Shown: one piece after another, positions 1 to 64,000 of the stretch
How positions within the stretch are numbered: position 1 is the stretch's first letter
Layout of the letters: every line of letters starts with the position of its first letter
Sequence record: OL960577.1
Length of the DNA: 64,000 bases
Source of the DNA: Escherichia phage vB_EcoM_SA35RD
Reading direction: 5' to 3' (one strand)
Made by a program: the position numbers and the translations under genes
Notes under the pieces: generated by a model
Seen by the model: the letters and a program-made list of their open reading frames with translations, nothing else
Told to the model about the DNA's origin: nothing
Database searches by the model: none

Positions 1-935
1 AGCTTAGAAATAGGGCCGTCATATTTCAGTTTACCAACGTTCAATTCAAATTCTGAAATGTAATCCAGAGAATACGACGGTTGATTGGTAAAAGAGAATT
101 TTTTGTAAAGGTCAATGTAATCAAGAACAGAGATACCGAACAATGTAATGATTTCACGAGAACCATACATGTTTTCGATAACTTTAACACGAGTTTTACG
201 ATGTGGTGATAAACGTTTCGCAGTAGATTCGCCAAAAATATTCTTGATTCGGTTATACACATATGGAATATCAAATGACTCAACGTTCCATCCAGTCAAA
301 ATGACAGGAGTTTTCTGTTGCCAGAAGTTGAGATATTCCATCAACAATTCTTTTTCGTTATCAAACGGCATATAAATGATTTTATCGATAATTTCGGATG
401 GAACTTCATCACCACCTTGTTCTTGAAGCTTAGCCGCAATTTCGATAGACCATTCTTCTACATTACCGTATGGAGAATTCAATAGATCAAATACGTAGAA
501 CCTGTCGTCAATTGAGTCATAATGGGTGATAGCATCAATCGGATGTTTTGCTTGTGACGGCTCAGGGAACCCATCCGGAGATGTTACTTCGATGTCGAAG
601 TTAGCCACACGAATTTTTGTATGGTCGTATTTGATTTCATAGTTATAAGTGTCAGACAAATACGCCAATTTGAAATCGTCCATGCCAAGTGCTTCAAGTC
701 CGATATCTTCCATGCGTTTAATCCATTGGGAGGCATCACGCATATTAGCGAACAACTTACGAGTACACGGCTTACCATAGATATCGAAATATTTCGTAGC
801 CTGACTTTCCGGACAATGAGCAAACAGTGATGGTTTATATTCTACTTCACGAGTACGTTCACGGCCATTAGAATCGATGTAACGTTCAAAAATTGAATCA
901 CCAATCTGTTCAACCGTTAAGTAAAATTCTTTCAT
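1..935 (-). CDS. 43: DNA polymerase gp43, N-terminal part (partial; continues past window start)
   Basis: Reverse complement from ATG at 935 translates MKEFYLTVEQIGDSIFERYIDSNGRERTREVE; not in ORF track because no stop in window; matches my recollection of RB69/T4 gp43 N-terminus. Confidence 0.9.
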   Translation of the reverse strand, partial: MKEFYLTVEQIGDSIFERYIDSNGRERTREVEYKPSLFAHCPESQATKYFDIYGKPCTRKLFANMRDASQWIKRMEDIGLEALGMDDFKLAYLSDTYNYEIKYDHTKIRVANFDIEVTSPDGFPEPSQAKHPIDAITHYDSIDDRFYVFDLLNSPYGNVEEWSIEIAAKLQEQGGDEVPSEIIDKIIYMPFDNEKELLMEYLNFWQQKTPVILTGWNVESFDIPYVYNRIKNIFGESTAKRLSPHRKTRVKVIENMYGSREIITLFGISVLDYIDLYKKFSFTNQPSYSLDYISEFELNVGKLKYDGPISK

Positions 936-1016
936 TTAATTTCCTTTAGACGAGTTATTGTCTTTTGTTTGTTGATGAACTTATTATACTCCAAATGGGA
1001 CCGAAGTCCCATTGCT

Positions 1017-1385
1017 TTAATTACCAATTGTATATTTTGCTTTCAAAGTCCAGTCATCTTTCTGTTTAAAAGAGATAACACGGAAGTTATTAGTAAGGCC
1101 AAACAGATCTTCACGAGCAGAGTCTTCAATAACAATCAAGCCCCAGTCTTCAAGCAACTGAGCAATCGAATCACGTCGCTGATAGTCTTCACCGTCAATA
1201 TCAACCTGACGTCCATCCATACGCAGCATTTCTTTAAAGTGGACGATGTAGTATTTACCTTGCTTTTGGAGGATATGACAGGACTGATAAAGGACTTTAT
1301 CCTTGTTATTAGCGATGCCCATACGGGTCAAAGTCTCTTTGACTTTAAGAAAATCTTCAGGGTTCTTCAATTTAATTTCAATCAT
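1017..1385 (-). CDS. regA: RegA translational repressor
   Basis: Track ORF 1017..1394; MIEIKLKNPEDFLKVKETLTRMGIANNKDKVLYQSCHIL matches T4 RegA; start set to MIEI Met. Confidence 0.85.
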   Translation of the reverse strand: MIEIKLKNPEDFLKVKETLTRMGIANNKDKVLYQSCHILQKQGKYYIVHFKEMLRMDGRQVDIDGEDYQRRDSIAQLLEDWGLIVIEDSAREDLFGLTNNFRVISFKQKDDWTLKAKYTIGN

Positions 1386-1387
1386 TT

Positions 1388-1951
1388 TTACCATTCCAAT
1401 GCTAATTTTTTAAATTGTTTTTGTTCTTTCACATTTTTTGTAACTTCTTTGAGAAACTCATCAGTGACCATGGCCTTCAGTTCTTTAAGGACTATTGGCA
1501 GCTTGTTATTTTTTTCAAGGAGCCGCTTATACTCGGTAGCATCATTCATGTTGATTGTGTAATGTTTCATCAACAGTTTGATAACTAGTAACTCTGAAGT
1601 GTCTTCGACTAGTTTAGCCCATTTAGAGAATCGTCGGCCACGTGGAATTGCCGCCATCATATAGTTGAAGTGCGCTTCATCACTTAATTCAGAACCGACT
1701 AAGTTCATCATGTAAACGGCTGGCATACATTCTGGGAACTGGGATAATGAGTTCTCAACCATAAATTTTGAGTAGTCGACCTGAGCAATTGACATAGATT
1801 TCTTTTCATTAATAGCATTAATGATTTTAAAGAATTCATTCTCAGGTTTTTCTTTAAACATGTCAGCACATTTTTGAATCGCGTCAGCGTCGTTAGACTT
1901 CCATGCAATTTGGTGCTCGTTAAGTTGGACGTCATCATCAAATAAGTTCAT
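1388..1951 (-). CDS. 62: clamp loader small subunit gp62
   Basis: 187 aa ORF immediately upstream of regA and downstream of gp44, T4 gene order and size. Confidence 0.8.
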
Positions 1952-1952
1952 A

Positions 1953-2915
1953 TTATTTCCAAGTCAGTTCGCAGGTCAGTTGAAGAAGCATATACATAAC
2001 ATGTAATTCAATATTACTTGCTAATCCATGAAACTTATTATTTTCGCCTGCAATTTCATAAAGCGAAATAATACTTTTACCAGGTGCAACTTGGTCATAA
2101 CATTCTGAAACTAATTTATCGATGAACCATGAATAATCTGCGGCATATTTTGGAGCTAATGCACGAAGCTGTTTGATATCTTTGTTCTTCATTGCTTCGA
2201 TAACATCAGAGACTGTGCCACGGTCATTAGTTACGATAGACAAAATACCAGCATCAAGAACACCTTTAGACGAGTACTGGTCTAATTGACCAATTGTACG
2301 ACGAAAGTCCGGGAAGTTCTTTTTAACCAGAGCTGCAACAACTTTCATATCAGCGATTTCGATATTTTCATTCTTACAGATTTCAACCATACGATGAATC
2401 ATTTTCTTCATCATCGAGATTTTATCTTCTTCGGTTGGACGTCCGAATTCAATAACTCGACAACGACTACGTAATGGTTCAATAATTCCATCGATGTTGT
2501 TAGCAGTAATAACAATAGAGCAGTTACTAGAGAATTCTTCCATAAACGTACGAAGGTGACGTTGTGATTCGGCGAGACCACTACGGTCGAATTCATCAAT
2601 AACAATAACTTTAGGCTTGCCTTCCATTGAGACTGAACGAGCGAATGCAGTTAACGGACCACGCACAAAATCAATCTTACAATCAGAACCGTTGACGAAC
2701 ATCATTTCGGCATTGATATCATTACATAATGCTTTTGCTACGGTTGTTTTACCTGTACCAGGAGAAGGAGAGTGCAAAATAATATGAGGAAGTTTTCCTT
2801 TAGATACTAAAGACTTGAATGTTTCATGGTCATACGCAGGCAGAATACATTCGTCAATGGAAGAAGGACGATATTTCTGTTCTAGAATGTGTTCTTTGGA
2901 ATTGATAGTAATCAT
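1953..2915 (-). CDS. 44: clamp loader ATPase gp44 (AAA+)
   Basis: 320 aa; Walker [11 protein letters not shown], Walker B VIVIDEFD; position between 62 and 45. Confidence 0.9.
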
Positions 2916-2990
2916 GTAATTTTCCTCATTATCATTAAACTGGAGGATTTCTCCTCCATAATCGTATCACAATAAACGTAAAGCTTTGAC

Positions 2991-3677
2991 TTAGAAGTCG
3001 TGAGTAGAATCGGCTTCCATCGCAATAACATAACTTACTTGAGAGCTTTCAAACTTGGCTGCAACTTTATCACCGGCTCCCCACAACATTACTTTATAAT
3101 TACCTGGCTGGATTTTCATATTAGCCATATTGATTACGAAGTTAAAGTTGTTAGAACCATCATAATCGGTAAGAGTCAAAGAATACTTAGGACGAGTTAG
3201 TCCAGAATCTTCAACTTTATTATAGCCATTGATAACAATTTTACCATCTTTATTTGTAATAGCAATTGTATCAATCTGAAGACCACGTGAAACTCGAAGC
3301 AATTGTTGAAGGTCTTCAGCTTTAATTTCAGTAATCACAGAAGCCACTGGGAATTGAATTGGCTTATTAGGAAAAACAATGGTGCTCTTGTCAGCGGCAG
3401 GCCAATAAACCGTGGAGCGTGTGTCTGCAATTTTAATATTGCCATCAGTGTGCATTGAAATTTCAGCATCATCAGACACTAGACTCAAAATGCTTAAGAA
3501 GCTATTCAAATCATAAAGTGCTACGTCAAAATCAATTTCATCAGAGATATTTGCTTCCGCATAAGTGGTGCCATTAACTGCACGAGTCATAATAAATTTA
3601 CCTTGACTCAGCAGAATGCCGGAGTTAATAGAGGCAAAGTTTTTCAGAATAGCGATAGTATCTTTAGACAGTTTCAT
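2991..3677 (-). CDS. 45: sliding clamp gp45
   Basis: Track ORF 2991..3692; start set to MKLSKDT with AGGAAA RBS; 228 aa as T4 gp45. Confidence 0.9.
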   Translation of the reverse strand: MKLSKDTIAILKNFASINSGILLSQGKFIMTRAVNGTTYAEANISDEIDFDVALYDLNSFLSILSLVSDDAEISMHTDGNIKIADTRSTVYWPAADKSTIVFPNKPIQFPVASVITEIKAEDLQQLLRVSRGLQIDTIAITNKDGKIVINGYNKVEDSGLTRPKYSLTLTDYDGSNNFNFVINMANMKIQPGNYKVMLWGAGDKVAAKFESSQVSYVIAMEADSTHDF

Positions 3678-3719
3678 TTTATTTCCTTTCAAGACAATTC
3701 AAAGTTTATAACAAATTTA

Positions 3720-4136
3720 TTATGCAGCAACCATCTGCTTTTTAATAGCTTCAGGCAGTGATTCAATATATTCTGGAATTTTAGAGGCAACAATTTCGCC
3801 AGCTGCAATTAGTTGTTCGTCGGCATCAACACAGTAGAAATCTTCCAGACGCTCAGAACCGTCTTTATCAAGAACGATTTTTCCACCAGCTTCAATAGAA
3901 TCTTTATAGTGCTTACGCATCAGATGAATCCACATATCAGATACATCGTTATCAATAAAACCGTAAATCATAAAACGAGTTTCTTGTGGCAAAGATTGGA
4001 GTTTTTTAGCACTTGCGTCATCACAATGCAGGACCCATGCTTTACGAACACGATTATGGTTATGTGGGTTAGCGTCAGTACGGATAGAAGTAACTTTCAG
4101 ATCAGCAGCAGTGAAACCTTTAGCAGTAGTAAACAT
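3720..4136 (-). CDS. rpbA: RpbA-like RNA polymerase-binding protein (tentative)
   Basis: 138 aa ORF at the T4 rpbA position between 45 and 46; assignment by synteny and size only. Confidence 0.45.
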   Translation of the reverse strand: MFTTAKGFTAADLKVTSIRTDANPHNHNRVRKAWVLHCDDASAKKLQSLPQETRFMIYGFIDNDVSDMWIHLMRKHYKDSIEAGGKIVLDKDGSERLEDFYCVDADEQLIAAGEIVASKIPEYIESLPEAIKKQMVAA

Positions 4137-4148
4137 ATTATTTCTCTC

Positions 4149-4349
4149 TTATTCGTAGAAGTCGGTAACTGTCCATGCGGAATTGCGATTAGACATTATT
4201 TTATTATACTCATCTTTAAAAGCAGATTTGAGCATTTGTTCAGTAACAATATGTTCTTCACCTGAAAACGTATTGGTCAAAACATATTTTTTAATTTCAG
4301 GGACAACGAGAAGATGTTGGCCGGTTGAATACTCCATGTTGTTCTCCAT
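4149..4349 (-). CDS. hypothetical protein (66 aa)
   Basis: Track ORF, tightly packed between rpbA-like ORF and gp46. Confidence 0.4.
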   Translation of the reverse strand: MENNMEYSTGQHLLVVPEIKKYVLTNTFSGEEHIVTEQMLKSAFKDEYNKIMSNRNSAWTVTDFYE

Positions 4350-4391
4350 TTAATTTGATGTGGTCATTATAACCACATCGTGTTAAAGCGT

Positions 4392-6080
4392 TTATGAAAC
4401 AGTCATTACCGTAAATCGTCCAACTTTGCTCATTTGAAGATGTTGTCCATAAGCTTGTGGGTCATGGTCTCTGTGACTAATTATAAACACGTTTGCATCG
4501 GTTAGAGAGTTAAGAATTGTTGAAATAGCTTTAATACCTTCAGAATCAGTCGCGGAATCCATGACTTCGTCCATAATTAATGTATTGATTCTAACACCAG
4601 AGACCTTTTCAGCAATATCTCGCCATGTAAACAACAACGCGATATCGATACGCGCTTTTTCGCCTTGACTAAATGAAGCATAACTGAACTCTTCACGGCC
4701 ACGTGATTTTATAGATTCATTGAATTCTTCGTCAATAGAAAACACGTAATCGGCTTCCATGATTTTAAGATAATGGTTAATCTGCTTATTGAACAAAGGC
4801 ACGTATTTTTTAATGATAGCACCTTTAATACCAGAATCTTTTAACATATCTGTGATAATACCACGATGGTATTTTTCAAGAACGATATCTGATTTTGTTT
4901 TAATGATTTTATCAAGTTCTTTTTGAAGCAAAGCTATCTCATCGGCATGGTCGATAAATTCCGCTGAGGCTTGTTCTATTGCAGCTTTAACTTTCTTAGC
5001 TTTATCAATAGTGGCAATCATTGCTTGTTTCTTGGTACGAATATCAGATGCAAGGTCCTGTTTAGTCTTAACATTAGCTCTATATTCGTCCACTAGGACA
5101 CTCAGATTATCTCTGTGGCAGGTAAGTTGCTCGAATGAGTGATTACATTCATGAAGCTTATCGGTAATCTTAGAGACAATAGGGTCACCCTGGTGCAACT
5201 GTGATGCGCAAGTAGGACATGTACCGCCATCATGATACATCTTAATAACTTTGTTATATGAGTCAATTTTAGATTTAATCAAGAATGCTTCTTGTCCGAT
5301 CTTGTTGAATGCCTCAGTAGGGTCTTCGTCAAGAACGATATTAAGTAGACGCTCGTTAGCTTCTTCAATTTCTGCTTTTAATGAACGAGCTTCTTTGGCT
5401 AGGTCGTCATACATATTCTGTAGACGCGCTACATTATCGCCAGATAATTTCTTTTGACGTTCGATATTCTCGTTATAAATCTTAATTTGTTGGATAATAC
5501 CATCTTTCTTGGCATCGAGAACTTGTCCCTGGGAATTAAGTTCTCGAACTTGAGACTTATTGATTTTATCCATTTCGGCGAGTGTGCCGACTTCTAAAAG
5601 GTCTTCGACAAGTTTTCTACGAGCAGGGGTGCTAAGAGCCATGAAAGGGGTATACCCTGCCGTCCCAAGCACAACGATTTGTTTAAAAGACGCGTATGAC
5701 ATTCCGATGCTACGTTCAAATTCTTCTTGGAAGTCACGACTGCTGGCAGATTCATCAAGACGAACACCGTCAACGGAGATTTCGAAAATATTGGGCTTTT
5801 GGCCTCGTTTAATGAAGTATTTTTTACCATCGAATTCCATCCAAAGCTCAACTAAGAGCTCTTTCTTGTTCGTGCTATTAATGATTTGTCCTTTCTTAAC
5901 ATCACGAAATGGTTTACCGAAAAGTCCGAAAGTAATGGCTTCTAACATCGTAGATTTACCACCGCCATTTTTACCAGTGATTAATGTCTTTTGGACTTTA
6001 TCTAATTGGATATCAATAGGATTCCCACCTACCGACATGATGTTTTGATAACGAACACGATTTAATTTAAATGATTTCAT
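4392..6080 (-). CDS. 46: recombination endonuclease subunit gp46 (SbcC/Rad50-like ATPase)
   Basis: 562 aa; Walker A GKNGGGKST, ABC signature region FSQGEKAR, Walker B LIMDEV, long coiled-coil middle. Confidence 0.9.
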   Translation of the reverse strand: MKSFKLNRVRYQNIMSVGGNPIDIQLDKVQKTLITGKNGGGKSTMLEAITFGLFGKPFRDVKKGQIINSTNKKELLVELWMEFDGKKYFIKRGQKPNIFEISVDGVRLDESASSRDFQEEFERSIGMSYASFKQIVVLGTAGYTPFMALSTPARRKLVEDLLEVGTLAEMDKINKSQVRELNSQGQVLDAKKDGIIQQIKIYNENIERQKKLSGDNVARLQNMYDDLAKEARSLKAEIEEANERLLNIVLDEDPTEAFNKIGQEAFLIKSKIDSYNKVIKMYHDGGTCPTCASQLHQGDPIVSKITDKLHECNHSFEQLTCHRDNLSVLVDEYRANVKTKQDLASDIRTKKQAMIATIDKAKKVKAAIEQASAEFIDHADEIALLQKELDKIIKTKSDIVLEKYHRGIITDMLKDSGIKGAIIKKYVPLFNKQINHYLKIMEADYVFSIDEEFNESIKSRGREEFSYASFSQGEKARIDIALLFTWRDIAEKVSGVRINTLIMDEVMDSATDSEGIKAISTILNSLTDANVFIISHRDHDPQAYGQHLQMSKVGRFTVMTVS

Positions 6081-6325
6081 ATGTATTCTCTTCGAATGAA
6101 GTCCTCTACATATTTTAACATGTCATCTCTATCAGCAAAATATTCATCTAGTTCTGCATACATAACAACACCTGGGGCGTACTCACAGGTAACATACATT
6201 GTTCCAAAGAAACGAGGAGTTGATTCCTCGTAATTCTCAGTCCATTCAACGATACCAATATAACCGTCACCAATACTAAATTCGTGACGATGGATTTCAT
6301 AGTCAGTCTTCGTCATTATACGCAT
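6077..6325 (-). CDS. hypothetical protein (82 aa)
   Basis: Track ORF between 46 and 47, start overlaps neighbour stop. Confidence 0.5.
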   Translation of the reverse strand: MRIMTKTDYEIHRHEFSIGDGYIGIVEWTENYEESTPRFFGTMYVTCEYAPGVVMYAELDEYFADRDDMLKYVEDFIRREYI

Positions 6326-6560
6326 CCTCGATACATGCTTCAGCCATTTTAAGAATAGAGCCAGGAGTATCGTTGTCCATTATATTAAAGCTAAATTCAA
6401 TAGCCCAGTCAGTGCAGACATGAACTGCTTTAACTTCATTGCCTTCAACGCGTAATGGCTCAATCCAATACTTGATAGTGTTCTCGAATCCATCGTCATC
6501 TTTAACGTCCATTTCAACTTCAAGCCTGAGACCAGCATTGTTAAATTCATCTAAAGTCAT
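6303..6560 (-). CDS. hypothetical protein (85 aa)
   Basis: Track ORF between 46 and 47. Confidence 0.5.
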   Translation of the reverse strand: MTLDEFNNAGLRLEVEMDVKDDDGFENTIKYWIEPLRVEGNEVKAVHVCTDWAIEFSFNIMDNDTPGSILKMAEACIEDAYNDED

Positions 6561-7576
6561 TGTGTTGCCTCAATATAAAGTTCGTTGGAATATTTGACCA
6601 GCGCTTCTCTGTCTTCGTCTGAGATATCTGGAATCGCGTCAATATATTCTTTAATGATATCTTGAAGTGATTTAATCTCGATTTCCTGGTCGTCATCAGA
6701 TTCAACACTGTTATCAACTTTAGAAACCATACGAAGAGAGTGAACTACTTTTTCAAGTTCGGATTCAAACTTAGTCAACTCAGAATCAATTTCTGATACT
6801 ATAACACGTACGGCTAGATTAGTATAATCAGAATAATTGATTTTGCCTTTAAACGGATAAGTGATTCGTCGATGCCATGTTGTTTCATTAGGAATAAATT
6901 CCATACGTTCAACATCGGTGTCAAATACCCAGAATCCGCGCGGGTCGTTCTCATCACCTGCAGTAAGGGTCCATGGTGTCCCAATATATTTGACGTTAGC
7001 AGCTTCAGAGATTGTGTGGAAGTGGCCGGACCAGACTTGTTTATAAGTCTTTAAGAAATCAGGTTCAAGCCCATGAGACTTCATCCCTTTATAGAAATAA
7101 AAGCCATTCAGTTCCCAGTGCCCAACACAATACGCAGCAGAAGAAGTCTTGATGTGCTCTAAGATTTCACCTGTATTTTCTTCACACATCCATGGAACGA
7201 TATCAATCAGACATCCGTCAAAATCTACAGTAGTTGGATGCTCGTAAATAGTAAAGTTTTCAAATTGAGTTAACAATTCAGAAACAGTGTTAGGTGTTAT
7301 TGTATTCTTAAACGCCATGTCATGGTTTCCTATCGTGACATGAACGTGAATGCCTGCTTTAGAAATCATATCAACGATTTCACGATTGAATTCCATTGTA
7401 CGATGTGTTATTGCTTTACGGACGTCAAACCAATCACCGTACTGAATCCAAGTTTTAATCCCGTGTTTCTTAGAGTATTCAATTGCTTGACGAATACCAT
7501 CACGTTGAATATCTTGAACCCATGGGTCGTCTTGTTTGACTCCGATATGGAAGTCGCCTAAGTGCAAAATTTTCAT
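6557..7576 (-). CDS. 47: recombination endonuclease subunit gp47 (Mre11/SbcD-like phosphoesterase)
   Basis: 339 aa; MKILHLGDFHIG and GNHD metallophosphatase motifs. Confidence 0.9.
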   Translation of the reverse strand: MKILHLGDFHIGVKQDDPWVQDIQRDGIRQAIEYSKKHGIKTWIQYGDWFDVRKAITHRTMEFNREIVDMISKAGIHVHVTIGNHDMAFKNTITPNTVSELLTQFENFTIYEHPTTVDFDGCLIDIVPWMCEENTGEILEHIKTSSAAYCVGHWELNGFYFYKGMKSHGLEPDFLKTYKQVWSGHFHTISEAANVKYIGTPWTLTAGDENDPRGFWVFDTDVERMEFIPNETTWHRRITYPFKGKINYSDYTNLAVRVIVSEIDSELTKFESELEKVVHSLRMVSKVDNSVESDDDQEIEIKSLQDIIKEYIDAIPDISDEDREALVKYSNELYIEATQ

Positions 7577-7589
7577 ATTATTTCCTCAT

Positions 7590-7625
7590 TAGTTAATTCA
7601 TTCTATCATCCGTTTATAAAGCAAA
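7590..7625 (-). promoter_or_regulatory. possible MotA-type middle promoter upstream of gene 47
   Basis: Minus-strand TTGCTTTATAAA (MotA-box-like) followed about 13 nt later by TAGAAT, directly upstream of gp47 start. Confidence 0.35.
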
Positions 7626-7648
7626 AAAAGGAACTCCGAAGAGTTCCT
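7622..7648 (-). terminator. rho-independent terminator (minus strand)
   Basis: Perfect hairpin AGGAACTC-cgaa-GAGTTCCT; T-run follows on minus strand. Confidence 0.6.
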
Positions 7649-7650
7649 AT

Positions 7651-7821
7651 CCACATAGTACACCGTACAGAGGCTCATTTGAACTTTTAAATCGAATGGG
7701 CTTGTATGTAATAGTTCCTTCGGCTTTAGCTTTATCATAAGACTCTTTAAAACGTCTCATTCTTTCTGCTTTGCCTTTACGGATTTTATCGAAATTTTCA
7801 GAAGTCGGGATGTTCGTCATG
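7651..7821 (-). CDS. hypothetical small basic protein (about 56 aa)
   Basis: Hand-translated ORF MTNIPTSENFDKIRKGKAERMRRFKESYDK..., GAGAGG RBS; below track size cutoff. Confidence 0.3.
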
Positions 7822-7859
7822 CATAAGCACCTCTCAGAAAATGCCTAAATCAATTTCTC

Positions 7860-8081
7860 TCATCGTTTCCACCATTTCTTAACTTGAAATGAATCAACCC
7901 ACACGAGTTGTTTTGGGTCTGCCTTTACAATAGGCGGACAAATTTCTGTAATAGAACCGTCGTGATATTCCTTTTCAGAAATTTTAACACAAAGAGGACC
8001 TCCCAATTTAAGGGTGAACCCTGCGTTCAGCTTCAGACGTTTAAACTTTGTTTGAACTAGCGCCATTAATGATGTCCTCAA
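7860..8081 (-). CDS. hypothetical protein (73 aa)
   Basis: Track ORF; occupies the locus where T4 carries a-gt. Confidence 0.4.
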   Translation of the reverse strand: MRTSLMALVQTKFKRLKLNAGFTLKLGGPLCVKISEKEYHDGSITEICPPIVKADPKQLVWVDSFQVKKWWKR

Positions 8082-8364
8082 TAGCCTGACGAGTAGTAAC
8101 CCACTGGATTTTAATTAACTTGTCATTATATGGTTGTCGTAGAATATCCCGAGATTTCTTAATAGCATATTCGTAAGCTTCGAAGTTGTTTTGAATTGCT
8201 GCTTCTTGAGCATGAGCATAAAGACGGTTTAGTTCAAAACGATTCTTTTTAAGAATCTTTTCGGATTTTTTACGTGCTTCAGCTTCATTTTTCTTTTGGA
8301 TTTCTTGTAGCATTTTAGCTACTGCATCTTCTGCTTCTTTATTTTCAATAATCTCGGTAGTCAT
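8041..8364 (-). CDS. hypothetical protein (107 aa)
   Basis: Track ORF, charged helical sequence. Confidence 0.45.
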   Translation of the reverse strand: MTTEIIENKEAEDAVAKMLQEIQKKNEAEARKKSEKILKKNRFELNRLYAHAQEAAIQNNFEAYEYAIKKSRDILRQPYNDKLIKIQWVTTRQAIEDIINGASSNKV

Positions 8365-8365
8365 A

Positions 8366-8575
8366 TTATCTCATTAAATTAAAATAAAAACGTCCATCCT
8401 CTTCAATACAGAACTCATATTCAACTGGAGTCCCGTTTATCGAAAATGACACGTCATGTGGGTTCAAAGGGTCGATGTCAAAATTAATTTTAAATTCACG
8501 ACCCAACAGTTTTACCAAATAAGGGATTGCTTCGTCAAAAGGTTCTTCTAAGTAGTTAGAGATGTCAATTGTCAT
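8366..8575 (-). CDS. hypothetical protein (about 70 aa)
   Basis: Track ORF 8366..8659 trimmed to Met at 8575/8581 because upstream part overlaps gp55. Confidence 0.4.
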
Positions 8576-9140
8576 CCTCATATAAAAAATCCAAACTAGG
8601 CGAATCGCTAACAACTTCCTTCTTTTCAGCCCCAGGAGCTTTATAAGCGGATTCTTCATAATGCGTCATTTTATCGTAGATGTCTTGAATAAACGTTTCA
8701 TCTACCAACGCTACCATATCATCGTCATGGCTGTCGTAGACATTATGAACGAAGTAACTATATTTCTTTGCAACTTCCTTACGTTCTTTTTTGATACGTT
8801 GGACAAAAGCATTAAAACAAGCTCGAGTTATGTATGCATGTGGGTTATTGTACTTAGTTTCGTCGAAATTATGAAGTCCCTTAATAGAGGCTTCAATCCC
8901 ATCTGCAATCATCTCCTGCTTCCAAGACTGGGTATATCCTGAAAAGTTGAAACGTTTGGACAGGCCTTCGGCGATAAGCATAATTGCTAAACCGATGGTA
9001 TCATTCTGACGAATAATTTTGTTTGGGTCTTTATTATTTAAGAGCTCCTTTTTCCACTCGATTATAGCGGCGAGAAGCTCTTTATTATTCACATAGTTAT
9101 TTTTAGGTTTTTGTTCAGTCATAAGTACCTCTTGGCTCAA
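8565..9140 (-). CDS. 55: late-transcription sigma factor gp55
   Basis: [31 protein letters not shown]...[35 protein letters not shown] matches T4 gp55; start may be 9140 or 9122. Confidence 0.85.
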
Positions 9141-9194
9141 TTCATAGGTCTATTATATCATAATATTTAGAGACCTATCTTAAAGCACGAGATA

Positions 9195-9464
9195 CTATCG
9201 GAGCAAACAATAAGCCTGAAACACTTTTTCCATTAAACGTTTGAACTCATGGATATCGATATAAAGCTCAGTAAGACCGGCATTATAAAGAAAATCTAAA
9301 AAGTTCTCATGTGTTTCGTTATAGTCGCCTTCGTTTAATTGAGATACATGAGTTTCCCAAAAACCAACACCTTTAACGAATGGAAAATACGTGACTTTCA
9401 TGTATTCGTCAACATAAAATTCGCCCAGCTTTTCTTCAGTTATACTGATTCGAGTTAATTTCAT
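9195..9464 (-). CDS. hypothetical protein (89 aa)
   Basis: Track ORF. Confidence 0.45.
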   Translation of the reverse strand: MKLTRISITEEKLGEFYVDEYMKVTYFPFVKGVGFWETHVSQLNEGDYNETHENFLDFLYNAGLTELYIDIHEFKRLMEKVFQAYCLLR

Positions 9465-9688
9465 TCTAGTTCCTTTGCTGCTTCAAGAGCAGCATCCAGC
9501 GAATCAAATTGGTCAACGAAATCAATATTCAACGCATCGTCAACCGTAGCATATAACCACCATTGTTTGAATTCGTATTCTAGAATAAATCCAGGACCTT
9601 CAATCTGAGGAAGACCTAGACTATTTGTACCAACTTCGTAACCAGCTAGACGCAGGTCATTAATCAAAGTTTCTGTTAATACGCTCAT
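9461..9688 (-). CDS. hypothetical protein (75 aa)
   Basis: Track ORF, stop overlaps next start. Confidence 0.45.
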   Translation of the reverse strand: MSVLTETLINDLRLAGYEVGTNSLGLPQIEGPGFILEYEFKQWWLYATVDDALNIDFVDQFDSLDAALEAAKELE

Positions 9689-10017
9689 TTTACCGCCTTA
9701 ACAATTTTAAGGTCAACGAATTTTTTCTTACGTTGATTTTTCATACGACGGATAGTCTTTTCAGAGATTTCATGTTTCTGATAAGCTTTAGATTCAACAC
9801 CAAATGCAGCAACGTCAAATTCAGAAAGAATATATTGTACTAGAATTTCACGAATAGAATTACGTCCAATTTTCTGGTCGTGTTTTTGCATGATTTCATA
9901 AAGACGGAATTCCCACGCGTCAAGAACTTGAGGAGTAACAATATTGCCGGATTCCAGAAGAGCAACAACTTTATCGAAAGCGAAAGAATTAACTACGTTT
10001 TTGATTTTAGTAGACAT
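9685..10017 (-). CDS. hypothetical protein (about 110 aa)
   Basis: Track ORF 9685..10065; start moved to ATG at 10017 with GAGGAAAATAAT RBS, downstream of early promoter. Confidence 0.45.
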   Translation of the reverse strand: MSTKIKNVVNSFAFDKVVALLESGNIVTPQVLDAWEFRLYEIMQKHDQKIGRNSIREILVQYILSEFDVAAFGVESKAYQKHEISEKTIRRMKNQRKKKFVDLKIVKAVK

Positions 10018-10054
10018 ATTATTTTCCTCGGTTATTTTATTATCCAACGAGAGA

Positions 10055-10083
10055 ATTATACTCATCTCTCAAGAGTTTGTATA
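10055..10083 (-). promoter_or_regulatory. early promoter cassette (-35 TATACA, 17 nt, -10 TATAAT) with inverted repeat GAGAGA/TCTCTC around -10
   Basis: Read directly; near-identical copy at 40640..40668. Confidence 0.5.
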
Positions 10084-10323
10084 TTATTTTTTAAGCATGA
10101 AAAGTAAGTAATTTGTATCACGTGGAGTAATATCAACACCCATATCAAAGACGCCTTTATAGATTGGGTATTTGTTTTCGGTTGTATCGAAGCTGAAACT
10201 ATTTCCATCACAACTAACAGTAATAACATCTGTTAAAATGTCATACTCAATCCTAACAATTGAATCCCCAATTTTAACGTCGAGGTGTTTTTTGAATTTG
10301 ATAAAATCTAATTCTTGGGCCAT
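10084..10323 (-). CDS. hypothetical protein (79 aa)
   Basis: Track ORF. Confidence 0.45.
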   Translation of the reverse strand: MAQELDFIKFKKHLDVKIGDSIVRIEYDILTDVITVSCDGNSFSFDTTENKYPIYKGVFDMGVDITPRDTNYLLFMLKK

Positions 10324-10386
10324 GATATTTTACTCATTTTAAGACGATAGGAAGATAATAACATGTCTTCCTATCGTTGTACATTA

Positions 10387-10599
10387 TTAACCGAACTTTT
10401 TAGCGCCTTTCCAGCCTTCATACATAACTGCACAAGTCAATAGTACAGCGTGCTGGCATTCTTTGTATTTGTAAACCCAGAACCAGCGTAAGAAGTCTTC
10501 ATCCTCAACGCCGTTGAGTTTCATATTGGCAAAGAATTCTGCACGTTCTTCACGAAGCTTTTGCGATAACATAGATTCAGGATTCATTTTGTGTTCCAC
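10387..10599 (-). CDS. hypothetical protein (70 aa)
   Basis: Track ORF. Confidence 0.4.
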   Translation of the reverse strand: MEHKMNPESMLSQKLREERAEFFANMKLNGVEDEDFLRWFWVYKYKECQHAVLLTCAVMYEGWKGAKKFG

Positions 10600-10718
10600 G
10601 CCCCATTTTCATCGATGAACTTAATCCAGTCATTTACAGACCATTTAGTTGTATCACCCTTTGGATTAACATTTAAAGTGTATAATCCCTGCTTAAAAAG
10701 CATTCGTTTGATATTCAT
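10584..10718 (-). CDS. hypothetical small protein
   Basis: Track ORF 10584..10811 trimmed to internal Met to remove overlap with next ORF. Confidence 0.3.
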   Translation of the reverse strand: MNIKRMLFKQGLYTLNVNPKGDTTKWSVNDWIKFIDENGAWNTK

Positions 10719-10725
10719 AATTTCC

Positions 10726-11019
10726 TCAACTGTAACGATAACATTCGTTAGCTTTACGTTTGGCTTCAGTATGAGAAGTATTATAATCATAATCTTCTTT
10801 ACTGTAAACATCTTTTTTCAACTTACGAACTTCTTTGCGGAGTTGTCGATTCATTTCATTCTTGACTTCAGAATCAACGCCTTTCATACGTTTCCATTTA
10901 TCTGAGCGGAAGATGTTTTCAACCATGTCTTTGTGGCTAACACCATCAGGAGCTTTACGCTTACCAAAATAGTCATAATCACGAACTTTCAAATCTTTAC
11001 GACGATATGTTTTACCCAT
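10726..11019 (-). CDS. hypothetical basic protein (about 97 aa)
   Basis: Track ORF 10726..11046; Lys/Arg-rich; start trimmed to MGKTYRR. Confidence 0.4.
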   Translation of the reverse strand: MGKTYRRKDLKVRDYDYFGKRKAPDGVSHKDMVENIFRSDKWKRMKGVDSEVKNEMNRQLRKEVRKLKKDVYSKEDYDYNTSHTEAKRKANECYRYS

Positions 11020-11026
11020 AAGTACC

Positions 11027-11275
11027 TCAGAGGTTGATCGATACAACGCGTTTGATAAAATTCACTTCACTTACTGAAAGGTCTTTAAGACCGATTGATT
11101 CTAAACGCTGAGTAAGCGTCAACATCGGGATATAATCCCATTGAGTTTTATTTGCTTGATAAGTACGAACGCCATTAGCAATTTCAACATGCAAATCGGA
11201 AATGGTAATGAATACCGGATGCTCGTCATTAACTTTAAGGGTTAGAACAACCTTCTTTGAATCTAAACTAATCAT
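11027..11275 (-). CDS. hypothetical protein (82 aa)
   Basis: Track ORF. Confidence 0.45.
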   Translation of the reverse strand: MISLDSKKVVLTLKVNDEHPVFITISDLHVEIANGVRTYQANKTQWDYIPMLTLTQRLESIGLKDLSVSEVNFIKRVVSINL

Positions 11276-11616
11276 GGCTTAATTTCCTTCGCAATTGAAC
11301 AGAAGATACTACGGTCACAAAGCATTTCACCAATTTCTGGATATTTGATTGAACGGTACCAAACATCCAGGCTTGAAATTCTGGTTATCCGTACTGCATT
11401 ACCATTGACAGAATAATACCGGTCAACCTTAATTTCTTTATCTTCAATTGTCATTTTATTTTCCTCTATAGTAGATGGTTTAATCTTAACACATTTATTG
11501 AGGATGTAAACTGTTTTATGAAAATATTTTTTGATTTGAGAGGGGCACAAGGAGATAGTGAAGTGAAGATTCCAATGGATTATATTAGAAATGAGATAAA
11601 GAAGACCAGGCGGCAC
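11272..11616 (-). CDS. hypothetical protein (114 aa)
   Basis: Track ORF. Confidence 0.45.
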   Translation of the reverse strand: MPPGLLYLISNIIHWNLHFTISLCPSQIKKYFHKTVYILNKCVKIKPSTIEENKMTIEDKEIKVDRYYSVNGNAVRITRISSLDVWYRSIKYPEIGEMLCDRSIFCSIAKEIKP

Positions 11617-11620
11617 CTGG

Positions 11621-11944
11621 TCAATCTTCTATGATATCAGAGTCATATCCTAATGAAATCAAGGACTTTTTAAACTCTGCAATATTCTTTTGTTTCTTAT
11701 CATTTAAAAATATGACAGGATAACGAATATTAAGTGAAGTGAATCCTGCACGTTTAGCAAGAGATACAATTAAAGGACGGTCATATTCAATCTTACCATT
11801 ATTAGTGAGGACTTTATAAAATGTATAAGGAGCATTGAGCTCCTTTAAAAGTTTTGTAACAGTATAACATCCTGGACAACGTCCAACTTCTTCAGGGATG
11901 CCATAGATTTCAATCTTGTTCTTTAAGTTCGAGTTTTGTTCCAC
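11621..11944 (-). CDS. glutaredoxin/NrdH-like redoxin (CPGC active site)
   Basis: KIEIYGIPEEVGRCPGCYTVTKLL; no in-frame ATG near the domain start, GTG at 11944 with AAGGAA RBS proposed; track ORF 11621..12073 N-terminus looks out-of-frame. Confidence 0.55.
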   Translation of the reverse strand: MEQNSNLKNKIEIYGIPEEVGRCPGCYTVTKLLKELNAPYTFYKVLTNNGKIEYDRPLIVSLAKRAGFTSLNIRYPVIFLNDKKQKNIAEFKKSLISLGYDSDIIED

Positions 11945-12227
11945 GAGAAATAATTCCTTGGTAAGCCCAATAAGGAGGATTAACAGAATCCTCACCAGAG
12001 TTTTCTTCAGGAAAATAAACCTGGATAACAAATCCAGACTCATCAAAGGTAAAATAAACCGTAGGCAGTTCACCTAACAAATCGGCACGAGCGTTGATTT
12101 CTTCGAGGTCTTGTTCACGCCCAGCCCAAAAACTAGGATTTAGATTACATTCGTAAAAATAATAGTCATTACCGAACATATCAAACCCCTTCCAACTCTC
12201 TACCACATACCGCTCAAAACTAATCAT
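11910..12227 (-). CDS. hypothetical acidic protein (105 aa)
   Basis: Track ORF; composition typical of a real protein; stop overlaps redoxin start region. Confidence 0.5.
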   Translation of the reverse strand: MISFERYVVESWKGFDMFGNDYYFYECNLNPSFWAGREQDLEEINARADLLGELPTVYFTFDESGFVIQVYFPEENSGEDSVNPPYWAYQGIISRGTKLELKEQD

Positions 12228-12229
12228 AA

Positions 12230-12445
12230 TTAAGCCTTTTTATCAAGAACAGAATTCAGTTTATTAGTAATTTTGTCCAAACGTTCATTGAATTCGCTGG
12301 AGGATAAACCCTTTTCCGGAGAAATTAAACTAATCACGAAAAATACACCAGTAAAAGGAATAAGAAAAATAGCTCCAACTGCCATAAACAAAAAGAACGT
12401 TACAGTTGTAAGAAAATCAGCTAAACCTTTACGAAATTTGTACAT
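12230..12445 (-). CDS. hypothetical membrane protein (71 aa)
   Basis: Track ORF with one hydrophobic span. Confidence 0.45.
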   Translation of the reverse strand: MYKFRKGLADFLTTVTFFLFMAVGAIFLIPFTGVFFVISLISPEKGLSSSEFNERLDKITNKLNSVLDKKA

Positions 12446-12555
12446 ATTTACCCTTAATTAACTAAGCATTGATAATCATTAAACTATATTGCGAATAAAA
12501 TTCTGGACCAAAACGAAAAATCATATCATTTATAGTATCCATAATGTAATTCAAT

Positions 12556-13026
12556 TTAATCATGTTTCCACACCCCATCGGTATTTGACCAAAGTCGCTG
12601 ATTATCTGATCCTCGCCACAGCTTTTTGGTCGGAAGATTTTTCTCATACTTCCCATCAATAATAACATCAACATATTTAAGCATTTCTAGTTGTTTAATA
12701 TCTTCAAACTTATATCCTGTCCACAACCAAATGCTTTTACTGGGATAAAGATTTTTTACTGTTTGAACAATGCAATGAATAACATCTCGATTATCAGGAT
12801 AGAGAGGGTCTCCTCCAGTTATAGTTAATCCTTCTATATAATCATTATTCAAACATTCAATTAATTGTTCTAGTGTCTCTCCAGTGAATGGAACACCGTT
12901 TCTAGCATTCCATGTTGATTTATTATAACATCCTTCACATTTATGCAAACAACCTGTAACGAAAAGAACGACCCTGCAACCAGGGCCATTCACAAAATCG
13001 CAAGGATAAAATCTATCATAATTCAT
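12556..13026 (-). CDS. nrdG: anaerobic ribonucleotide reductase activating protein NrdG (radical SAM)
   Basis: 156 aa; CLHKCEGCYN radical-SAM cysteine motif. Confidence 0.9.
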   Translation of the reverse strand: MNYDRFYPCDFVNGPGCRVVLFVTGCLHKCEGCYNKSTWNARNGVPFTGETLEQLIECLNNDYIEGLTITGGDPLYPDNRDVIHCIVQTVKNLYPSKSIWLWTGYKFEDIKQLEMLKYVDVIIDGKYEKNLPTKKLWRGSDNQRLWSNTDGVWKHD

Positions 13027-14840
13027 TGGTGTTTAACCCTATGCATGATTTCTTTATTTTTGCCAAGATTAAATCCGCGTTCGTTCGGATTTCCCAAATA
13101 ACCACAAGTTCTTCTTATTGTGTTCATCTTTTTAGGGTCAGTTTCTCCGCAAACTGAACAAACAAATCCGTTTTCAGTAGGAGTCATTTCATGGGTACTT
13201 CCACATGTAAAACATTTATCTACTGGCATATTAACACCAAAATAATCTAAATGTTGTGCGGCATAATCCCATACAGCCTCAAGACCTTTTAAGTTATTTT
13301 TCATATCAGGAAGTTCAACATAAGAAATGTGTCCGCCAGTCGCAATGAAATGATATGGGGCTTCGCGAGAAATCTTTTCAAACGGAGTGATATTTTCTTC
13401 TACTGAAACATGGAAACTATTAGTGTACCAGCCTTTATCAGTAACATCCTTTACACTTCCATATTTTTCAGTATCAAGTTTACAGAAGCGATAACAAAGG
13501 TTTTCAGCAGGTGTAGAATACAAACTAAAAGCAAAACCGGTTCTTTCAGTCCACTGTTTAAGATGAGCATTCATTTTAGTTAAAATTTCTTGTCCAATAT
13601 CACGACCGACAAGAATATTCAATTCGTGAATACCAATGTATCCTAGGGACACTGAACTTCTACCGTTTTTAAATAACTCAATTATATCGTCATCAGGTTT
13701 AAGACGAACCCCGAATGCACCTTCTTGGTAAAGAATAGGAGCAACAGTCGCTTTAACTCCTTTTAAGGAACTAATTCTACACATCAAAGCTTCAAAACAC
13801 AAATCCATTCGTTCATTGAACAATTCGGCAAATTTCTGTTCATTGAATTGTGTTCCAATATAAGAATCTAACGCAATGCGAGGAAGATTCAGTGTTACAA
13901 CACCAAGATTATTGCGTCCATCAAGAATTTCATTACCAGTCGAATCTTTCCATACACTCAAGAAACTACGGCAACCCATTGGAGAAACTGGAACTGAAGA
14001 ACCAGTAATAGCTTTATTATTCTTAACCGAAATAATGTCAGGATACATTCTTTTGCTTGCACATTCTAACGCAAGTTGTTTAATATCATAGTTCGGATCA
14101 TCTTTATAAAGATTAACACCTTCTTCAACGAACATAACAAGCTTAGGGAAAATAGGAGTTATTCCATCACGACCAAGGCCTTTAATGCGGTTTTTAAGAA
14201 TTGCTTTCTGAATCATTCGTTCAGTCCAGTCGGTTCCTGTACCAAATGTAATTGTTACAAAAGGAGTCTGTCCGTTTGAACTAAAGAGAGTATTTACTTC
14301 ATATTCATAAGCTTGGAATGCATCGTATACGTCTTTTTCTGTTTTAGATTGAGCATAATTCAACGCATCAGCGATTTGCCATTTTTCTGCATCTTCAACA
14401 TGTTTAGCGTATGTACGTTTAACATAAGGAGAAAGAACTTTATCGACATTTGCAAATGTAGTTCCGCCATACTGATGTGAAGCAACTTGTGCAGTAATTT
14501 GTGCCATAATTGCAGTAGCAACACCAATCGATTTAGGCGTTTCAATTTGAGCATTGCCTAATTTAAATCCATTCTCAAGCATCCCCTTTAAATCGACTAA
14601 ACAGCAATTGGTAAACGGAAGAGCAGGAGAATAATCAATATCATGCATGTGGATAATTCCACTTTCATGCGCATTCATAATAAAAGACGGGACCGTATTT
14701 TTGGCAATGTGCTTAGACACAATACCAGCCATAAGGTCCCGTTGAGTTGGAAAAACACGAGAATCTTTATTAGCATTCTCGTTTAAAAGGTCTTTATTAG
14801 TTTTATGAATTAATCCTTCAATTTCTTTTTCAATTTTCAT
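13023..14840 (-). CDS. nrdD: anaerobic ribonucleoside-triphosphate reductase NrdD
   Basis: 605 aa; C-terminal Zn-ribbon CFTCGSTHEMTPTENGFVCSVCG and glycyl radical region RRTCGYLG; uninterrupted ORF. Confidence 0.9.
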   Translation of the reverse strand: MKIEKEIEGLIHKTNKDLLNENANKDSRVFPTQRDLMAGIVSKHIAKNTVPSFIMNAHESGIIHMHDIDYSPALPFTNCCLVDLKGMLENGFKLGNAQIETPKSIGVATAIMAQITAQVASHQYGGTTFANVDKVLSPYVKRTYAKHVEDAEKWQIADALNYAQSKTEKDVYDAFQAYEYEVNTLFSSNGQTPFVTITFGTGTDWTERMIQKAILKNRIKGLGRDGITPIFPKLVMFVEEGVNLYKDDPNYDIKQLALECASKRMYPDIISVKNNKAITGSSVPVSPMGCRSFLSVWKDSTGNEILDGRNNLGVVTLNLPRIALDSYIGTQFNEQKFAELFNERMDLCFEALMCRISSLKGVKATVAPILYQEGAFGVRLKPDDDIIELFKNGRSSVSLGYIGIHELNILVGRDIGQEILTKMNAHLKQWTERTGFAFSLYSTPAENLCYRFCKLDTEKYGSVKDVTDKGWYTNSFHVSVEENITPFEKISREAPYHFIATGGHISYVELPDMKNNLKGLEAVWDYAAQHLDYFGVNMPVDKCFTCGSTHEMTPTENGFVCSVCGETDPKKMNTIRRTCGYLGNPNERGFNLGKNKEIMHRVKHQ

Positions 14841-15310
14841 TTTAAACTCTTTCTAAGCTGCTTTTTGAATGAAGCTATTAATTGTGTTTTAGTATCAGAT
14901 TCATTATATTCAAATCCTCTTTGAAGCATCTCGGACATCATTTCCTCTTTACCTAGTCTTGAGAACTCTTTAGTTTTGTCTGGAACAAAATTAGGATGGA
15001 TATTATTATCAGAATAATCTTGTTTCAAATAAGCAAGAAGAGATTCAAGCCATTCGAGGTAGTCGACATCACGACCTTTAAGACCAGAACGGTTGAACTT
15101 ATGCTTCATTTGGCCTTCTGCTGCGTTGCACAGATTACAGAGTAACCCACGAACTCTACCTGCTTTTGGCCCGTTTAATTCGTGGTCGTGGTCAAGATGG
15201 TTACCTTGAACATCAGGGTCTAATTCACGGTGGCAAATAGGACACTTACCGTTCTGTGCATCATAAAATTTTTGTTTTTCTTCTTTGTATAATTTGCCAG
15301 ATAATAACAT
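14837..15310 (-). CDS. 49: endonuclease VII (Holliday junction resolvase) gp49
   Basis: 157 aa; KCPICHREL...HLDHDHELNGPKAGRVRGLLCNLCN zinc/H-N-H-like motif matches T4 endo VII. Confidence 0.85.
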   Translation of the reverse strand: MLLSGKLYKEEKQKFYDAQNGKCPICHRELDPDVQGNHLDHDHELNGPKAGRVRGLLCNLCNAAEGQMKHKFNRSGLKGRDVDYLEWLESLLAYLKQDYSDNNIHPNFVPDKTKEFSRLGKEEMMSEMLQRGFEYNESDTKTQLIASFKKQLRKSLK

Positions 15311-15339
15311 AATAAACCCTTACCATATATAGATAAGGG

Positions 15340-15347
15340 TATTTATA
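15340..15347 (-). promoter_or_regulatory. late promoter TATAAATA upstream of gene 49
   Basis: Forward tatttata = minus-strand TATAAATA, about 30 nt upstream of gp49 start. Confidence 0.6.
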
Positions 15348-15349
15348 AT

Positions 15350-15529
15350 TTAGTAAACGTTATAAAAGTCTCGATGAAAACGTTTATACTGTCGAATCAT
15401 TCTTTTAGTAGGACGTGTTACCGAAATGATTGAAGTCCTCATGTTCGGATTGTTTGGAGCCCCAATCATAATAAATTTCCAGGATTTTTGGCCGTTTGTT
15501 CTTTCGCCATAAAATAGTTCAGTTTTCAT
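15350..15529 (-). CDS. hypothetical small basic protein (59 aa), paralogue family VTRPTKR...KRxHRxFY
   Basis: Hand-translated MKTELFYGERTNGQKSWKFIMIGAPNNPNMRTSIISVTRPTKRMIRQYKRFHRDFYNVY; below track cutoff. Confidence 0.4.
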   Translation of the reverse strand: MKTELFYGERTNGQKSWKFIMIGAPNNPNMRTSIISVTRPTKRMIRQYKRFHRDFYNVY

Positions 15530-15538
15530 AATAAACCT

Positions 15539-15952
15539 TTAACTTAAACGTCTTTCTAAATATTCAATGTATTCCGCTGCGGCTTGCATCAGATTACCTT
15601 CATAACCGTCATTATTTTCTTGGGCGGCTAATTTAGCTAAAGCATAAGAAATACGTTCACCTTCGAATTCGCCAAGTCCACCATCACAAACTACTTGGTC
15701 AATTTCTTCGAGTTCATCTATTGAATGGGATTCCCAGAAGCACCAAAGAGAAGTATCACGGTCATAGATGCAAAGTTTCTCACCTGTGTTCAACATCACT
15801 TCAATAATGCCATGGTCGCCATAACCATCTTCGGTAGTAGTACCAATTACCTTGATGATCGTATCTTTCTTTAATTCAGGAAACTTGACTTGTAGTTCTT
15901 CATCTTCTTTAACAATCTTGAACCATTTACCGCGAGTTTCAGAAATATTCAT
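15539..15952 (-). CDS. hypothetical acidic protein (about 137 aa)
   Basis: Track ORF 15539..16090; N-terminal 46 codons look out-of-frame, start set to MNISETRGKWF. Confidence 0.45.
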   Translation of the reverse strand: MNISETRGKWFKIVKEDEELQVKFPELKKDTIIKVIGTTTEDGYGDHGIIEVMLNTGEKLCIYDRDTSLWCFWESHSIDELEEIDQVVCDGGLGEFEGERISYALAKLAAQENNDGYEGNLMQAAAEYIEYLERRLS

Positions 15953-15953
15953 A

Positions 15954-16124
15954 TCAATATTCTCTATAAAAGTTACGATGAGAACGTTTAGCTTTGCGAA
16001 GCTGACGTTTAGTAGGACGAACTGTAAATGGTTGTCCAGAGAAAAAATTCGGATCGGTTTTAATAAGCAAATACCAATCATGCTTGCCATTTTTTAATAA
16101 ACGGTACAATAATTTAACTTGCAT
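15954..16124 (-). CDS. hypothetical small basic protein (about 56 aa), paralogue of 15350..15529
   Basis: Track ORF 15954..16151; ...GQPFTVRPTKRQLRKAKRSHRNFYREY shares C-terminal motif. Confidence 0.4.
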   Translation of the reverse strand: MQVKLLYRLLKNGKHDWYLLIKTDPNFFSGQPFTVRPTKRQLRKAKRSHRNFYREY

Positions 16125-16252
16125 AATAATCTCTTCCCATCTCCATATCAATTAATTCATTTATTGAAGGTTCATCATAACACGTTTCTTCGTCGTTGTA
16201 AACTGTTTCGACGTCTGGCTCGACTGTCTCCCATCGAGCCGAATACCATGGC

Positions 16253-16609
16253 TTAACCCCGGAGTTTATTGAGCTCTTCATAATCAATCCAGGATTCTAG
16301 CCCTGACGGCAGGTCACATTCAATGTTCCACAGAAGCTCTTCAATGGCTTGCAGGCGATTATATTCTTCAACGGTAATGGTAACCATTGGTGCAACCGGT
16401 TCTGTCTTTTTAACCATCATGTCGTTCATCAGGACGTAAAGGTCATCACGAACGACAGTGTCGTTCCATCCCCATGATTTGGCTTCGTAAGCTAATGATG
16501 AAGGGAGCACATTTAAAACTTCAATAATAGTTGGAGCATCAGGACCAAGTTCATTGGCACAAACTTCGTATACATCTTGGAAATCTTTAAGATTTAATGA
16601 ATATGTCAT
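16253..16609 (-). CDS. hypothetical protein (118 aa)
   Basis: Track ORF. Confidence 0.5.
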   Translation of the reverse strand: MTYSLNLKDFQDVYEVCANELGPDAPTIIEVLNVLPSSLAYEAKSWGWNDTVVRDDLYVLMNDMMVKKTEPVAPMVTITVEEYNRLQAIEELLWNIECDLPSGLESWIDYEELNKLRG

Positions 16610-16869
16610 TTAAAATATTCTCGTAGTTGGTCAAAGCCACCGATCGAAGTTCCATCAGGAGCAAACACTTGAGGCATAGTCAATCCGACTTGTGATTCAC
16701 GTCCAAGCTTAACCAGAAGCTCAGCAATTTTTTCTTCATCGAATACACCTTTTTCTGGCATAACATTAATGAATTCGAACGGCTGTTTCTTAACAGTCAG
16801 CAATCGTTTCGCATTATCACAATAAATGCATTTATGAATAATAGAGTCATACCCGTACACTTTAAACAT
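16606..16869 (-). CDS. nrdC: thioredoxin NrdC
   Basis: MFKVYGYDSIIHKCIYCDNAKRLLTVKKQPFEFINVMPEKGVF matches T4 NrdC; CxxC active site. Confidence 0.85.
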   Translation of the reverse strand: MFKVYGYDSIIHKCIYCDNAKRLLTVKKQPFEFINVMPEKGVFDEEKIAELLVKLGRESQVGLTMPQVFAPDGTSIGGFDQLREYFK

Positions 16870-17275
16870 TATTTTTCCTTTCATCGATTAAATATGCAAT
16901 GCCAAATACAATACATGTAATAAAACCTGTTATACAGATAGAAACCAACAACACTGTACCAAAGAACCAAATCAAGTTATCTTTAGTAGTTTGTTTGATA
17001 TCCATCTCACGAATTTCTATAGCTATCGTATCACCTTTATTCAGAAGCGTATAAAACGAAGGTGATACACGCCTGTCAAAAACTCGTCCTTGCTCATCTT
17101 TATAGACTGCAATAAATTCTAATTTAGAATATTTTCCTGTAGATTGGCCTGAGATTAATTCCACTACCTCCACAGGAATTACTTTAGTTTCCATGTAAGT
17201 ATTCTGGCTGTTCCAAATGAATGGAATAATAGCAAAAACTAAAGCTGCGATAAAACAACGAAGGCTATATCTCAT
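16862..17275 (-). CDS. hypothetical membrane protein (137 aa)
   Basis: Track ORF; N- and C-terminal hydrophobic spans. Confidence 0.5.
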   Translation of the reverse strand: MRYSLRCFIAALVFAIIPFIWNSQNTYMETKVIPVEVVELISGQSTGKYSKLEFIAVYKDEQGRVFDRRVSPSFYTLLNKGDTIAIEIREMDIKQTTKDNLIWFFGTVLLVSICITGFITCIVFGIAYLIDERKNNV

Positions 17276-17580
17276 TATAATGTTCTCTCAAATTTGTGGA
17301 AGCATTTACGGCATTTCAATTTCAAGTTATCACTGGTCCAGTTAACCAGTTGGACTTGGATAGTTCCACATTCCGGACATGGATGTTTTGCTGCCGATTT
17401 GGCAGCATTTTCACGTCGTTCAACCATTTTCATTATTTCGTTCCATGCCGGAGGAACGAACTCTTCTTCACCATGAATTTTATCTCGCTGAACAAATTCA
17501 ATCTTTGAACTATCATCAATAAACTTAACTAAGCCATGATTAGTGCTCATATCAATATCCTCTAGAAGACGTAGGTTCAT
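17275..17580 (-). CDS. hypothetical Zn-ribbon protein (101 aa)
   Basis: CPECG...CRKCFHKF four-Cys motif. Confidence 0.5.
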   Translation of the reverse strand: MNLRLLEDIDMSTNHGLVKFIDDSSKIEFVQRDKIHGEEEFVPPAWNEIMKMVERRENAAKSAAKHPCPECGTIQVQLVNWTSDNLKLKCRKCFHKFERTL

Positions 17581-18527
17581 TATAACACCTCAATGGCATT
17601 TCGTAAACCATCCGCTTTCGCGTTCAGAGCTTTTAACGATTTAGTCTGTTCTTTAATCTGGGCTTCGACTTCTTTAAGACGAGATTTGAGATATTCACGT
17701 TCTTCGCTCAAGTTGTCAACTTTTTCTACTTTAGGTTCTTTAATAGTCTTAAGTTTATACTCGTTAGGGTTCTTCAACTTAATTTGAATGCGAGAACTGA
17801 ATAACATCGAACCGTTATCTTCGGTTTCGTCATACATTTCTACTACGTCCATGATTCTTAACATCATGCGAAGTTTATAAGACAGCGAACGAACGGTTTT
17901 ATTGTGCTTCTTAATTTCTTCAGCTTTCATGGTGCCGAGATTACGTGAGTAGTAATAAGGAACCTGGATATCAATTGACAATGATGCGTTACCATTACCT
18001 GTTGGTTTGAATACTGCAGTAACCCAATCTTTAACATGAACTTTATTTGTACGATCATCGCCACCAGTGAATAATTTACGAGAATGTTTAAAAAGCATAT
18101 TCACTTGGTTATTGAATTCACAAGCAAATTTATCAGCAAATTTAGTTTCAGGAATGGTAGATAACCAATCAGCCAAATGAGTCTTTTTAACATCATTAAC
18201 AATAGTGAATTCAACCAAATCGGTTTTAGATGTCACAGATTTAATAAAGCTCGGCTTCATAAAGTTTTTAATGTTATCGCGAGCTACAGTAGAAGATAAT
18301 AAACGAGAACGTTTGAACCATTGAAGCAGCGTCCCTAATGAATGAGAATATGCATTTTGAGTATCTTTACAGATATGATTTTCTTGGCCTGTGTATGTAA
18401 GAAAATCACGAAGAATACTATAAACCACACCTTTATGTGGAACATCAGTCCAAGCACCAGTAGCACGTTGAGCGTGAGCGTTAGCGATAAGACCGGCAAA
18501 GTATTCAATGTAATGTGAACGTGTCAT
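17580..18527 (-). CDS. hypothetical protein (315 aa)
   Basis: Track ORF; C-terminal coiled coil; own early promoter. Confidence 0.55.
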   Translation of the reverse strand: MTRSHYIEYFAGLIANAHAQRATGAWTDVPHKGVVYSILRDFLTYTGQENHICKDTQNAYSHSLGTLLQWFKRSRLLSSTVARDNIKNFMKPSFIKSVTSKTDLVEFTIVNDVKKTHLADWLSTIPETKFADKFACEFNNQVNMLFKHSRKLFTGGDDRTNKVHVKDWVTAVFKPTGNGNASLSIDIQVPYYYSRNLGTMKAEEIKKHNKTVRSLSYKLRMMLRIMDVVEMYDETEDNGSMLFSSRIQIKLKNPNEYKLKTIKEPKVEKVDNLSEEREYLKSRLKEVEAQIKEQTKSLKALNAKADGLRNAIEVL

Positions 18528-18545
18528 AATATTTTCCTCTCGTTA

Positions 18546-18575
18546 AGATAGGTTCATTATACTCCAACCATCCTT
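18546..18575 (-). promoter_or_regulatory. early promoter cassette (-35 GTTTAC, 17 nt, -10 TATAAT) with CAACCA-agga-TGGTTG hairpin in spacer
   Basis: Read directly. Confidence 0.55.
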
Positions 18576-18589
18576 GGTTGTAAACTGAT

Positions 18590-19549
18590 TTATGATTTTA
18601 ATGCATTCATTGCGTTAAAAAGTTTAGAGTACTGCAACTGGAGATTGGTCACCACCTGTTGAGCATCACGAAGCTTAGCTTGTGCTTTGTCAAGTTCAAC
18701 GGACAGTTGGTCTACAGTAGCCTTGATTTGGTTGTAATGATAATCTTCGGCCGGAAGAAGGTCATTAGAAACATTTAGTTTTACTGCCGACAGTTTGCAC
18801 ACATTTGGCAAACCTTTAAACATACCAGATTGTGCTGGAGAATATGCGCCTAGAACCTCTGCATTACCGACTGGTGTTGCTGTAATATTGCCTTCAAACA
18901 ATGCATTTTCCTTTTTAAGATTTTGATAGTATTCAGAGTCTTTGTGCCACCATGGCGCAGGAACCTTTTTACCAATAGATACACGAGCTTGGATAGCGAT
19001 ATGGCCCTTATTCTTGATAGGGTCGATAATATTAAGCTCACGAGAATAAATTGCTTTAATCTGGTGGATATTATCACCTAAAACTTCCAACGCTTGGTGA
19101 AATACACGAGCAACGTTATCATTCTTAGGTTTATACGTAAGAGTGAACTCATTCTCACTGATAACCATGATTTCCAACTTATCATAAGTATATTTCAAAT
19201 GTTTCATGTTAATTGCTTGAGGACGAATACGAGAAGCAATGGCCATCAGATTGTTAAGGTTATTCCGGAACTGCTTAGCGAAATATTGTCCTTCACCGCC
19301 AATACAAAAATTACGAAGTTTCTGTTTGGCCAATAAACGGCTGAACTCACCATTTTTAATGAACTCTTTAACGGGTGTGTTAGTAACACATTCAAATTGA
19401 GTAAACTTACGAGAATTAATCCCATAATACGAACAGATTTCCTCAATCTCTTCAGGAGTCTTTACAGGCATACGGATAGGATTAGGTCCTGGAGTATATG
19501 CGTTCGAGGTAAATTCTTTGATAAGTTCTCTACGTGTAATAAAAGCCAT
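18590..19549 (-). CDS. hypothetical protein (319 aa)
   Basis: Track ORF; C-terminal coiled coil. Confidence 0.55.
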   Translation of the reverse strand: MAFITRRELIKEFTSNAYTPGPNPIRMPVKTPEEIEEICSYYGINSRKFTQFECVTNTPVKEFIKNGEFSRLLAKQKLRNFCIGGEGQYFAKQFRNNLNNLMAIASRIRPQAINMKHLKYTYDKLEIMVISENEFTLTYKPKNDNVARVFHQALEVLGDNIHQIKAIYSRELNIIDPIKNKGHIAIQARVSIGKKVPAPWWHKDSEYYQNLKKENALFEGNITATPVGNAEVLGAYSPAQSGMFKGLPNVCKLSAVKLNVSNDLLPAEDYHYNQIKATVDQLSVELDKAQAKLRDAQQVVTNLQLQYSKLFNAMNALKS

Positions 19550-19575
19550 TTTATATTCCTCATGTTGAAAAATTT

Positions 19576-19604
19576 ATTATACTCCAACCATCCTTGGTTG
19601 TACA
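19576..19604 (-). promoter_or_regulatory. early promoter cassette (-35 TGTACA, 17 nt, -10 TATAAT), same spacer hairpin
   Basis: Near-identical 28-nt core to 18546..18575. Confidence 0.55.
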
Positions 19605-20600
19605 TCATTCCTTAAGAAGTTTTACTACCTGAATAAGATTAGCTCGTTCTGTTTTATTTTTACCATTTAAGCCTGCTAATCGTGAGATTTCATCGTCAGT
19701 CTGTTGAATAGTTACATTAAGTTCGTTAATCAAAGCTTCAAAGTATTTGATTTGCTCAGCATGTTTTGATTCAAATTTCTGAACCGGAATAACGTCTTGG
19801 TTTAGTTCATCAATAAGGTCTTTAAGAGCATCTTCTTGGTTGATATCATATTCAACTTCTTTTATTTCTTCAACGAGCTCGTCTTTATATCTAACGTCTT
19901 TTAGTCCTGGTGCTGGTCCTGAAATCTCTTCTTTAAGAGTACAAACATATCCAATACGGTATCCAATGCCGTCTCGCTTGATATCAACTTCGTCGATAAA
20001 TCCACAATGTTTAAGCCCGGAGCCGATTATGTCAAAATATCCTTGACGTCGTCCTTCAAACGTTACACGAACTACTAAGACAGTTTTACCTGCAACCTTT
20101 TGAAGCTCACATTTATAAAAGTCAGTTGAACCTGAATAACGTGGATGAGTTTTAAAGTTCATCTGACGATCTAGGCCCATTTGTAAGCGTGCTGTTACGG
20201 CCATAAAACGTGTTTGGTTCTCGTTAAGATGAGCAACAATCCATTTCAAAGGCATTTTACACTGTTCACGGCCGAACAAATCGGTACGTCCTAAATTACG
20301 CAGGATATTGTTAGAGTTAATCATCGACAGAACGTTAAGTTTATTCAGCGCGCTGAAGATTCCATCAGCCATTGATTTTCCATAACCTTTACACGCTTTA
20401 ATAAGTGCTCGCGGCAGATTAGTATAGATTTCAGACGGCATATGAAAATCAAATTTACTAACCAGTAATTGATGAACTTGGATAGCAATTTGTTCATAAT
20501 TAAGTGCTCTGCGATCGTTATGGTCTTTAAACCACACTTTAATCTGTGAAGCACATAAACCGTTAATTTCATGTTTTACCGCATCAGATGTAATGCTCAT
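19605..20600 (-). CDS. hypothetical protein (331 aa)
   Basis: Track ORF. Confidence 0.55.
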   Translation of the reverse strand: MSITSDAVKHEINGLCASQIKVWFKDHNDRRALNYEQIAIQVHQLLVSKFDFHMPSEIYTNLPRALIKACKGYGKSMADGIFSALNKLNVLSMINSNNILRNLGRTDLFGREQCKMPLKWIVAHLNENQTRFMAVTARLQMGLDRQMNFKTHPRYSGSTDFYKCELQKVAGKTVLVVRVTFEGRRQGYFDIIGSGLKHCGFIDEVDIKRDGIGYRIGYVCTLKEEISGPAPGLKDVRYKDELVEEIKEVEYDINQEDALKDLIDELNQDVIPVQKFESKHAEQIKYFEALINELNVTIQQTDDEISRLAGLNGKNKTERANLIQVVKLLKE

Positions 20601-20635
20601 AACTATTTCCTCAGATTGAATTGGAACTCAAAACC

Positions 20636-20664
20636 ATTATAACCCGTCCTTGGGTAAAGCGTTT
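20636..20664 (-). promoter_or_regulatory. probable early promoter (-10 TATAAT) with AACCC-aaggac-GGGTT hairpin
   Basis: Read directly; -35 weak. Confidence 0.4.
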
Positions 20665-21190
20665 ATGCGTGAACCGTCTTTAAACGTTCTTCAAATTTCC
20701 GAAGAGTACTAATACGTTCTGCTTTCTGTTTTGTATAGTTTGCAATACGTTCTGAAGTGAGAGCGTATCGTTCGTTTACTGTTTCTTTCATGAAGTCAGG
20801 GATTTCACGAGAAGCTTTAATTTCATCAAACTTATCGAGTACTGCCTGGTCTTCAGCGATTAAATTTTCGTACATCTCGATATCTTTCTTGATAAACTCG
20901 ATATCTTCCTGGGTTACTTTGGATAAACGAGATGCTTTATCCTTTTTGTACTGCTCGTTAGTTTCACGAGACCAGAATAATGTACGTTTTTTGTTGGTGT
21001 TTTTGTAGACTTCCACAATTCCAACTGAATCGATGATAACGATCCAATTCCAGCGAGATTTGAAAATCTGTCCTCCGTCCACGGTAATCTCGTTACCATA
21101 AGCAATGTCATTAAAGAACTTACTTTGTGCTTCAGATTTAAATTTACCGTCGTTATAATTTACCAGGTTGAAAATATCTTTAGCGTTCAT
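20663..21190 (-). CDS. hypothetical protein (175 aa)
   Basis: Track ORF; GGAGG RBS. Confidence 0.55.
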   Translation of the reverse strand: MNAKDIFNLVNYNDGKFKSEAQSKFFNDIAYGNEITVDGGQIFKSRWNWIVIIDSVGIVEVYKNTNKKRTLFWSRETNEQYKKDKASRLSKVTQEDIEFIKKDIEMYENLIAEDQAVLDKFDEIKASREIPDFMKETVNERYALTSERIANYTKQKAERISTLRKFEERLKTVHA

Positions 21191-21217
21191 GTTTTACCTC
21201 CAGTAGTTGATAGGTCT

Positions 21218-21246
21218 ATAATAACATAACTATAGACCTTGTAAAC
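21218..21246 (-). promoter_or_regulatory. early promoter cassette (-35 GTTTAC, 17 nt, -10 TATTAT) with AGGTCTATA/TATAGACCT inverted repeat
   Basis: Read directly. Confidence 0.5.
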
Positions 21247-21248
21247 AA

Positions 21249-21536
21249 CTAAAAGAAACTTTTTTCGGTATTTTTTCCACTGAACCAAACAGACTTCGGG
21301 ATTTTTTGTAATTTTTCAGATTTAAGTTTCTCTTCCTGTTCTTTCTTATATACACCCTTGTCGTACTGGAGCGTCTCTATGGCATTCTTTTGCAAACGAT
21401 CTAAGGTAATTAAGGCTTTAGTTTTTCCTTTCAAGGAAGAGTCCTGGCGAACCTCCTCACTATATTGCATCGTAGAACTAACCATACGATGAGCATACAG
21501 TTCGACTGCGGCTTTAATTTTTTGCATAAAATCCAT
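21249..21536 (-). CDS. hypothetical protein (95 aa)
   Basis: Track ORF. Confidence 0.45.
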   Translation of the reverse strand: MDFMQKIKAAVELYAHRMVSSTMQYSEEVRQDSSLKGKTKALITLDRLQKNAIETLQYDKGVYKKEQEEKLKSEKLQKIPKSVWFSGKNTEKSFF

Positions 21537-21673
21537 AACATATCCTCTTTGATTTGTACATCATTATTTTAAATATTTCTATGCCCTCAGTAGGTTCCTG
21601 GTGTCCTTCTTTGAGGTAAGCCATATGATTATTCATCTTTATGGCTTTTGTTACCTCAGAACTTCCTATAAGC

Positions 21674-22675
21674 TTATTTCAGTAAAGTTACTTCAGAGAT
21701 TTCCTCCCAACCATCTTTATCAGTTGAAATAAAATCTGCTACATAAAGAGCGGTACGTAATGATACATTGCGAAGACGAGATACATTAGCCTTCATCCAG
21801 GACAATGCTTTATACGTTTCTGCATCAGTCAGACCACGTTTCTGCATCATGTCAGTAGATAATATTACATCTTCAACTCGAACCATAATCTCTTCATTAG
21901 AGTGTACTCCAAGGTCGAGATACACTGAGCGAGATACTAAAGCTTGAAGGTGTGGAGCAAGTTTCGAACCGCGTTCTAACTCTTTATCGATATCAACGTT
22001 TGTAATGAAAACGATAGTACCTTCAAACTCAAATTCTTTATCAATACCCTTATCATCGAGATAAGATGACGCAGTGCTCCAACAAACTTTGCGTTTATCA
22101 CCGGTATCTAATGCTGCTTTAAGAAGGTTCAGGATGTCCATATCTGAGAATACGTCAACGTCATCGATTAAGAGAACGCTGTCTGCATCACGGTTGAGCC
22201 AAAGTTGTTCGTAAAGGCCAATACCAGAGATTTTACCATTAATGCTTTTGTATTTGATGAAACCATTATCATTAGCATTATTAAGTGCTTTATCCAGAGA
22301 ATACGTCTTACCAATACCGGCTGCACCTGAAATAATGAGTGAACGAATTTTGCCATCGATAATGCCATTCGTCATCATGTTCATTACTTTAAAGCGTTTG
22401 TTGATACGAGTTTTCATATCTTCAGTGCTTTCAACAACTGCAACTGGTGATGTCTCAACTCCTTCCATTACGATGTCTGATTTGAAGACCCATACTCCAC
22501 GTTCAGAACCATCAATCATAACGAAAATTTTACCGTCACCTAAGTGGGAACATTCAGGATTAAGCTTTGCTGGGAACCAGGTCTTTGTGGCAACATAAGA
22601 ACCAGAGATTTCGTTATTACGATAGATACCTTTTTTGATTTGAACGTTGAACATTTTATTCTCCAATTTACTCAT
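21674..22675 (-). CDS. P-loop ATPase (Walker A/B), function unknown
   Basis: 333 aa; Walker A SGAAGIGKT, Walker B LLIDDVD. Confidence 0.6.
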   Translation of the reverse strand: MSKLENKMFNVQIKKGIYRNNEISGSYVATKTWFPAKLNPECSHLGDGKIFVMIDGSERGVWVFKSDIVMEGVETSPVAVVESTEDMKTRINKRFKVMNMMTNGIIDGKIRSLIISGAAGIGKTYSLDKALNNANDNGFIKYKSINGKISGIGLYEQLWLNRDADSVLLIDDVDVFSDMDILNLLKAALDTGDKRKVCWSTASSYLDDKGIDKEFEFEGTIVFITNVDIDKELERGSKLAPHLQALVSRSVYLDLGVHSNEEIMVRVEDVILSTDMMQKRGLTDAETYKALSWMKANVSRLRNVSLRTALYVADFISTDKDGWEEISEVTLLK

Positions 22676-22692
22676 TTCGTTTCGATAGGTCT

Positions 22693-22721
22693 ATAATAAC
22701 ATATCCTAAAAGCATGTACAC
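22693..22721 (-). promoter_or_regulatory. early promoter cassette (-35 GTGTAC, 17 nt, -10 TATTAT)
   Basis: Shares ATGTTATTATAGACCTATC core with 21218..21246. Confidence 0.5.
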
Positions 22722-22751
22722 TACTTTTTAAAAATATTTTAACCCCCTAAA

Positions 22752-22767
22752 GGGACCCGAAGGTCCC
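22752..22767 (-). terminator. terminator-like hairpin GGGACC-cgaa-GGTCCC
   Basis: Perfect 6-bp stem, followed on minus strand by TTTAGGGGG. Confidence 0.4.
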
Positions 22768-22772
22768 CACAT

Positions 22773-23054
22773 TTACTTATCACACTTAGCAACATAATTA
22801 GGCATATCACAGAATACGGAGCGAGTAACTACTCGACCCTTTGACCATGCTTCAGTTGCTTGTCCGGCCGTGCTATTAATATAGCTTGATTTAATGTTCT
22901 CAATACCCTGAGAATGTGATGCATTTACCGAACCATTGGAAGGCCCAGAAGACTGGTTACCACCAGCTCCTGCACTACCGCTGGCTGCACCCGTGGTAGC
23001 ACCAACAGAGAATGCCATCATTACTGCGAATAAACCAATTGCTAATTTTTTCAT
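22773..23054 (-). CDS. small secreted/periplasmic protein (93 aa) with signal peptide and Gly/Ser-rich linker
   Basis: MKKLAIGLFAVMMAFSVGA signal-like N-terminus; two C-terminal Cys; late promoter upstream. Confidence 0.5.
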   Translation of the reverse strand: MKKLAIGLFAVMMAFSVGATTGAASGSAGAGGNQSSGPSNGSVNASHSQGIENIKSSYINSTAGQATEAWSKGRVVTRSVFCDMPNYVAKCDK

Positions 23055-23085
23055 ATTTACCTCAAGTTAAGGGTTATTTATCTAC

Positions 23086-24075
23086 TTATTTATAGTAAGA
23101 ATTATGATTTTCGAGATAGACTTGCTCAAGGAAATCATCCCAGAAACTCATATCTACTTTTTGTTGCATACCATTCTTGGCAGCTTGTTCTGACGCATGT
23201 TCAACTTGGTCAACGATATCTTCTAGGAATTCTTGTACAGTTTTAAACGTATGTTTACCAAGCTTAACATCGAGAATAAATGGAGCATCCTGAAGTGGGT
23301 AAACCAGGTCGCCGGTTTTGTAAATTTCCAATAATTGAAGTCCACCACGACACGCATGACTCAATGCTTTCCAGTCAATACCTTCGTTAGCTTCTGCCTT
23401 ACGAGCACGTTCACCATAGTTCTCTTCCAGTTTAACCAAGATGGCATTGAACTCTTTATTGGTTAACGTGTCTTGGAATTTACGGTCTAACAGATTATAG
23501 AATGTTTGCTTACCTGTTTTCTCGTTTTCGGTTTCAACCCACGAAGCAAATTCACCTATAGGCAGAACATTCTTCATATGTGATAAACGAATTACTGCAC
23601 CGTTATCAAAGTATTGTCCCCATTCATTAGAACGTTTAAGGGCTTGACGAAGAACAGCCAGTCGAGAACCCTTGACACCATATTTAGAAGCTTGCTTACG
23701 GACGTACCCTAAATAAGATTTCATGTTAGTGGTATAGAAACGAGACCTGTTATCTTGAATATACTTCCATACATCAGGCAAATCAGATTTAACTACTAAA
23801 CTTTGTGGAGTGTGAAGCATATCTAATGCGACAGTTTCACCGTCCGCAGCTAGTTTAAAGAAATATTTGAGACTATACAACTCATGGTCCACGTCGTCTT
23901 TTGTGTTCTTAGAAGATGTGTTATTCGTGTTCTTGCTCATATGTTCTTTAACGTTACCGGTCAAGATATCACGAGCATGAGGGACATAAATTTCTTTAAA
24001 ATCAACGTCAGATTCTGGGGTAGACGTTCCATAAAGGTGGCTACCAAAGTAGCCTTTCATAATTGTTTTCATCAT
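23086..24075 (-). CDS. putative nucleotidyltransferase-fold protein (329 aa)
   Basis: N-terminal GSHLYGTSTPESDVDF fits the Pol-beta-superfamily G-S-x(9-13)-D-x-D motif; otherwise uncharacterised. Confidence 0.45.
   Translation of the reverse strand: MMKTIMKGYFGSHLYGTSTPESDVDFKEIYVPHARDILTGNVKEHMSKNTNNTSSKNTKDDVDHELYSLKYFFKLAADGETVALDMLHTPQSLVVKSDLPDVWKYIQDNRSRFYTTNMKSYLGYVRKQASKYGVKGSRLAVLRQALKRSNEWGQYFDNGAVIRLSHMKNVLPIGEFASWVETENEKTGKQTFYNLLDRKFQDTLTNKEFNAILVKLEENYGERARKAEANEGIDWKALSHACRGGLQLLEIYKTGDLVYPLQDAPFILDVKLGKHTFKTVQEFLEDIVDQVEHASEQAAKNGMQQKVDMSFWDDFLEQVYLENHNSYYK
23087..23094 (-). promoter_or_regulatory. late promoter TATAAATA upstream of secreted small protein
   Basis: Forward tatttata, about 33 nt upstream of start at 23054. 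Confidence 0.5.
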
Positions 24076-24545
24076 TTAGCCTTATATTCAAGAGTAGGAC
24101 AGACTTTTTCTTTACGAGCTTTAAGGTATTCACCTATTAATGATTTCTTACGTTCAATAGGCTCAAGTCCATTTTTAATTCGTTCTTGGTTTTGCGCAAT
24201 GAGCTCAATTTCTTTATAATATTTTCTGTCGTTATATTTGTCTAACAACCAAGACGGACCAATTACCAACCCGGTAGCAATAAAAGCCATGACTGCTACC
24301 ATTAAAATGCCTACACCAATTGAAGCCGGAACTAATGTCCATAGACTGCTAAAAACAAAGAATTTAGTTAAAATTTCCTGGCCAATGATTGTGACTGCTG
24401 CTAAAATCGCAAATCCAATAATTGAAACAGCCAATACCGGGATTAACGTTTTCCAAAAATAAGCACACAACGTTTTCGGACGATTCCATGTACTATTGAA
24501 CGCGGCATAAAGTTTAAAGTGCCAAGAGTTTTCATTGATAATCAT
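24072..24545 (-). CDS. hypothetical membrane protein (157 aa)
   Basis: Three or four hydrophobic spans; stop overlaps next start. Confidence 0.5.
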   Translation of the reverse strand: MIINENSWHFKLYAAFNSTWNRPKTLCAYFWKTLIPVLAVSIIGFAILAAVTIIGQEILTKFFVFSSLWTLVPASIGVGILMVAVMAFIATGLVIGPSWLLDKYNDRKYYKEIELIAQNQERIKNGLEPIERKKSLIGEYLKARKEKVCPTLEYKAK

Positions 24546-24554
24546 AATAATTCC

Positions 24555-25085
24555 TTATTTCAAAGTTGGGATAATAGAATCGAGATAAGCTTTAAGAGCA
24601 ACTGCTTCATCTTTGTCTAATGTAATGATATGTTGACGAAGGTCATCAATTTGACGAATAACTACGACATCACCATCTTCATAAGAAGGATTAACGCCTA
24701 GGACTGTTGTATAGTCAGGGCGGTCCTGATTTGTAATAAAAGCATTACGGCATTTAGCCCATTGAAGTTTGGCCTTTTTAGCTGTTTCAGATTCCACGAA
24801 TTCTTTCACCTTAGTGACGAATGTTTTCCAATTATTAATAGAAAAACATTCGTCTTCAGTTTCGATATTAACCCCACTATAAAGTCCATGATAAAAACGA
24901 ACTTGAAGGTCTTCGTCAATGTTAATTACAGATGCATGGCCCGGTGGATTGAGTTTCAAAATCTTGTCCAGTTCCATAGGAAGAATAGTAGCAGCATCAT
25001 CTTCTTGTGTCAGAACATACACATAACCACGTTTTTCGATACATAAATCACCAAACAACTCGGTTGTTTCAATTACAGTTTTCAT
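24555..25085 (-). CDS. hypothetical protein (176 aa)
   Basis: Track ORF. Confidence 0.5.
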   Translation of the reverse strand: MKTVIETTELFGDLCIEKRGYVYVLTQEDDAATILPMELDKILKLNPPGHASVINIDEDLQVRFYHGLYSGVNIETEDECFSINNWKTFVTKVKEFVESETAKKAKLQWAKCRNAFITNQDRPDYTTVLGVNPSYEDGDVVVIRQIDDLRQHIITLDKDEAVALKAYLDSIIPTLK

Positions 25086-25255
25086 TTATTCACCAATTAA
25101 AGTTTCAACAAAATTCACCAAAGCATTCTGGCAAGCATCAACCTGATTTTCGTAAAAGTCTCCGCTATCATTTACCGCATGATAAGCTACATCATTCAAA
25201 TCTGAATCGGCTTCACGTAAGTCACGGATAAGGTCCATCAATTTATTAGCTTGTT

Positions 25256-25372
25256 CACGGGTCATTTTACCATACTCGTTTCAATAAGATTCACTATGCC
25301 GTTTACCATGTTATAAGTAAACATCGGATAATTGTATTGTACTACAACATAAGCGATAAGCAAAAGTTTCAT
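25256..25372 (-). CDS. possible small hydrophobic peptide (38 aa)
   Basis: Hand-translated MKLLLIAYVVVQYNYPMFTYNMVNGIVNLIETSMVK after promoter cassette and GGAG RBS. Confidence 0.25.
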
Positions 25373-25400
25373 TTTGTTCTCCATTTGTTTTGGTAGGATT

Positions 25401-25430
25401 ACTATATCATAGTCCTACCAAGACGTAAAC
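25401..25430 (-). promoter_or_regulatory. early promoter cassette (-35 GTTTAC, -10 TATAGT)
   Basis: Read directly; leader CAAAACAAATGGAG. Confidence 0.45.
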
Positions 25431-25645
25431 TACCGATTGTGTTTTAAATGTTGATAAAGCTCTTCAACTTGTTTAGGGTCCAGGTAAATAACATCATCAT
25501 CTTGCTCAATGGAAATTCCGCCAGTATTACCTTCAACGAAATTACATTCGCATACTTCAACGGTGCGATATACATCACCAACTGGATGCCCAGGCTCCAG
25601 AACAATCACACCATCTTCAGAACAACCGCTTGGGTCATATAACAT
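25430..25645 (-). CDS. hypothetical protein, MLYDxxGxSEDGV family
   Basis: Track ORF 25430..25720 trimmed to MLYDPSGCSEDGVIVLEP. Confidence 0.4.
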   Translation of the reverse strand: MLYDPSGCSEDGVIVLEPGHPVGDVYRTVEVCECNFVEGNTGGISIEQDDDVIYLDPKQVEELYQHLKHNR

Positions 25646-25736
25646 TACAGTTTCCTCGCTAACCATGAAAAGAATAAACCAATTAAAACAGGTCCTACAG
25701 TCATTGTTAACCAAGCCCAAGGTTCAAGATAATAAA

Positions 25737-25901
25737 TCATCTCATGCTCCTGTGCCAACAGTTTCTTGGTTCACGTTTAAAAATTTCATCATGCATTGAT
25801 TGACAACCAACACAATATATCACCACCATATCATCTTCAGCGCTTTCAGGTAAAAGTTCAAGTACACCGTCTTCAGATTTTCCAGTATAATCGTAAAGCA
25901 T
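25737..25901 (-). CDS. hypothetical protein, MLYDxxGxSEDGV family paralogue
   Basis: Track ORF 25737..25928 trimmed to MLYDYTGKSEDGVLELLP. Confidence 0.4.
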   Translation of the reverse strand: MLYDYTGKSEDGVLELLPESAEDDMVVIYCVGCQSMHDEIFKREPRNCWHRSMR

Positions 25902-25908
25902 AATATCC

Positions 25909-26089
25909 TCACATAATCTCGTTAACATACATTTGCAATTCGGTGTGGGCTTCGGCCATCTTTTTCATAGCTCTGTTAATGTCGATGTCTCCATCTTCGC
26001 AACCATGAGCATTTTCCCAATCAGATACCGCATTAGCGTACTCTTCAATCAAAAACATTAACTTAGAAATTTTTTCTTTACGTGTCATA
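25909..26089 (-). CDS. hypothetical protein (about 59 aa)
   Basis: Track ORF 25909..26157; start set to MTRKEK downstream of promoter. Confidence 0.4.
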
Positions 26090-26115
26090 ATGTTCTCCTC
26101 TAGTAAGTAAGGACT

Positions 26116-26144
26116 ACTATAACACAACCTGAGGAGAAGTAAAC
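26116..26144 (-). promoter_or_regulatory. early promoter cassette (-35 GTTTAC, 17 nt, -10 TATAGT)
   Basis: Read directly. Confidence 0.5.
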
Positions 26145-26155
26145 TGATAGATGCC

Positions 26156-26185
26156 AAAAAGCCCCAACCATAAGGAAGGGGCTAG
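26156..26185 (-). terminator. rho-independent terminator, copy 1 of a repeated hairpin element
   Basis: Minus strand GCCCC-TTCCTTATGGTT-GGGGC followed by TTTT. Confidence 0.55.
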
Positions 26186-26189
26186 TAAA

Positions 26190-26492
26190 TTAGATAGATG
26201 TAGGCTCTAATTTTATTTTCATGAACTCGGCAAATTGTCTGGCAGTTTTTATGCCTTGTTCATGGCATTCAAATGCATCATCACAGGGGCTATTTTTGTA
26301 ATGCTTTGCCATATACTTATAGAATTTTTCAGAATTCTCGACATTTTGAATTTCAAACAAAGTATATACGTTTTTAATCCCTGATTCCATAAAGTTATCA
26401 AAATATGGGTCGGTGTACGCAGTACCAACGATAGGAGTTGTTGCTGCAAAAAACCCCAGCATCGCCATGACAGCTATCGCTCTTAAGGCCAT
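26190..26492 (-). CDS. rI: lysis-inhibition protein rI-like
   Basis: 100 aa; hydrophobic N-terminus; resembles T4 RI as I recall it; position next to tk. Confidence 0.6.
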   Translation of the reverse strand: MALRAIAVMAMLGFFAATTPIVGTAYTDPYFDNFMESGIKNVYTLFEIQNVENSEKFYKYMAKHYKNSPCDDAFECHEQGIKTARQFAEFMKIKLEPTSI

Positions 26493-26504
26493 ATAGGCCT
26501 CCTG

Positions 26505-26717
26505 TTAATTTTGACCAGTATTTATTTTTCGCCTTTGGACGGCCTTAACATCTGTGAGGTATTTTTCCAGCTTGCGCTTGCGTGTATAATCAGCTTTAGA
26601 ACCAGTTTGACGGATATCCTCGTTTAAATGAGAAATAGAATGTCCTAATTCTCTTCGGATTTCATCCAATTGGGTTACAGTAAGATTACGAAGTTGTCTT
26701 TCGTTTAATTGCTGCAT
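26505..26717 (-). CDS. hypothetical protein (70 aa)
   Basis: Track ORF; late promoter immediately upstream. Confidence 0.45.
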
Positions 26718-26741
26718 ATATACCTCTTGGTTAGATATTAG

Positions 26742-26749
26742 TATTTATA
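26742..26749 (-). promoter_or_regulatory. late promoter TATAAATA
   Basis: Forward tatttata, about 25 nt upstream of ORF start at 26717. Confidence 0.5.
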
Positions 26750-27326
26750 ACAACCCTGTCAAATCATTCCAATGCTTCCGGCATAATGACACGTATCTAT
26801 CGGTATCACCAATTTCAATTTGACTGCCATCTGTAATTGGAAGTCCGTCTTCCGTGACTCTAGCTACCATTGTGGCCTTTTTACCACAATGACAGACACC
26901 TTTAAGTTCAACAAGCTTATCGGCAATAGCCATTAATGCTTGAGAACCTTCAAATAGATTACCTTTAAAATCTGTTCGTAGTCCATATGCCATTACCGGC
27001 ACATTGTATACGTCAACAATACGACTAAGTTGATACACCTTTTCAGTAGTTAAGAACTGAGCTTCGTCAACAAATACACAATGAATATCCTTTTGTGCTG
27101 CAGCCCATTTATAGAATTCAAAGATATCCATGTCTTTTGTAATTATATTGGCATCCTGACGAATACCAATACGAGAGACTATTTCACCTTTTGAATCGCG
27201 AGTATCAATAGCCGGTTTAAGAACTAATACACCCATGCCACGTTCTTTATAGTTGTGTGCGGCAGTAAGTAATGAAGCAGACTTACCAGCGTTCATAGCG
27301 GCATATGTAAAAATTAAACTAGCCAT
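26745..27326 (-). CDS. tk: thymidine kinase
   Basis: 193 aa; P-loop YAAMNAGKSASLL and C-terminal Zn-binding CHCGKKATM...CRKHW. Confidence 0.9.
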   Translation of the reverse strand: MASLIFTYAAMNAGKSASLLTAAHNYKERGMGVLVLKPAIDTRDSKGEIVSRIGIRQDANIITKDMDIFEFYKWAAAQKDIHCVFVDEAQFLTTEKVYQLSRIVDVYNVPVMAYGLRTDFKGNLFEGSQALMAIADKLVELKGVCHCGKKATMVARVTEDGLPITDGSQIEIGDTDRYVSLCRKHWNDLTGLL

Positions 27327-27335
27327 AAGAGTCCC

Positions 27336-27518
27336 TTATAGTGAATTCACGTAGTCAATGAGTTCTTGTTCTTTCCTGTCAAATGATTCCATCAATGCGT
27401 GATATTCTTCATCTGTTAAAGGAGCATATTCATCGTACGCATTGGTGGCTGCTTGTTCATCCAATAGGTCATGGATAAGTTCGAACAGTTTAGCTTTCTC
27501 TTCTTTAGTTAATTTCAT
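27336..27518 (-). CDS. hypothetical acidic protein (60 aa)
   Basis: Track ORF. Confidence 0.4.
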   Translation of the reverse strand: MKLTKEEKAKLFELIHDLLDEQAATNAYDEYAPLTDEEYHALMESFDRKEQELIDYVNSL

Positions 27519-27742
27519 TTAGGTTCACCTTCTTTAACGAAATCTGGGTAAGGGTAAAATCCTGAGTAAAACCCTTCACCTTTATGATTGCTACAACCTT
27601 TGTTCGAACAGTAACACCAATAATCAAAATCACAAGCCATTTCGTCATTGCATAAAGCAAAAACTACAGGCCATTCGCATTTTTCGCATTTAGCACCTGT
27701 AAGAATTTTTGTTTGACTCATAGCCATGTCACCTTTAAGCAA
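27515..27742 (-). CDS. hypothetical Cys-rich protein (75 aa)
   Basis: Multiple Cys/CxxC pairs. Confidence 0.4.
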   Translation of the reverse strand: MLKGDMAMSQTKILTGAKCEKCEWPVVFALCNDEMACDFDYWCYCSNKGCSNHKGEGFYSGFYPYPDFVKEGEPK

Positions 27743-27945
27743 TATTCTTCTACATGTTGTTTACGGCCTTTCTTATCAATAAAGGTATATTCAACGAATG
27801 TTCCGATGTAGTCTTTATCTACATCATGTGGACTATTAATTGGGCATTTGGTACGACAAATGCGTTCCCATTGACGAATAATTACTGCCTTATTCTTTGG
27901 GTCATATGGATGTGGATAATGTATATTCATAATAACGGTTCCCAA
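27718..27945 (-). CDS. hypothetical protein (75 aa)
   Basis: Track ORF. Confidence 0.4.
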   Translation of the reverse strand: MGTVIMNIHYPHPYDPKNKAVIIRQWERICRTKCPINSPHDVDKDYIGTFVEYTFIDKKGRKQHVEEYCLKVTWL

Positions 27946-28424
27946 TCAACAATCACAATTTCTAGTTTAGTAGAATACGTATCTAAAATCTCTTCGATGA
28001 CATCCCAGTTTCCACCACCAATACCTGCACCAATTCTTGGCATATAAATTACAGGCTTTATTATCTTATTCTTTCCGAATTCATTTAATTCTATTATACA
28101 ATTCATTAAAGCATAGTACTCAAAATTAGGTCCCGGCTCAAACTGTGTATAAAGATTAAAGCAATAAGCTTTATGGGTCTTAAAATATTTTTCATAAACC
28201 GAATAAGTCCCGAGTTTAGACTCGTCTCCGAATTCGGTTTGAAGTTTATCGGCTTCCAGAATTTTTGGATAAGCCTTTGCTAATTGTCCTGCCACACCGG
28301 CGCCCATTGTATGAAAACAATTACACCCATGAGCAATATTATTACCTTTAGAAAACAGGGCGACAATATCGCCCTTGATGTAGTTTTTAATCACTTGCTG
28401 CAAGTCCTCTATTATAAGAGTCAA
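27927..28424 (-). CDS. hypothetical protein (165 aa), possibly macro-domain-like
   Basis: NIAHGCNCFHTMGAGVAGQL loosely resembles macro-domain N-x-A...G-G-V motif; weak. Confidence 0.35.
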   Translation of the reverse strand: MTLIIEDLQQVIKNYIKGDIVALFSKGNNIAHGCNCFHTMGAGVAGQLAKAYPKILEADKLQTEFGDESKLGTYSVYEKYFKTHKAYCFNLYTQFEPGPNFEYYALMNCIIELNEFGKNKIIKPVIYMPRIGAGIGGGNWDVIEEILDTYSTKLEIVIVDWEPLL

Positions 28425-28734
28425 CTAGACGGTCCACCATAGAATTGCATGCTGCCTTATCTTTAGGTTCCGCCACCGAGCATTCTAATATTTGCCATTT
28501 TTTATAGTATCTTTTAATTAAGGTAGACGCCTTGAACCTACTAGACGCCCCATCTTTTTCTCCGTCTTTATACGCGTATAACAATTTTTGTGAAAAATCT
28601 ACTTTACACTCTTGACTTTTACCACAATAATCAGACGCCGTTCTGTTTGTATACTCCGTTACATCAGTATATGTAGTATTAGCAAGAGCGTTAAATGAAA
28701 CCAAGCTAACTATTAAAGCCAACATTTTGGTCAT
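28387..28734 (-). CDS. secreted/periplasmic protein (115 aa)
   Basis: Signal-peptide-like MTKMLALIVSLVSFNALA; four Cys. Confidence 0.5.
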   Translation of the reverse strand: MTKMLALIVSLVSFNALANTTYTDVTEYTNRTASDYCGKSQECKVDFSQKLLYAYKDGEKDGASSRFKASTLIKRYYKKWQILECSVAEPKDKAACNSMVDRLVDSYNRGLAASD

Positions 28735-29273
28735 TCTTTTATTTCCAGTAGTTTATTTGATTTAAGGTAATTAGCCTTTTCTAGGACTTCAGAAGCATAT
28801 TTACTTCCAGCACTTGTCTTCCATCCCGCATTATATGAGGATATAGCTTTTCTTATATCCCCGTTATGTATATTTAACCAATAAGAAAATTCGATATAAG
28901 CCCATCTGGCTGAATTAGACCGCTTAGATAGCATTTTCTTAATTTGGGCATCAGTCATATTATAACCAAGCTGGTTAATTCTTGCCCTCATTGTTGGTAG
29001 ATAATTTTGGAACATTCCATACGCATGGTGACCTTTCTTATCTTTAAGATTAATACCGGCAGATGATTCTTGCCATAGTATTGCGGCCATTATGTATCCA
29101 AGTCCTTTCTTATGCATATTTTCATGCGTTTTAAATTTTCCGTCCTTAGAAAACTGTTCCCCAAACTGATAAGCATAATTCAAGTTATCGAGTTGGACAT
29201 TACTAAAAGTATGCTCGGAGCTATGTGCTGATAATGAAAGAGCAAATAGACCAGCGAGTAGTGCTTTTCTCAT
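28731..29273 (-). CDS. secreted lytic-transglycosylase-like protein (180 aa)
   Basis: Signal peptide; WQESSAG...YGMFQ resembles SLT-domain ES...GLMQ catalytic motif. Confidence 0.5.
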   Translation of the reverse strand: MRKALLAGLFALSLSAHSSEHTFSNVQLDNLNYAYQFGEQFSKDGKFKTHENMHKKGLGYIMAAILWQESSAGINLKDKKGHHAYGMFQNYLPTMRARINQLGYNMTDAQIKKMLSKRSNSARWAYIEFSYWLNIHNGDIRKAISSYNAGWKTSAGSKYASEVLEKANYLKSNKLLEIKE

Positions 29274-29281
29274 GTTTACCT

Positions 29282-29740
29282 CTAGATTTTAATCACTGCT
29301 TTAGAAGCTTTTCCTGGTAGTCGTTTACTGTTAATAATAGCCATTCTACATTGAAGAGTCTTCATTTTGAATGTCGGATTTTCGCGACAAACTGTAAGTC
29401 CTAACCAAAGATTTCCGTCAGTTATTTCTAAACGGCCTGGACGATACTCGACACCTTCGACAAAATCTTCATCAACATCTGGACGTGCCGGCATTGATAA
29501 AAATTCTGCAACTTCTTTAACGTGATTTTTTACTTTATGAAATAATTCAAAAACGTAATTCTCATCTATTTCTCTCTGGATGGCACGATCTAAGAGATGT
29601 TGAGAATACTTGATATGAAAGCCTGGTAGTCCAAGAGACTTTGCAGCATCTTTTATACCGGCATTTATTTTGCGGAACTCCGTTTCAAAGATTCGACGGA
29701 GTTTATTACGACGGATAAAAACGTCTGAATTGATAGTCAT
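29282..29740 (-). CDS. regB: RegB endoribonuclease
   Basis: 152 aa; MTINSDVFIRRNKLRR...YSQHLLDRAIQREIDE...RLPGKASKAVIK matches T4 RegB. Confidence 0.85.
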   Translation of the reverse strand: MTINSDVFIRRNKLRRIFETEFRKINAGIKDAAKSLGLPGFHIKYSQHLLDRAIQREIDENYVFELFHKVKNHVKEVAEFLSMPARPDVDEDFVEGVEYRPGRLEITDGNLWLGLTVCRENPTFKMKTLQCRMAIINSKRLPGKASKAVIKI

Positions 29741-29768
29741 TTTGATTTCTCCTCTAGTTGACAGGTCT

Positions 29769-29797
29769 ATAGTAACACAACTAGAGGAGAAGTAAAC
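29769..29797 (-). promoter_or_regulatory. early promoter cassette (-35 GTTTAC, 17 nt, -10 TACTAT) upstream of regB
   Basis: Read directly. Confidence 0.5.
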
Positions 29798-29801
29798 TAC
29801 T

Positions 29802-30017
29802 TTATTGATAAAATGGAGTTAAAGCCCAAGATTCTTTAGATACTATATTGGCGAAATGCCTCATCTCTTCGATTTGGCGACGACGTTGGTCAGCATAGTC
29901 TTCTTCGCCTTCTTCCTTACAATCTTCAAGGTCTTCTTCAAGATACTTTAAGTATTCACTACAAATTTTGTTGACCTTTTCTTGGAAGTCCAATAACCCA
30001 GTAATAGTAGAAGCCAT
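29802..30017 (-). CDS. hypothetical acidic protein (about 71 aa)
   Basis: Track ORF 29802..30059 trimmed. Confidence 0.4.
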   Translation of the reverse strand: MASTITGLLDFQEKVNKICSEYLKYLEEDLEDCKEEGEEDYADQRRRQIEEMRHFANIVSKESWALTPFYQ

Positions 30018-30283
30018 TAGTATTTTTCCTCGGGTCGAAATACTGCACGACATGCCCACATGCTGGCTTCTTTTAGATGTTGCTTAGCATACTTAAGAGC
30101 CTGCACTGCATCCATATCTTCTTTGGTTTGTTGCTCTGTTTCATTTTCTTTCAAGATATATGCTTCTTCAATCAGAGCATCAAACATCAATCCAAGACGG
30201 ACTTCTGCATCTTTAATAGCGTTCACTTTACTGATTTTATCATCGGTATGCGGTTTGTAGCCTTTGATGTCTTCAATCGACAT
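30017..30283 (-). CDS. hypothetical protein (about 88 aa)
   Basis: Track ORF 30017..30451 trimmed to MSIEDIKGYK. Confidence 0.4.
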   Translation of the reverse strand: MSIEDIKGYKPHTDDKISKVNAIKDAEVRLGLMFDALIEEAYILKENETEQQTKEDMDAVQALKYAKQHLKEASMWACRAVFRPEEKY

Positions 30284-30497
30284 AAGGAATTTCCTCATCG
30301 GTGGCAAGGTCATATTCGACCAATTGGATAGGCTCATTAATACCATATCCACGTACAGTGATATCAGTTGTCGGATAGTTTCCAGTAATATCACCCATTC
30401 TAAATGCTTCAGTGAATGATTGCTCGCCTGAGCAACTAAACCAGGCGGCAAAACATTTTAAAACATCTTCAGACCCGTCTATAATCAATTTAGCCAT
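30273..30497 (-). CDS. hypothetical protein (74 aa)
   Basis: Track ORF. Confidence 0.45.
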   Translation of the reverse strand: MAKLIIDGSEDVLKCFAAWFSCSGEQSFTEAFRMGDITGNYPTTDITVRGYGINEPIQLVEYDLATDEEIPYVD

Positions 30498-30859
30498 TAT
30501 AGACTCTCAGTAAAGGTACGAGCGATAACGTCGCGCTGCTGTTCTGGAGTCAGAGAGTTAAAGCGAACTGCATAACCGGATACACGAATGGTCAGCTGAG
30601 GATATTTTTCCGGATGCTTAACTGCATCTTCCAGAGTTTCACGACGCAGAACGTTAACGTTCAGGTGTTGACCACCTTCAATTTTAACTTTAGGTTGATG
30701 TTCAATTTCAATTTCACGGGCGTTAAGACCGTAGAAAATTTCCGGGTCTACAATAGCGTCTTCTTTAAAAGTCTTAGAGACAATAATCCGGGCTTGAGTA
30801 CAGTCTTCAAAATAAATAGTGCCTTTGTGTGTGCCTTCAAGAATTTGATATGCTTTCAT
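30497..30859 (-). CDS. autonomous glycyl-radical cofactor (GrcA/YfiD-like)
   Basis: C-terminal [60 protein letters not shown] is the PFL-type glycyl radical domain. Confidence 0.8.
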
Positions 30860-30865
30860 ATAACC

Positions 30866-31174
30866 TCAATTAGAAAATAAATTTATCCAAGTTTTTTCTT
30901 TAATCAAAAATGGGTCGGAATTAAACGCCATTAAACTTTGAGTGATTAATCCCTTAAATGGCCCATCAATAAATTCCATTTTGAAATGCGGAATACTAGT
31001 CATCAACCGTGCATTAGGAGCAGTACAAAGAACCTGCTGCCCTGCGAACGGACCTTTAGTCAAACGATATCGTTTAGGTTTAAAATGGTAAATCTCGTAA
31101 TTTTCTACAAGGGCCCTTTTATTGCATACTGGACTGTTATAACAATACTCAAAAACTTCAATAGTGGTCATCAT
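30866..31174 (-). CDS. hypothetical protein (102 aa)
   Basis: Track ORF; stop overlaps upstream gene start. Confidence 0.45.
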   Translation of the reverse strand: MMTTIEVFEYCYNSPVCNKRALVENYEIYHFKPKRYRLTKGPFAGQQVLCTAPNARLMTSIPHFKMEFIDGPFKGLITQSLMAFNSDPFLIKEKTWINLFSN

Positions 31175-31710
31175 TGCATTCCAATCACAAAAAATTGAGG
31201 ACGAGCATTACTGCCGATGCAATATTTGCTTTTGCAGCAGTGCTGTACTGTTTTAATGTGGACATTGTAAATCTTATCCATATCAGGAGCTTTAATAGGC
31301 TCGTCAATTATATACAGAATACGAGAAAGCGTTAATCCACGGAATTTAGAACCTTCATTGCCAATAAAACTACGAACAGAATCAGTAAATAAACGGAATC
31401 GAATATCGTCGCTAGAATAACGAGAAAATTCTTTTTCAATGTTGCCAGCAGAAATTTTAGCATAAGCTGAAGTATTAGAAAGAACAATAACCGTTCCACC
31501 ATCATACAGCCAATTAGCAGCAAAGTTAGTCACAGCAATTGATTTACCTGATTGTCGGCCGCCGTCTAAACGAAGTGTACAGTACTGCTTGAGTACGTCT
31601 TCAAATGGTGGGGCATAACCGTTCTTACAAATTTCTTCTACTCTAGCATCAGAATGGTGTGTAAAAGCATTCATCAGGGATAGATAAGGTCCAGTTAAAA
31701 ATGTTCTCAT
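31171..31710 (-). CDS. small P-loop NTPase-like protein (179 aa)
   Basis: Walker A DGGRQSGKS, Walker B-like ILYIIDEP. Confidence 0.5.
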   Translation of the reverse strand: MRTFLTGPYLSLMNAFTHHSDARVEEICKNGYAPPFEDVLKQYCTLRLDGGRQSGKSIAVTNFAANWLYDGGTVIVLSNTSAYAKISAGNIEKEFSRYSSDDIRFRLFTDSVRSFIGNEGSKFRGLTLSRILYIIDEPIKAPDMDKIYNVHIKTVQHCCKSKYCIGSNARPQFFVIGMQ

Positions 31711-31823
31711 TTAGTTTCTCTTTTAGGTTGGGCCATTCCGTGGCGCATGAATTGTCCATTTCTGTATTTACCCCTCCAAGTAATTATGAATATACTATCA
31801 CAATTCTAGGAGAAAGTAAACTG

Positions 31824-32126
31824 TTATTTACCTTTAATTACTTTAGCTGCTTCGATAGCCGCTTGCTGAAGGTCATCCATAGACATACCGAATTTAGAAG
31901 CAAAGTTATCAATTTTCTTTTCGACAGCATTCAAAGGCTTGGCCTGTTTACCTTCATTAGCGCCAGGAAGAGCGAGAATACGCTCTTTGTCAATATAAAG
32001 GCTTACAAGTTTCTTACGGTCTTTATCGGACAAATCATGAAATGAATGGGCCTTTTTATTTATAGCGGCTTCTAATTTACCTGCACTCACTCGAGCTTCA
32101 GTAATAAATTCTTGATATGTTTTCAT
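31824..32126 (-). CDS. internal (capsid-targeted) protein, IPII-like
   Basis: N-terminal capsid targeting sequence MKTYQEFITE; 100 aa. Confidence 0.65.
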   Translation of the reverse strand: MKTYQEFITEARVSAGKLEAAINKKAHSFHDLSDKDRKKLVSLYIDKERILALPGANEGKQAKPLNAVEKKIDNFASKFGMSMDDLQQAAIEAAKVIKGK

Positions 32127-32151
32127 TTTGTTCCTATTGTTTTAATTTATG

Positions 32152-32466
32152 TTATTCTTTAGGGAAGTTTTTAGAGTATGCATCATAAAGTTTATTACCA
32201 ATACGGCGGAAGACTTTAGCTGCAAAACGGTTTTCAGGGTTTTTAATCATGATTTGCATCATGTAAGTTCCTGCATCCGAAAGAGCTTCTTCATAGTACC
32301 CATTAATTTCTTTAAGAGTCCTACGTTTACCACCAGGACCATCAACAGTAATTTTCCATTTACCTGTAGAAGTGCGGCTCGGTGGCTCAACTTGTTCAAT
32401 CCAAATATAACCACCTTCAACGCGTTGGTTGGCGGATTCTGCAATAAATTCTTTATACGTTTTCAT
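32152..32466 (-). CDS. internal (capsid-targeted) protein
   Basis: N-terminal MKTYKEFIAE; 104 aa. Confidence 0.6.
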   Translation of the reverse strand: MKTYKEFIAESANQRVEGGYIWIEQVEPPSRTSTGKWKITVDGPGGKRRTLKEINGYYEEALSDAGTYMMQIMIKNPENRFAAKVFRRIGNKLYDAYSKNFPKE

Positions 32467-32529
32467 TTTTGTTTCCTTGTTTGTTTTGATAGAGTAATTA
32501 TACCATATTAATACTTAAGCGTAAACAAT

Positions 32530-32790
32530 TTAAGCTTTACCGCCAGAAATAATTCCGAAGTTGTTAAAATCGTATCCAATATCGTCAACATCTACTTTAG
32601 GACTTGCTGCAACATAAGCAATTTCACTACGTTTTGCATAGGTGTTGATTTCTTTACCATCGCCACCTAAGAAAGAATACCCATTACGTTTTAATGAGCC
32701 AAAGTCTTCCGCATCACCAATGAAAGCTTTAACTTTAAATTTGGGGTCTTTGGCATCTGATTCAGCGATAAATTCTTGATACATTTTCAT
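32530..32790 (-). CDS. internal (capsid-targeted) protein
   Basis: N-terminal MKMYQEFIAE; 86 aa. Confidence 0.6.
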   Translation of the reverse strand: MKMYQEFIAESDAKDPKFKVKAFIGDAEDFGSLKRNGYSFLGGDGKEINTYAKRSEIAYVAASPKVDVDDIGYDFNNFGIISGGKA

Positions 32791-32796
32791 TTTTCC

Positions 32797-33210
32797 TTAG
32801 TAAATTGATTTACCATAGTATTTGTACCAAGTCGGACGTTGAGCAATTTTTTCATCTAAGCGTGCTTGACTTATCGCAATGGACGCTTCGGACGGGTCAT
32901 AATTATTACGAAATTCGGCAGGGATGTCGGAAATATCCTGGACTGTCGTGTCCTTGATTTTGAAACCACGTTTCAAGCATTCAGCGATTAGCTCGATTTG
33001 ACGTAAACGTAAAAATTCGAGTTTGTCGTAAAAGAATGTTACGTGACCTGTGCCTAAGATAAATGTTGGAGAGATTTTAAAATCCTTTACACGTTTACCG
33101 TTTTGAACATGTTTACGGACTGCACCAAATACGCGTGGTAATTCACGATACTCAGCCATAAGATGTTGGTCGGACAGTTCAGAAACAAGTGTTAAATTGA
33201 TACGAGTCAT
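32797..33210 (-). CDS. denV: endonuclease V (pyrimidine-dimer DNA glycosylase)
   Basis: [35 protein letters not shown] matches T4 DenV; start set to MTRIN. Confidence 0.9.
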
Positions 33211-33237
33211 AATTTCCTCCAAGTAGTTGATGAATGT

Positions 33238-33267
33238 ATAGTATCAAAACCCTTGGAGGAAGTAAAC
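33238..33267 (-). promoter_or_regulatory. early promoter cassette (-35 GTTTAC, -10 TACTAT) upstream of denV
   Basis: Read directly. Confidence 0.45.
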
Positions 33268-33268
33268 A

Positions 33269-33541
33269 CTATTTTTCTGAAGCGCCTGAAATATATTTTT
33301 CAAGACGTTGTTTCATCAGCGAGCCGTTCTTAGCGATTTCTTCTGGTTTATCGCACATACGCAACAAGGCTTCAAGCTTAGCGATATCGCTGGTACGTTC
33401 AAATTTGCGAGTATCTATCTTACTAGCAAGTTCAGAAATACGTGCTAATAGACTTTCAGCTTCAACCAAAGCTGCACCTAGCTTAGTTGCAAATGTGTCA
33501 GTAGCTTCGTTAAGAATAGATTCTGATAAAAATTCACTATA
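33269..33541 (-). CDS. internal (capsid-targeted) protein
   Basis: Track ORF 33269..33565; start set to [10 protein letters not shown]. Confidence 0.6.
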   Translation of the reverse strand, partial: YSEFLSESILNEATDTFATKLGAALVEAESLLARISELASKIDTRKFERTSDIAKLEALLRMCDKPEEIAKNGSLMKQRLEKYISGASEK

Positions 33542-33546
33542 TGTTT

Positions 33547-34035
33547 TCATATATACGCTTTCCAAGTTCCTGTTTTAAATGTTGAGATTACGCGTTTCGC
33601 GCGATTAGGTGTCTGACGATACCATTTAGATTGAGCTAGATTTACTGCCGCTTCATCCCAACGTTTCTGTTTAAGCATACGAAGAGAATTAGTAAAACCG
33701 GCGACTCCTGCTACACCCATTTGGAAGACCATATTGACCAATGCACACCGACGAACTGCATCTAAAGAATCATATACCGGTTTAAGTTTAGCATTACCCA
33801 AGATTCCGCGAACGGCTTTATCAACGTCTTCATTAAATAGCTTTTCAGCCTCATCAAGGGTAATTGTACCGTTGCATTTACGACCGATCATTCTGTCAAG
33901 TTCAGCTTTAGCTACGGCTAAAGACGGGTTCTTTGTTACCAAGTGGCCTATGCCAATCGTCCAAAAGCCTTCAGTGTCTTTGTATAAAGTCAGTCTAAGA
34001 CCTTCGTCATTACGAAGCATTTCAAATATATTCAT
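33547..34035 (-). CDS. e: lysozyme (endolysin) e
   Basis: [32 protein letters not shown] matches T4 lysozyme; catalytic Glu/Asp region present. Confidence 0.9.
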
Positions 34036-34069
34036 AATACCTCCCACGTTTATAGGAGATATTTATTAC

Positions 34070-34528
34070 TTATAGGATAGTAGTGAGCACCTTATATAAT
34101 GATTTGCCCATCACATATTCCCATTGAGAAGGTTTAATTAAAGCGAACGCATCAAATTCAGGAATCTGTCGTCCGTCTGGGAATGTATGATAGGAATTAC
34201 AAGCACTGTTTCTGAATTGCTCGTGCTCTACAGGGATGGTATATAGGAACAGATGAATATTCTTATTGTCTGAGTAATGATGTTCACCTAGGTCTTTCAG
34301 GAAGGCAGGGTCATATTGTGTAAACCCAGTTTCTTCTTCGCATTCGCGAATAGCGGCTTCAATAGGAGATTCACCGGGCTCGACACGTCCTTTAGGAATA
34401 TCCCAGCGATGAGCTAAAGAACCTTTAGGACGAGAACCAGTTACACGCCCCATGAATAATTCTTTATCTTCGGTAAGGAAAATAATACCGGCTGATAGTT
34501 CTTTCACTTTATTTTTCTTACTCATCAT
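34070..34528 (-). CDS. nudE: Nudix hydrolase
   Basis: Nudix box GRVEPGESPIEAAIRECEEETG. Confidence 0.8.
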   Translation of the reverse strand: MMSKKNKVKELSAGIIFLTEDKELFMGRVTGSRPKGSLAHRWDIPKGRVEPGESPIEAAIRECEEETGFTQYDPAFLKDLGEHHYSDNKNIHLFLYTIPVEHEQFRNSACNSYHTFPDGRQIPEFDAFALIKPSQWEYVMGKSLYKVLTTIL

Positions 34529-34769
34529 CTCGGTCCCATGATTTGGCCATTAATTCGGACATAAATTCTTCAATGCGCGTTTCTTTAGATGGACTTTCAC
34601 TATTAGAGACCGCAAGTTTGTAATCTGCAATAGGACAGAACATATCAAGATCCGTATTAAGGTCGTCTTTGATTTTTTCTTCTGACACATCTTTATCGTA
34701 TGTGTACAGATAACTATCACATGATTCTGATTTAATGTAAATTGCTATACTCATCTCAAATTCCTGCAT
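34518..34769 (-). CDS. hypothetical acidic protein (83 aa)
   Basis: Track ORF. Confidence 0.45.
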   Translation of the reverse strand: MQEFEMSIAIYIKSESCDSYLYTYDKDVSEEKIKDDLNTDLDMFCPIADYKLAVSNSESPSKETRIEEFMSELMAKSWDRDDE

Positions 34770-35242
34770 TCAGTAATAAAACATTCAACTTCGTTATTCT
34801 TGGCCTTTATCTTGTCTTTACGTTCCTGTAAACTACTTTTAACAAGATTAATAATGATGCCTACAGTACCTCCACCAATTATACCGCCAATTATACTTAC
34901 GATAGCAGATGCTAATAAGATAGCAATAATATCAACAAAACCGAAAGAACTCACCTTAGTACTAAAAAACCATACCGACGGTACAAATATAATCCATCCT
35001 GTTATCCATTGGCACTTATTGAAAAACTTTTCAAGATCAGCTTGAGTTGTTCGTATTACTTCATCGATAGGTTGATATCCATTAATGTATCTGTTCACGA
35101 TAATACCTGCTGGTTTGTCGATTTTAAATTCTTGGCAAATACGTTTCACTAAGTAGGATGGACATCCTGTCCAATCCACTGAATAGTACGAAATACCTTC
35201 ATTGCCGTCGTCAATATTAGACCAATATGTTTTGTTAATCAT
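34751..35242 (-). CDS. hypothetical membrane protein (163 aa), C-terminal ECFITECR tail
   Basis: Hydrophobic spans with GGIIGGG motif. Confidence 0.5.
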   Translation of the reverse strand: MINKTYWSNIDDGNEGISYYSVDWTGCPSYLVKRICQEFKIDKPAGIIVNRYINGYQPIDEVIRTTQADLEKFFNKCQWITGWIIFVPSVWFFSTKVSSFGFVDIIAILLASAIVSIIGGIIGGGTVGIIINLVKSSLQERKDKIKAKNNEVECFITECRNLR

Positions 35243-35928
35243 TACCAGCCTTCCATAGGGAATTCCAGATAAACTTGGGCATTGACGCGAATTTCATTGG
35301 TAATCTTTTTAACTCGGTCTGTATTACGAGATACACGTCCGAACCAACGCCATCCATTACTAATTGCACGAGAACCAGTGTGCCATGTTTGCCAATCAAA
35401 CTGAAGAAGAGTACGGTCTGGAGCTTCCCATTTCTCTAGTTCGCCTTTTTCGATTTTTTCGAGGACTTCTTTGTGCCACTGGCGATAGATAAGTTCGCCA
35501 TCAGGAATCTGACTGAACTCTGCAGTTCCTGTTGCAAAATGAGTAGGACACACATCAGCGTTAACAAGACCAAGAATATGTTCAGACAAATAGCGAGGAT
35601 TGTCATAGTCAGGTTGTCCTGCAGTAATAAAATGTTGACCAACCGGAATATCCGGGCGTGGTACGTCATCATGGTGATAACCTGGGATAGCAGGATACCA
35701 ACCAGGCATCAGCATGTGGACTCGTGAATCAAATACAACCTGGTCGGTGTTCCAATCATCTGGCAAGTTCATAATGAAAGAGCGAGTAATAGGACCGCCG
35801 TTATTATAAGCAAATTCTAAACTACAGTTGAAGAACATAGGCTCGTTCTTGATTTTATCATTAGAAATACCGCCGGCAAAACCACCTACTGCACGAGCTT
35901 GACTATTAAACACTTTAGAACTATTCAT
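35242..35928 (-). CDS. hypothetical protein (228 aa)
   Basis: Track ORF; Trp/His-rich. Confidence 0.5.
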   Translation of the reverse strand: MNSSKVFNSQARAVGGFAGGISNDKIKNEPMFFNCSLEFAYNNGGPITRSFIMNLPDDWNTDQVVFDSRVHMLMPGWYPAIPGYHHDDVPRPDIPVGQHFITAGQPDYDNPRYLSEHILGLVNADVCPTHFATGTAEFSQIPDGELIYRQWHKEVLEKIEKGELEKWEAPDRTLLQFDWQTWHTGSRAISNGWRWFGRVSRNTDRVKKITNEIRVNAQVYLEFPMEGW

Positions 35929-35929
35929 A

Positions 35930-36235
35930 TTATTTTCCTCGACATTCTTTAATGAAATTTTCTAGATTGGTAGATTCAATAGCTTTTTTACGAGCTTCTG
36001 CGTGTTCTTCTTCGGACAATTTACGTTTATAATTGACCCAGACATTATGGTCGAAACCAGTCGTGGCATATAATAACAATGCTCCAACGAATAGCAAAAA
36101 CGGCGATAAGAATACAAAACCAGGAACACCATCCATATCGTAAGCCTTTTGTAATACTGCAACAGAAAGAGTTGCGTAAAAAGGTGATGCAAGTATTGTT
36201 AAAAGACCAATTCGATTGGTTTCTGTTAATTTCAT
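35930..36235 (-). CDS. hypothetical membrane protein (101 aa), C-terminal ENFIKECR tail
   Basis: Two hydrophobic spans. Confidence 0.5.
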   Translation of the reverse strand: MKLTETNRIGLLTILASPFYATLSVAVLQKAYDMDGVPGFVFLSPFLLFVGALLLYATTGFDHNVWVNYKRKLSEEEHAEARKKAIESTNLENFIKECRGK

Positions 36236-36266
36236 AATATTCTCCTCATGTTTTAATAGGACTACT

Positions 36267-36296
36267 ACTATAACATAGTCCTATCAGTTTGTACAC
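36267..36296 (-). promoter_or_regulatory. early promoter cassette (-35 GTGTAC, -10 TATAGT) with TAGGACTA inverted repeat
   Basis: Read directly. Confidence 0.5.
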
Positions 36297-36497
36297 TTAT
36301 TTTGACATTTCTTCGATGTCACGACGATACCCATCACGAACTTCACGAAGAGCTTCAAGGCCACACATAGGCTCGATACCAGTAATGTGAACTTGATTAA
36401 TCTGATACTCTACATCTTCTAACTGAGCGAAAACATAACGACGTTCTGCTGCACAACCAGGTTTAGCTTTACCGAAACGTTTATTCAAAGTAGTCAT
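36297..36497 (-). CDS. hypothetical protein (about 66 aa)
   Basis: Track ORF 36297..36515 uses GTG; ATG at 36497 follows GGAGAT RBS. Confidence 0.45.
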   Translation of the reverse strand: MTTLNKRFGKAKPGCAAERRYVFAQLEDVEYQINQVHITGIEPMCGLEALREVRDGYRRDIEEMSK

Positions 36498-36535
36498 TTT
36501 TATATCTCCATTCACTCATTTGTTTTGATAGGTCT

Positions 36536-36565
36536 ATAGTATCAACAACTACAGACCTTGTAAAC
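36536..36565 (-). promoter_or_regulatory. early promoter cassette (-35 GTTTAC, -10 TACTAT)
   Basis: Read directly. Confidence 0.5.
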
Positions 36566-36577
36566 TGTTTTGTGAAA

Positions 36578-37534
36578 TTATTTGAAAGGTTTTACCATAT
36601 GAAAGTTTTGTTTGAAACGCTTGACGTAATCGTCGTGTCCTAAGCTTTGGTACATACTTACTACTTTGCTATAATTTTCCCAAGCGAACTCACGGAACCA
36701 TCCTGATGTGATTGATGTACAGACCTTTTCAAGGGCCATCATAAAACTATCACGTGGATGGATTTTAAAGTCGTTAGGAATCTGAGAACGTTCTAATGCT
36801 AGTACACATGATTCTTCATATACACCGGCCAATTTGACCATTTCTGGTAATGATTCGAACTTCTCGCGTGAGGTCATGACTTCAGAACCATCTTTCATGT
36901 AAAATGTATAAGCCGGACGGTCTGTTAGTGCAATAGCTTCGTGAATAGTATCATGGTCATATGTATAGATGTCATCTTTAAAGAACGCACTTTTAGAAGT
37001 GTCAAGAACAGGGTGAGCATAGTTCAAGGTTTCTTTCTGGCGTTTCAGCATAATTTCAGTAAGTTCATCGTTCAGTTTAACACCTTTACCACGAAGATAC
37101 TGAATATGGTTCATAGTCTTTAAAAAGAATGGATTATTTTTCTTGAAACGATGAGACATCTTAATTGCAAGACATATCTCAGGAGTTGCCCAGTAAAACC
37201 CGTTCAAACGGTCTTTAGTCAAATTTTTCTTGGCGTATTTTAAAAGGTCATAAGAAGACGTGAAATCTTCAGGAGTGAGTTCACCGACTAATTCACGGAC
37301 ACTAGTGATTGCCGGAACAATATATGCTTCAAAATGAGTTTCGCGTCCATTATGGAAGCATTTGAAAACTTGGACATCAGGGTTATCTTGGTGAACATAT
37401 ACACCCATCATTTGATTTTTGAATGCATTCCAAGAACCTTGGTCCGCAATAAAGTCCCAATCACTATTTTTAATAGCGCTAGAATCAATAAGACCGTGAT
37501 AGTGAAGTGCACGAGAACCAATAACTAACATCAT
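36578..37534 (-). CDS. hypothetical protein (318 aa), possible nucleotidyltransferase-like N-terminus
   Basis: VIGSRALHYHGLIDSSAIKNSDWDF loosely fits GS...D-x-D; weak. Confidence 0.45.
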   Translation of the reverse strand: MMLVIGSRALHYHGLIDSSAIKNSDWDFIADQGSWNAFKNQMMGVYVHQDNPDVQVFKCFHNGRETHFEAYIVPAITSVRELVGELTPEDFTSSYDLLKYAKKNLTKDRLNGFYWATPEICLAIKMSHRFKKNNPFFLKTMNHIQYLRGKGVKLNDELTEIMLKRQKETLNYAHPVLDTSKSAFFKDDIYTYDHDTIHEAIALTDRPAYTFYMKDGSEVMTSREKFESLPEMVKLAGVYEESCVLALERSQIPNDFKIHPRDSFMMALEKVCTSITSGWFREFAWENYSKVVSMYQSLGHDDYVKRFKQNFHMVKPFK

Positions 37535-37562
37535 AATATTTTCCTCGGATTAATTCATTAAC

Positions 37563-37814
37563 TTAAATTTCACGACATGCGATATTATATTCATCCCAGA
37601 GGTCATCATGTGAAGCCTCTACCAATGGAACGATTGTACCGTTTATGTCTTCATTATAAGGGCAAATTGTACAGTGCGCATCTTCGAATCGGATGCCTTT
37701 GTGTTCAGATTTTTTATAACGCATATCGAATATCTTTGCAAACTTTTCACGAGTAATGGTTTTACCAACCACTTTGGTTCCGATACTTTCGTAATAAATC
37801 ATTGTGGACTCCAT
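37563..37814 (-). CDS. hypothetical Cys/His-containing protein (about 80 aa)
   Basis: HCTICPYNED motif; start 37814 or 37802. Confidence 0.45.
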   Translation of the reverse strand: MESTMIYYESIGTKVVGKTITREKFAKIFDMRYKKSEHKGIRFEDAHCTICPYNEDINGTIVPLVEASHDDLWDEYNIACREI

Positions 37815-37830
37815 TTGTTTTGATAGGACT

Positions 37831-37860
37831 ACTATAACATAGCCCTATCTTGTTGTAAAC
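37831..37860 (-). promoter_or_regulatory. early promoter cassette (-35 GTTTAC, -10 TATAGT)
   Basis: Read directly. Confidence 0.5.
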
Positions 37861-37864
37861 TGTT

Positions 37865-38062
37865 TTAGCAAGAATAACTAGATGATACCCAGCCTTGAAC
37901 AGTGATACTATTGTGGGATAATGAGATCGCGTCCTGGAGATTCAGACCTGCGTTATCTTCAATCCATAATGTAACTTCTTCGCGTTCTTCTGTTGCAATT
38001 TGGAACAGGTTTTCCAGAGCAGCTACTGCCGTACGTACAGCACAATCTAATTCACGAGACAT
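37865..38062 (-). CDS. hypothetical protein (65 aa), GWVSSSxxC-tail family
   Basis: Ends QGWVSSSYSC. Confidence 0.45.
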   Translation of the reverse strand: MSRELDCAVRTAVAALENLFQIATEEREEVTLWIEDNAGLNLQDAISLSHNSITVQGWVSSSYSC

Positions 38063-38071
38063 ATTGTTTCC

Positions 38072-38344
38072 TTAGCAAGTGTGAGAAGATGCGACCCAAC
38101 CACCAGTTTCGAGGCTCAGGTTGTAGTCGTATTGGTAAACGTCAGCCCATTCAGCATAGCCATTTTTTGTACAACGTTCAAGATCGGCTTTAAGATGTCC
38201 GGGTGAATGATAGGTTCCACCCATACCGTAAGCTGGATACAAGTCGAATGTTGTGTTTTGTTTATCAGCAATTTCTTTGGCAGCCTCAATAGCTGCATAG
38301 ATTTTTGCTACAGCTTCAGCCAGTTCGGTTTGTTCTTTAGACAT
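38072..38344 (-). CDS. hypothetical protein (90 aa), GWVSSSxxC-tail family
   Basis: Ends GGWVASSHTC. Confidence 0.45.
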   Translation of the reverse strand: MSKEQTELAEAVAKIYAAIEAAKEIADKQNTTFDLYPAYGMGGTYHSPGHLKADLERCTKNGYAEWADVYQYDYNLSLETGGWVASSHTC

Positions 38345-38353
38345 AATGATTCC

Positions 38354-38659
38354 TTAGCACAACGCAGAAGACGAAACCCAAGCACCTTCAGTAATAACGT
38401 AACCATTACCTTCACGCTTAACATCGCCACCATTATTTTCAATTTCATCTTTCATCCACTGGGATACGATTTCACCCTTAGGATAATAAGTACGACCGCT
38501 ACCATAATCACCTACAGAAAATGATACGGCATATTGGTCTGCGATCTTTGTTGCTTCTTCTTCGATACGTTCAGCTTGATTCAGAAGTTTATAAATTGCA
38601 TCTGAAGCGGATTTGGCATTATTAAACTCTGGTACTTTAATTTCAATAATCTTACTCAT
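38354..38659 (-). CDS. hypothetical protein (101 aa), GWVSSSxxC-tail family
   Basis: Ends EGAWVSSSALC. Confidence 0.45.
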   Translation of the reverse strand: MSKIIEIKVPEFNNAKSASDAIYKLLNQAERIEEEATKIADQYAVSFSVGDYGSGRTYYPKGEIVSQWMKDEIENNGGDVKREGNGYVITEGAWVSSSALC

Positions 38660-39015
38660 TTTCTACATTCCTTAATAAAGTTTTCGATTGTTTCATTTTC
38701 ACGTCTAGCTAGGAGTTCATTATAACTAATCATTTGAGAAGCGTAAACCTTTTTATTTTTCTTGTTATGGTTTATAAAATCGTAGTAAAAATAGACTACA
38801 GTACAAAATGATGCGATGGATGCAAAGGCTTGGGTATACCGTAAGTCCTGCCATTGGTCTGTGAATCCACCAGTGTTCCCTATAAATCCTAACACAACGC
38901 CGTCAATAAGAAATCCAACTAATCCAAAGGCAAATCCCATGCCAATACTCATAATAAAAATTAGAATGTTCTCACCAAGAGAAGGCCATACGGTTAAGAG
39001 TTGAGGCTTTTGCAT
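38656..39015 (-). CDS. hypothetical membrane protein (119 aa), C-terminal ENFIKECRK tail
   Basis: Two or three hydrophobic spans. Confidence 0.5.
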   Translation of the reverse strand: MQKPQLLTVWPSLGENILIFIMSIGMGFAFGLVGFLIDGVVLGFIGNTGGFTDQWQDLRYTQAFASIASFCTVVYFYYDFINHNKKNKKVYASQMISYNELLARRENETIENFIKECRK

Positions 39016-39419
39016 CTTATTTCCTTAACGAATTCCATAGCTTCTTCATATTCATACTTTTTAATAGCTTCATCATACTGAGCTTGGGCTTTTGCGCACT
39101 GAACTTTCCATTCTCTTAATCGGGCTCTGTGATGACGGCCTTGGTGCCAATATCCCACCCAATTAATAGGCATTAATAAAAACGGTACAATAAGTGGTGC
39201 GACGAACATTAATGAAAATGCTGCATCAGACGATATAACTTCACTAGAATCTAAAACAGCTCCTATAATCATAAAGATTAAAAATGCTAAAGCTAAAATA
39301 GGGCCAAATAGTACTTCATTTGGGATTAATTTACGCTTGTATTCATACGCCCAGGGCTTACTTGGCATGTATAGGGTTGGCTTTGACATATTCTCTACAT
39401 TCCATAATAAATTGCTCAA
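38994..39419 (-). CDS. hypothetical membrane protein (about 131-141 aa), C-terminal EFVKEIRCK tail
   Basis: Hydrophobic spans; start ambiguous (39419 or 39389). Confidence 0.45.
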   Translation of the reverse strand: MSNLLWNVENMSKPTLYMPSKPWAYEYKRKLIPNEVLFGPILALAFLIFMIIGAVLDSSEVISSDAAFSLMFVAPLIVPFLLMPINWVGYWHQGRHHRARLREWKVQCAKAQAQYDEAIKKYEYEEAMEFVKEIRCKSLNS

Positions 39420-39975
39420 GGATTAAATTGTTAGTGAAATTAGGACTAACAACCATAGTTTCATAAAGCGCATCAATAGCACTTAAAGCATCAACTCTTT
39501 TAAGCAAAGGCTTGCCTTCATACATAGTTTCAGAATCGACGATTAAAGTGAAGTAGTATTTTTTATTATTGGCCAGAACTTCTGTATCAATATAAAACAT
39601 GTTAGACCTTAAAAGCTTGTCTCTAAAGCCTACGTAATCATCTGAACGTTCACTGATATATTCCCATTCGGTGTTTAAACAACAAACAGACCACGTAGGA
39701 GCAACGAAATCAGTGAATCTAATATCATGGTCTGCAACTAGTTTAGCAATAGCTCCGATATCATGAATCATAATACCTGGGGCTAATAAAGATTTTCGGT
39801 TATTTGCATATTCAGTTGTCTCATAAGAAGACGACCAGTACCATTTACGTCCAGTTGCAACATATCGTAATGAATCAACTAAAGACGTAGGTGGATTTAC
39901 CTTATCTCGGAACTCTTCGAACATTGAGTCAATATCATTATTTTGGTTTCGCATGTTAACTCCTTTATTATCCAA
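39358..39975 (-). CDS. hypothetical protein (205 aa), C-terminal EQFIMECR motif
   Basis: Track ORF. Confidence 0.5.
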   Translation of the reverse strand: MDNKGVNMRNQNNDIDSMFEEFRDKVNPPTSLVDSLRYVATGRKWYWSSSYETTEYANNRKSLLAPGIMIHDIGAIAKLVADHDIRFTDFVAPTWSVCCLNTEWEYISERSDDYVGFRDKLLRSNMFYIDTEVLANNKKYYFTLIVDSETMYEGKPLLKRVDALSAIDALYETMVVSPNFTNNLILEQFIMECREYVKANPIHAK

Positions 39976-39996
39976 AAGGAGGACCGGGGTCCTCCG
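39973..39996 (-). terminator. terminator hairpin GGAGGACC-gg-GGTCCTCC
   Basis: Perfect 8-bp stem; T-run follows on minus strand. Confidence 0.5.
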
Positions 39997-40003
39997 TATT
40001 ATT

Positions 40004-40597
40004 TTATTTCAAAGAGTTAATATATTCTTGTACATCAGCAGAAGTGGTTTCGACACCTGCTGGAGTGCCATTGAACGTTTCAACCCGAGTCAGAGTGTCT
40101 TCGATATCAACCTTAGTCAGTGCAGCGATTTCAATTACATCATCGGCCGTAGAGATACCAAGGGCATTAGCTGCTCGAGTTTCACGAATGTATTCGAGTT
40201 TGATTGCCAGATTCTGACGAGCATCATCAAGTTCAACCACCTTACGAGCAATTTCAATTCGCATAGCGGCATACCCGTCAGCTTTTGTATTAAGTTGTTC
40301 GGCAGTTCGACGATACAGAAGACCAAGCTTAGCATGCATGGTAACATCTTGTCCTTCAGCCAGGAGCTTACGAATTTCACGTTCCTTAGAAGCGGCTTGC
40401 TTGTTCTTTTCAATAACAAGTTCGCGAATACGTTTTTCTTCATTAATAGATTTAACAGAAGCCGTTTTTAGTTCTTTGATTTGGGTAATCAACTTATCTG
40501 CAGCTGCGTTATACTGTTCTTCGACAGTCAGATTTTTAGCCATAGCAGTACCCAGTTTAGTGCGAATGAATTCAACAAGTTTCTTCAGTGTGTTCAT
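40004..40597 (-). CDS. hypothetical coiled-coil protein (about 197 aa)
   Basis: Track ORF 40004..40612 uses TTG; ATG at 40597 follows AGGT RBS; architecture vaguely PspA-like. Confidence 0.5.
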
Positions 40598-40639
40598 ATT
40601 ATTACCTTTCAATTGGTGGTTTATTATCCAACGAGAGCA

Positions 40640-40668
40640 TTATACTCTGCTCTCAAGAGTTTGTACAC
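40640..40668 (-). promoter_or_regulatory. early promoter cassette (-35 TGTACA, 17 nt, -10 TATAAT) with GAGAGC/GCTCTC inverted repeat
   Basis: Near-duplicate of 10055..10083 with compensatory A:T to C:G change. Confidence 0.5.
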
Positions 40669-40919
40669 TTATTTGTACGAATTAATAATCTCTTCCATTT
40701 TATCCAGAACATGGATATCGATTATACGAGGAAGTGCCGAAAGATTAGAACCGTCGAAAGATTTAAGGTCTTCCAAAATAATATTTTCAATGGCCTTTAA
40801 AGCTTCCGCAGATTCTGATGCAGAATTAAATTCAGGAATTTCTCCAAAAAGACGTAAGAATGAACCAAAGTATTCTGCGGCGATTTCTTTAGCTTGTTCG
40901 ATATCAGACTTAAACATTT
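40669..40919 (-). CDS. hypothetical acidic protein (about 83 aa)
   Basis: Track ORF 40669..40950; start set to MFKSD after GAGGAAA RBS. Confidence 0.45.
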
Positions 40920-40945
40920 TGTTTTCCTCATTTGTTGGTGGAGTA

Positions 40946-40974
40946 ATCATATCACCATCCTTGGCGTTTGTACA
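40946..40974 (-). promoter_or_regulatory. early promoter cassette (-35 TGTACA, 17 nt, -10 TATGAT) with CACCA-agga-TGG hairpin
   Basis: Read directly. Confidence 0.45.
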
Positions 40975-41202
40975 TTATTTTTTAATCAAGTTGACATAAA
41001 ATTCTGCATCTTCAGGGTGCATGCCTTCGCAGTATTCTTCAACCATGAACTTCTTAACAGCTTCATAAGGACCACTCAGATTAAGCTCAGTTGTCCAGAA
41101 CTTGGAATCTTGGACTGAATCGATATGAACTTCAGGGTGTCGGTTGCGAATAACTTCTTCGGTGTATTCATAATCAACGACATCAATACTAACTTTAGCC
41201 AT
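40975..41202 (-). CDS. hypothetical protein (75 aa)
   Basis: Track ORF. Confidence 0.45.
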   Translation of the reverse strand: MAKVSIDVVDYEYTEEVIRNRHPEVHIDSVQDSKFWTTELNLSGPYEAVKKFMVEEYCEGMHPEDAEFYVNLIKK

Positions 41203-41443
41203 TTTATTTTCCTCTTGATTTGATGTGATTACTATAACATAAACTTACTTAGATGTAAATTATTTCAACGTCACCTTTAGCTGCTTTATAACCTTCAGCC
41301 CAAGATACAACAGAGTTTTTATCCGAGGATTCAAATTCAGGCATTGGACTTTCACCAATATTCACACAGTATGTTTCTTCATTTTCATCGAACCAAATAA
41401 TTAAAGTAGTCATTTTGTTTACTCCTCTGTAGTTGATAAGTCT

Positions 41444-41472
41444 ATAGTATCACCATCCTTGGTGCTTGTACA
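41444..41472 (-). promoter_or_regulatory. early promoter cassette (-35 TGTACA, 17 nt, -10 TACTAT) with CACCA-agga-TGGTG hairpin
   Basis: Read directly; a short ORF (about 40-50 codons, roughly 41290..41413) follows. Confidence 0.45.
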
Positions 41473-41480
41473 TCATTATT

Positions 41481-41786
41481 TTATTTTTTCCAACTCAACA
41501 ACTTGTAATGTCCTTCATTCGTACGTGGTTTATCCCAAGAAATACTAATATATGATTCGCTGTCAATAGAAGTCGCCGGGTTTTTCTCTACCGTAAGACC
41601 TTCACTTTCCAGCCATTCAATAGTATTTGCGCATAAATCGGAAGAACACCTCATCGGGAACCGGCAAGATTTTTCACCTTTAGATGCTGCATCGTACATC
41701 TTTTCCAAAATACGCTTTTGCACGTTTTTAAAAATAGTTTCAGCAGATTCTTCAGATTTTTTATTCAGTTCAGTGTAAAGACTCAT
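41481..41786 (-). CDS. hypothetical protein (101 aa)
   Basis: Track ORF. Confidence 0.45.
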   Translation of the reverse strand: MSLYTELNKKSEESAETIFKNVQKRILEKMYDAASKGEKSCRFPMRCSSDLCANTIEWLESEGLTVEKNPATSIDSESYISISWDKPRTNEGHYKLLSWKK

Positions 41787-41814
41787 AACATTTTCCTCTA
41801 TGGTTGATAAGTCT

Positions 41815-41843
41815 ATAGTATCATGTCCTTAGAAGAAGTAAAC
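41815..41843 (-). promoter_or_regulatory. early promoter cassette (-35 GTTTAC, 17 nt, -10 TACTAT)
   Basis: Read directly. Confidence 0.5.
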
Positions 41844-41875
41844 ATCTTTATGAAATATTTTTATGCCCTAGATAC

Positions 41876-41905
41876 CAAAAGGCCCCAACCATAAGGAAGG
41901 GGCAT
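41876..41905 (-). terminator. rho-independent terminator, copy 2 of repeated hairpin element
   Basis: Same GCCCC...GGGGC hairpin plus T-run as 26156..26185. Confidence 0.55.
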
Positions 41906-41909
41906 TCTA

Positions 41910-42374
41910 TTATTTAATTTGTTTAGCAGACCAGATACGGTCTTTAATAAGTTTTTGGATATCTTCAACATACTCAAGGCTATGAGCGTGAGGATTATCT
42001 TTGAAGCTATGTGCTCGTGCCAGTTTCTGGCCTTCTGTTTTGATTACTAAAAGCTCTTTAAGAATTGCTTCATACTTAGAAATAATTCCTTTGGCGATAT
42101 TTTTTTCTTGAGCTGCTTTAGGGTCTGTTTTTGGCGCAGGTGCTTTACCTGTAGCTTTCTGGAACAATTCACCTGATGCAGCTAGGCTTTTAAAAACTCG
42201 GCTAACAGTATTAGCATTAGTAAAACCTTCGGCTTTAAAATCTCTAATAAAACGGAAACGTTCTTCATCAGAGGCGTCTTTGTAAGAATATTTACCTGCT
42301 TGAATTGCTGCAATCGCAGCGGCTTTTACATCTGAACTAGATTGTTCAGTCAAAAATTCAGCGTATGATTTCAT
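41910..42374 (-). CDS. internal (capsid-targeted) protein (154 aa)
   Basis: N-terminal MKSYAEFLTE capsid-targeting-like leader. Confidence 0.55.
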   Translation of the reverse strand: MKSYAEFLTEQSSSDVKAAAIAAIQAGKYSYKDASDEERFRFIRDFKAEGFTNANTVSRVFKSLAASGELFQKATGKAPAPKTDPKAAQEKNIAKGIISKYEAILKELLVIKTEGQKLARAHSFKDNPHAHSLEYVEDIQKLIKDRIWSAKQIK

Positions 42375-42420
42375 GTTGCTTTTCCTAAGTTAATTAACTT
42401 ATCTATTTATTATTATGCCA

Positions 42421-42450
42421 AAAAGCCCCGACCTTTCGGAAGGGGCTAAG
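42421..42450 (-). terminator. rho-independent terminator, copy 3 (variant loop)
   Basis: Minus strand AGCCCC-TTCCGAAAGGTC-GGGGCT then TTTT. Confidence 0.55.
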
Positions 42451-42454
42451 CCTT

Positions 42455-42745
42455 GCGGCAACCTTGTCGGGGTTTCCACCTACTAAGGCAAGTGTTTGTA
42501 CGAAACGCCGGGATTCGAACCCGGTTATCAAGTAGTTGACGCTACTCAATATTTTTAAAAGGCCATATCTCGACCATATCCGAACGTTCCGTCAAAAACG
42601 CTACTCGGCTTACGGCAAAGATATTTCCTCGAATCGATAATTCGGTGCGCCGTTTCTGCTGTGATGTAAGGGGATATTAACAAATCGTAAAGATTTATTA
42701 AGACCAGTCCTTACTCAGGGAACATCAGTCCGACGACTTACCGGT
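42455..42745 (-). ncRNA. non-coding region with tRNA-like 3' end (stable RNA or degenerate tRNA)
   Basis: About 300 nt with no ORF; minus strand carries CCGGG-TTCGAAT-CCCGG T-arm plus 7-bp acceptor pairing at 42497..42523, but I could not fold a full cloverleaf. Confidence 0.3.
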
Positions 42746-42759
42746 AGCGACCCGGCTTC

Positions 42760-43104
42760 TTATTTTGGCATATCATCAATTTGCTCTCGACGCCGACGCC
42801 ATAGATTAATCGCTTCATTAACACATTCGGCGTTTGGTATATGACGGCAATAATATAATGATTCGCGTTTCTGGAACCGATGTTGCAATGGAATTTCGTT
42901 TAAAAGGTCTTTACGGTCAAAGTATTCAAAACTAGTTAACCCAGAACGATTTTTAATGAACTTCCAATGTCCAAATTCATTTTGAACATAGATGTAATCG
43001 GCATGCTGATACAGCAAATTAATCAATCGATGAGAAATAACTGTATCATATTCGTTAAAATAAAACGTTAAATCATGAACTACCAGATAAATATTGCCTT
43101 TCAT
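42760..43104 (-). CDS. hypothetical protein (about 114 aa)
   Basis: Track ORF 42760..43152 trimmed to MKGNIYLVVHDL to clear the tRNA. Confidence 0.45.
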   Translation of the reverse strand: MKGNIYLVVHDLTFYFNEYDTVISHRLINLLYQHADYIYVQNEFGHWKFIKNRSGLTSFEYFDRKDLLNEIPLQHRFQKRESLYYCRHIPNAECVNEAINLWRRRREQIDDMPK

Positions 43105-43122
43105 ATTTTCCTCACTTGAAGT

Positions 43123-43199
<77 letters not shown>

Positions 43200-43205
43200 A
43201 ATATA

Positions 43206-43279
43206 TGACCCAGACCAGATTCGAACTGGTAACCTTTCCCTTATGAGGGGACTGCTGCTAACCATTGAGCTACAGGGCC
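43206..43279 (-). tRNA. tRNA with CAU anticodon (Ile2/AUA-decoding or Met)
   Basis: Acceptor GGCCCTG/CTGGGTC (one U-U mismatch), anticodon loop CTCATAA, T-arm ACCAG-TTCGAAT-CTGGT; 3-bp D-stem. Confidence 0.6.
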
Positions 43280-43358
43280 TAAATAACTTTCTATTATGAA
43301 AGGCACTTTAGAGCACCTTTGGTAATAGAGGGTATGAATTAATAATATCACATTATTC

Positions 43359-43874
43359 TTAAAGCAAATCAATCATTTTAACAGTCGGCAAAACGATTTC
43401 TTCTTCAATATAAGCGAATTCAACACGTTCAACTACACGCAAGAAATCATAGTCGTAGTATTCAGAAGCATAGCCAAGAATATCAATAAGGCCTTTGGAT
43501 ACCTCATCACCTTTCACAAAGAACAGGTCGAATACACGGGCTTCGTCTTCTTCAGATTTATCGCCAAGGTCAACTTCAATACCAAAGACCTTTTTAATGA
43601 ATTCCGGCTGGAGCTGGTCAGAGAACAGTCCTTCAACCAGATATTCGTAGATAATAAGCGAGCAACGACCGAATGGCGTATTACCACAGTAACGTTCGGC
43701 TTTAGTGCTGGAATGACGACTCTTAAATTTCTTCAAGAGATATTTAAACTGTTGGAGCTCATGCTCTTCTACACCAAATAATGTTTTGGTTTTATAGTTG
43801 TCACCGTCATTTTCCCAAGTAGTGACATCAATTACGTAACCCTTAGGAATTGTACTGCCTAAACAAATATTCAT
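43359..43874 (-). CDS. hypothetical protein (171 aa)
   Basis: Track ORF. Confidence 0.5.
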   Translation of the reverse strand: MNICLGSTIPKGYVIDVTTWENDGDNYKTKTLFGVEEHELQQFKYLLKKFKSRHSSTKAERYCGNTPFGRCSLIIYEYLVEGLFSDQLQPEFIKKVFGIEVDLGDKSEEDEARVFDLFFVKGDEVSKGLIDILGYASEYYDYDFLRVVERVEFAYIEEEIVLPTVKMIDLL

Positions 43875-43878
43875 TTAC

Positions 43879-44169
43879 TCACCTTACCATATTAATGTAA
43901 TTATATTCAATGCAACGCAATTTCAAAGGATTCTTGAAAATATCATATTCAAGAGGGCCTTTTTCTGTTTCAATAAAGAAATCAAAGTTAACTGTGTTAA
44001 ATTTATCATCTTCACATAGTAATTTAACCTGTGAAGATGAACGGTCGATATAAACCTTTTCAACCTCAAAGTTAGTCAGAATACCGTAGTCATCGACTAG
44101 TGCTTTAGCTGCACGTTGATCGCTTTCATATCCATTCTCAATGGACGATACTTTAGCATAAAGAATCAT
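43879..44169 (-). CDS. hypothetical protein (96 aa)
   Basis: Track ORF. Confidence 0.45.
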   Translation of the reverse strand: MILYAKVSSIENGYESDQRAAKALVDDYGILTNFEVEKVYIDRSSSQVKLLCEDDKFNTVNFDFFIETEKGPLEYDIFKNPLKLRCIEYNYINMVR

Positions 44170-44561
44170 GAATGTTCCACCACTTCAAAAGTATGTGCAC
44201 TGACAATCTGGTACCAGTCAAAATTTTCTTCAGCATTTTTGTAGATTTCACGAAGAGCTTCAACAGTTTTTCCTGTAGCAACAAGGTCGTCAATACCACC
44301 AAGAGGATAACAGTCATAACCAGCAAACAGAAGGAAATTAATAGTTTCTGTAGGTTCTTGATGCAGTGTACCATTGTCATCGACTACTTCAAAGAACATA
44401 TAACCAGGCGATTTAGATTTAATCCAAGCCCATGCTTGAGCTGCTGAATCAAATGGTTTGCGTATCAAACGACAATCAGGATCTTTAGAAGGATTTGCTT
44501 CAAAATCCGCATATACGTGATATTTCATTTTACTCACCTTTTGCAATTTTATCCATAACAA
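44166..44561 (-). CDS. hypothetical protein (131 aa)
   Basis: Track ORF. Confidence 0.5.
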   Translation of the reverse strand: MLWIKLQKVSKMKYHVYADFEANPSKDPDCRLIRKPFDSAAQAWAWIKSKSPGYMFFEVVDDNGTLHQEPTETINFLLFAGYDCYPLGGIDDLVATGKTVEALREIYKNAEENFDWYQIVSAHTFEVVEHS

Positions 44562-44736
44562 TAGCGATTAAACCGATTAGAAATGCTACTACCAATGAGA
44601 TAGAATTTTCGGTTGTTGTCAGTAGTCCGCAAATGAATCCTACAAACATCGAAAAACTAAAAGCCATTGAAGCAATTACTACAGCAACATTACGAATCAG
44701 TTCAGCGCGTTTCATTTTATTTCTCCATTTACTCAT
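44530..44736 (-). CDS. hypothetical small membrane protein (about 61-68 aa)
   Basis: Two hydrophobic spans; start 44736 or 44715. Confidence 0.45.
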   Translation of the reverse strand: MSKWRNKMKRAELIRNVAVVIASMAFSFSMFVGFICGLLTTTENSISLVVAFLIGLIAIVMDKIAKGE

Positions 44737-44753
44737 TTTGTTTTGATAGGACT

Positions 44754-44783
44754 ACTATAACATAGTCCTATCGTGTTGTAAAC
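44754..44783 (-). promoter_or_regulatory. early promoter cassette (-35 GTTTAC, -10 TATAGT) with TAGGACTA inverted repeat
   Basis: Read directly. Confidence 0.5.
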
Positions 44784-44786
44784 TAC

Positions 44787-45074
44787 TTACAGAAGAGTTT
44801 TTGCAATAATTTTAAGCTGAGCTACAGAAATGTGCTTAGTTTTAAACAGTGCAGTCTCTTCAGCCGGAGAGATAACAATAGTAGCGCCATCTTTCTTAGC
44901 AGACCATCCATCCCCTAAGTAAACAGTACCTTTTACTTCTTCGCCGTCAACCAGACTAATCATTGGTTTACCCTCACGTCCTTTATTTGCTTTAATAACT
45001 TCGGAAGTAAGGGTTGCTTCGGTTAGAGTAGAAACGTTAGCATCAGGTGATATAAATTCTTTATAGGTTTTCAT
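44787..45074 (-). CDS. ipI: internal protein I (IPI-like)
   Basis: 95 aa; MKTYKEFIS leader; position next to 57B as in T4; body resembles IPI as I recall it. Confidence 0.7.
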   Translation of the reverse strand: MKTYKEFISPDANVSTLTEATLTSEVIKANKGREGKPMISLVDGEEVKGTVYLGDGWSAKKDGATIVISPAEETALFKTKHISVAQLKIIAKTLL

Positions 45075-45108
45075 TTTATTTCCTTGAGGTCGTTTATTTG
45101 ATAGGATG

Positions 45109-45138
45109 ATAGTAACACGTCATCATCCTTATGTAAAC
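45109..45138 (-). promoter_or_regulatory. early promoter cassette (-35 GTTTAC, -10 TACTAT) upstream of ipI
   Basis: Read directly. Confidence 0.5.
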
Positions 45139-45151
45139 TGTTTTGTGAAAA

Positions 45152-45837
<686 letters not shown>

Positions 45838-45841
45838 TTTA

Positions 45842-46576
45842 TTACCTTAAGATTGTTTCAATTTTAGAATAAAGCTCTTCTAAAGAGCCGTCGTTTGTAA
45901 TAACTAAATCGCCTTCTTCAATAGGCAACCCAGCTTCTGTAATATGTTTATCGGTGGATTCCGTACCAGAGCGAACCACATGAATAACTGTAGCACCCAT
46001 CGCTCTAGCGGTTTCCATTTCATGGACTTGGCGTGTATCGGTTACAACATAGTAATCGAAATCACTTCCAATATAATCCATATAATTTAATGCAAAAAGT
46101 TTAACCCAATACATACGGTCAAATAAATTAACGACAACATCCGTACCGAGGGCTTGCATAAGACGGCGGATTGACCATGTGTCGTTGATATTATTTATAG
46201 CTTCACGCAGGGCTTCATATGGTTTAATATCTAGATATGAATATCCACCTTCTAAGGATGATAATACTTTAACATTATTAATTGGTAAATATTGACTTTG
46301 TAAATAAATTAGCGCTTCTTCCATTAATTCAATAACATCCAACTTATTGATATTTAATGGCGTTTCACGGTCGTATCCAACACCTTCAAAGTATTCATAT
46401 TTCAACTCAGTGAATACATCAGGGTTTTCAGCATGTTTACGTCCCCAGGCTATTGCTAGAGCGTCTTTAATCGGATATGCCAATTGGTATTTTACGGATT
46501 TAAAGTTTGAATTGATGTAATCAGCAGTAGTGTCTTTACCACTACGTTTGATGCCACTTAAAAAGATTAGCTCCAT
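45842..46576 (-). CDS. 1: deoxynucleoside monophosphate kinase gp1
   Basis: 244 aa; P-loop FLSGIKRSGKDTTADYI. Confidence 0.85.
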   Translation of the reverse strand: MELIFLSGIKRSGKDTTADYINSNFKSVKYQLAYPIKDALAIAWGRKHAENPDVFTELKYEYFEGVGYDRETPLNINKLDVIELMEEALIYLQSQYLPINNVKVLSSLEGGYSYLDIKPYEALREAINNINDTWSIRRLMQALGTDVVVNLFDRMYWVKLFALNYMDYIGSDFDYYVVTDTRQVHEMETARAMGATVIHVVRSGTESTDKHITEAGLPIEEGDLVITNDGSLEELYSKIETILR

Positions 46577-46629
46577 AGGTTTTCCTCATATAATTTATGA
46601 GTGATTATAACATACGGAGCTAGAAGCGA

Positions 46630-47214
46630 TTAACGCAAGGAAGGGTGTCTAGAAATGGATTTAGATTCGGCTGCCTGACGTGGTTGTTGAGATACAATGA
46701 CTTCACCATCTTTTTCTATCGTCATATACGCATAGTGAATAGTTGCTACGCACGTAACAGCAGGGTCAGAGTCTTCAGTGTAACTAAATTCAATTTCACT
46801 CAAATCAGAAATCCATGGTTTATAGAAATTTGCCGTCAAAACGACTTCAGTCTTATTGTTGTTTAAAATGTGCAAAGTAACAAACTCAGGACCATCGGAG
46901 TGGGCCGTATTATGTCCGGTTATATAGTTATTAGTGCTGAGCATCCATTTATACATGTTCATCCAGGACGTCATGTCTTCATCAACTATAAATCGTACAA
47001 CAAAAGGGTCATATTCAAATGTGGTGCCTGCACGCATTGCACGTCCTAACCCCATTGTGCCTGTCACAGTTTCAACAACAGGAATTCTCACACCTGGCAA
47101 TGGAGCCGTTTGGGCATTGAGCACAAAACCCGAAGTTCGTGTACTATCTGGGATATCCACAACAAAGTTTGTTATATTTGTTTGGTTAAAAATCTGTCTC
47201 GCTGGACGAGTCAT
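46630..47214 (-). CDS. 3: tail completion/sheath stabiliser gp3
   Basis: Track ORF 46630..47220; MTRPARQIFNQTNITNFVVDIP N-terminus; synteny. Confidence 0.7.
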   Translation of the reverse strand: MTRPARQIFNQTNITNFVVDIPDSTRTSGFVLNAQTAPLPGVRIPVVETVTGTMGLGRAMRAGTTFEYDPFVVRFIVDEDMTSWMNMYKWMLSTNNYITGHNTAHSDGPEFVTLHILNNNKTEVVLTANFYKPWISDLSEIEFSYTEDSDPAVTCVATIHYAYMTIEKDGEVIVSQQPRQAAESKSISRHPSLR

Positions 47215-47316
47215 AAGCACCTCAAAAACGCTTTAATAAAAATGCAGTATAATGGTTTTAGGTCTCTTCCATTAATCCGGTTCAACAGAATATCGGAAGA
47301 ACGGAAGAGAATAGAA

Positions 47317-48138
47317 TTAAGATTTCCAAACAGTATTCGCAGAGAAACGTTTTCCTTTTGACATAAACTGCTGAGTAGGTAACATGATTATGTTAGCCCA
47401 GTCTTTAGGAGCTATTTCTGTTATTGTTCCTCTAATGTGGCCTGGCAGGTATGCTTTAATCATTTTGTCAGCACCTTGAAATCCTTTCACCTTGCTCCAG
47501 TCTATCTTCAACTTTGTGTTATTAGTAATAGTAGTTGTGCTAGCATATTGCTTCAGCAATTCTTCAAGAAACTGTTGTCGTGCTTTAGGTGGGATATAGT
47601 GCAAGTTTAACCCATACATCAAATTATGTTTACCTAATCCTAAATAAATAATCAAAGGATATCTGTCCCAATATGGCAGAGTATCTTTATGTTTAGCATC
47701 ATACACGTAAGTATAAATTTTGCCTGGCGTAGGCTTGACTACTTTATGACCTTTTACACTTTTCTTAATTGTTTCAACAAACCACTTAGATGATTTGTTG
47801 TTTACTGCTGCGCCTTCATTTCTAATCTTTTCTCGTATTGAACTGCGAAACGAGTTTATCATCAGAAGTTGACGTTCTTGCTTATTGAGTTTATTTTTAG
47901 GTTTAGATTCAAGCGTTTCAATTTTCTGTGCAGTCTTAATAGATGATGCATATCTAGACATTGCAGATGTAAACGACGAGTATTTTATTCCTTTTGATTC
48001 TGCAAATGCTTTTGCAGTGATTCCTTTCTCTTTAGCTTTCTTGTATTCTAATCCTATCTCAATCCATTTTCTTTCATTCATAGACTGAGCAATCTTAGGG
48101 GCTTGTACGCCTTCAGATATAATTTGGAATATGCTCAT
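47317..48138 (-). CDS. 2: DNA end protector gp2
   Basis: 273 aa basic protein at T4 gene 2 position. Confidence 0.75.
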
Positions 48139-48140
48139 AA

Positions 48141-48593
48141 TTACCCCTTGTATCCGAGTTTTCTAAGACCATCTTCGGTTAGAACTCGAAATTTTATATT
48201 TCTCTTTTCAGCAACAGCTGAGGCAGCTTTCCATTTGTCACAGTTCACAGACCATGTGTAGATTTCATTCATATAACGTTTCTTAGCCGCAGTTGTAAGA
48301 TTCACCGGTTTAATAGGTGGCTGAGTTTCTTTCTTTGGTTTTATTTCTACAAAAAACTCTTGACCTGATGCATCTTTCATCCATATGTCCATATAGTATC
48401 GACGTTTTTTACCTTCAGCATTACAAAAATATGGAATTACTGCTGTTTCACTACCCCATGCAATAATTTCTGGATTTTTATCCAACCATTCGAAAAAGAA
48501 TTTTTCCCAGTTTGAACGATACGTTATTTTGGTATGGTCTCCACGGTATTTTTTTAAATTTTTTGGGACCCATTTACCAGAGTAGGCCATGTT
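48141..48593 (-). CDS. 4: head completion protein gp4
   Basis: Track ORF 48141..48734 trimmed to [19 protein letters not shown] (150 aa). Confidence 0.75.
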
Positions 48594-48601
48594 GTCCTCC
48601 T

Positions 48602-48609
48602 TATAAATA
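48602..48609 (+). promoter_or_regulatory. late promoter TATAAATA for gene 53
   Basis: Exact motif about 43 nt upstream of gp53 start. Confidence 0.7.
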
Positions 48610-48616
48610 GTATTAT

Positions 48617-48624
48617 TATTTATA
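48617..48624 (-). promoter_or_regulatory. late promoter TATAAATA for gene 4 (divergent)
   Basis: Forward tatttata about 24 nt upstream of gp4 start. Confidence 0.6.
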
Positions 48625-48651
48625 CCAATTTCATATTGGAAGGAGACTATC

Positions 48652-49227
48652 TTGTTATTTACATTCTTCGACCCAATAGGATATAGTGCTAAAACAGTTG
48701 ATAAGAATGCACCTACTATTCCTATGACAGACATATTTCGTAACTATAAAGAGTACTTTAAGCGTGTTGCTGCCAATTATAGATTACGTTCTTATTATAT
48801 TAAAGGCTCTCCGCGTCCTGAAGAACTAGCGAATATCATTTATGGCAACCCTCAATTATACTGGGTCATTTTGATGTGTAATGACAACTATGATCCGTAT
48901 TATGGTTGGATTACATCTCAGGAAGCCGCGTATCAAGCTTCCATTCAGAAATATGCTAATGCAGGCGGCGACCAAGTTCTTTATCATATTAATGAAAATC
49001 GTGAGAAATTTTACAATTTGGTTTCATATCCGGACGAGCCTTTAGTGTGGTACGATAAAGGTGATGAAGCTCGTAAGTATCCGCAATATAAAGGACCTTT
49101 AGCTGCAGTAGATACTTATGAAGCGGCAGTATTAGATAATGAAAAACTTCGTAAAATAAAAATTGTTGCAAAAGAAGATATAAACTCGTTTATCACAGAT
49201 TTGATTCGTGAGATGGAGATTGCATAA
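48652..49227 (+). CDS. 53: baseplate wedge protein gp53
   Basis: 191 aa, MLFTFFDPIGYSAKTV..., TTG start after GGAAGGAG RBS. Confidence 0.85.
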   Translation: MLFTFFDPIGYSAKTVDKNAPTIPMTDIFRNYKEYFKRVAANYRLRSYYIKGSPRPEELANIIYGNPQLYWVILMCNDNYDPYYGWITSQEAAYQASIQKYANAGGDQVLYHINENREKFYNLVSYPDEPLVWYDKGDEARKYPQYKGPLAAVDTYEAAVLDNEKLRKIKIVAKEDINSFITDLIREMEIA

Positions 49228-50960
49228 TGGAAATGATTAGCAGTAGCCTTAATTGGTTCGTGGGTGTTGTCGAGGACAGAATGGACCCGTTAAAACAAGG
49301 GCGAGTTCGAGTTCGAGTCGTTGGTCTTCATCCGGCCCAGAGAGCACAAGGTGACGTACAAGGTATTCCTACAGAAAAACTTCCATGGATGACTGTTATT
49401 CAACCTATTACGTCTGCATCAATGTCAGGTATTGGCGGTTCTGTTACAGGTCCTGTTGAAGGAACTCGAGTATATGGTCATTTCTTAGACAAATGGAAAA
49501 CAAACGGGATTGTACTTGGTACATACGGCGGAATCGTACGTGAAAAGCCTAATAGACTTGAAGGTTTTTCAGACCCGACGGGCCAGTATCCGCGACGTTT
49601 AGGTAATGATACGAACGTATTAAACCAAGGTGGTGAAGCTGGTTATTATTCGAACTCTAACGTAATTCAAGATAACAACTTAGATTATGGTATAAACCCA
49701 GACGATACAGATTTAGCAAATATTCCAGAAGATGACGACCCTAATTTTACAATAACAGAAATGTTACGTCGTGACGAAGGTCTTCGTGATAAAGTGTATT
49801 GGGACCATCTCGGGTATCCTACAGTAGGTATTGGACACCTTATCGTAATGGAAAAGACCCGAGATATGTCTCGAATTAATAAATTGTTATCTGATCAAGT
49901 AGGGCGTGAAGTAACAGGAAATCCGGGAACTATTACATTAGAAGAAGCAACAGCGTTATTTGAGAAGGACCTTGCTAAGATGCAGAAAGACATTCGTTCT
50001 AATTCTAAAGTAGGTCCTGTTTATGCTAAAATGAACAGATCTCGCCAAATGGCATTAGAAAACATGTGCTTCCAAATGGGCGTTGGTGGTGTAGCAAAAT
50101 TCAATACTATGCTTAAAGCAATGGCCGAAGGTGATTGGAAAACTGCATACAAATCTGGGCGCGATTCATTATGGTTCCAACAGACTAAAGGACGCGCTTC
50201 ACGTGTAACAACAATTATTTTAACCGGTAACATGGAATCATACGGTGTTCCTGTTAAAACACCGCCTTCACCAGGAGTTGGTGCCGATTTAGTTACTAGA
50301 AATACCGATCCAGAAGACCCGGCTGGTCCTCCTGTTCCATTAGATTCACGCATCCTTTTTAAAGAACCTGAATCAAGTTATCGTGGTGAGTATCCATATG
50401 TTCATGCTATGGAAACAGAAAGCGGTCATATCCAAGAATTTGACGATACTCCAGGTAATGAACGTTATCGCTTAGTTCATCCAACAGGGTCATATGAGGA
50501 AGTTTCTCCTTCTGGGCGTCGTACTCGTAAAACTGTAGAAGACCTTTTTGACATCACTAATGGCGATGGGAACTTTTTGATTTCTGGCGATAAGCTTGTT
50601 AACGTTGGTGCTAATGAAATATATTATAACATGGCAGACCGCCTCCATCAAATAGACGGCAATGACACAATCTTTATTCGTGGTAACCAATCTAAAACTG
50701 TTGAAGGCGATGGAACTCTTTACGTTAAGGGTGATATCAAAATAGTTGTTGACGGAAATGCAGATATTCTTGTTAAAGGTGATGCTAAAACTCAGGTCGA
50801 AGGGAATCATGATTACACCGTCAACGGAAACGTTAAATGGACTGTTAATGGTAATGTTGATATGACTGTTGCCGGGGATTGGGCAGAAACAATGTCTACA
50901 ATGAGCTCAGTAGCTTCAGGACAATACACTGTTGACGGATCTCGTATTGATATTGGGTAA
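49227..50960 (+). CDS. 5: baseplate hub/tail lysozyme gp5
   Basis: 577 aa; N-terminal OB domain, central T4-lysozyme-like domain, C-terminal VxGxxxxx beta-helix repeats. Confidence 0.9.
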   Translation: MEMISSSLNWFVGVVEDRMDPLKQGRVRVRVVGLHPAQRAQGDVQGIPTEKLPWMTVIQPITSASMSGIGGSVTGPVEGTRVYGHFLDKWKTNGIVLGTYGGIVREKPNRLEGFSDPTGQYPRRLGNDTNVLNQGGEAGYYSNSNVIQDNNLDYGINPDDTDLANIPEDDDPNFTITEMLRRDEGLRDKVYWDHLGYPTVGIGHLIVMEKTRDMSRINKLLSDQVGREVTGNPGTITLEEATALFEKDLAKMQKDIRSNSKVGPVYAKMNRSRQMALENMCFQMGVGGVAKFNTMLKAMAEGDWKTAYKSGRDSLWFQQTKGRASRVTTIILTGNMESYGVPVKTPPSPGVGADLVTRNTDPEDPAGPPVPLDSRILFKEPESSYRGEYPYVHAMETESGHIQEFDDTPGNERYRLVHPTGSYEEVSPSGRRTRKTVEDLFDITNGDGNFLISGDKLVNVGANEIYYNMADRLHQIDGNDTIFIRGNQSKTVEGDGTLYVKGDIKIVVDGNADILVKGDAKTQVEGNHDYTVNGNVKWTVNGNVDMTVAGDWAETMSTMSSVASGQYTVDGSRIDIG

Positions 50961-50963
50961 TAT

Positions 50964-51479
50964 ATGGCACAAATACTTCCTTTAAATACCGACTTAGGAG
51001 AAGACATGGAAGGGGCGTCTATTGAGGTCCTTTTTACTCCACAGTTAGAAACAACCGAAACTTTAGTGTCAATAAATATAACAGATTATGAACCGACACA
51101 AGGCATTACGGTAGATGGTAATCGTTTATATGGAACATATGAAAGTGTGTTTAGCTTTTCTTCGGATGCATTGAAATACCGATTAAATGATGATTTTGAA
51201 ACCGCATCTTCATGGGATGATTTACCAAAAGATGAATCCACACAGTTATATTTGTGGAGAGCTCCTCAGAATCTTCGTAAAGTGTTTAGTTATACGGTTG
51301 AAATGATTTATAACCACCAAGAAGAAAGTTCATCAGGCGGTTCTAGAAGTGACTCTGGTACAGAACCTCCACCGGCTCCAGTACAAAAAACTCTTACTAA
51401 GGTTTATACAAAAACTATAGTAGGAAATTGGAGCAAATGGGCTCATCAATTACGAAACTATGTTTATGTGAGGCCGTGA
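50964..51479 (+). CDS. gp5.1-like protein (171 aa)
   Basis: Track ORF between 5 and 5.4. Confidence 0.55.
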
Positions 51480-51481
51480 AA

Positions 51482-51775
51482 ATGTCTGGCTTAAGTTACG
51501 ACAAGTGCGTTACAGCAGGTCATGAAGCATGGCCTCCTACTGTAATAAATGCTTCTCAATCTAAAGTGTTCACCGGCGGTATTCCTGTTCTTGTGGCAGG
51601 AGACCAAATAACACCTCATACAGAAATTAAAAAACCATACGAGACTCATGGAGGTGTTACTGAACCTCGTACATCTAAAGTATACGTCACCGGTAAAAAG
51701 GCCGTTCAAATGGCTGACCCAATTTCATGCGGGGATACTGTTTCTCAGGCCTCGTCAAAAGTCTTTATCAAATAG
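51482..51775 (+). CDS. 5.4: PAAR spike-tip protein gp5.4
   Basis: Track ORF 51428..51775 trimmed to [20 protein letters not shown] (97 aa). Confidence 0.8.
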
Positions 51776-51783
51776 GAATTAAA

Positions 51784-53757
51784 ATGGCAAACACTCCTGT
51801 AAATTATCAATTAACCCGAACAGCGAATGCTATTCCCGAGATTTTTATCGGGGGCACATTTGCCGAAATCAAACAGAATATTATCGAATGGCTTAATGGG
51901 CAGAATGAATTTCTTGATTATGATTTTGAAGGTTCACGCTTAAACGTATTGTGCGACCTTTTAGCATATAACACTCTTTACATCCAACAGTTTAGTAATA
52001 GTGCAGTGTATGAAAGTTTTATGCGTACTGCAAACTTGCGTAGTTCTGTTGTACAAGCGGCTCAAGATAACGGATATCTGCCTTCATCTAAATCAGCAGC
52101 ACAAACAGAAATTATGCTCACATGTACGGATGCATTAAATAGAAACTATATCACCATTCCACGTGGCACTCGTTTCTTAGCATACGCTAAAGATACTTCT
52201 GTTAACCCGTATAACTTTGTTTCTACTGAAGATGTCATTGTAGTTAAAGACAAAAATAACCAATATTTTCCACGTCTTCGATTAGCTCAAGGACGTATTG
52301 TTCGCACTGAATTAACATTTGATAAATTAAAACCTATCATTATTCGTGATAAGAATATTGACCGTAATTTGGTTAAGTTGTATGTTGACGGAGCAGAATG
52401 GATTAACTGGACTCGTAAGTCGATGGTTCACGCTGGTTCTACGTCAACAATCTATTATATGCGTGAAACAGTTGACGGGAACACCGAATTTTATTTTGGT
52501 GAGGGCGAAATCTCTATTAACACATCAGAAGGTGCGTTAACATCTAACTATATTGGTGGCCTTAAACCTGTTCAGGGTTCTAAAATCGTAATTGAGTATA
52601 TTTCTACTAATGGTGCAGATGCTAACGGAGCTGTAGGATTTTCTTATGCTGATACATTAGCTAATATCACGGTAATCGATATTAACGAGAACCCTAGCAA
52701 TAACCCAGACTTTGTTGGGGCCGACGGTGGTGGTGACCCTGAAGATATTGAACGTATCCGCGAATTAGGCACAATTAAACGCGAAACTCAACAACGTTGT
52801 GTAACCGCTTCCGACTATGACACATTCGTCTCTGAGCGGTTTGGTTCTATTATTCAAGCGGTTCAAACATTCACAGATTCATCTAAACCCGGGTACGCAT
52901 ATATTGCTGCTAAGCCTAAATCTGGATTGTATTTGACTTCTGTCCAACGTGATGATATCAAAAACTATTTGAATGATTATAACTTAGGGACTATTACACC
53001 TGTTGTTATTTCGCCTGATTATTTGTTTATCAAAATGAATATCAAAGTTACATATGCTTTGAATAAGCTTCAAGAATCAGAGCAATACCTTGAAGGGCAG
53101 ATTATTAATAAAATAGACCGTTATTATATTGAAGATGTAGAAATTTTTAACTCATCGTTTGCAAAATCTAAAATGCTAACTTATGTCGATGATGCAGATA
53201 TTTCTATTATTGGTTCTTCAGCTACTATTCAAATGGTTCGCGAAGTACAAAACTTCTATAAAACGCCTGAGGCCGGTATTAAATACAATAATCAGATTAA
53301 AGATAGATCGATGGAATCTAATATATTCTCGTTTGATTCACACAGACCTAATCCAGAAAATGCAAATGAAACTATTAAATACGGTGTTCGCATAGTATCT
53401 TCTGACCGTAATGACCGTGGCATAGGTCAAGTTATTATTGGACCATTTGCAGACGGTGATGTTGTTGAAAACGAAAATATACAACCTTATACAGGTAATG
53501 ATTTTAATAAACTTACTGTTACTGACGGACGAAACAAATACTATTCAATTGGTGAAGTGAATTATCCTGCCGATTCGATTTATTGGAACATTGCTAAAAT
53601 TGACCTCACTTCGGATCGTTTTGAAGTTCAAACAATTGAACTTTATTCCGACCCTGCAGATGATATTATTTTTACAAAGGATGGTTCTTTAATCGTATTC
53701 GAAAATGACTTACGTCCTCAGTACTTAACTATAGATTTGGAGCCTATTTCACAATGA
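51784..53757 (+). CDS. 6: baseplate wedge protein gp6
   Basis: Track ORF 51727..53757 trimmed to MANTPVNYQ; size as T4 gp6. Confidence 0.85.
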   Translation: MANTPVNYQLTRTANAIPEIFIGGTFAEIKQNIIEWLNGQNEFLDYDFEGSRLNVLCDLLAYNTLYIQQFSNSAVYESFMRTANLRSSVVQAAQDNGYLPSSKSAAQTEIMLTCTDALNRNYITIPRGTRFLAYAKDTSVNPYNFVSTEDVIVVKDKNNQYFPRLRLAQGRIVRTELTFDKLKPIIIRDKNIDRNLVKLYVDGAEWINWTRKSMVHAGSTSTIYYMRETVDGNTEFYFGEGEISINTSEGALTSNYIGGLKPVQGSKIVIEYISTNGADANGAVGFSYADTLANITVIDINENPSNNPDFVGADGGGDPEDIERIRELGTIKRETQQRCVTASDYDTFVSERFGSIIQAVQTFTDSSKPGYAYIAAKPKSGLYLTSVQRDDIKNYLNDYNLGTITPVVISPDYLFIKMNIKVTYALNKLQESEQYLEGQIINKIDRYYIEDVEIFNSSFAKSKMLTYVDDADISIIGSSATIQMVREVQNFYKTPEAGIKYNNQIKDRSMESNIFSFDSHRPNPENANETIKYGVRIVSSDRNDRGIGQVIIGPFADGDVVENENIQPYTGNDFNKLTVTDGRNKYYSIGEVNYPADSIYWNIAKIDLTSDRFEVQTIELYSDPADDIIFTKDGSLIVFENDLRPQYLTIDLEPISQ

Positions 53758-56700
53758 CAGTAAAAGCGCCAGCAGTCACAAGTCTCAGAATATCCAAGTT
53801 GTCCGCTAACCAAGTTCAAATACGCTGGGATGACGTTGGTGCTAATTTCTACTATTTCGTAGAAATCGCTGAGACTAAAACGGCAGACGGGGAAATAATT
53901 CCCCCTGCCAGCTACAGATGGATAAATTTAGGATATACTCCTGATAGCAACTGGTTCGAAAGTAGCTTAGACCCATTAACTTCTTATATTATTCGTGTAT
54001 CAACTGCCGCTGAAGGCTTTGAGAGATCTGATTGGGTATATACCGAAATATTTGAATCATTTCAGACTAACGCGTATACATTTCAACATATGATTGAAAT
54101 GCAATTGGCTAACACTTTTATTAGAGAAAAATTTACAAATAACAACATGGCTTATGTCGATTTTAATAACGACACTATAATGGCAGCTCTAATGAATGAA
54201 TCGTTCCAATTTAGCCCTGCTTATGCGGATATTTCATCTATTAAAAATTTCATTATTGGCGAAAATGAGTATCATGAAATTCAAGGTTCGATTCAACAGG
54301 TGTGTCATGATATAAACCGTGTTTATTTGATGGAATCCGAAGGAATTCTTTATTTGTTTGAACGGTATCAGCCTGTGGTTAAAGTCTCTAATGATAAGGG
54401 ACAAACCTGGAAATCGGTTAAATTGTTTAATGACCGTGTAGGGTACCCTGTATCAAGAACAGTGTATTACCAGACAGGTTATACCACGTATGTTCTTGGG
54501 TATGATAAATTATTTTACGGCCGTAAATCAACTGACGTTCGTTGGTCTGCTGATGATGTGAGATTTAGTTCTCAAGATATAACATTTGCTAAAATTGGTG
54601 ACCAGTTAAATTTAGGATTTGATGTAGAAATATTTGGTAACTATGCATCATTACCTGCTAACGTATCACGTATTGCAGAAGCTATCGTTTGCAATGACGA
54701 TTATGTATACGTTGCTGCTCGAGATAAAGTTCGTTTTATTAAAACTAGTAATGCCCCTATTGATTCAGACCCGTTATCTCCGACATATTCCGAACGTTTG
54801 TTTGAACAAGAAACATTTAACATCACAGGTAACCCTAAGGCAGTTTGCTATAAAATGGATTCTGTCGGTGGTAAAATATTTGCACTGATTATTGGTGAAG
54901 TTGTTAATCTTAATGACGACCCGAGGACCACTCCTATTGTCGATTCTGCTGATAAGGGTGTTTACGTTCTAGACCATGATGCTGGCACATTTAAACGTGT
55001 GTTTGGTAATACTGAAGAAGAACGCCGTCGTATTGAACCTGGGTACACCAGTATGTCTACTGATGGTGTTGAGTTATCTATTTCATCTAGTAATTTTAAA
55101 TTTCTAGAATCGGATATTGTTGATGACCCGAAAACACAAATCAAGTACGGTTTAATCGGTGCTGTTAAATATGAGTATCCTCGCGAATGGTTGGCTGATA
55201 AACATTATCATATGATGGCATTTATTTCAACTGAAGACTCTCAATGGGAATCGTTCACTCCTCAACCGATGGAATACTATGCTGAGCCATTCTTTAGTTA
55301 TTCTAGAAAGTCTGGTACTCGATGTTGGATTAATAACTCAGACAAGGCCGTTGTAATTTATTCTGATTTACTTTACACTAAGGTTATTGAGAATCATCCA
55401 CTTAGTTCTTCAGACCGTGAAGTTCATGAATATTGGAAGGACGGCGACTGTACAATAGTGATGCCTAACGTAGATTTCACCGGATTTAAAAAATATGCAT
55501 CTGGCATGATTTTCTATAAAGCATCAGGTGAGATTATTTCTTATTATGATTTTAGTTACCGTGTTAGAGATAATGTTTCTATAATTTGGAAGCCTACTAA
55601 TATATTCTTAACAGCATCGTTACAAAACCAAGAAAAAGATACCACATGGACTCCTGTAGAAGAGAACGGTATTGCAGACCCAGATTTACGACCATTGCTC
55701 ACTACAATGATGCCAGAGTCTTATCTTTTAGATAATACAAACTTCGAAGCATTCTGCGAGGCTTATATTCAGTATCTTTCTGACGGTTATGGGACCCATT
55801 ATAACAACCTTTTGAATCTTATTAAAAATCAGTATCCGCGCGAAGAACATGCGTGGGAATATTTATGGTCTGAGATTTATAAACGAAACATTTACTTAAA
55901 CGCCGAAAAACGCGATTTAGTGTCTCGTTTCTTTGAATCAAGAAGTTATGACTTCTATTCAACTAAAGGAACTGAAGCATCGTATAAATTCTTGTTTAAA
56001 GTGCTTTATAACGAAGATGTTGAAATTGAAATTGAATCTAGTTCCGGGACCGAATATGATATCATCATTGAATCTGATTCGTTGACAGAAGATTTGGTCG
56101 GACAAACCATATACACCGCGACAGGACGTTGTAATGTGACGTATATCGAGAGAAGTTACTCTAAAGGTAAATTACAATGGACTGTAACAATTCACAACCT
56201 CTTAGGTCGTTTAATCCAAGGACAGGAAGTTAAAGCTGAAAGACTCCCTGGTTTTGAAGGTGAAATTGTTCGTGGTATTAAAGGTAAAGAGCTTTCTCAG
56301 AACAACATCGATTACATAAATCGTGGTAGAGCATACTACGTAATGAAGATTAAATCTAAACTTCCATCATCTCGTTGGAAATCAGACGTATTACGTTTTG
56401 TTCATCCGGTTGGATTTGGATTTATCGCAATTACCCTTCTCACAATGTTTATTAACACCGGATTAACACTTAAACATGTTGAAACCATTATTAATAAATA
56501 CAAAAACTATAAGTGGGATTCTGGATTACCGACTAAATATGCAGACCGAGTGGCTAAATTAGACCCACAAGGAAATGTTGAGTTTGACCCTATTACAGGT
56601 AAAGCGATATATGAAATAGGCCCTATGGCTGGTCAAGATTATCCATTGCCTGAAGATTATAATGCTGAAAACAATAACTCCATATTTCAAGGTCAACTTC

Positions 56701-56852
56701 CATCGGAACGACGTAAACTGATGAGCCCATTATTTGATGCGTCCGGAACAACATTCTCTAGATTTAGAGATTTGGTTGAACAACGGTTAATCGATAATGT
56801 AGGAAATCCAAGAGACCCCGTGAATCCACCACAGGTTAAATTAGATGAATGA
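53754..56852 (+). CDS. 7: baseplate wedge protein gp7
   Basis: 1032 aa, identical length to T4 gp7; synteny. Confidence 0.9.
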   Translation: MTVKAPAVTSLRISKLSANQVQIRWDDVGANFYYFVEIAETKTADGEIIPPASYRWINLGYTPDSNWFESSLDPLTSYIIRVSTAAEGFERSDWVYTEIFESFQTNAYTFQHMIEMQLANTFIREKFTNNNMAYVDFNNDTIMAALMNESFQFSPAYADISSIKNFIIGENEYHEIQGSIQQVCHDINRVYLMESEGILYLFERYQPVVKVSNDKGQTWKSVKLFNDRVGYPVSRTVYYQTGYTTYVLGYDKLFYGRKSTDVRWSADDVRFSSQDITFAKIGDQLNLGFDVEIFGNYASLPANVSRIAEAIVCNDDYVYVAARDKVRFIKTSNAPIDSDPLSPTYSERLFEQETFNITGNPKAVCYKMDSVGGKIFALIIGEVVNLNDDPRTTPIVDSADKGVYVLDHDAGTFKRVFGNTEEERRRIEPGYTSMSTDGVELSISSSNFKFLESDIVDDPKTQIKYGLIGAVKYEYPREWLADKHYHMMAFISTEDSQWESFTPQPMEYYAEPFFSYSRKSGTRCWINNSDKAVVIYSDLLYTKVIENHPLSSSDREVHEYWKDGDCTIVMPNVDFTGFKKYASGMIFYKASGEIISYYDFSYRVRDNVSIIWKPTNIFLTASLQNQEKDTTWTPVEENGIADPDLRPLLTTMMPESYLLDNTNFEAFCEAYIQYLSDGYGTHYNNLLNLIKNQYPREEHAWEYLWSEIYKRNIYLNAEKRDLVSRFFESRSYDFYSTKGTEASYKFLFKVLYNEDVEIEIESSSGTEYDIIIESDSLTEDLVGQTIYTATGRCNVTYIERSYSKGKLQWTVTIHNLLGRLIQGQEVKAERLPGFEGEIVRGIKGKELSQNNIDYINRGRAYYVMKIKSKLPSSRWKSDVLRFVHPVGFGFIAITLLTMFINTGLTLKHVETIINKYKNYKWDSGLPTKYADRVAKLDPQGNVEFDPITGKAIYEIGPMAGQDYPLPEDYNAENNNSIFQGQLPSERRKLMSPLFDASGTTFSRFRDLVEQRLIDNVGNPRDPVNPPQVKLDE

Positions 56853-57849
56853 TTCAAGTGTTATCTATCGTGCAATAGTTACATCAAAATTTAGAACAGA
56901 GAAAATGCTGAATTTTTATAATTCAGTTGGGGATGGAGATGATAAGAACTCCATTTATATTACGTTTGGACGTTCAGAGCCTTGGGCGTCAAATGAAAAT
57001 GAGGTGGGCTTCGCCCCACCTTATCCTACAGATTCTGTTCTTGGTGTTACCGATATGTGGACCCATATGATGGGTACCGTTAAAGTTTTACCTTCAATGT
57101 TAGATTCTGTTATTCCTAGACGTGATTGGGGAGATGTACGATATCCAGACCCTTACACGTTTAGAATTAACGATATAGTCGCATGTAATACTGCTCCGTA
57201 CAACGCGACAGAAGTTGGAGCCGGTTGGTTAATTTACCGTTGTTTAGATGTCCCTGACGTAGGGCTCTGTTCAATAGAATCTTTAGATAATAAAGATGAA
57301 TGTCTTAAATTAGGTGGTAAATGGACTCCGTCTGTTCGTTCTATGTCTCCTCCTGAAGGCAGAGGCGATGCTAATGGGGTTATCGAAACCGGTGATGGAT
57401 ATATTTGGGAATATCTTTATGAGATTCCTGCCGATGTGTCAATTAACCGTTGCACTAATGAATATCTTGTAGTTCCATGGCCGGAAGAAATTAAAGAAGA
57501 CCCCACCCGTTGGGGATATGAAAATAACTTAACTTGGCAACAAGACGACTACGGCTTGATTTATCGTGTTAAAGCTAATACAATGCGGTTTAAAGCATAT
57601 TTTGATTCTGTTTATTTCCCTGAGGCAGCTTTGCCAGGTAACAAGGGTTTTAGACAGATATCAATTATCGCAAACCCATTAGAAGCTAAGAAAAATCCAA
57701 ATGACCCTAATGTTAAAGCAGAAAAGGATTATTACGACCCTAGAGACCTGCAACGTCATTCTGGTGAAATGATTTATATGGAAAACCGACCACCTGTTAT
57801 TATGGCAATGGACCAAACAGAAGAAATTAACATTTTGTTTATGTTTTAA
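56845..57849 (+). CDS. 8: baseplate wedge protein gp8
   Basis: 334 aa as T4 gp8; synteny. Confidence 0.9.
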   Translation: MNDSSVIYRAIVTSKFRTEKMLNFYNSVGDGDDKNSIYITFGRSEPWASNENEVGFAPPYPTDSVLGVTDMWTHMMGTVKVLPSMLDSVIPRRDWGDVRYPDPYTFRINDIVACNTAPYNATEVGAGWLIYRCLDVPDVGLCSIESLDNKDECLKLGGKWTPSVRSMSPPEGRGDANGVIETGDGYIWEYLYEIPADVSINRCTNEYLVVPWPEEIKEDPTRWGYENNLTWQQDDYGLIYRVKANTMRFKAYFDSVYFPEAALPGNKGFRQISIIANPLEAKKNPNDPNVKAEKDYYDPRDLQRHSGEMIYMENRPPVIMAMDQTEEINILFMF

Positions 57850-57852
57850 TTA

Positions 57853-57876
57853 GGGAGCCTTCGGGCTCCCATTTTT
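57853..57876 (+). terminator. rho-independent terminator after gene 8
   Basis: GGGAGCC-ttcg-GGCTCCC followed by ATTTTT. Confidence 0.65.
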
Positions 57877-57882
57877 GTATCT

Positions 57883-57890
57883 ATAAATAG
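57883..57890 (+). promoter_or_regulatory. late promoter TATAAATA for gene 9
   Basis: Exact motif about 32 nt upstream of gp9 start. Confidence 0.7.
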
Positions 57891-57921
57891 AATATAATAT
57901 CGGACAACAAAAGGCAGAATT

Positions 57922-58794
57922 ATGGCATTTTTTAAGCAAACTCCTAAACAATTAATCGATACCGGCGAAATTGGTAATGCCTCAACAGGTGATATCTTAT
58001 TCGACGGTGGTAATAAAATAAATGACGATATCAACGCTATTTACAATGCATTTGGCGATCAACGTAAAATGGCTGTAGCAGATGGAACCGGACCTACAGG
58101 TCAAACTATTCATGCCACAGGTTATTATCAAAAAGGAAAGGCGGCCGATTATCAAACTCCTATTAAACCAGGCACCATGCATGATATTGATGCTTCTGAT
58201 GGTGGTGTGATTGTTATTATTGACCGTCCTGAATTAGGTGACTCTGTAGAATTCATAAACTCTAATGGGTCTATTTCTGTTAACAATCCTTTAAGTATCC
58301 AAGTAACCGATGGTTCGATTAAAGGTGTTCTTAATAATCTTGTTATTTCCACCCCTTATACCCATGTTGTTCTTCGTTGTGTTGAACTTAATGGGCCAAC
58401 TTCAGTATGGAATTATTCTACTGATAGCATGTTTGGGCAGAAAGAATCTCCTGTTGATGGGACTTGGAGTCTTACAGGAAACACAGTTTCTATTCCTCTG
58501 TTTTATCGCACAGATTATAACATGGCTAAATTGCTTGTTACATGTCAATCCGCCGACGGTAGAAAAATAAAAACATGCGAAATAAATATTCTAATAGATA
58601 CAATTAACTCAGAAGTTCTTTCTACCGAATTTGCAGTAATGCGAGTTGGTAATGTAGATGAAACCGACGAGATTGCTAATATTAGCTTTAGTATTATTAA
58701 CAACTTTGCTACTATGACGATTACATCCGATATTATTGGATTACGTTCGGCAGTTAAAATTATCTCAACTCAGAAAATTGGGGTCGCTCAATAA
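57922..58794 (+). CDS. 9: baseplate wedge/long tail fibre socket gp9
   Basis: 290 aa; ...KQLIDTGEIGNASTGDILFDGGNKIN resembles T4 gp9. Confidence 0.9.
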   Translation: MAFFKQTPKQLIDTGEIGNASTGDILFDGGNKINDDINAIYNAFGDQRKMAVADGTGPTGQTIHATGYYQKGKAADYQTPIKPGTMHDIDASDGGVIVIIDRPELGDSVEFINSNGSISVNNPLSIQVTDGSIKGVLNNLVISTPYTHVVLRCVELNGPTSVWNYSTDSMFGQKESPVDGTWSLTGNTVSIPLFYRTDYNMAKLLVTCQSADGRKIKTCEINILIDTINSEVLSTEFAVMRVGNVDETDEIANISFSIINNFATMTITSDIIGLRSAVKIISTQKIGVAQ

Positions 58795-60599
58795 TGAAAC
58801 AAAATATTAAAATTGGTAACGTCGTTGATGACGGACAAGGCGATTACCTTCGTCGAGGTGGTGAAAAAATAAATGAGAACTTTGACGAAATCTATTATGA
58901 ATTAGGTGATGGTGAAGTTCCTTATGCAGCTGGTGCATGGAAGACTTATGATGCGGCTGATGGTCTTAATCTTAAGGCTGCTTGGGGTAAATCTTATGCA
59001 ATTAATACTACTTCTGGGCGAGTTTCGGTAAATCTTCCTAAAGGGACAATTGCAGACTATAATAAAGTTATTCGTGCTCGTGACGTATTTGCAACTTGGA
59101 ACATTAACCCTGTTACTTTAATTCCGGCAAACGGAGATACGATTAAAGGTTCTTCATCTCCGGTAGAAATTAACGTTCAGTTCTCTGATTTAGAATTAGT
59201 TTATTGTGCTCCTGGACGTTGGGAATACATCAAGAACAAACAAATTGATAAAATAGTTAGCTCTGACATTAGTAATGTTGCTCGTAGAGAATATCTGGTT
59301 GAAACCCAAGGTCAGACCGATTTCATGGATGTTTTTAACGGTACCTCTTATAACATTAACAACATTCGCGTAAAACATCGTGGCAACGAATTGTATTATG
59401 GTGATGTATTCAGTGATAATAGTGATTTTGGTTCTCCAGGCGCTAATCCTGGTGAACTGGTTGCACTCGATGGATTTAATATTAGATTACGCCAACCATG
59501 TAATGTTGGGGACACTGTACAAATTGAGACATTCCTAGACGGTGTTTCTCAGTGGCGTAGTTCATATACTCGTCGCCAAGTTCGCATTTTAGATAGTAAA
59601 TTGACTGCTAAAAAGTCTATTGACGGAAGTATTTACGTCACTGATTTGAGTACATTCAGGTCTATTCCATTTACAGCATTTGGTATTAATCCTACAGAAC
59701 CACCTAACCCGAATTCATTAGAAGTTCGCTTCAATGGTATTCTCCAAGAATTAGCGGGTACTGTTGGAACTCCTATTTTCCGTTGTGAAGGTGTGGATGC
59801 TGATTCTGAAGAGTCATGCGCTAATCTCGGTGGGACATGGACTCAATCGTATACAGATTATGCGATTGAATATACTGATAATATCCCTAGCGCAATTCTG
59901 TTTGACCGTCAATTTGAAGACCAAGACATTATTACCATCACATGGTTTAATAACGATTTAGGAACTCTTCTTGAAATGGAAGAAATCCTTGATGCCACTG
60001 ACGAGAAATATGTTTCTCAAGGGTCTAACATTGAAATTACTGGCGATGTTGCATTAACCGATTTTGATAAAATCGGCTGGCCTAATGTAGAACCTGTTCC
60101 TACATATGAACGTGAATTCTCGACTATTTCAGCAATATTTGACACAATTTATCCTGTTGGGACTATTTACGAAAATGCTGTTAACCCTAATAATCCGGCC
60201 ACTTATTTAGGTTTTGGTTCGTGGAAAATTTGGGGACAAGGCAAAGTATTAGCAGGTTGGAATGACGACGCATCCGATCCTAATTTTGCATTAAATAATA
60301 ATGACCTTGACGTCAATGGTAACCCTACTCATACCGCGGGTGGTACCGTTGGTGTAACAACCATCACATTAGAAAATGCTGATTTACCGGCTACACAAAC
60401 CGATGAAAAGGTTCTTATTTCTGATGATAATGGTACAGTAATTATAGGCGGTTGCCAATATGACCCGGATGAAGAAGGTCCTATTTACACTAAATATCGT
60501 GAAGACCATGCAAAGACTAATGGATCTCATGTTCCAGCGCGTTCTATAACTAATATTCAGCCATCTATAACTGTATACCGTTGGGTAAGGATTGCATAA
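58794..60599 (+). CDS. 10: baseplate wedge protein gp10
   Basis: 601 aa; synteny. Confidence 0.9.
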
Positions 60600-61258
60600 T
60601 GACTGTACTTAATACAAAGGCGGGAGTTATTTCCCGTCATGCTGATTTTTTGAATTACAGAAAAAATCCAGATCAAATTGATGTTTTAAACAACCAAGCT
60701 GTAGGTTCCGTGACTATTTCTCAGTTAGCTCGCGGTTTTTATGATGCTAACGTAGAATCTGCAATAAATGATGTCCATAATATGGCACGAGCTGATATTG
60801 GTACTGTTGTCACAAACACTTCAGGCGTATCGCCTGAAGGTACAGCACAAGTTGATTATTGGACTTTTTCTGGTGATGTTCTCGACGATACTTTGGCCCC
60901 TGGAACGCCGGTCGTTATTAACGTATTTGGACTTGCGGTTAAAGCAACAATCGGTATGACTGATAACGAATTAACGGCACAAGTTCGTATAGCTTTACAA
61001 GAAGCCATTGCTAATCAAATCGCTATTTCTTCTTATAAAGACCATCCGTCAGAAGGTAATAAACTTCAGGTGACATATTTAGATAACCAACGTCATGTGT
61101 TGCCAACATATGCTTCGTTTGGTGTAACAATTTCGCAAGAAATTTTGTCTGAAGCAAAATCCGGATACGGAACATGGAATTTACTGGGTGCCCAAACGGT
61201 TACTCTTGATAACCATAATACTCCTACCGTTTTCTACCACTTTGTGAGAGCCTCATGA
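60599..61258 (+). CDS. 11: baseplate wedge protein gp11
   Basis: Track ORF 60581..61258 trimmed to [12 protein letters not shown] (219 aa); local coordinates may be off by 1. Confidence 0.85.
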
Positions 61259-62838
61259 GTAATAACAATACATACCAACACGTTTCAAACGAATCCATTT
61301 ACGTTGAATTCGACCCTACGGGGTCGAATTTTCCAGATACAGTCACTAATGTCCAAGCCGCATTAGCTGCTATTTCTCCTTCAGGTGTTAATGGTGTACC
61401 GGAAGCGACAACTACTACATCAGGAATTATTCAAATAGCTACTCCACAAGAAGTTATTGATGGATTAGATAATAGTAAAGCTGTTACTCCGGCATCACTG
61501 AATGCTCGTCTACAATATCCTAATGCAACTGAAACTCAATATGGCTTAACTCGTTATGCTACTGAAGATGAAGCAGTAACAGGAACTATTGACGATGCAT
61601 CAATTACTCCGCTTAAATTGAATCAAAAAATAGACAATGTATTTCAGACAAAAGTGTCAACAGAAGCAACAAATGGTGTAATTAAAATTTCAACTTCTGC
61701 TGCGGCATTAGCTGGCTCTGACGATACAACGGCAATGACCCCGTTAAAAACGCAACAATTAGCAATTAAACTTATTTCGCAAATTGCTCCAAATAATAGT
61801 GACGCCACCGAATCTATTACCGGTGTTGTTCGTTTGGCTACAGTTGCTCAAGCACAACAAGGCACCCTGCGTGAAGGCTATGCAATTTCACCTTATACCT
61901 TTATGAATTCAGTAGCATCAGAAACTAATAAAGGTGTCGTTAAACTAGGGACACAGACTGAAGTAAATAGTAACAACTCTTCAGCTGTAGTGACCGGCGC
62001 AACATTAAACGGACGTGGTGCTACAACTTCTTTACGTGGAGTTGTTCGTTTAACTACACAAGCGGGTAGTCAATCAGGTGGTGATGGTTCTTCTGCCCTT
62101 GCTTGGAATGCTGATGTTATCCACCAACGAGGTGGACAAACTATTAATGGCACGCTTCGCATTAATAATACGTTGACGGTTGGTTCTGGTGGTGCTAATA
62201 TAACGGGTAATGTCAATATGACCGGCGGTTATATTCAAGGCAATCGTATTGTGACTCAAAATGAATTAGACCGAATTCTTCCAGTTGGCGCTATTACAAT
62301 GTGGGCTGCAGATAGTTTACCGAGTTCTGATTGGCGCTTCTGTCACGGTGGGACCGTTTCTGCTTCAGAATGTCCGGTATATGCTTCCAGAATTGGGACA
62401 CGATATGGTGGTAGTTCTTCTAACCCAGGCTTGCCTGATATGCGTGGATTATTTGTTCGTGGCTCAGGTCGTGGCTCTCACTTAACAAATCCAAATGTTA
62501 ATGGTAATGACCAGTTTGGTAAGCCTAGATTAGGTGTAGGTTGTACTGGTGGATATGTTGGTGAAGTACAGAAACAACAGATGTCTTATCATAAACACGC
62601 TGGCGGATTTGGTGAGCATGATGATTCTGGAGCATTCGGTAATACCCGTAGATCAAATTTCGTTGGTACACGTAAAGGACTTGACTGGGATAACCGTTCA
62701 TACTTCACCAATGACGGATATGAAATCGACCCGGCATCACAACGAAATTCCAAATATACATTAAATCGTCCTGAATTAATTGGAAATGAAACACGTCCAT
62801 GGAACATTTCTTTAAACTATATCATTAAGGTAAAATAA
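61255..62838 (+). CDS. 12: short tail fibre gp12
   Basis: 527 aa; [27 protein letters not shown]...; C-terminal HxH receptor-binding region. Confidence 0.9.
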
Positions 62839-64000
62839 TGGCTGATATAACTCTGGTAGATTTACCATATGTTGACGGCCCGCCAGACGCGGGTCAGAGT
62901 CGTATTGAATGGATTAAAAACGATGAAGAAATAACAGGTGCTGACACAAAATACGGTTCTGAAGGTGTAATGAACCGTCCTATTGTTGAAGTTCAACGTA
63001 ACGTAGAAGCGTTAGATGTTAATATTAAAACTATAGCATCTTCTTTGAATACGGCCAATGAAGATATAAAAGTTATTCAAGGTATTTTAGATGTTTCTGG
63101 GGATGTTGATGCTCTTGCACAGATAGGCCAGAACACCCAAGATATTGATGTCATTAAAGTCACAGTTCAAACCCATGCTAGTGAATTGAATGATTTGAAT
63201 GAACGTATTGATGCGAATACTGATGATATTGGTGTTTATAATCAGGAAACAGATTCAGTTTATAGAACGGTTCGTAACGACCTGCTTTGGATTAAAAATG
63301 AATTAGGACAATATACTGGTCAAGATATTAATGGGGTTCCTACTCCAGGAAATGATAGCACTGGTATGAAACGCCGTATTATGACTAATAGCTCCGTAAT
63401 TGTTGACCATGGCGTTCGATTAACTGATTTAGAAACTAAATTTGCTGATTCTGACGTCGGCTCTTTAACTATTGAAGTCGAACACTTGCGCGAAGAAATG
63501 GGACCTCGCACTTCTTTCACTACTCCAGTGTTTAGTCGTCTTTCCGGTATTGATTTAACTTTGTCGCGTCAAAATGCTGACTTGGATGGCATTAAACAGT
63601 CTATTGGGTATCCTAATACGACTTCTATTATTACTACAACTAATGCGAATAGTTCAGCAATAAACGACATTAATCTTGAGCTCAATAAATCAGGTGGTAT
63701 TAAACCTCGTTTGACTACAGTAGAAACTGTCATTGGCGCTGATGATTTGCCTACTACAATCCAAGGACGTATTAAACTCAATACTGATGCTATCGGAGCA
63801 TTGAACACTGTTGTCGGCTCTGATTCTTCGTCAGGATTGCGTTTTAATGTGTCATGGTTAAATAACGTAGTCGGTGTTGACGCTTCAGGTGGGAAACCGG
63901 AACCAGCCGGCTCTTTGCTTTATCGTACTCGAGAGCTTGAAGGAACTATCAGTGGGATGAGTAATGACATTCAGAACATTCAAACTGATGTTGGGACTAA
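62838..64000 (+). CDS. wac: fibritin (whisker) wac, N-terminal part (partial)
   Basis: ATG at 62838 opens [31 protein letters not shown]..., heptad-repeat sequence open to window end. Confidence 0.85.
   Translation, partial: MADITLVDLPYVDGPPDAGQSRIEWIKNDEEITGADTKYGSEGVMNRPIVEVQRNVEALDVNIKTIASSLNTANEDIKVIQGILDVSGDVDALAQIGQNTQDIDVIKVTVQTHASELNDLNERIDANTDDIGVYNQETDSVYRTVRNDLLWIKNELGQYTGQDINGVPTPGNDSTGMKRRIMTNSSVIVDHGVRLTDLETKFADSDVGSLTIEVEHLREEMGPRTSFTTPVFSRLSGIDLTLSRQNADLDGIKQSIGYPNTTSIITTTNANSSAINDINLELNKSGGIKPRLTTVETVIGADDLPTTIQGRIKLNTDAIGALNTVVGSDSSSGLRFNVSWLNNVVGVDASGGKPEPAGSLLYRTRELEGTISGMSNDIQNIQTDVGT

Follow-up and report, generated by a model that had tools for sequence, protein, structure and literature searches.

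Cytosine modification in RB69 and its relatives

Phage RB69 has no homologue of a-gt, b-gt or ba-gt by BlastP, and it carries arabinose on a modified cytosine (PMC6024577). It was initially described as ara-hmC; since a revision of 2026 it is given as mono- and poly-arabinosyl-5-hydroxycytosine, with arabinosylated cytidines fully replacing cytidine in RB69 DNA (PMC13326640). The makers of arabinosyl-5-hydroxycytosine are gp48, gp46:47, gp3 and gp50-55 (PMC13326640). In RB69, gp48 is a ThyA homologue and 5-hydroxy-dCMP synthase, gp46:47 and gp3 are arabinosyltransferases, and gp51, gp52:53 and gp55 are products of UDP-arabinose genes. Arabinosylated cytosine is also attributed to phages Bas46 and Bas47 by Mahler et al. 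2025, as cited in PMC12923530. These two phages escape Brig1, an alpha-glucosyl-hmC glycosylase (PMC11078745), and are only mildly affected by CMoRE (PMC12923530).

Much of the genetic layout discussed here is likewise on record. The RB69 entry (NC_004928, 2003 annotation) already names RB69p067-070 a-gt.2 to a-gt.5 and gives the gene order, while the absence of a-gt, b-gt and ba-gt from RB69, as well as the use of arabinose by this phage, were published in 2018 and refined in 2025-2026. In T4, a-gt.2 to a-gt.5 follow one another in this order too, with a-gt/mobB on one side and gene 55 on the other.

The DNA analysed is a 64,000-nucleotide stretch of Escherichia phage vB_EcoM_SA35RD (OL960577.1), termed the window below, and positions are counted from its first letter. 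Taken as a whole, its 47-55 region is very probably an RB69-type interval without the a-gt cassette, in a lineage that uses arabinosylated 5-hydroxycytosine.

Layout of the gene 55-gene 47 interval

Positions 7577-8565 are exactly the space between the gene 47 start codon (ATG at 7576, minus strand) and the gene 55 stop (8565). An earlier note, made from the sequence alone, had described small ORFs, a terminator and no glucosyltransferase here, and this description stands: the interval holds four minus-strand ORFs of 57, 68, 107 and 69 aa, the largest being the one of 107 aa, and one intrinsic terminator. The features of the interval and its borders are as follows.

6557-7576, minus strand: gene 47, which borders the interval downstream; 339 aa, SbcD-like subunit of a recombination nuclease
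7577-7646, no strand: junction where the window has just 70 nt of regulatory DNA and T4 has about 2.3 kb with mobB, a-gt and 47.1; from T4 annotation and sequence comparison
7581-7587, minus strand: Shine-Dalgarno GAGGAAA of gene 47, 4 nt upstream of the ATG at 7576; read from sequence
7600-7625 (or 7626), minus strand: predicted MotA-type middle promoter of gene 47 (P47 homologue); motif and T4 homology
7622-7648, minus strand: predicted intrinsic terminator closing the 55 to a-gt.2 unit, overlapping the a-gt.2 stop codon; terminator scan and fold
7647-7820, minus strand: a-gt.2 orthologue, 57 aa, basic (pI 9.8), DUF5486 (Pfam E 4.5e-28)
7860-8066, minus strand: a-gt.3 orthologue, 68 aa, basic (pI 9.8), PHROG 1648 (E 2e-34)
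8041-8364, minus strand: a-gt.4 orthologue, 107 aa, all-helical, DUF2654 (Pfam E 1e-27)
8366-8575, minus strand: a-gt.5 orthologue, 69 aa, acidic (pI 4.2), DUF5491 (Pfam E 5e-13); 11 nt at its start are shared with the end of gene 55
8565-9122, minus strand: gene 55, which borders the interval upstream; 185 aa, sigma factor of late transcription

The border genes are readily recognized. The gene 47 product shares 76% identity with T4 gp47 and 100% with RB69 gp47 (PHROG 100, E 1.6e-135), and the gene 55 product shares 91% with T4 gp55 and 99.5% with RB69 gp55 (PHROG 234, E 4e-68). Judged by sequence, the four small ORFs are orthologues of T4 a-gt.2, a-gt.3, a-gt.4 and a-gt.5 (E 4e-28 to 2e-15 against the T4 proteins). 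Identities to the T4 and RB69 counterparts are 76% and 95% (RB69p067) for a-gt.2, 71% and 100% (RB69p068) for a-gt.3, 58% and 100% (RB69p069) for a-gt.4, and 45% and 100% (RB69p070) for a-gt.5. The family scores exceed the curated cut-offs, given in brackets, for DUF5486 (97 bits; 27), DUF2654 (97; 25) and DUF5491 (50; 27), and a Pfam scan finds no family for a-gt.3.

By the same comparisons, the T-even gene 55-gene 47 interval is here in its standard Mosigvirus (RB69-type) form; the earlier note had found the layout consistent with RB69-type phages. It shows 98% DNA identity to RB69 39992-40978, and its proteins are 95-100% identical to RB69p067-070. The gene order of RB69 p066-p071 (47, a-gt.2, a-gt.3, a-gt.4, a-gt.5, 55) and the lengths of the small genes (174, 207, 324 and 210 nt) are identical to those in the window, and the differences amount to three amino acids in a-gt.2 and about 2% nucleotide divergence. 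The window as a whole is colinear with RB69 32416-92995. Mosigvirus-classed phages such as NBG1 (H2) match the interval region at up to 99.3%, and Bas47, which is the phage AlbertHofmann (PMC8594841), matches positions 6500-9200 at 99.0%. In total, 135 phage records match 6500-9200 at 95% identity or more, the best 40 spanning the 2.7 kb without interruption.

Shared with T4 are the flanking genes, the four small ORFs and their order, the UUCG hairpin behind a-gt.2 and a middle promoter of the same type ahead of gene 47. The true difference is that three genes which add about 2.3 kb in T4 are missing here, and the window contains none of them: the HNH homing endonuclease gene mobB, the alpha-glucosyltransferase gene a-gt (GT-B fold), and 47.1, a 46-aa membrane ORF.

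Predicted terminator and middle promoter at the junction

On the minus strand, gene 55 is followed by the tightly packed small genes a-gt.5, a-gt.4, a-gt.3 and a-gt.2, which are conserved across T4-like phages. This unit would end at the intrinsic terminator, immediately beyond which a MotA-dependent middle promoter would drive gene 47.

The terminator stem, AGGAACTC/GAGTTCCT, has 8 bp with 4 G-C pairs at 7629-7648, and it is closed by a UUCG loop and followed by T7. It has the form of a predicted Rho-independent terminator, in which a G+C-rich stem-loop leads straight into a U run where a transcription unit ends. A terminator is annotated at this site in phage NBG1, and a hairpin is kept there in 18 distinct T4-like sequences with differing stems (GGAGC/GCTCC, AAGGAAGC/GCTTCCTT, AAAGGGC/GCCCTTT and GGGAGCC/GGCTCCC). 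The free energy in an 81-nt context is unexceptional against shuffles (z = -1.47), so that the predicted terminator is supported by form and conservation, not by energy.

The MotA middle promoter consensus is (a/t)3TGCTTtA, placed 12+/-1 bp from a -10 element TAtaaT (PMC2988021). The motif before gene 47 matches this consensus, with a MotA box TTTGCTTTA / TTTTGCTTTA, 11 nt, and then TAGAAT, and the predicted start lies near 7593. Across the window this pattern is found 8 times, where 1.9 occurrences are expected. In T4, the mapped starts of P47 (36576) and PmobB (38682) fall on the homologous elements, and the promoter is probably active in this phage, given its motif and its homology to these mapped T4 promoters.

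Distribution of a-gt and the history of the junction

An IMG/VR survey covered 33 T4-like loci, of which 31 are informative. The gene a-gt is missing at the junction in 25 of the informative loci, all of which have both gene 55 and gene 47, and it is present in only six, namely five T4-type loci and L034. Absence is thus the common state at this junction. Nearly all 33 loci contain the a-gt.5/.4/.3 block, and the junction cargo in other T4-like phages includes 47.1, GIY-YIG-like ORFs and 110-aa ORFs. With T4 a-gt as the query, tblastn detects matches in 657 phage records, about 500 of them Tequatrovirus-type at 90% identity or more and about 143 Klebsiella-type near 66%, and gives no match in RB69 1-93000 or JK45 1-33000 (best E 0.03).

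In T4, near-identical elements consisting of a UUCG hairpin and GCTTTATA flank the mobB/a-gt/47.1 cassette on both sides. The hairpins were compared by eye, and a MAFFT alignment of the three junction sequences mis-registers them. In T4 and its close kin, the cassette is self-contained, with a middle promoter, mobB, a-gt, its own UUCG hairpin and 47.1, and it is placed so that the a-gt.2 terminator lies on one side and the promoter of gene 47 on the other. Its two flanks are copies of the same "hairpin + TGCTTTA...TAnnnT" element, and the window would represent the unoccupied form of this insertion point.

The direction of the evolutionary event at the junction is an inference. One possibility is secondary loss, in which an ancestral a-gt cassette was deleted in Mosigvirus through the flanking hairpin/promoter repeats after the switch to arabinosylation. 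The near-identical elements on both sides of the T4 cassette would permit such a clean deletion, and two fairly distant groups both have a-gt at this junction, the T4-type phages and L034 (56%) together with Klebsiella phages (near 66%). However, a-gt is lacking in 25 of the 31 informative loci, at gp55 identities of 49-83% and in the Mosigvirus-type L005 and L006 as well, so many independent losses would be needed. Moreover, the junction takes unrelated cargo (GIY-YIG ORFs, 110-aa ORFs, 47.1), which fits repeated gain at a hotspot, and no remnant of a-gt is found in the 70-nt junction of the window. Loss is judged rather unlikely.

Glucosyltransferases and arabinosylation genes

A glucosyltransferase hidden elsewhere in the window was considered as well. 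No relative of T4 a-gt is found by tblastn in the interval or in the whole 64-kb window (best E 0.53), a Pfam scan of ten large uncharacterised window ORFs finds no glycosyltransferase domain, and PDB sequence searches with the four largest window ORFs lacking an informative family are empty. Outside the interval, short replaced segments set the window apart from RB69, and all segments without an RB69 match are below 650 bp and therefore too short for a transferase gene. A hidden glucosyltransferase was rejected on the tblastn, Pfam and segment results, which is an exclusion at the sequence level.

The earlier note had taken the absence of a-gt as implying a modification repertoire unlike that of T4. 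The step is weak: absence at this locus does not prove another chemistry, because 25 of the 31 informative loci lack a-gt and T4 beta-gt lies elsewhere. The conclusion itself holds up, by way of published experiments on near-identical relatives and not by way of the 47-55 locus, and a repertoire unlike T4's means a different sensitivity to modification-dependent defences.

In the relatives, the arabinosylation genes occupy two places, one beside rIIA, far from the window, and one in the stretch from uvsX to gene 43. As the window begins within gene 43, with the uvsX-gene 43 cluster just upstream, the modification genes are not visible in it. RB69p003 and p045-p055 have no match within the window, none of the genes of the arabinosyl-5-hydroxycytosine system lies in the 47-55 interval, and of the pathway enzymes listed, the window contains only the shared dNMP kinase (gene 1, 45842-46576). 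JK45 matches RB69p003 and p045-p055 at 97-100%. The genomes closest to the window show 97.5-98.7% DNA identity to it, and all six contigs carrying its exact gp62 allele (6/6, in that same range) show this interval in the same form, lacking a-gt. In all six, the stretch from gene 43 to uvsX encodes a SIS isomerase, a 561-aa NTP-transferase, a 128-aa ORF, a Peptidase_U32, a Thymidylat_synt homologue and two further ORFs of 299 and 182 aa. The system known from RB69 and Bas46-47 is one of the same genus, with its genes present in these relatives directly upstream of where the window starts. From this it appears probable that the phage carries the arabinosylation cluster and the corresponding chemistry. 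Its lineage makes no glucosyl-hydroxymethylcytosine; as published for RB69 and Bas46/47, cytosine is replaced by arabinosylated 5-hydroxycytosine, which is built by a thymidylate-synthase homologue, two arabinosyltransferases and a UDP-arabinose pathway, and such a phage would not need a-gt.

The gene 42/uvsX and rIIA regions lie beyond the window, which leaves room for a glucosyltransferase there, for example of the beta-gt/ba-gt type at the gene 42 locus, through which the phage would still glucosylate its DNA. This is very improbable, since that locus holds the RB69 arabinosylation cluster in every close relative examined, BlastP finds nothing homologous to a-gt, b-gt or ba-gt in RB69 (PMC6024577), and RB69 cytidine is wholly replaced by arabinosylated forms (PMC13326640). 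The earlier note had called for a search for glycosyltransferase genes and had named a glucosyltransferase elsewhere in the genome, together with T4-like glucosylated hydroxymethylcytosine in virion DNA, as the finding that would speak against it. The sequence searches show none in the window; elsewhere in the genomes of relatives there are indeed transferases, but they are arabinosyl-, not glucosyltransferases.

As a separate observation, a candidate capsid-targeting N-terminus of the T4 type occurs on five window ORFs, compared to three internal proteins in T4. This gives some basis to the suggestion that more proteins are injected than in T4.

The small genes a-gt.2 to a-gt.5

The names of these genes are positional only, and no tie of the ORFs to glucosylation has been demonstrated. 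Pfam assigns them to DUFs only, PHROGs list them as "unknown function", and PDB-sequence profile searches with the four ORFs (alignments of 9-12 homologues) give nothing below E 0.009. A sub-match of a-gt.2 to a PHROG labelled head maturation protease spans only 34 residues and was set aside as an annotation artefact. The single-sequence AlphaFold model of a-gt.3 is unusable (pLDDT 44). The most widely conserved of the four, a-gt.4, has a predicted model of four helices (pLDDT 75) with no significant match among PDB folds (best E 4), and among viral models it finds only its own uncharacterised family in T4-like phages of Serratia, Acinetobacter and Aeromonas. The sole mention of a-gt.2 to a-gt.5 found in the literature lists a-gt.4 as a conserved ORF without function (PMC1524935).

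The earlier note's wording that small ORFs stand here "instead" of a transferase is wrong, because the same four are conserved neighbours in T4 too. That they functionally replace the transferase, as another modification or anti-restriction module, is suggested by position only, as they sit where a T4-minded reader expects a-gt and three of the four are small, charged proteins without assigned function, but it is almost certainly false and already refuted by the co-occurrence of all four orthologues with a-gt in T4, by their conservation in phages of glucosyl, arabinosyl and other chemistries, and by the lack of a transferase or nucleotide-sugar signature in any of them. As a-gt.2 to a-gt.5 are kept beside gene 55 whatever the cytosine chemistry, they might instead serve late-transcription or replication-coupled functions, and not modification.

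Implications for T4-like phages

The terminator and middle-promoter element after a-gt.2 may be a conserved "landing pad", and recombination between its copies may shuttle MotA-driven cassettes such as a-gt, mobB, GIY-YIG endonucleases, 47.1 and 110-aa ORFs. The landing pad and a non-modification role of a-gt.2 to a-gt.5, taken jointly, are a tentative proposal and a rather doubtful one. If it is true, DNA-modification genes such as a-gt would be swappable accessory cargo, and the junction would be a middle-promoter counterpart of the PeSL system. PeSLs are reportedly composite promoter-terminator cassettes of T4-like phages, defined with early promoters. The likeness is that a terminator hairpin joined to a promoter borders a variable cassette on either side, with cargo that differs between phages, whereas the promoter here is a MotA-box middle promoter and not an early one; the comparison is by description.

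The RB69-type reading of the interval also has a value for annotation, in that a phage with such an interval can be classed as RB69-type. This classification predicts arabinosylated 5-hydroxycytosine and resistance to alpha-glucosyl-hmC defences such as Brig1. It further predicts DNA that would be a poor substrate for enzymes recognizing glucosyl-hmC, which is relevant to the choice of therapeutic phages.

Organization of the 47-55 Interval

From gene 46 to gene 55, every gene in the region is encoded on the minus strand:

4392-6080, minus: gene 46
between gene 46 and gene 47, minus: 46.1 and 46.2
6557-7576, minus: gene 47
between gene 47 and the 57-aa ORF: intergenic stretch of 70 nt
7629-7648, minus: terminator found by scan (8-bp stem, UUCG loop, T7 tail), overlapping the stop codon of the 57-aa ORF
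7647-7820, minus: a-gt.2 orthologue, 57 aa (BLASTP 76% to T4 a-gt.2)
7860-8066, minus: a-gt.3 orthologue, 68 aa (BLASTP 71% to T4 a-gt.3)
8041-8364, minus: a-gt.4 orthologue, 107 aa (BLASTP 58% to T4 a-gt.4)
8366-8575, minus: a-gt.5 orthologue, 69 aa (BLASTP 45% to T4 a-gt.5)
8565-9122, minus: gene 55

The span 7577-8565 is exactly the gap between genes 47 and 55 and, as the earlier note had read it, holds small ORFs and a terminator without a transferase. The note also held that these ORFs stand instead of the T4 alpha-glucosyltransferase gene (a-gt), which proved mistaken. Comparison by BLASTP with the T4 proteins encoded in the corresponding region reveals one-to-one orthology of the four small ORFs with T4 a-gt.2 to a-gt.5, and the gene order in the T4 record is 47, 47.1, a-gt, mobB, a-gt.2, a-gt.3, a-gt.4, a-gt.5, 55; T4 therefore has both the transferase and the small ORFs. 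Missing from the window compared to T4 are 47.1, a-gt, and mobB (~2.3 kb), for which tblastn gave no match across the whole 64 kb (best E 0.3-1.1).

Such an a-gt-less interval is ordinary and well documented among RB69-type phages. RB69 32416-92995 is colinear with the window, which starts inside gene 43 (3-935 codes for the last 311 residues of the protein, with 100% identity to RB69 gp43), and the interval DNA is 98% identical to RB69 39992-40978. In the RB69 record, RB69p067-070 are named a-gt.2, a-gt.3, a-gt.4, and a-gt.5; they equal the window's proteins in length and are 95%, 100%, 100%, and 100% identical to them, so the arrangement was already present in the annotated reference genome. 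Across window 6500-9200, 135 phage records are at least 95% identical, the top matches being a20 and NBG1 (99.3%), the latter a Mosigvirus according to its own record. AlbertHofmann, which is Bas47 in the BASEL collection (PMC8594841), is 99.0% identical.

Distribution of a-gt at the Junction

Lack of a-gt at this junction is the usual condition, T4 being the exception. An IMG/VR scan with gp55 yielded 33 T4-like loci, nearly all of which contain the block a-gt.5, a-gt.4, a-gt.3, and usually a-gt.2. Only in five T4-type loci, whose gp55 is 91% identical to the window's, and in L034, whose a-gt is 56% identical to that of T4, does a-gt lie between a-gt.2 and gene 47; another 25 have genes 55 and 47 and lack it. 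Other phages have nothing at this junction, or 47.1, GIY-YIG-like ORFs (loci L014, L018, and L022), or 110-aa ORFs. Within the GenBank phage set, homologues of T4 a-gt are found in 657 records, essentially the Tequatrovirus group (at least 90%) and Klebsiella phages (near 66%). There is none in RB69 1-93000 or in 1-33000 of Shigella phage JK45.

In L022, a duplicated gene 47 5′ end (MKIIQSGDWHLGVKNDD...) precedes the GIY-YIG-like ORF (coordinates involved, 8600-8749 and 8707-9381), and the full gene 47 is at 9378-10391. This looks like the footprint of a homing-endonuclease insertion.

Regulatory Elements at the Junction

Along the minus strand, the 70-nt junction begins with the terminator AGGAACTC-UUCG-GAGTTCCT and T7, continues with TTTTGCTTTA, an 11-nt spacer, and TAGAAT, and ends with GAGGAAA before the gene 47 ATG. 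A terminator is annotated at the same place in phage NBG1. Eighteen distinct T4-like sequences retain the hairpin downstream of a-gt.2 despite changes in its stem sequence, which points to a genuine structural element, although the energy of its fold in context does not stand out (z = -1.47). The TTTTGCTTTA-11 nt-TAGAAT arrangement fits the published consensus, a MotA box (a/t)(a/t)(a/t)TGCTTtA placed 12+/-1 bp from the -10 element (PMC2988021). The pattern TGCTTYA-N11-13-TANNNT occurs eight times in the window, six of them on the minus strand, compared to 1.9 expected from shuffles, and these are candidate middle promoters of the phage:

1013-1038, plus
4906-4930, minus
7600-7623, minus, at the gene 47 junction
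14903-14928, minus
28088-28113, minus
43342-43366, minus
57572-57597, minus
62361-62385, plus

T4 has this hairpin/middle-promoter composite twice on the minus strand of its locus (5683-5735 and 3577-3625), once after a-gt.2 (GGAGC-UUCG-GCTCC ... TTGCTTTA-N12-TAAAAT) and once after a-gt (AAAGGGC-UUCG-GCCCTTT ... AGCTTTA-N12-TATAAT). The points 7 nt downstream of the two -10 elements, T4 positions 38682 and 36576, coincide exactly with the published middle-promoter starts PmobB (38682) and P47 (36576) (PMC2988021 Table 1). Since the composite is found on both flanks, the T4 cassette of PmobB, mobB, a-gt, and hairpin is bounded by repeats of one regulatory module. It is placed between the a-gt.2 terminator and P47, whereas in the window that terminator directly adjoins the P47 homologue. 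This layout resembles that of PeSLs, the promoter-terminator shuffling cassettes reported for T4-like phages (PMC2839356, PMC4122927). PeSLs were reportedly defined with early promoters; the predicted promoter at this junction is middle-type.

The Four Small Proteins

The small proteins belong to DUF5486 (a-gt.2), PHROG 1648 (a-gt.3), DUF2654 (a-gt.4), and DUF5491 (a-gt.5); the first three are basic (pI 9.1-9.8) and the last acidic (pI 4.2). There is an 11-nt overlap between the start of a-gt.5 and the end of gene 55 and a 26-nt overlap between a-gt.3 and a-gt.4, which suggests that expression of the small ORFs is coupled to gene 55. Profile searches of PDB sequences gave no functional lead, nor did fold searches with an AlphaFold model of a-gt.4 (four helices, pLDDT 75). 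A 2006 list of ORFs conserved between T4 and five diverse T4-like genomes includes a-gt.4, without a function (PMC1524935). Conservation across phages with differing cytosine chemistries argues against a glycosylation role. Our best guess is that these would be small accessory proteins from the prereplicative period, expressed together with the late sigma factor.

Other Variable Loci

Five minus-strand ORFs of 93-154 aa start with the T4 internal-protein capsid-targeting motif MK[TS]YxEF; T4 has three internal proteins.

31824-32126, minus: first ORF, in RB69-unmatched segment 31750-32095
32152-32466, minus: second ORF
33269-33550, minus: third ORF
41910-42374, minus: fourth ORF, in RB69-unmatched segment 41799-42419
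44787-45074, minus: fifth ORF

As the first and fourth lie in segments unmatched in RB69, the packaged-protein set varies even among Mosigviruses. Close relatives of the window carry one or the other of two ORFs that it lacks: an additional 238-aa ORF between genes 46 and 45.2, on the opposite strand (L041 and L043, 6818-7534), or a 286-aa ORF at the position of 46.1 (L044, 5027-5887). Neither has a Pfam match on record.

DNA Modification and Restriction

A Pfam scan of ten large window ORFs that lack an obvious T4 function revealed no glycosyltransferase domain in any of them; its hits were DUF7235, RlaP nucleotidyltransferase, DUF7275/7277, dNMP kinase, and weak AAA/HTH. Searching PDB sequences with four of these ORFs gave no match. 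Window segments without an RB69 match are all <650 bp. Two homologues named from the RB69 annotation lie on the minus strand: nrdC.11 (23086-24075) has an RlaP/pol-beta-type nucleotidyltransferase domain (E 6e-13), and nrdC.10 (21674-22675) gives weak AAA/STAND NTPase and HTH signals, all below Pfam cut-offs.

RB69 is without a homologue of a-gt, b-gt, or ba-gt, and its DNA was found to carry arabinose, not glucose, with ORF003c proposed as the transferase (Thomas et al., PMC6024577). Lee et al. (2026) revised this chemistry to mono-/poly-arabinosylated 5-hydroxycytosine: in RB69 numbering, gp48 is a ThyA homologue producing 5-hydroxy-dCMP, gp46:47 and gp3 are arabinosyltransferases, gp51, gp52:53, and gp55 lead to UDP-arabinose synthesis, and gp45 is a kinase (PMC13326640). 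In RB69 and JK45 these genes are found beside rIIA and in the stretch from uvsX to gene 43, which places them upstream of the window's first position; the window itself has no match to any of them. With 97.6% identity over 25 kb, JK45 is the sequenced relative nearest to the window, and it carries every one at 97-100% identity. All six contigs encoding the window's exact gp62 (97.5-98.7% identical to the window) have the same a-gt-less interval and, between uvsX and gene 43, the cluster in full. With the genes upstream of the window and relatives this close, we strongly infer, rather than observe, that vB_EcoM_SA35RD carries the arabinosylation system.

At 2520-2930, JK45 also has a 130-aa fragment that matches part of the RB69p003 arabinosyltransferase with 99% identity and adjoins the full-length copy (3023-4123); this looks like partial tandem duplication of a DNA-modification gene.

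Published results fit the altered restriction susceptibility that the earlier note had anticipated. Brig1, which excises alpha-glucosyl-hmC, restricts Bas35-45 and not the RB69-type Bas46/47 (PMC11078745); CMoRE cuts glucosyl-hmC T4 DNA well and Bas46/47 DNA poorly (PMC12923530); and RB69 DNA shows strong resistance to type II enzymes (PMC13326640). The note's end conclusion, a DNA modification different from that of T4, is thus correct and already published, and its framing was wrong in one respect.

What the first reader, a model, noticed from the sequence alone, without database searches (positions are those of the whole stretch)
10040..45150. At least 19 copies of a modular early-promoter cassette with inverted repeats built into the promoter
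Upstream of many minus-strand ORFs the same architecture recurs: a -35 box GTTTAC or TGTACA, a 17-18 nt spacer, a -10 box (TATAAT, TATTAT, TACTAT or TATAGT), then often a shared leader (CTATCAAAACAAATGAG...GGAG). Copies are at about 10055, 18546, 19576, 20636, 21218, 22693, 25401, 26116, 29769, 33238, 36267, 36536, 37831, 40640, 40946, 41444, 41815, 44754 and 45109. Within each cassette there is an inverted repeat: either a hairpin with an AAGGA loop inside the spacer (CAACCA-agga-TGGTTG, CACCA-agga-TGGTG) or arms flanking the -10 (AGGTCTATA/TATAGACCT, TAGGACTA/TAGTCCTA). Because one arm lies upstream of the -10, the repeat cannot be a simple RNA hairpin in the transcript; it is more likely a DNA-level element such as a binding site for a dimeric factor or a recombination substrate. 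This resembles the promoter-early stem-loop cassettes proposed to drive modular gene shuffling in T4-type phages, but the density here and the placement of the -10 inside the loop are worth direct study.
Basis: partly seen in the sequence, partly recalled or inferred. Interest (0 to 1): 0.6.

Follow-up and report, generated by a model that had tools for sequence, protein, structure and literature searches.

The report
Early promoters nested inside RNA hairpins
This RB69-like T4-type phage carries about 27 strong early promoters, most of them built inside a short inverted repeat that most likely folds only in RNA reading through from upstream genes, and the repeated promoter units also mark where single genes have been gained or lost.

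Summary
The window comes from an RB69-like (Mosigvirus) coliphage. Its minus strand carries at least 27 T4-type early promoters (GTTTAC or TGTACA, 17-18 nt, TAnnnT), where about 2.6 pattern matches are expected by chance.

About two thirds contain an inverted repeat whose 5' arm lies in the spacer.

The DNA-level interpretation is not supported. Arm sequences differ between copies and between orthologous promoters in seven phage genera, yet stay complementary. Mismatches are G.T far more often than A.C on the sense strand. The repeats are common where the upstream gene's stop codon abuts the -35, and rare where a canonical terminator lies upstream or the promoter sits inside a translated ORF.

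The best reading is an RNA hairpin that forms only in read-through transcripts. Class c hides the ribosome-binding site, as in T4 genes e, soc, 49 and I-TevI. Classes a and b probably act as intercistronic stability elements.

Separately, homology between cassettes explains four one-gene indels relative to phage PhAPEC2, as in the published PeSL model. I rate this a compact variant of a known kind.

The parts
45074..45138 (-). Early promoter cassette upstream of the 57B-like gene. Class b hairpin AGGATGAT/ATCATCCT at 45103-45129.
   Evidence: (z=-2.2). The T4 orthologue has different arms, TGATGAGGTA/TACCTCATCA.
44715..44783 (-). Early promoter cassette upstream of the ipI-like gene. Class b hairpin GATAGGACTA/TAGTCCTATC at 44745-44772.
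   Evidence: (z=-4.4)
41786..41843 (-). Early promoter cassette. Class c stem TTCTTCTA/TAGAGGAA (one U.G pair) at 41793-41837 covers the Shine-Dalgarno sequence.
   Evidence: SD unpaired probability falls from 0.63 to 0.00 in read-through RNA.
41882..41903 (-). GC-rich terminator-like hairpin GCCCCTTCCTTATGGTTGGGGC followed by a T run, upstream of promoter 41843. Classical PeSL arrangement; a repeated copy of the one at 26160-26183.
41413..41473 (-). Early promoter cassette. Class a spacer hairpin CACCA-agga-TGGTG at 41451-41464.
41202..41260 (-). Early promoter cassette without a significant inverted repeat. The upstream ORF runs 12 nt into the promoter.
40917..40975 (-). Early promoter cassette. 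Class a spacer hairpin CGCCA-agga-TGGTG (one G.U pair) at 40953-40966.
40597..40668 (-). Early promoter cassette. Class b hairpin GAGAGCA/TGCTCTC at 40633-40654.
   Evidence: The paralogue at 10084 carries the compensated arms GAGAGA/TCTCTC.
38659..38748 (-). Early promoter lying inside the upstream ORF. No inverted repeat.
37802..37860 (-). Early promoter cassette. Class b hairpin GATAGGGCTA/TAGTCCTATC (one G.U pair) at 37822-37849.
   Evidence: (z=-3.6)
36497..36565 (-). Early promoter cassette. Class b hairpin AGGTCTGTAGT/ACTATAGACCT (one G.U pair) at 36530-36558.
   Evidence: (z=-3.0)
36235..36296 (-). Early promoter cassette. Class b hairpin ATAGGACTA/TAGTCCTAT at 36256-36284.
   Evidence: (z=-3.3)
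33210..33267 (-). denV early promoter cassette. Class c stem TTCCTCCAAG/CTTGGAGGAA at 33214-33261 covers the Shine-Dalgarno sequence.
   Evidence: z=-4.0; SD unpaired 0.43 to 0.00. Orthologous stems with other arms occur in T4 and Kosakonia phage 305.
32466..32526 (-). Early promoter cassette without a significant inverted repeat.
31766..31821 (-). Early promoter inside a long hairpin (-20 kcal/mol) that pairs the -35/spacer CTCC with a downstream GGAG.
   Evidence: z=-3.6
29740..29797 (-). regB early promoter cassette. Class c 14-bp perfect stem TTCTCCTCTAGTTG/CAACTAGAGGAGAA at 29747-29791 covers the Shine-Dalgarno sequence.
   Evidence: z=-3.7; SD unpaired 0.69 to 0.00. Orthologous stems with other arms occur in T4 (two G.U pairs), KM16 and Kosakonia phage 305.
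26088..26144 (-). Early promoter cassette. Class c stem TTCTCCTC/GAGGAGAA at 26093-26138.
   Evidence: SD unpaired 0.67 to 0.17
26160..26183 (-). Terminator-like hairpin AGCCCCTTCCTTATGGTTGGGGCT followed by TTTT, upstream of promoter 26144.
25372..25430 (-). Early promoter cassette. Class b hairpin GGTAGGA..CTA/TA..TCCTACC at 25387-25424.
   Evidence: (z=-3.5)
22654..22721 (-). Early promoter cassette with no embedded repeat, preceded by the terminator-like hairpin GGGACCTTCGGGTCCC at 22752-22767.
21190..21246 (-). Early promoter cassette. Class b hairpin AGGTCTATA/TATAGACCT at 21212-21239.
   Evidence: The T4 orthologue has a class c stem instead.
20636..20664 (-). MotA-type middle promoter, not an early one. 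It has the box AAACGCTTTA, a spacer hairpin ACCC-aaggac-GGGT at 20642-20655, and TATAAT at 20636-20641.
   Evidence: Positional orthologue of T4 PnrdC.7, TSS 53325 (PMC2988021 Table 1).
19549..19605 (-). Early promoter cassette. Class a spacer hairpin CAACCA-agga-TGGTTG at 19585-19600.
18527..18585 (-). Early promoter cassette. Class a spacer hairpin CAACCA-agga-TGGTTG at 18565-18580.
   Evidence: The T4 orthologue has CCACA-agga-TGTGG.
17550..17608 (-). Early promoter overlapping the end of the upstream ORF. No inverted repeat.
16174..16203 (-). Early promoter with no embedded repeat. A GC-rich hairpin lies in the 49-nt gap upstream.
11454..11511 (-). Early promoter cassette. Weak class c stem TCCTCAATA/TATAGAGGA at 11462-11504. 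The terminator GACCAGGTGCCGCCTGGTC at 11604-11622 lies upstream.
   Evidence: SD unpaired 0.70 to 0.01
10780..10809 (-). Early promoter inside a coding region. No promoter-spanning repeat.
10323..10384 (-). Early promoter cassette. Class b 12-bp perfect hairpin ACGATAGGAAGA/TCTTCCTATCGT at 10344-10377.
   Evidence: (z=-3.9)
10017..10084 (-). Early promoter cassette. Class b hairpin GAGAGA/TCTCTC at 10049-10070.

Best explanation
Each copy is a sigma-70-dependent early promoter of the T4 type, followed by a short leader and ribosome-binding site.

Genes here are packed so tightly that the upstream gene's stop codon usually touches the -35. The hairpin that would otherwise sit between genes is therefore written into the free positions of the promoter. 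Its 5' arm lies in the 17-18 nt spacer. Its 3' arm lies in the spacer, just after the -10, or in the leader.

The hairpin does not form in RNA started at that promoter, because that RNA lacks the 5' arm. It forms only in sense-strand RNA that reads through from an upstream promoter.

In class c the 3' arm is the Shine-Dalgarno sequence. The gene (regB, denV and others) would then be translated only from transcripts made at its own early promoter and silenced on read-through RNA. This is the logic known for T4 genes e, soc, 49 and I-TevI, but with an early promoter inside the hairpin instead of a late one.

In classes a and b the hairpin leaves the ribosome site free. It most likely acts as an intercistronic RNA element, protecting the 3' end of the upstream message or the 5' end of the processed downstream message. 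In that sense it is a compact counterpart of the terminator hairpin found where space allows.

Independently of the hairpin, sequence homology between cassettes lets the phage recombination system delete or insert the gene lying between two cassettes.

Shown here: the promoter pattern, the complementarity, the covariation, the strand asymmetry, the link to intergenic spacing and the breakpoints.

Inferred: that the promoters fire, where transcription starts, that the hairpins fold in vivo, and their effect on translation or RNA stability.
For: 1. Promoter identity. There are 28 pattern hits where 2.6 are expected, 24 of them on the gene strand. The region is orthologous and collinear with T4 early genes and their promoters. 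Nolan et al. 2006 predicted 57 such promoters in RB69 (PMC1524935).

2. The structure exceeds chance and is specific to each promoter.
- Mean z is -1.53 for the promoters and -0.17 for controls.
- In the swap test no permutation out of 2000 reached the native value, both in the window and in 98 unique promoters.

3. Covariation.
- Orthologous promoters keep a stem with unrelated arms. For regB: TTCTCCTCTAGTTG / TTTTCCTCTTGACTG / TCTCCTGTAAG / ATCTCCTTTTAGT. For denV: TTCCTCCAAG / TCTCCTGTAG / ATCTCCGTTTGT.
- In a register-aligned set of class b stems, 10 of 12 pairs show changes on both sides. The covariation score is 0.743 against 0.312 for shuffles (this set was selected for having stems).

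4. Sense-strand RNA signature in 155 promoters from 10 loci and 7 genera.
- G.T versus A.C mismatches are 22:8 (p=0.016), and 19:4 for strong stems (p=0.0026). Base composition predicts a 0.51 share.
- The sense strand folds 1.70 kcal/mol more stably than the antisense strand (Wilcoxon p=1.2e-4).

5. Dependence on read-through.
- Strong embedded stems occur in 70% of 50 promoters whose upstream stop codon abuts the -35.
- They occur in 12% of 25 promoters with 35 nt or more of upstream space. Most of these carry a GC-rich hairpin in the gap, often followed by a T run.
- They occur in 11% of 19 promoters lying inside a translated upstream ORF.
- The differences are significant (p=6e-7 and 3e-5).

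6. Predicted Shine-Dalgarno accessibility falls from 0.43-0.70 to 0.00-0.17 in read-through RNA for the class c sites and stays similar for most class b sites.

7. Read-through of early transcripts into downstream genes is established for T4 (PMC2988021). Hairpins that hide the ribosome site and contain an internal promoter are established for e, soc, 49 and I-TevI (PMC3014915).

8. Recombination. Twelve of 24 breakpoint edges against PhAPEC2 lie at cassettes, where 2.15 are expected (P<0.0005). Four are precise cassette-to-cassette one-ORF indels.
Against: - No transcript data were available. Start sites, read-through levels and folding in vivo are all assumed by analogy with T4.
- The embedded hairpins are followed by A-rich rather than U-rich sequence, so they cannot be ordinary intrinsic terminators. 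The proposed role for classes a and b is therefore the weakest step.
- The G.T versus A.C counts are small, and some stems are related by descent. After collapsing near-identical stems the count is 20:7 (p=0.019).
- A conserved AGG in the spacer and CCT at -3 to -1 could partly be promoter elements in their own right.
- The loop AAGGA of the class a hairpins is conserved while the stems vary. That hints at sequence-specific recognition, which a simple stability role does not explain.
- Promoters inside ORFs may lack stems only because of coding constraint.
Confidence: 0.6

Rival explanations
1. The inverted repeat is a DNA-level structure, a cruciform or hairpin, that marks the cassette for structure-specific recombination. 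This would be the active element behind PeSL-like gene shuffling.
For: - Breakpoints against PhAPEC2 concentrate at cassettes.
- Two tandem internal-protein promoters of phage TH57 carry reciprocally chimeric arms (GGG..CTC and GAG..CCC), as expected from an exchange within the loop.
- Arbiol et al. located one RB49 crossover in a PeSL loop (PMC2839356).
Against: - In the four clean indels the crossovers map to the shared -35 region or to the SD/ATG homology, not to the repeat. Ordinary homologous recombination is enough to explain them.
- A DNA structure should tolerate G.T and A.C equally, but the counts are 19:4 to 22:8.
- It gives no reason for the repeats to be rare when a terminator lies upstream.
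- Class c loops of 17-30 nt are poor cruciform substrates (established knowledge; not tested here).
Confidence: 0.12
2. The repeat is the binding site of a dimeric protein, for example a factor that shuts off early promoters.
For: - Dyad symmetry centred on the first bases of the -10 in many class b copies (register i+j=1 in 15 stems).
- How T4 early promoters are shut off is still unexplained (PMC2988021).
Against: - The half-sites have no common sequence beyond AGG/CCT. More than 15 unrelated arm pairs occur in one genome and among orthologues.
- The position of the 3' arm varies by 30 nt between classes.
- Swapped arms do not match.
- The mismatches are strand-asymmetric.
- Promoters inside ORFs lack the repeat yet keep full promoter consensus.
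Confidence: 0.05
3. The complementarity tunes the promoter itself. For example, it could ease melting around the -10 or alter spacer and discriminator geometry, and so belong to the extended T4 early-promoter consensus.
For: - T4 early promoters are known to have extra conserved positions outside the hexamers (PMC2988021).
- Nolan et al. noted a preference for C at -3 to -1 in RB69.
- G at spacer position -8 is invariant in the class b alignment.
Against: - Promoters with perfect hexamers but no repeat are common (17608, 38748, 32526).
- The repeat correlates with what lies upstream, a stop codon or a terminator, rather than with promoter quality.
- Class c arms reach the Shine-Dalgarno sequence, more than 20 nt past the inferred start site.
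- The G.U asymmetry points to RNA.
Confidence: 0.1
4. The repeats are non-functional by-products. They would arise by template-switch mutation or gene conversion between cassettes and simply be tolerated in free promoter positions.
For: - Within a genome, subsets of cassettes share identical arms. Examples are GATAGGACTA in four window copies and TGATGGGATA in several Gaprivervirus copies. This shows spread by duplication or conversion.
Against: - Stems persist at orthologous promoters across seven genera although the arm sequences have turned over completely.
- The strand asymmetry and the dependence on upstream context are not expected for neutral by-products.
Confidence: 0.1

Closest known systems
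PeSL (promoter-early stem-loop) cassettes of T4-type phages (Arbiol et al. 2010, PMC2839356; Comeau et al. 2014, PMC4122927)
   Same: A repeated unit made of a strong early promoter, a stem-loop and a Shine-Dalgarno sequence. It sits between small accessory genes and is associated with insertion, deletion and replacement breakpoints. Here 12 of 24 breakpoint edges lie at cassettes, and four are cassette-to-cassette one-gene indels. Four sites in the window (22721, 26144, 41843, 11511) have the classical layout, with a GC-rich hairpin upstream of the promoter.
   Different: In the published description the stem-loop lies upstream of the -35, and in RB49 it acts as a terminator (GGGG...CCCC). 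Here most stems are nested inside the promoter, are AT-richer, have no U tract, and in one class include the ribosome-binding site.
Early promoter with overlapping palindrome flanking internal-protein genes of T-even phages (Repoila et al. 1994, EMBO J 13:4181). Known to me from Arbiol 2010's summary and from my recollection of the abstract; the paper itself was not held.
   Same: A T4 early promoter combined with an AT-rich stem-loop of variable size, proposed to mediate shuffling of IP genes. The ipI, ipII and ipIII promoters of T4 and the ipI-like promoter of the window show exactly this.
   Different: It was described for two small IP loci and interpreted as recombination homology. Here the arrangement covers most intergenic early promoters across about 35 kb and seven genera, with evidence that the selected structure is RNA.
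Hairpins that hide the ribosome site and contain an internal promoter in T4 genes e, soc, 49 and I-TevI (reviewed in PMC3014915 section 29)
   Same: The 5' arm lies upstream of the proximal promoter's start site and the 3' arm covers the SD or AUG. Long transcripts are therefore translationally silent and proximal transcripts are open. Class c sites have this geometry: predicted SD accessibility falls from 0.43-0.70 to 0.00-0.17.
   Different: The internal promoter in the known cases is a late promoter (TATAAATA) and the logic delays expression. Here it is an early sigma-70 promoter, so the logic would restrict translation to the first minutes. No experimental test exists for these sites.
Intercistronic stabilising hairpins of bacterial polycistronic mRNAs (for example REP elements in malE-malF) and 5' stem-loops that protect against RNase E (ompA). 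Cited from established knowledge, not from papers read here.
   Same: A short stable hairpin just after a stop codon, with no U tract and not overlapping the next ribosome site. This matches classes a and b.
   Different: No sequence relationship, and no evidence here for processing or stabilisation. Placing the hairpin inside a promoter is not a feature of those elements.

Membership tests
T4-type early promoter (sigma-70 dependent) | -35 GTTTAC-like hexamer, 17-18 nt spacer, -10 TAnnnT | tested here: met
   28 exact pattern hits where 2.6 are expected. 27 curated copies.
T4-type early promoter (sigma-70 dependent) | A-rich UP-like region upstream of the -35 | tested here: met
   Read directly from the sequences (for example ttcacaaaaca, aaaaaataa). 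No statistical test was run.
T4-type early promoter (sigma-70 dependent) | Located upstream of, and co-oriented with, orthologues of T4 early genes | tested here: met
   Collinear with T4 nrdC to gene 57B. Orthologous promoters were found for regB, denV, ipI, 57B and nrdC.5/.9.
T4-type early promoter (sigma-70 dependent) | Transcription starts about 7 nt after the -10 immediately after infection | not testable with these tools
   Needs 5'-end mapping.
PeSL cassette | Strong early promoter plus Shine-Dalgarno sequence in a repeated intergenic unit | tested here: met
PeSL cassette | Stem-loop located just upstream of the promoter and able to terminate upstream transcription | tested here: not met
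   Met only at 22721, 26144, 41843 and 11511. In the other copies the stem is inside the promoter and is followed by A-rich sequence.
PeSL cassette | Association with insertion, deletion or replacement breakpoints between close relatives | tested here: met
   12 of 24 edges within 60 nt of a cassette where 2.15 are expected, P<0.0005. Crossovers are shown.
PeSL cassette | Formation of excised mini-circles | not testable with these tools
   Needs inverse PCR on infected cells or virions.
RBS-sequestering hairpin with internal promoter (T4 e/soc/49/I-TevI type) | SD and/or AUG paired in transcripts from upstream; the 5' arm is absent from the proximal transcript | tested here: met
   Class c sites 29797, 33267, 41843, 26144 and 11511. 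Predicted SD accessibility falls from 0.43-0.70 to 0.00-0.17. The geometry is shown.
RBS-sequestering hairpin with internal promoter (T4 e/soc/49/I-TevI type) | The internal promoter is a late promoter (TATAAATA) | tested here: not met
   The internal promoter is of the early -35/-10 type. TATAAATA occurs 8 times in the window, where 8.3 are expected, and none of these is in a cassette.
RBS-sequestering hairpin with internal promoter (T4 e/soc/49/I-TevI type) | Demonstrated block of translation on long transcripts | not testable with these tools
   Needs reporter fusions or toeprinting.
Intrinsic (Rho-independent) terminator | GC-rich hairpin immediately followed by a U tract | tested here: not met
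   Embedded stems are followed by sequences such as ATCAAAAC or GAGTATAAT. True terminator-like hairpins occur only in the longer gaps.
Palindromic operator for a dimeric DNA-binding protein | Conserved half-site sequence shared by the sites | tested here: not met
   Arms differ between copies and between orthologues. Swapped arms are not complementary.
Curated RNA families (Rfam 15) | Match at gathering score | tested here: not met
   Only the two tRNAs match in 9000-47000.

The most novel reading that the evidence does not exclude
T4-type phages follow a general design rule that the papers I could read do not describe. Nearly every intergenic early promoter is nested in an RNA hairpin that exists only in read-through transcripts. 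The fate of a gene's mRNA then depends on which promoter produced it: whether it is translated, cleaved by RegB at GGAG, or stabilised. For regB, denV and similar genes this would confine protein synthesis to the first minutes of infection. That would give a post-transcriptional route to early-gene shut-off, whose mechanism is still open.
Probability: 0.4. Interest if true: 0.65.

Novelty: new variant of a known kind. Interest (0 to 1): 0.5.

Why it matters
If the hairpins act on read-through RNA, promoter and post-transcriptional signal are encoded in the same 40-60 nt. That is an extreme case of overlapping information in a compact genome.

It would explain extra conserved positions in T4-type early-promoter logos. 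One example is the C preference at -3 to -1 noted for RB69.

It would extend the e/soc/49/I-TevI paradigm from late to early promoters.

It would offer a testable contribution to the unexplained rapid shut-off of early gene expression, notably for the tightly controlled RegB nuclease.

The breakpoint analysis also gives clean natural examples of cassette-to-cassette gain and loss of single accessory genes in RB69-like phages. This is useful for understanding, and for engineering, the accessory gene content of therapeutic T4-type phages.

Tried and rejected
- A generic sigma-70 promoter scan is uninformative here: 75 hits against 69 expected. Only the T4-specific pattern discriminates.
- Raw folding energies barely separate promoters from controls (-12.4 versus -10.7 kcal/mol, p=0.04), because the regions are AT-rich. 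Composition-corrected z-scores and the swap test were used instead.
- I considered the embedded stems as intrinsic terminators on either strand. I rejected this because no U tract follows the stem on the sense strand. On the antisense strand the U-rich complement of the UP element lies at least 7 nt from the stem.
- I considered late promoters inside the stems. TATAAATA is not enriched and is not in the cassettes.
- Rfam gives nothing but tRNAs.
- Three literature items were wanted but not held: Miller et al. 2003 (PMC150520), Repoila et al. 1994 (PMC395341), and the older Liebig and Rüger promoter papers (not searched for). I therefore cannot exclude an earlier description of promoter-embedded stems at regB, denV or genome-wide.
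- No T4 start-site or RNA 3'-end mapping paper turned up in the library.
- My automatic promoter scan misses some copies (44783, 41843, 36565, 31821 and 25430 in the window) because of start-codon ambiguity, so the pooled counts are conservative.
- Loci L003, L004 and L007 were fetched but never reached the scripting machine and were not analysed.
- The T4 versus JoYop breakpoint test is weaker (5 of 30 edges against 1.5 expected, P=0.016). By my reading of the T4 annotation, several of those differences fall at homing-endonuclease genes.

Full report
WHAT THE WINDOW IS

The window has 35-40% G+C. Genes run on the minus strand up to about 48.7 kb and on the plus strand after that. A 10-kb stretch is 96-97% identical to RB69-like coliphages: E. 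coli O157 typing phage 3, APCEc01, Shf125875 and PhAPEC2 (genus Mosigvirus). The flagged region is collinear with the T4 early region from nrdC through tk, vs, regB, denV, e, the tRNA genes, ipI and 57B to gene 1. Two tRNA genes lie at 43123-43279.

CHECKING THE OBSERVATION

All 19 listed sites show, on the minus strand, a -35 (GTTTAC or TGTACA), a 17-18 nt spacer, a -10 of the form TAnnnT, a short leader, a GGAG/GAGG-type Shine-Dalgarno sequence and an ATG.

The exact patterns are far above chance. They give 15, 6 and 7 hits where shuffles predict 0.90, 1.02 and 0.72. Twenty-four of the 28 hits are on the gene strand.

The list is incomplete. I curated 27 early promoters between 10017 and 45138.

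One listed site is of a different kind. The site at 20636 has no usable -35. It has AAACGCTTTA 13 nt from TATAAT, which fits a MotA box. It sits where T4 has the mapped middle promoter PnrdC.7.

THE INVERTED REPEATS

Folding each promoter from the -35 to 42 nt past the -10 gives a mean z-score of -1.53 against dinucleotide shuffles, with 9 of 27 below -3. For 150 random windows of the same strand the mean is -0.17, with 2.7% below -3 (Mann-Whitney p=1.5e-4).

Three arrangements occur. In all of them the 5' arm lies in the spacer.
- Class a: both arms in the spacer with an AAGGA loop (41473, 40975, 19605, 18585, and the middle promoter at 20636).
- Class b: the 3' arm starts in or just after the -10 and ends about where transcription should start (45138, 44783, 40668, 37860, 36565, 36296, 25430, 21246, 10384, 10084).
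- Class c: the 3' arm is the Shine-Dalgarno sequence (29797 with 14 perfect pairs, 33267, 26144, 41843, 11511, 31821).

Six promoters have no repeat.

IS THE COMPLEMENTARITY SPECIFIC OR JUST CONSENSUS?

I paired each promoter's spacer half with every other promoter's downstream half. Native pairs score 15.86 and swapped pairs 12.14 in the window, with 0 of 2000 permutations reaching the native value. For 98 unique promoters from seven loci the values are 15.67 and 11.85, again 0 of 2000. Each promoter therefore carries its own matched pair of arms.

RELATIVES

I fetched the same early region from nine other phages:
- T4 and JoYop (Tequatrovirus)
- PhAPEC2 (Mosigvirus)
- TH57 and TH44 (Gaprivervirus)
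- Klebsiella phage F48 (Marfavirus)
- Salmonella phage KM16 (Moonvirus)
- Kosakonia phage 305 (Kanagawavirus)
- Cronobacter phage Pet-CM3-4 (Karamvirus)

All show the same arrangements, with other arm sequences. Orthologous promoters keep a stem while the arms turn over.

The regB promoter:
- window: TTCTCCTCTAGTTG/CAACTAGAGGAGAA
- T4: TTTTCCTCTTGACTG/CAGTTAAGAGGAGAA, with two G.U pairs
- KM16: TCTCCTGTAAG/CTTACAGGAGA
- Kosakonia 305: ATCTCCTTTTAGT/ACTAAAAGGAGAT
- F48: a class b stem instead

The denV promoter:
- window: TTCCTCCAAG/CTTGGAGGAA
- T4: TCTCCTGTAG/CTACAGGAGA
- Kosakonia 305: ATCTCCGTTTGT/ACAAACGGAGAT

The 57B promoter:
- window: AGGATGAT/ATCATCCT
- T4: TGATGAGGTA/TACCTCATCA

Many class b stems share one register, with the dyad at the first bases of the -10. 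In an ungapped alignment of 15 such stems, 10 of 12 pairs change on both sides. The covariation score is 0.743, against 0.312 for shuffles (0 of 500) and 0.11-0.31 for slid partners. That set was chosen for having stems, so its percentage paired is not an independent test. The diversity of pair types is.

DNA OR RNA?

I found stems with a strand-symmetric score that penalises G.T and A.C equally. Interior mismatches in 155 promoters from 10 loci are G.T 22 versus A.C 8 (p=0.016). For stronger stems the count is 19 versus 4 (p=0.0026). After collapsing near-identical stems it is 20 versus 7 (p=0.019). Base composition predicts a G.T share of 0.51. The sense strand also folds on average 1.70 kcal/mol more stably than its complement (Wilcoxon p=1.2e-4, n=83). 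G.U pairs are tolerated in RNA, and on the opposite strand they become A.C mismatches. This points to sense-strand RNA.

WHICH RNA?

RNA started at the promoter lacks the 5' arm, so the only candidate is RNA reading through from upstream. Such read-through is a standard feature of T4 prereplicative transcription (PMC2988021).

This predicts that the repeat should be unnecessary where read-through RNA is not made, and useless where ribosomes translate across it. Both hold:
- Strong stems occur in 70% of 50 promoters whose upstream ORF stops within 15 nt of the -35.
- They occur in only 12% of 25 promoters with 35 nt or more of upstream space. Most of those carry a GC-rich hairpin in the gap, often followed by a T run.
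- They occur in 11% of 19 promoters that lie inside the upstream ORF.
- The differences are significant (p=6e-7 and 3e-5).

In the window the long-gap cases are 22721, 26144, 41843, 11511 and 16203. Embedded hairpin and upstream terminator are therefore alternatives. Because the stop codon usually abuts the -35, the only free positions for a hairpin are the spacer, the stretch after the -10 and the leader. That explains why the -10 ends up in the loop.

LIKELY FUNCTION

For class c, partition-function folding predicts the following drops in Shine-Dalgarno accessibility between RNA started at the site's own promoter and read-through RNA:
- 29797: 0.69 to 0.00
- 33267: 0.43 to 0.00
- 41843: 0.63 to 0.00
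- 11511: 0.70 to 0.01
- 26144: 0.67 to 0.17

This is the geometry established for T4 genes e, soc, 49 and I-TevI, where a late promoter sits inside the hairpin (PMC3014915 section 29). Here the internal promoter is early. The expected effect is to limit translation to transcripts made at the gene's own early promoter. That fits the reported tight control of regB. The same review states that RNA structure protects GGAG from RegB, so the structure could also affect cleavage.

For most class b sites the ribosome site stays open, and the stems lack a U tract. I infer an intercistronic stability or processing role. This is the least secure step. The conserved AAGGA loop of class a stems remains unexplained.

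RECOMBINATION

Comparison with PhAPEC2 gives 12 insertion, deletion or replacement events in 9-47 kb. Twelve of the 24 edges lie within 60 nt of a cassette, where 2.15 are expected (P<0.0005).

Four events remove or add exactly one small ORF between two cassettes: 10084-10377, 36296-36559, 40674-40966 and 41224-41407. The PhAPEC2 sequence is a hybrid of the two window cassettes. The junction lies in the shared -35 region in three cases and in the SD/ATG region in the fourth.

T4 against JoYop shows a weaker enrichment (5 of 30 edges against 1.5 expected, P=0.016). By my reading of the T4 annotation, several of those differences fall at homing-endonuclease genes.

This is the modular shuffling proposed for PeSLs (PMC2839356, PMC4122927). 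Homology between cassettes is enough to explain it, and the repeat itself is not implicated.

COMPARISON WITH WHAT IS KNOWN

- Early promoters of RB69 were predicted in 2006. Searches of that paper's text for hairpin, stem-loop, palindrome and inverted repeat found no such description (PMC1524935). Its remark that C is preferred at -3 to -1 is explained by the conserved CCT of the 3' arm.
- PeSLs are described with the stem-loop upstream of the promoter.
- Arbiol et al. note that Repoila et al. 1994 saw analogous elements at the IP loci, based on T4 early promoters with AT-rich stem-loops. From memory, that abstract speaks of an early promoter with an overlapping palindrome. The paper was not held.
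- The T4 genome review of 2003 was not held either.

The element is therefore a compact variant of a known kind. The following appear to be new relative to what I could read, but older literature may contain parts of it: the generality of the arrangement, the class that hides the ribosome site behind an early promoter, the RNA signature, and the trade-off with upstream terminators.

VERDICT

- The cassette and PeSL comparison is supported.
- The DNA-level reading of the repeat is not supported.
- Confidence in the RNA read-through explanation is about 0.6.
- Interest is 0.5.

Noticed in passing
window 20636-20664 (minus strand): The listed site at 20636 is a MotA-type middle promoter, the orthologue of T4 PnrdC.7. 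It has a spacer hairpin whose AAGGA loop is conserved while the stem differs: window ACCC/GGGT, T4 TACCA/TGGTA. The same loop occurs in the class a early promoters. A conserved loop on a variable stem suggests that something recognises the loop.
   Followed up: partly
window 26160-26183 and 41882-41903 (minus strand): Two near-identical copies of a terminator-like hairpin, (A)GCCCCTTCCTTATGGTTGGGGC followed by a T run. Each lies upstream of an early promoter with the same TTCT(C/T)C spacer start. This is a duplicated terminator-plus-promoter unit about 15.7 kb apart.
   Followed up: partly
window 10084-10377, 36296-36559, 40674-40966, 41224-41407: Four small ORFs (79, 72, 93 and 54 codons), each with its own promoter cassette. 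All are present here and precisely absent from phage PhAPEC2. The junctions lie in the -35 region or at the SD/ATG.
   Followed up: yes
L010 (Escherichia phage TH57) 16680 and 17014, plus strand: Two tandem promoters of internal-protein-like genes (MKTYQEFI...) carry reciprocally mismatched arms: TGATGGGATAGTT/AATTATCTCATCA and TGATGAGATAGTT/AATTATCCCATCA. This looks as if two matched hairpins had exchanged halves by a crossover in the loop.
   Followed up: no
window about 34040-34075 (minus strand): The leader of the lysozyme gene e contains AUCUCC...GGAGGU, pairing across the Shine-Dalgarno sequence. This is the known type of translational block described for T4 gene e. No exact TATAAATA lies in this stretch.
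   Followed up: no
window 31773-32438 and 41798-43137: Two replacement regions relative to PhAPEC2 (about 664 versus 665 nt, and 1338 versus 2481 nt, the second including the tRNA cluster). At least one edge of each lies in a promoter cassette. PhAPEC2 has three tRNA genes where the window has two.
   Followed up: partly
window, most cassettes (for example 44715-44783, 36497-36565, 22654-22721): Many leaders share ATCAAAACAAATGAG followed by GGAG in the Shine-Dalgarno sequence. GGAG is the RegB cleavage motif, so these early messages are candidate RegB targets. In class c sites the GGAG would be shielded in read-through RNA.
   Followed up: no
L006 (Klebsiella phage F48) 8110 and L009 (Salmonella phage KM16) 38095: The denV promoters of these two phages, from different genera, share an identical stem ATAGTAGCCT/AGGCTACTAT. 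It pairs the -10 region with the SD/AUG. This is a fourth geometry, in which the 5' arm overlaps the -10 hexamer.
   Followed up: no

Follow-up and report, generated by a model that had tools for sequence, protein, structure and literature searches.

The closest described relatives of the element reported here are the PeSL (promoter-early stem-loop) cassettes of T4-like phages, which occur as repeated copies accompanied by ORF insertions and deletions and by recombination between copies, with excision of mini-circles (Arbiol 2010, PMC2839356; Comeau 2014, PMC4122927). In RB49, the stem-loop of PeSL211/210 caused a drop in lacZ fusion expression about equal to that caused by rrnB T1 (Arbiol 2010, PMC2839356). 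The main texts of these two papers mention neither RB69-type phages nor covariation, strand asymmetry or RegB. T4-type early promoters share a GTTTAC-like -35 element and a TATAAT -10 hexamer with the sequences described below (Nolan et al. 2006, PMC1524935). A search of the text of that paper for palindrome, hairpin or symmetry found no mention of an inverted repeat around the -10 box, and its sole match to "inverted" concerns gene orientation between genomes. The third related system is the RegB/S1 site, GGA(G/U)RAYARAA, which here lies directly 3' of the cassette hairpin, whereas the published work treats the 11-nt site itself without a link to an adjoining promoter or hairpin (Durand et al. 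2006, PMC1702504).

The window, by which we mean the whole stretch of 64,000 nt analysed, belongs to an RB69-like Mosigvirus, a T4-type phage, and is 98-99% identical to many such genomes. It carries two copies of an early promoter with an inverted repeat around the -10 hexamer, and from their sequence features both copies fit the published PeSL class. As in PeSL cassettes, they are intergenic and consist of an A-rich tract with the stop codon of the preceding gene, sigma-70-like -35 and -10 elements separated by N17, a Shine-Dalgarno (SD) sequence and an ATG; they include a stem-loop, whose overlap with the -10 box is frequent in PeSL. Both copies agree with the T4/PST promoter consensus TTTACW-N17-TAYWAT. 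The promoter (by consensus only), the stem-loop and the SD and start of a PeSL are all present in each. Repetition at many loci and indels of adjoining small ORFs, also typical of PeSL, are seen in the three copies per Mosigvirus genome, in a 307-nt cassette and at ORF075c. The stems themselves are different, being GAGAG/CTCTC or GGGNNN here versus G4/C4 in RB49 and "AGNA-TCNT" in PST, and terminator activity is known only from the G/C-rich RB49 stem-loop, which is another stem type.

Architecture of the two copies

Each copy reads as a predicted sigma-70 early promoter, T(A/G)TACA, 17 bp and TATAAT, located between co-oriented genes (Table 1). The RB69 orthologues of both are HMM-predicted early promoters, Pe:42515 and Pe:72069 (Nolan et al. 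2006, PMC1524935, supplement). The first-pass annotation had described a duplicated promoter/leader cassette in front of unrelated genes. This reading holds with the qualification that the element and its genes are on the minus strand, and the downstream genes are indeed unrelated, a 55.2 homologue in one case and an e.6 homologue in the other. The near-identical segments that it reported exist, but their starts had been placed about 9 nt off, the cores covering plus-strand positions 10036-10081 and 40620-40665.

Table 1. Coordinates of the two promoter copies, the genes around them and related elements in the window
Feature	Position	Strand	Notes
Copy 1 core	10081..10036	minus	upstream of gp55.2 homologue, downstream of ORF075c homologue
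Copy 1 -35 hexamer TATACA	10078..10083	minus	sigma-70 scan TATACA-17-TATAAT, 10/12
Copy 1 5' arm GAGAGA	10065..10070	minus	spacer positions -22..-17
Copy 1 -10 hexamer TATAAT	10055..10060	minus	within 10-nt loop TGAGTATAAT (10064..10055)
Copy 1 3' arm TCTCTC	10049..10054	minus	discriminator positions -6..-1
Copy 1 predicted +1, G	10048	minus	from usual 7-nt distance past -10 hexamer
Copy 1 leader GGATAATAAAA	10035..10045	minus	putative site, RegB/S1 consensus GGA(G/U)RAYARAA, 11/11
gp55.2 homologue, served by copy 1	9685..10017	minus	SD GAGG 10026-10029, ATG at 10017
Copy 2 core	40665..40620	minus	upstream of e.6 homologue, downstream of 93-aa ORF
Copy 2 -35 hexamer TGTACA	40662..40667	minus	sigma-70 scan TGTACA-17-TATAAT, 10/12
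Copy 2 5' arm GAGAGC	40649..40654	minus	sequence read, alignment
Copy 2 -10 hexamer TATAAT	40639..40644	minus	within loop AGAGTATAAT (40648..40639)
Copy 2 3' arm GCTCTC	40633..40638	minus	sequence read, alignment
Copy 2 predicted +1, G	40632	minus	from spacing
Copy 2 leader GGATAATAAAC	40619..40629	minus	putative site, RegB/S1 consensus 10/11
e.6 homologue, served by copy 2	40004..40597	minus	ATG at 40597
Promoter core + 93-aa ORF cassette	40668..40974 (307 nt)	minus	absent from RB69 (global alignment)
Early promoter upstream of ORF075c	10324..10383	minus	hairpin ACGATAGGAAG ... CTTCCTATCGT around -10 (10360)
Early promoter hairpin GATAGGACT...AGTCCTATC	-10 at 44759	minus	promoter listing
regB, endoribonuclease gene	29282..29740	minus	Pfam REGB_T4, E=4.5e-69

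Read on the minus strand, copy 1 is ACAAACTCTT GAGAGA TGAGTATAAT TCTCTC GTTGGATAATAAA and copy 2 is ACAAACTCTT GAGAGC AGAGTATAAT GCTCTC GTTGGATAATAAA. Both 46-nt cores open with tACAAACTCTT before the 5' arm, and the common 3' end of the copies is GGATAATAAA(A/C). Local BLAST aligns them with 43 of 46 bases identical (E=1.9e-14). The innermost stem pair accounts for two of the differences, A>C and T>G, which constitute the concerted A:T to C:G swap that had been described at first pass; the third is T>A at the first loop base, where the A of copy 2 is able to pair with the last T of TATAAT. The placing of TATAAT in a 10-nt loop was likewise right for both copies. With at most 3 mismatches, a 24-nt pattern finds just these two sites in the window (0 expected, 100 shuffles), and no further copy appears in the window with up to 16 mismatches allowed. 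The third Mosigvirus copy sits upstream of an ndd-like gene, outside the window.

The ORF075c homologue upstream of copy 1 ends at 10084-10086, within the A-rich tract before the -35 box, and the 93-aa ORF upstream of copy 2 ends at 40669-40671; the stop codons thus lie either in the A-rich tract or immediately 5' of it. At the other end of the cassettes are the SD and start, GAGG...ATG at 10029-10015 in copy 1 and AAGG...ATG ending at 40595 in copy 2. Since the predicted +1 comes directly after the 3' arm, the RNA made from the cassette's own promoter should be without the hairpin. Two other promoter classes were rejected by eye: a MotA-box middle promoter, as there is no TGCTT at -30, and a late promoter (TATAAATA), as the TATAAAA in the leader belongs to the RegB motif.

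Pairing of the arms in related phages

In a BLAST search, a 61-mer matched each Mosigvirus genome at three places and, more weakly, T4, JS98, Gaprivervirus and Klebsiella phages. The relatives fetched in this way have a common frame, in which ACAAACTCTT is followed by six arm bases, NGAGTATAAT and the six bases of the opposite arm, with arms that are different yet complementary. When both flanks were fixed, an initial scan of IMG/VR found just 3 identical copy 2 orthologues, while arm-agnostic scans of IMG/VR and JGI metagenomes, in which only non-arm bases were fixed, gave 97 unique matches. Family members were recognised by GGA(G/T) 2-3 nt past the arm, so that the arm sequences had no part in the choice. 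The family so defined consists of 34 distinct sequences from Mosigvirus, Tequatrovirus, Dhakavirus, Gaprivervirus and Klebsiella phages (Marfavirus and related), with stems of 6-8 bp and loops of 8-10 nt.

In an alignment of these as 34 distinct 39-mers, none of the 204 cells of the six core pairs is unpaired, and 5 of the 6 pairs have changed on both sides. There are at least 14 arm variants, among them GAGAGA/TCTCTC, GAGAGC/GCTCTC, AGGAGC/GCTCCT, GAGGAC/GTCCTC, GGGACC/GGTCCC, GGGAGT/ACTCCC and GGGGTC/GACCCC, plus wobble intermediates. Slid-register controls show only 36-49% pairing, and unrelated matches to the same anchor (n=44) have a mean of 2.3 of 6 pairs, with all 6 in none. The first-pass annotation had claimed from the single swap that pairing between the arms is under selection, and had set covariation among homologous cassettes as the check beforehand, naming uncompensated changes in homologues as what would refute it. 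The covariation score is 0.542 versus 0.261 in shuffles, of which 0 of 500 reach the observed value; all 34 distinct sequences keep 6/6 core pairs through compensatory changes, and uncompensated changes were found in none of them. Selection on hairpin pairing is thus well supported by sequence comparison, because covariation is seen in this wider set; the two copies of the window alone would be insufficient as proof. An outer stem, UCU/GGA, is invariant on both sides across the alignment and thus shows no covariation.

The core cells of the family that are not Watson-Crick are all G·T or T·G on the sense strand, with no sense A·C. A sense G·T is an A·C on the opposite strand. Among promoter hairpins more broadly, those with one internal mismatch have G·T and A·C at a ratio of 6:1. 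The arm pairs AGGAGC/GCTCCT, GGGAGC/GCTCCT and GGGAGC/GCTCCC are all present, and this series suggests wobble intermediates along the compensatory path. The restriction to G·T mismatches, together with a stem of 6-8 bp and a loop of 8-10 nt, favours an RNA hairpin over a cruciform or a dyad-symmetric protein site, and most likely the hairpin forms only in RNA reading through from upstream. Part of the asymmetry could come from a C>T mutation bias on the sense strand rather than from selection at the RNA level.

The predicted RNA hairpin of copy 1 (-8.5 kcal/mol, z -1.2) is thermodynamically unremarkable alone; that of copy 2 is at -13 kcal/mol (z -3.0), and relatives and neighbouring promoters fold down to about -16 kcal/mol. 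Rho-independent terminators also have a stem-loop at the end of the upstream gene that forms in the sense RNA, but the present element differs from them in its 8-10 nt loop, in the weak stem of copy 1 and in the absence of a U-tract after the hairpin at both copies (GUUGGAUAAUAAAA; tail GUUGGAUAAUAAA). Terminator scans found no terminator-like site at either copy. The missing U-tract and the negative scans make canonical intrinsic termination unlikely. The reading as an intrinsic terminator was rejected on the sense strand from the scans and on the antisense strand from the wobble asymmetry. A search of Rfam gave no credible match, the best reaching 16.8 bits versus a gathering score of 80.

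The leader motif, exchange between copies and neighbouring promoters

Both leaders contain putative RegB/S1 target sites, identified by their match to the consensus in a phage that encodes regB. Across the family the consensus is matched at 8-11 of 11 positions, and the linker between stem and GGA is constant at 2-3 nt in all members. The window holds 5 occurrences of the 11-nt RegB motif versus 1.1 expected, including SD-type sites at 22654-22664 and 25372-25382. The T4 member of the family, upstream of motB, carries GGAGUAUAAAA, which is the motif of the motB RNA, a model RegB substrate (Durand et al. 2006, PMC1702504). The same study reports only two T4 intergenic GGAU sites that are cut, one of which is before 55.2 (Durand et al. 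2006, PMC1702504), and the sequence upstream of 55.2 in T4 contains the 11-mer GGATAATAAAA, identical to that of copy 1. No promoter is present upstream of T4 55.2, where the gap between 55.3 and 55.2 is 13 nt and only GGATAATAAAA is in common. The text of Durand 2006 (PMC1702504) gives no sequence for the natural motB 5' end. Two further minus-strand genes were noted. One, adjoining tk/regB at 27927-28424, encodes a 165-aa Macro-domain protein; the other, at 30017-30451, encodes a 144-aa protein with an Acb2/Tad1 hairpin domain (E=3e-17), which from this domain match is possibly an anti-CBASS or anti-Thoeris sponge.

The 307-nt cassette of promoter core and 93-aa ORF is inserted, relative to RB69, between frd.3 and e.6. 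Its edges are direct repeats of TGTACAAAC, which comprises the -35 box and the first spacer bases; these repeats belong to the promoter with its -10 at 40951..40946 and to copy 2. An 801-nt query spanning 40300-41100 is covered to at least 80% in just 6 of 536 matching phage records. ORF075c lies between two hairpin promoters, and the ORF075c-plus-promoter cassette is absent from T4. GAGAG arms are common to the three Mosigvirus copies (55.2, e.6 and ndd-like), while the arms of the Tequatrovirus e.6 orthologue (phage slur03) are GGGAGT/ACTCCC. Copies are thus closer to one another within a genome than to orthologues of another genus, a comparative trace that is expected under exchange by recombination. 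Near positions 2085-2095 of the phage ATK47 record (L001), inside the ORF075c homologue, the depositor annotates both a "potential repressor-binding site (OL2)" and a "direct repeat sequence1, possible binding site of StbAB". Both annotations look like pattern matches.

Many early promoters of the window bear differing inverted repeats around the -10 box. When the spacers of 19 early promoters were paired with their own post-(-10) segments, the summed stem length was 106, compared to 79±4.9 for permuted spacer pairing, and 106 was reached by 0 of 20,000 permutations; pairing of a spacer is thus better with its own segment than with those of other promoters, which marks the inverted repeat as a feature of the class. 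The promoter upstream of ORF075c has an RNA hairpin with a dG of -16.7 kcal/mol (z -4.4). It belongs to a second, larger subfamily on the minus strand, with -10 boxes at 10360, 21223, 25406, 36272, 37836 and 44759, whose hairpin is (G)ATAGGACT-atgtTATAGT-AGTCCTAT(C), then CAAAAC, with an RNA dG of about -16.6 kcal/mol and z about -4. The member at 37836 has one sense-strand G·T pair. The promoters with -10 at 19581 and 18561 have an identical 17-nt spacer, accaaggatggttggag, and a related spacer is found at 40951; these three are a further duplicated promoter subfamily, without an obvious hairpin. At other hairpin promoters, for example those with -10 at 10360, 44759 and 37836, there is no RegB motif after the stem, which indicates that the role of the hairpin is not bound to RegB in general.

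Proposed role of the hairpin

We think it likely that the two copies are compact PeSL-type early-gene cassettes with overlaid signals, in which the hairpin exists in read-through RNA and the copies are homogenised by recombination. In this proposal the cassette would span the gap of ~65 nt between two co-oriented early genes. Its DNA layer would be a strong T4-type sigma-70 early promoter with an A-rich upstream tract, T(T/G/A)TACA, 17 bp and TATAAT, and the arms would occupy the two least constrained segments of that promoter, the spacer from -22 to -17 and the discriminator from -6 to -1. Because these segments are complementary, read-through RNA is expected to fold with the -10 box in the loop, while the cassette's own transcript would begin just past the 3' arm and lack the hairpin. 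The putative RegB/S1 motif, GGA(G/U)AAUAAAA, would follow 2-3 nt past the hairpin, and then the SD and ATG. The most likely role of the hairpin would be to insulate the message upstream against the unit downstream. It could attenuate read-through, as measured for an RB49 PeSL stem-loop, or it could cap the upstream mRNA at its 3' end once this has been processed; its role in read-through RNA may be attenuation, 3' capping or RegB gating. Near-identity at a distance of 30 kb would reflect spread of the cassette and homogenisation by homologous recombination between promoter sequences, and the same recombination would shuffle small ORFs in T4-like genomes.

Read in this manner, two codes would share about 45 nt, with loosely read spacer and discriminator bases that also encode an RNA hairpin. 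The covariation data are the first evidence, from comparison and not from experiment, that selection keeps the arms of PeSL stem-loops paired and probably acts on the RNA, and they connect one PeSL subfamily with the RegB decay pathway. In practice, the cassettes mark recombination joints for swaps of small accessory ORFs, which helps in annotating and engineering T4-like therapeutic phages.

An alternative gives the neighbouring RegB site a larger part. A cut by RegB/S1 at 2-3 nt plus GG past the stem would leave the upstream message with a 3'-terminal hairpin that protects against 3' exonucleases, or else the outer stem (UCU/GGA; ACUC/GAGU in T4) would mask the site so that only promoter-initiated RNA is cut. 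The constant 2-3 nt linker between stem and GGA and the 8-11/11 consensus match in all family members agree with this, as do the experimental cutting of the motB and 55.2 sites, the inhibition of RegB by secondary structure, the presence of regB in the window and the placement of GGA in the outer stem by RNAfold. Against it, the outer stem is short and invariant, and the hairpin promoters at 10360, 44759 and 37836 lack the motif after the stem, and on balance we regard joint action with RegB as rather unlikely. A related and similarly doubtful proposal is a three-layer switch by which the cassette distinguishes its own transcripts from read-through transcripts, the covarying stem being an undescribed mRNA-processing module and not a terminator. 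Promoter-initiated RNA, starting 3 nt before the RegB/S1 site, would then be rapidly decapped by RegB, and the hairpin 5' of the site would gate RegB or yield a protected 3' end of the upstream message.

We hold the two remaining explanations to be very improbable. A DNA-level element, either a dyad operator for a dimeric phage or host protein over the -10 box or a cruciform with an effect on the opening of the promoter, would account for an inverted repeat that exactly brackets the -10 hexamer, the classical position of an operator. The half-sites of such an operator are not conserved, however: at least 14 arm sequences occur at fixed geometry with complementarity alone being kept, which argues against sequence-specific recognition and led us to reject the dyad-symmetric operator. 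G·T on one strand only is an asymmetry that a duplex-symmetric element should not tolerate, and extrusion of a cruciform is disfavoured with arms of 6-8 bp and loops of 8-10 nt. Complementarity might instead arise by mutation, through templated correction of a quasi-palindrome (strand switching in a hairpin at replication), with recombination spreading the variants. In favour of such a process, two transversions are needed to go from C:G to A:T between the copies and no wobble state lies between them; recombination is very frequent in T4-type phages, and exchange among the cassettes is clear. It leaves unexplained, though, the constant length and position of the stem in every genus, the persistence of G·T without A·C in many lineages, and the differing hairpins at the same place in unrelated promoters of one genome, and we give it no more weight than the operator or cruciform.

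The metagenome scans gave two further observations. IMG/VR contig 2706795394 (L035) carries two family cassettes, at 402-428 and 814-840, about 410 nt apart, with different arms (GGGAGC/GTTCCC vs GGGGTC/GACCCC); presumably just one small ORF lies between them, which would be the mini-circle configuration of PeSL. Ten unrelated contigs (L055, L063, L073, L077, L079, L089, L111, L127, L130 and L137) have in common TTTACAAACTC-N9-GGAGTATAAT followed by GCCAGCC-NNNN-GGCTGGC-ATTTATTG, in which the 4-nt loop varies, and this looks like a separate recurring promoter with a leader hairpin.

Follow-up and report, generated by a model that had tools for sequence, protein, structure and literature searches.

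Where does translation of a glutaredoxin gene begin when no ATG stands near the start of its domain and its first codons are overlapped by the end of another gene? The question is raised by a minus-strand locus of Escherichia phage vB_EcoM_SA35RD, examined here in a stretch of 64,000 nucleotides (record OL960577.1; the window). The redoxin frame runs from stop to stop between 12073 and 11621 (minus strand) and includes …L-V-E-Q-N-S-N-L-K-N-K-I-E-I-Y-G-I-P-E-E-V-G-R-C-P-G-C…; the domain opens ...NKIEIYGIPEEVGRCPGC, with its lysine at 11917-11915. A sequence-only reading of the locus placed the nearest in-frame ATG about 40 codons upstream, inside a 105-aa ORF, which is accurate: the frame has a single ATG, at 12043-12041, which precedes the GTG at 11944 by 33 codons and the K of KIEIYG by 42. 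From the GTG to the stop, NrdH contains no methionine.

The window belongs to a T4-like phage of the genus Mosigvirus (RB69 group), as judged from the best matches whose records were opened, namely F31, PhAPEC2, NicPhage, and phiC120. The 1.1 kb around the nrdH start matches 655 phage records, the top one being Escherichia phage vB_Eco_F31 with 98.7% identity. On the minus strand the genes are ordered as nrdD (605 aa), nrdG (156 aa), a small ORF, a homologue of 55.8 (71 aa), the 105-aa ORF of the PHROG 2749 family (11910..12227), nrdH (11621..11944; 107 aa from the GTG start, with the TGA stop at 11623-11621), and a terminator. The nrdH gene is the final one of this minus-strand unit, which the terminator closes. 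The latter is predicted as an intrinsic hairpin, GACCAGG-TGCCG-CCTGGTC with a T-rich tail (11604..11622, minus), that begins inside the nrdH stop codon and that the PhAPEC2 record also marks as a terminator. Between it and the homologue of 55.6 (11454-11272) lie about 150 nt without a gene (11455-11603, minus). This gap holds a promoter-like site (11510-11483, minus), TTTACA and TAAGAT separated by 16 nt and with an upstream TG, which probably starts the next transcription unit.

The redoxin gene is nrdH, the second T4-type glutaredoxin, which stands beside the anaerobic ribonucleotide reductase genes nrdD and nrdG. Its product is 86% identical to NrdH of T4 and T2 (gene formerly named 55.7; NP_049686.1) over residues 8-107 (tblastn) and shares with it the CPGC motif and the C-terminus …LGYD.DIIED. 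The T4 genomic position is also kept, downstream of the nrdD-nrdG-55.8 cluster and upstream of 55.6, in an order common to F31, PhAPEC2, RB69, and T4. The T4 reference record describes the protein as 'NrdH glutaredoxin; related to T4 thioredoxin but has glutaredoxin activity'; a study by Gvakharia et al. of 1996 is cited on this activity. The product matches PHROG 22 ('thioredoxin domain') with E 1.2e-15 and, as a single sequence, Pfam PF00462 (Glutaredoxin) with 21.0 bits and E 3.8e-4, below the gathering cut-off of 22.9; judged from its sequence, it is a divergent glutaredoxin that falls just short of one curated cut-off. A PDB search with a profile of nine diverse orthologues retrieved glutaredoxins only, the best being the T4 glutaredoxin 1aba (E 1.1e-6). 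The CPGC active-site motif (residues 23-26; 11878-11867, minus) is invariant in these nine orthologues and aligns with the CxxC of 1aba and 1aaz. The same profile alignment sets K-I-E-I-Y opposite residues 1-5 of T4 glutaredoxin, and thus only a short leader is expected before strand 1.

The T4 glutaredoxin of known structure ('T4 thioredoxin', nrdC; 1aba, 1aaz) resembles NrdH in its aligned CxxC and its N-terminal strand 1, over residues 3-81 of 87. It differs in that the similarity is distant only, the motif is CVYC rather than CPGC, and nrdC is another paralogue at another locus. A single-sequence AlphaFold2 model of NrdH was poor (mean pLDDT 47). Downstream of the overlap, variable sites in the nrdH frame number 48, 33, and 81 of 87 at codon positions 1, 2, and 3, respectively, and the strong purifying selection that this pattern reflects led us to reject a pseudogene.

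The GTG codon itself (11942..11944, minus) is in frame with the domain and is annotated as the start in relatives. The sequence-only reading had taken it for the most plausible start, with an AAGGAA box 9 nt upstream. This layout is exact: 9 nt separate the Shine-Dalgarno element AAGGAA (11959-11954, minus; within the Gln-Gly codons of the upstream ORF) from GTG 11944-11942, and the T4 and RB69 records as well as the orthologues agree with the proposed start. The duplex of AAGGAA with the 3' end of 16S rRNA, at -5.4 kcal/mol, is the best and the only usable one among the ATG, GTG, and TTG candidates of the frame. Pairing as good as this occurs at 8.4% of positions, so that the element before the GTG is modest evidence alone; its spacing, 9-10 nt, is also rather long. 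At the stop-codon frequency of the window, the naive chance that an alternative frame stays open for 33-43 codons is 0.11-0.055, and the long open frame is thus unremarkable. By itself, the window sequence is suggestive of the GTG start, not decisive, and the weight of the argument comes from the comparison of orthologues.

In the T4 reference (NC_000866), nrdH starts from GTG (GTG AAA CAA AAT AAG ATT GAA…), 2 nt past the stop of 55.8 and 5 nt past AAGGAA, and in RB69 (NC_004928) it is annotated from the homologous GTG, with an identical 35-nt overlap with RB69ORF082c. The GTG is likewise the annotated nrdH start in T2, PST, RZ, F31, and phiC120. The whole 105-codon stop-to-stop frame of T4 and T2 contains no other ATG, GTG, or TTG codon. 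The upstream ORF is carried by PST-type Tequatrovirus, Mosigvirus, Gaprivervirus, Dhakavirus, Kanagawavirus, and contig L010, and all of them have the GTG in frame with the redoxin domain. Counted by lineage, 11 of the 12 that bear this ORF show the GTG in frame, as do T4 and T2, which have no upstream ORF. The distance from the GTG to the Ile codon varies among the upstream-ORF genera (30, 21, or 15 nt), and AAGGA(A/G) or AAGGTGG is found at the equivalent site in other genera. The upstream ORF overlaps the GTG and so partly confounds its conservation. The codon of that ORF which supplies the 'GT' is CGT (Arg), TGT (Cys), or AGT (Ser); the residue drifts while the 'GT' is constant, which fits selection on the start codon itself.

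More distant orthologues (Jiaodavirus KLB8, L021-L026, L028, L033, and L034) have an ATG 1-2 codons before I/V-E-I-Y, either overlapping the upstream stop or directly beside it (ATGA or TAATG). The T4/RB69/JS98-type group has AAG (Lys) in place of this ATG, with the start 4-9 codons further upstream at the GTG. The ATG of the distant orthologues points to its loss being derived in the T4/RB69/JS98-type group. The leaders between the GTG and strand 1 read MEQNSNLKNK (the window), MEHNK, MGQNL, MGQNSTK, MDQKLTK, MENQSLK, and MKQNK; the last one, that of T4, is 5 residues shorter than the leader of the window.

As a separate observation, leader length and sequence differ even within one cluster at 90% identity, where P0003, P0007, and P0011 carry MEQNSNLKNK, MEHNK, and MGQNL. 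This variation (11915-11941 of the window, minus) suggests possible recombination breakpoints at the nrdH boundary.

Three other ways of making the protein were weighed against initiation at the GTG, and all of them together account for only a small part of the probability. The best surviving, though very improbable, is a start or restart at ATT 11914-11912, which shares its final T with the upstream stop (ATTGA), by coupling of termination and reinitiation. The overlap that it requires is real in the window: as the sequence-only reading noted, the upstream stop covers the first codons of the domain, since the upstream ORF ends …K-E-Q-D-TGA and this TGA (11912-11910) falls on the Ile-Glu codons of KIEIY. 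The ATGA and TAATG arrangements before the I/V-E-I-Y strand in distant orthologues would also fit such coupling. The ATT nevertheless has no Shine-Dalgarno element (-0.9 kcal/mol), and AUU is a very poor initiator against which IF3 discriminates, which counts against its use. It encodes the conserved Ile of strand 1, so that its conservation is uninformative. In PST-type phages, Gaprivervirus, and Dhakavirus the upstream stop is located earlier, away from the ATT, and T4 and T2 have no upstream ORF ending there, yet retain the GTG with a strong Shine-Dalgarno element.

Less probable still is initiation at ATG 12043 (12041..12043, minus), yielding a 140-aa NrdH with a hydrophobic, Leu-rich N-terminal extension. 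The redoxin frame is open to 12073 in this lineage, so that a longer product is physically possible, and ATG is favoured as a start codon. The databases contain three entries of 140 aa, and the 140-aa form is used in the records of PhAPEC2, NicPhage, ST2, and one other. Against this, the ATG is not preceded by a Shine-Dalgarno element (-2.4 kcal/mol, 13-nt spacing), and the overlap with the upstream ORF would grow to 134 nt. The extension MSLDLLSRFIFLKKTLVRILLILLIGLTKELFL is rich in Leu and Ile and has no Pfam family match; the sequence-only reading had remarked that such a Leu-rich stretch looks out of frame, and we likewise judge it spurious. An in-frame stop precedes the GTG by 2 codons in RZ, L019, L020, and L010, by 3 in T4 and T2, and by 10 in Bp7, with no start in between, which makes the long form impossible in RZ, L019, L020, L010, and Bp7. 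Upstream of the GTG, variable sites counted in the frame of the upstream ORF (ten lineages) amount to 45, 36, and 63 of 70 at positions 1, 2, and 3. The third position, the most variable one, would fall on the second codon position of the redoxin frame, and the substitutions upstream of the GTG follow the frame of the upstream ORF only. Between L011 and L012, synonymous changes in its V-N-P-P-Y-W-A-Y segment rewrite the putative extension from LILLIGLT to LTRHTGLI. The orthologue comparison which that reading had proposed as a check revealed no conserved ATG at the 12043 site outside the near-identical Mosigvirus/PST-type group, and the GTG start came through it unrefuted.

A +1 ribosomal frameshift in the 35-nt overlap that would fuse the upstream ORF to nrdH is the least probable of the three, with hardly any chance of being correct. 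The redoxin frame is indeed +1 relative to the upstream ORF, and in Pectobacterium phage PM2 the two form one single frame (199 aa). However, the overlap has no known shift site (no slippery codon before the stop, no Shine-Dalgarno element 3 nt upstream), its longest A-run is only 4, and T4 and T2 express nrdH without the upstream partner. The PM2 fusion comes from a single genome, in which an additional A in an A7 run would give the usual layout. RNA folding of 11995-11895 (minus) predicted no structure beyond that of shuffled sequences (z +0.54), which weighs against a shift and gives no indication of structure-dependent coupling or of hairpin unmasking. A -1 frameshift was rejected, as the third frame stops at once.

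Translation of NrdH from GTG 11944, giving the 107-aa protein, is thus highly probable. The case is built on the layout of the locus, its conservation, the frame-specific substitutions, and orthologues in which longer forms are excluded, from which we infer where ribosomes would start in vB_EcoM_SA35RD. Searches of the accessible literature found no ribosome-profiling or N-terminal data on NrdH of T4 or RB69, nor direct protein or ribosome-profiling evidence for vB_EcoM_SA35RD. In the proposed scheme, AAGGAA would guide ordinary initiation at the GTG, and the protein would consist of a short polar leader (fMet-EQNSNLKN), the first beta-strand KIEIYG, and then the CPGC redox motif. The dual-coding overlap of 35 nt (11910..11944, minus) pairs codons 1-12 of nrdH with the last 12 codons of the upstream ORF, its stop included; in other lineages this overlap measures 20-35 nt. 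The upstream ORF (…Y-Q-G-I-I-S-R-G…) contains both the Shine-Dalgarno element and the GTG within its last 17 codons, so that the two genes are tightly packed. Ribosomes ending the upstream ORF would cross both signals and terminate 32 nt further downstream, and reinitiation by back-scanning from the upstream stop would be possible in principle. The upstream ORF and nrdH are probably linked in translation, as this arrangement would imply.

The sequence-only reading went too far in describing the arrangement as non-canonical initiation. Bacteria and phages use GTG as their standard second start codon. The 35-nt overlap is ordinary as well, since overlaps of 16-35 nt occur several times within a few kilobases of T4 (a-gt.3/a-gt.4, 32 nt; a-gt.5/55, 17 nt; a-gt.2/a-gt.3, 16 nt) and RB69 (a-gt.3/a-gt.4, 26 nt; 075c/55.3, 16 nt). 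In phiC120, which is 97.6% identical here, the glutaredoxin gp188 is annotated from the same GTG (L039, 557..880) with a 35-nt overlap with gp189, and this gene, as ORF 188, is one of four GTG-started ORFs in that phage (PMC8022965). The exact 107-aa NrdH is already present in NCBI and UniRef as 'glutaredoxin' (e.g. JS09 AIA80072.1), on 249 contigs. The GTG-started nrdH is therefore correct yet already known, the T4 and RB69 references and the phiC120 annotation stating the same.

The biological weight of the start itself is very little, as it is a routine alternative start codon in a known phage gene. Its practical value is one of annotation hygiene: GenBank records of near-identical phages hold at least three incompatible models of nrdH, namely 107 aa from the GTG, 140 aa from the spurious ATG, and the truncated form of Bp7, and the orthologues say which to keep. 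In Bp7 (NC_019500; L007, 737-1003) the gene is annotated from an internal ATG (M-R-C-P-G-C), and strand 1 is lost. In Q7622 (L032, 465-806) it is annotated from an ATG 6 codons before the conserved GTG.

RB69 NrdH (NP_861771.1), which is like that of the window in genus, GTG start, and 35-nt overlap with the upstream ORF, differs at the other end, the RB69 reference being cut to 90 aa by an indel close to the 3' end (NC_004928; L030, 4090-4362). There, …AAACAAAGATATTGC… stands against …AAACAAAAGAATATTGC… of the window, which shifts the frame; most Mosigvirus records, like the window, have the full 107 aa. T4 differs from the window upstream of the gene, where it has no PHROG-2749 ORF.

The upstream ORF is a homologue of RB69ORF082c and of PST ORF070. 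It matches PHROG 2749, a family of unknown function, over residues 1-100 (E 1.2e-49), and nothing significant was found for it in Pfam or PDB profile searches; its single-sequence AlphaFold2 model was poor (pLDDT 53). The records of RB69 (4328-4597) and F31 (1822-2091) begin this ORF at an internal ATG and give it 89 aa; those of PhAPEC2 and phiC120 give it 105 aa. The better model is the 105-aa form, whose start at 12227 lies 2 nt past the stop of 55.8, since five genera share its 16 N-terminal residues (M-x-x-F-E-x-Y-V…W) and the match to PHROG 2749 begins at residue 1.

Within Tequatrovirus the PHROG-2749 gene is an indel polymorphism, being absent from T4 and T2 and present in PST-type phages, as well as in all sampled Mosigvirus. 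The junctions are alike: in T4 and T2 the stop of 55.8 is followed by TT and the nrdH GTG (TAG-TT-GTG), and in carriers of the PHROG-2749 gene by TT and the ATG of that gene (TAA-TT-ATG).

In Pectobacterium phage PM2 (NC_028940.1, 207-806) the 199-aa frame that unites the PHROG-2749 ORF with nrdH is annotated as 'glutaredoxin'. Its A7 run directly follows the conserved GTG at the junction (near 483-503), and an extra A restores the two-gene overlap, so that the single frame reflects either a true fusion of the two genes or a sequencing error in the homopolymer. PM2 is the only genome of this kind in the collection searched for relatives.

Wherever the PHROG-2749 ORF was found (six genera), it lies immediately upstream of nrdH, and the Shine-Dalgarno element and GTG of nrdH are inside its conserved C-terminal Y-Q-G-(I/V)-I-S-x-G codons. 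That the PHROG-2749 protein is a dedicated partner of NrdH, and hence of the anaerobic ribonucleotide reductase system, seems unlikely. Were it so, the two proteins would be made in a coupled ratio, because the start signals of one are located within the codons of the other, and the 199-aa frame of PM2 would be a possible Rosetta-stone fusion. The start signals embedded in the PHROG-2749 ORF and the PM2 fusion may thus serve as small leads to the function of an uncharacterised family of phage proteins.
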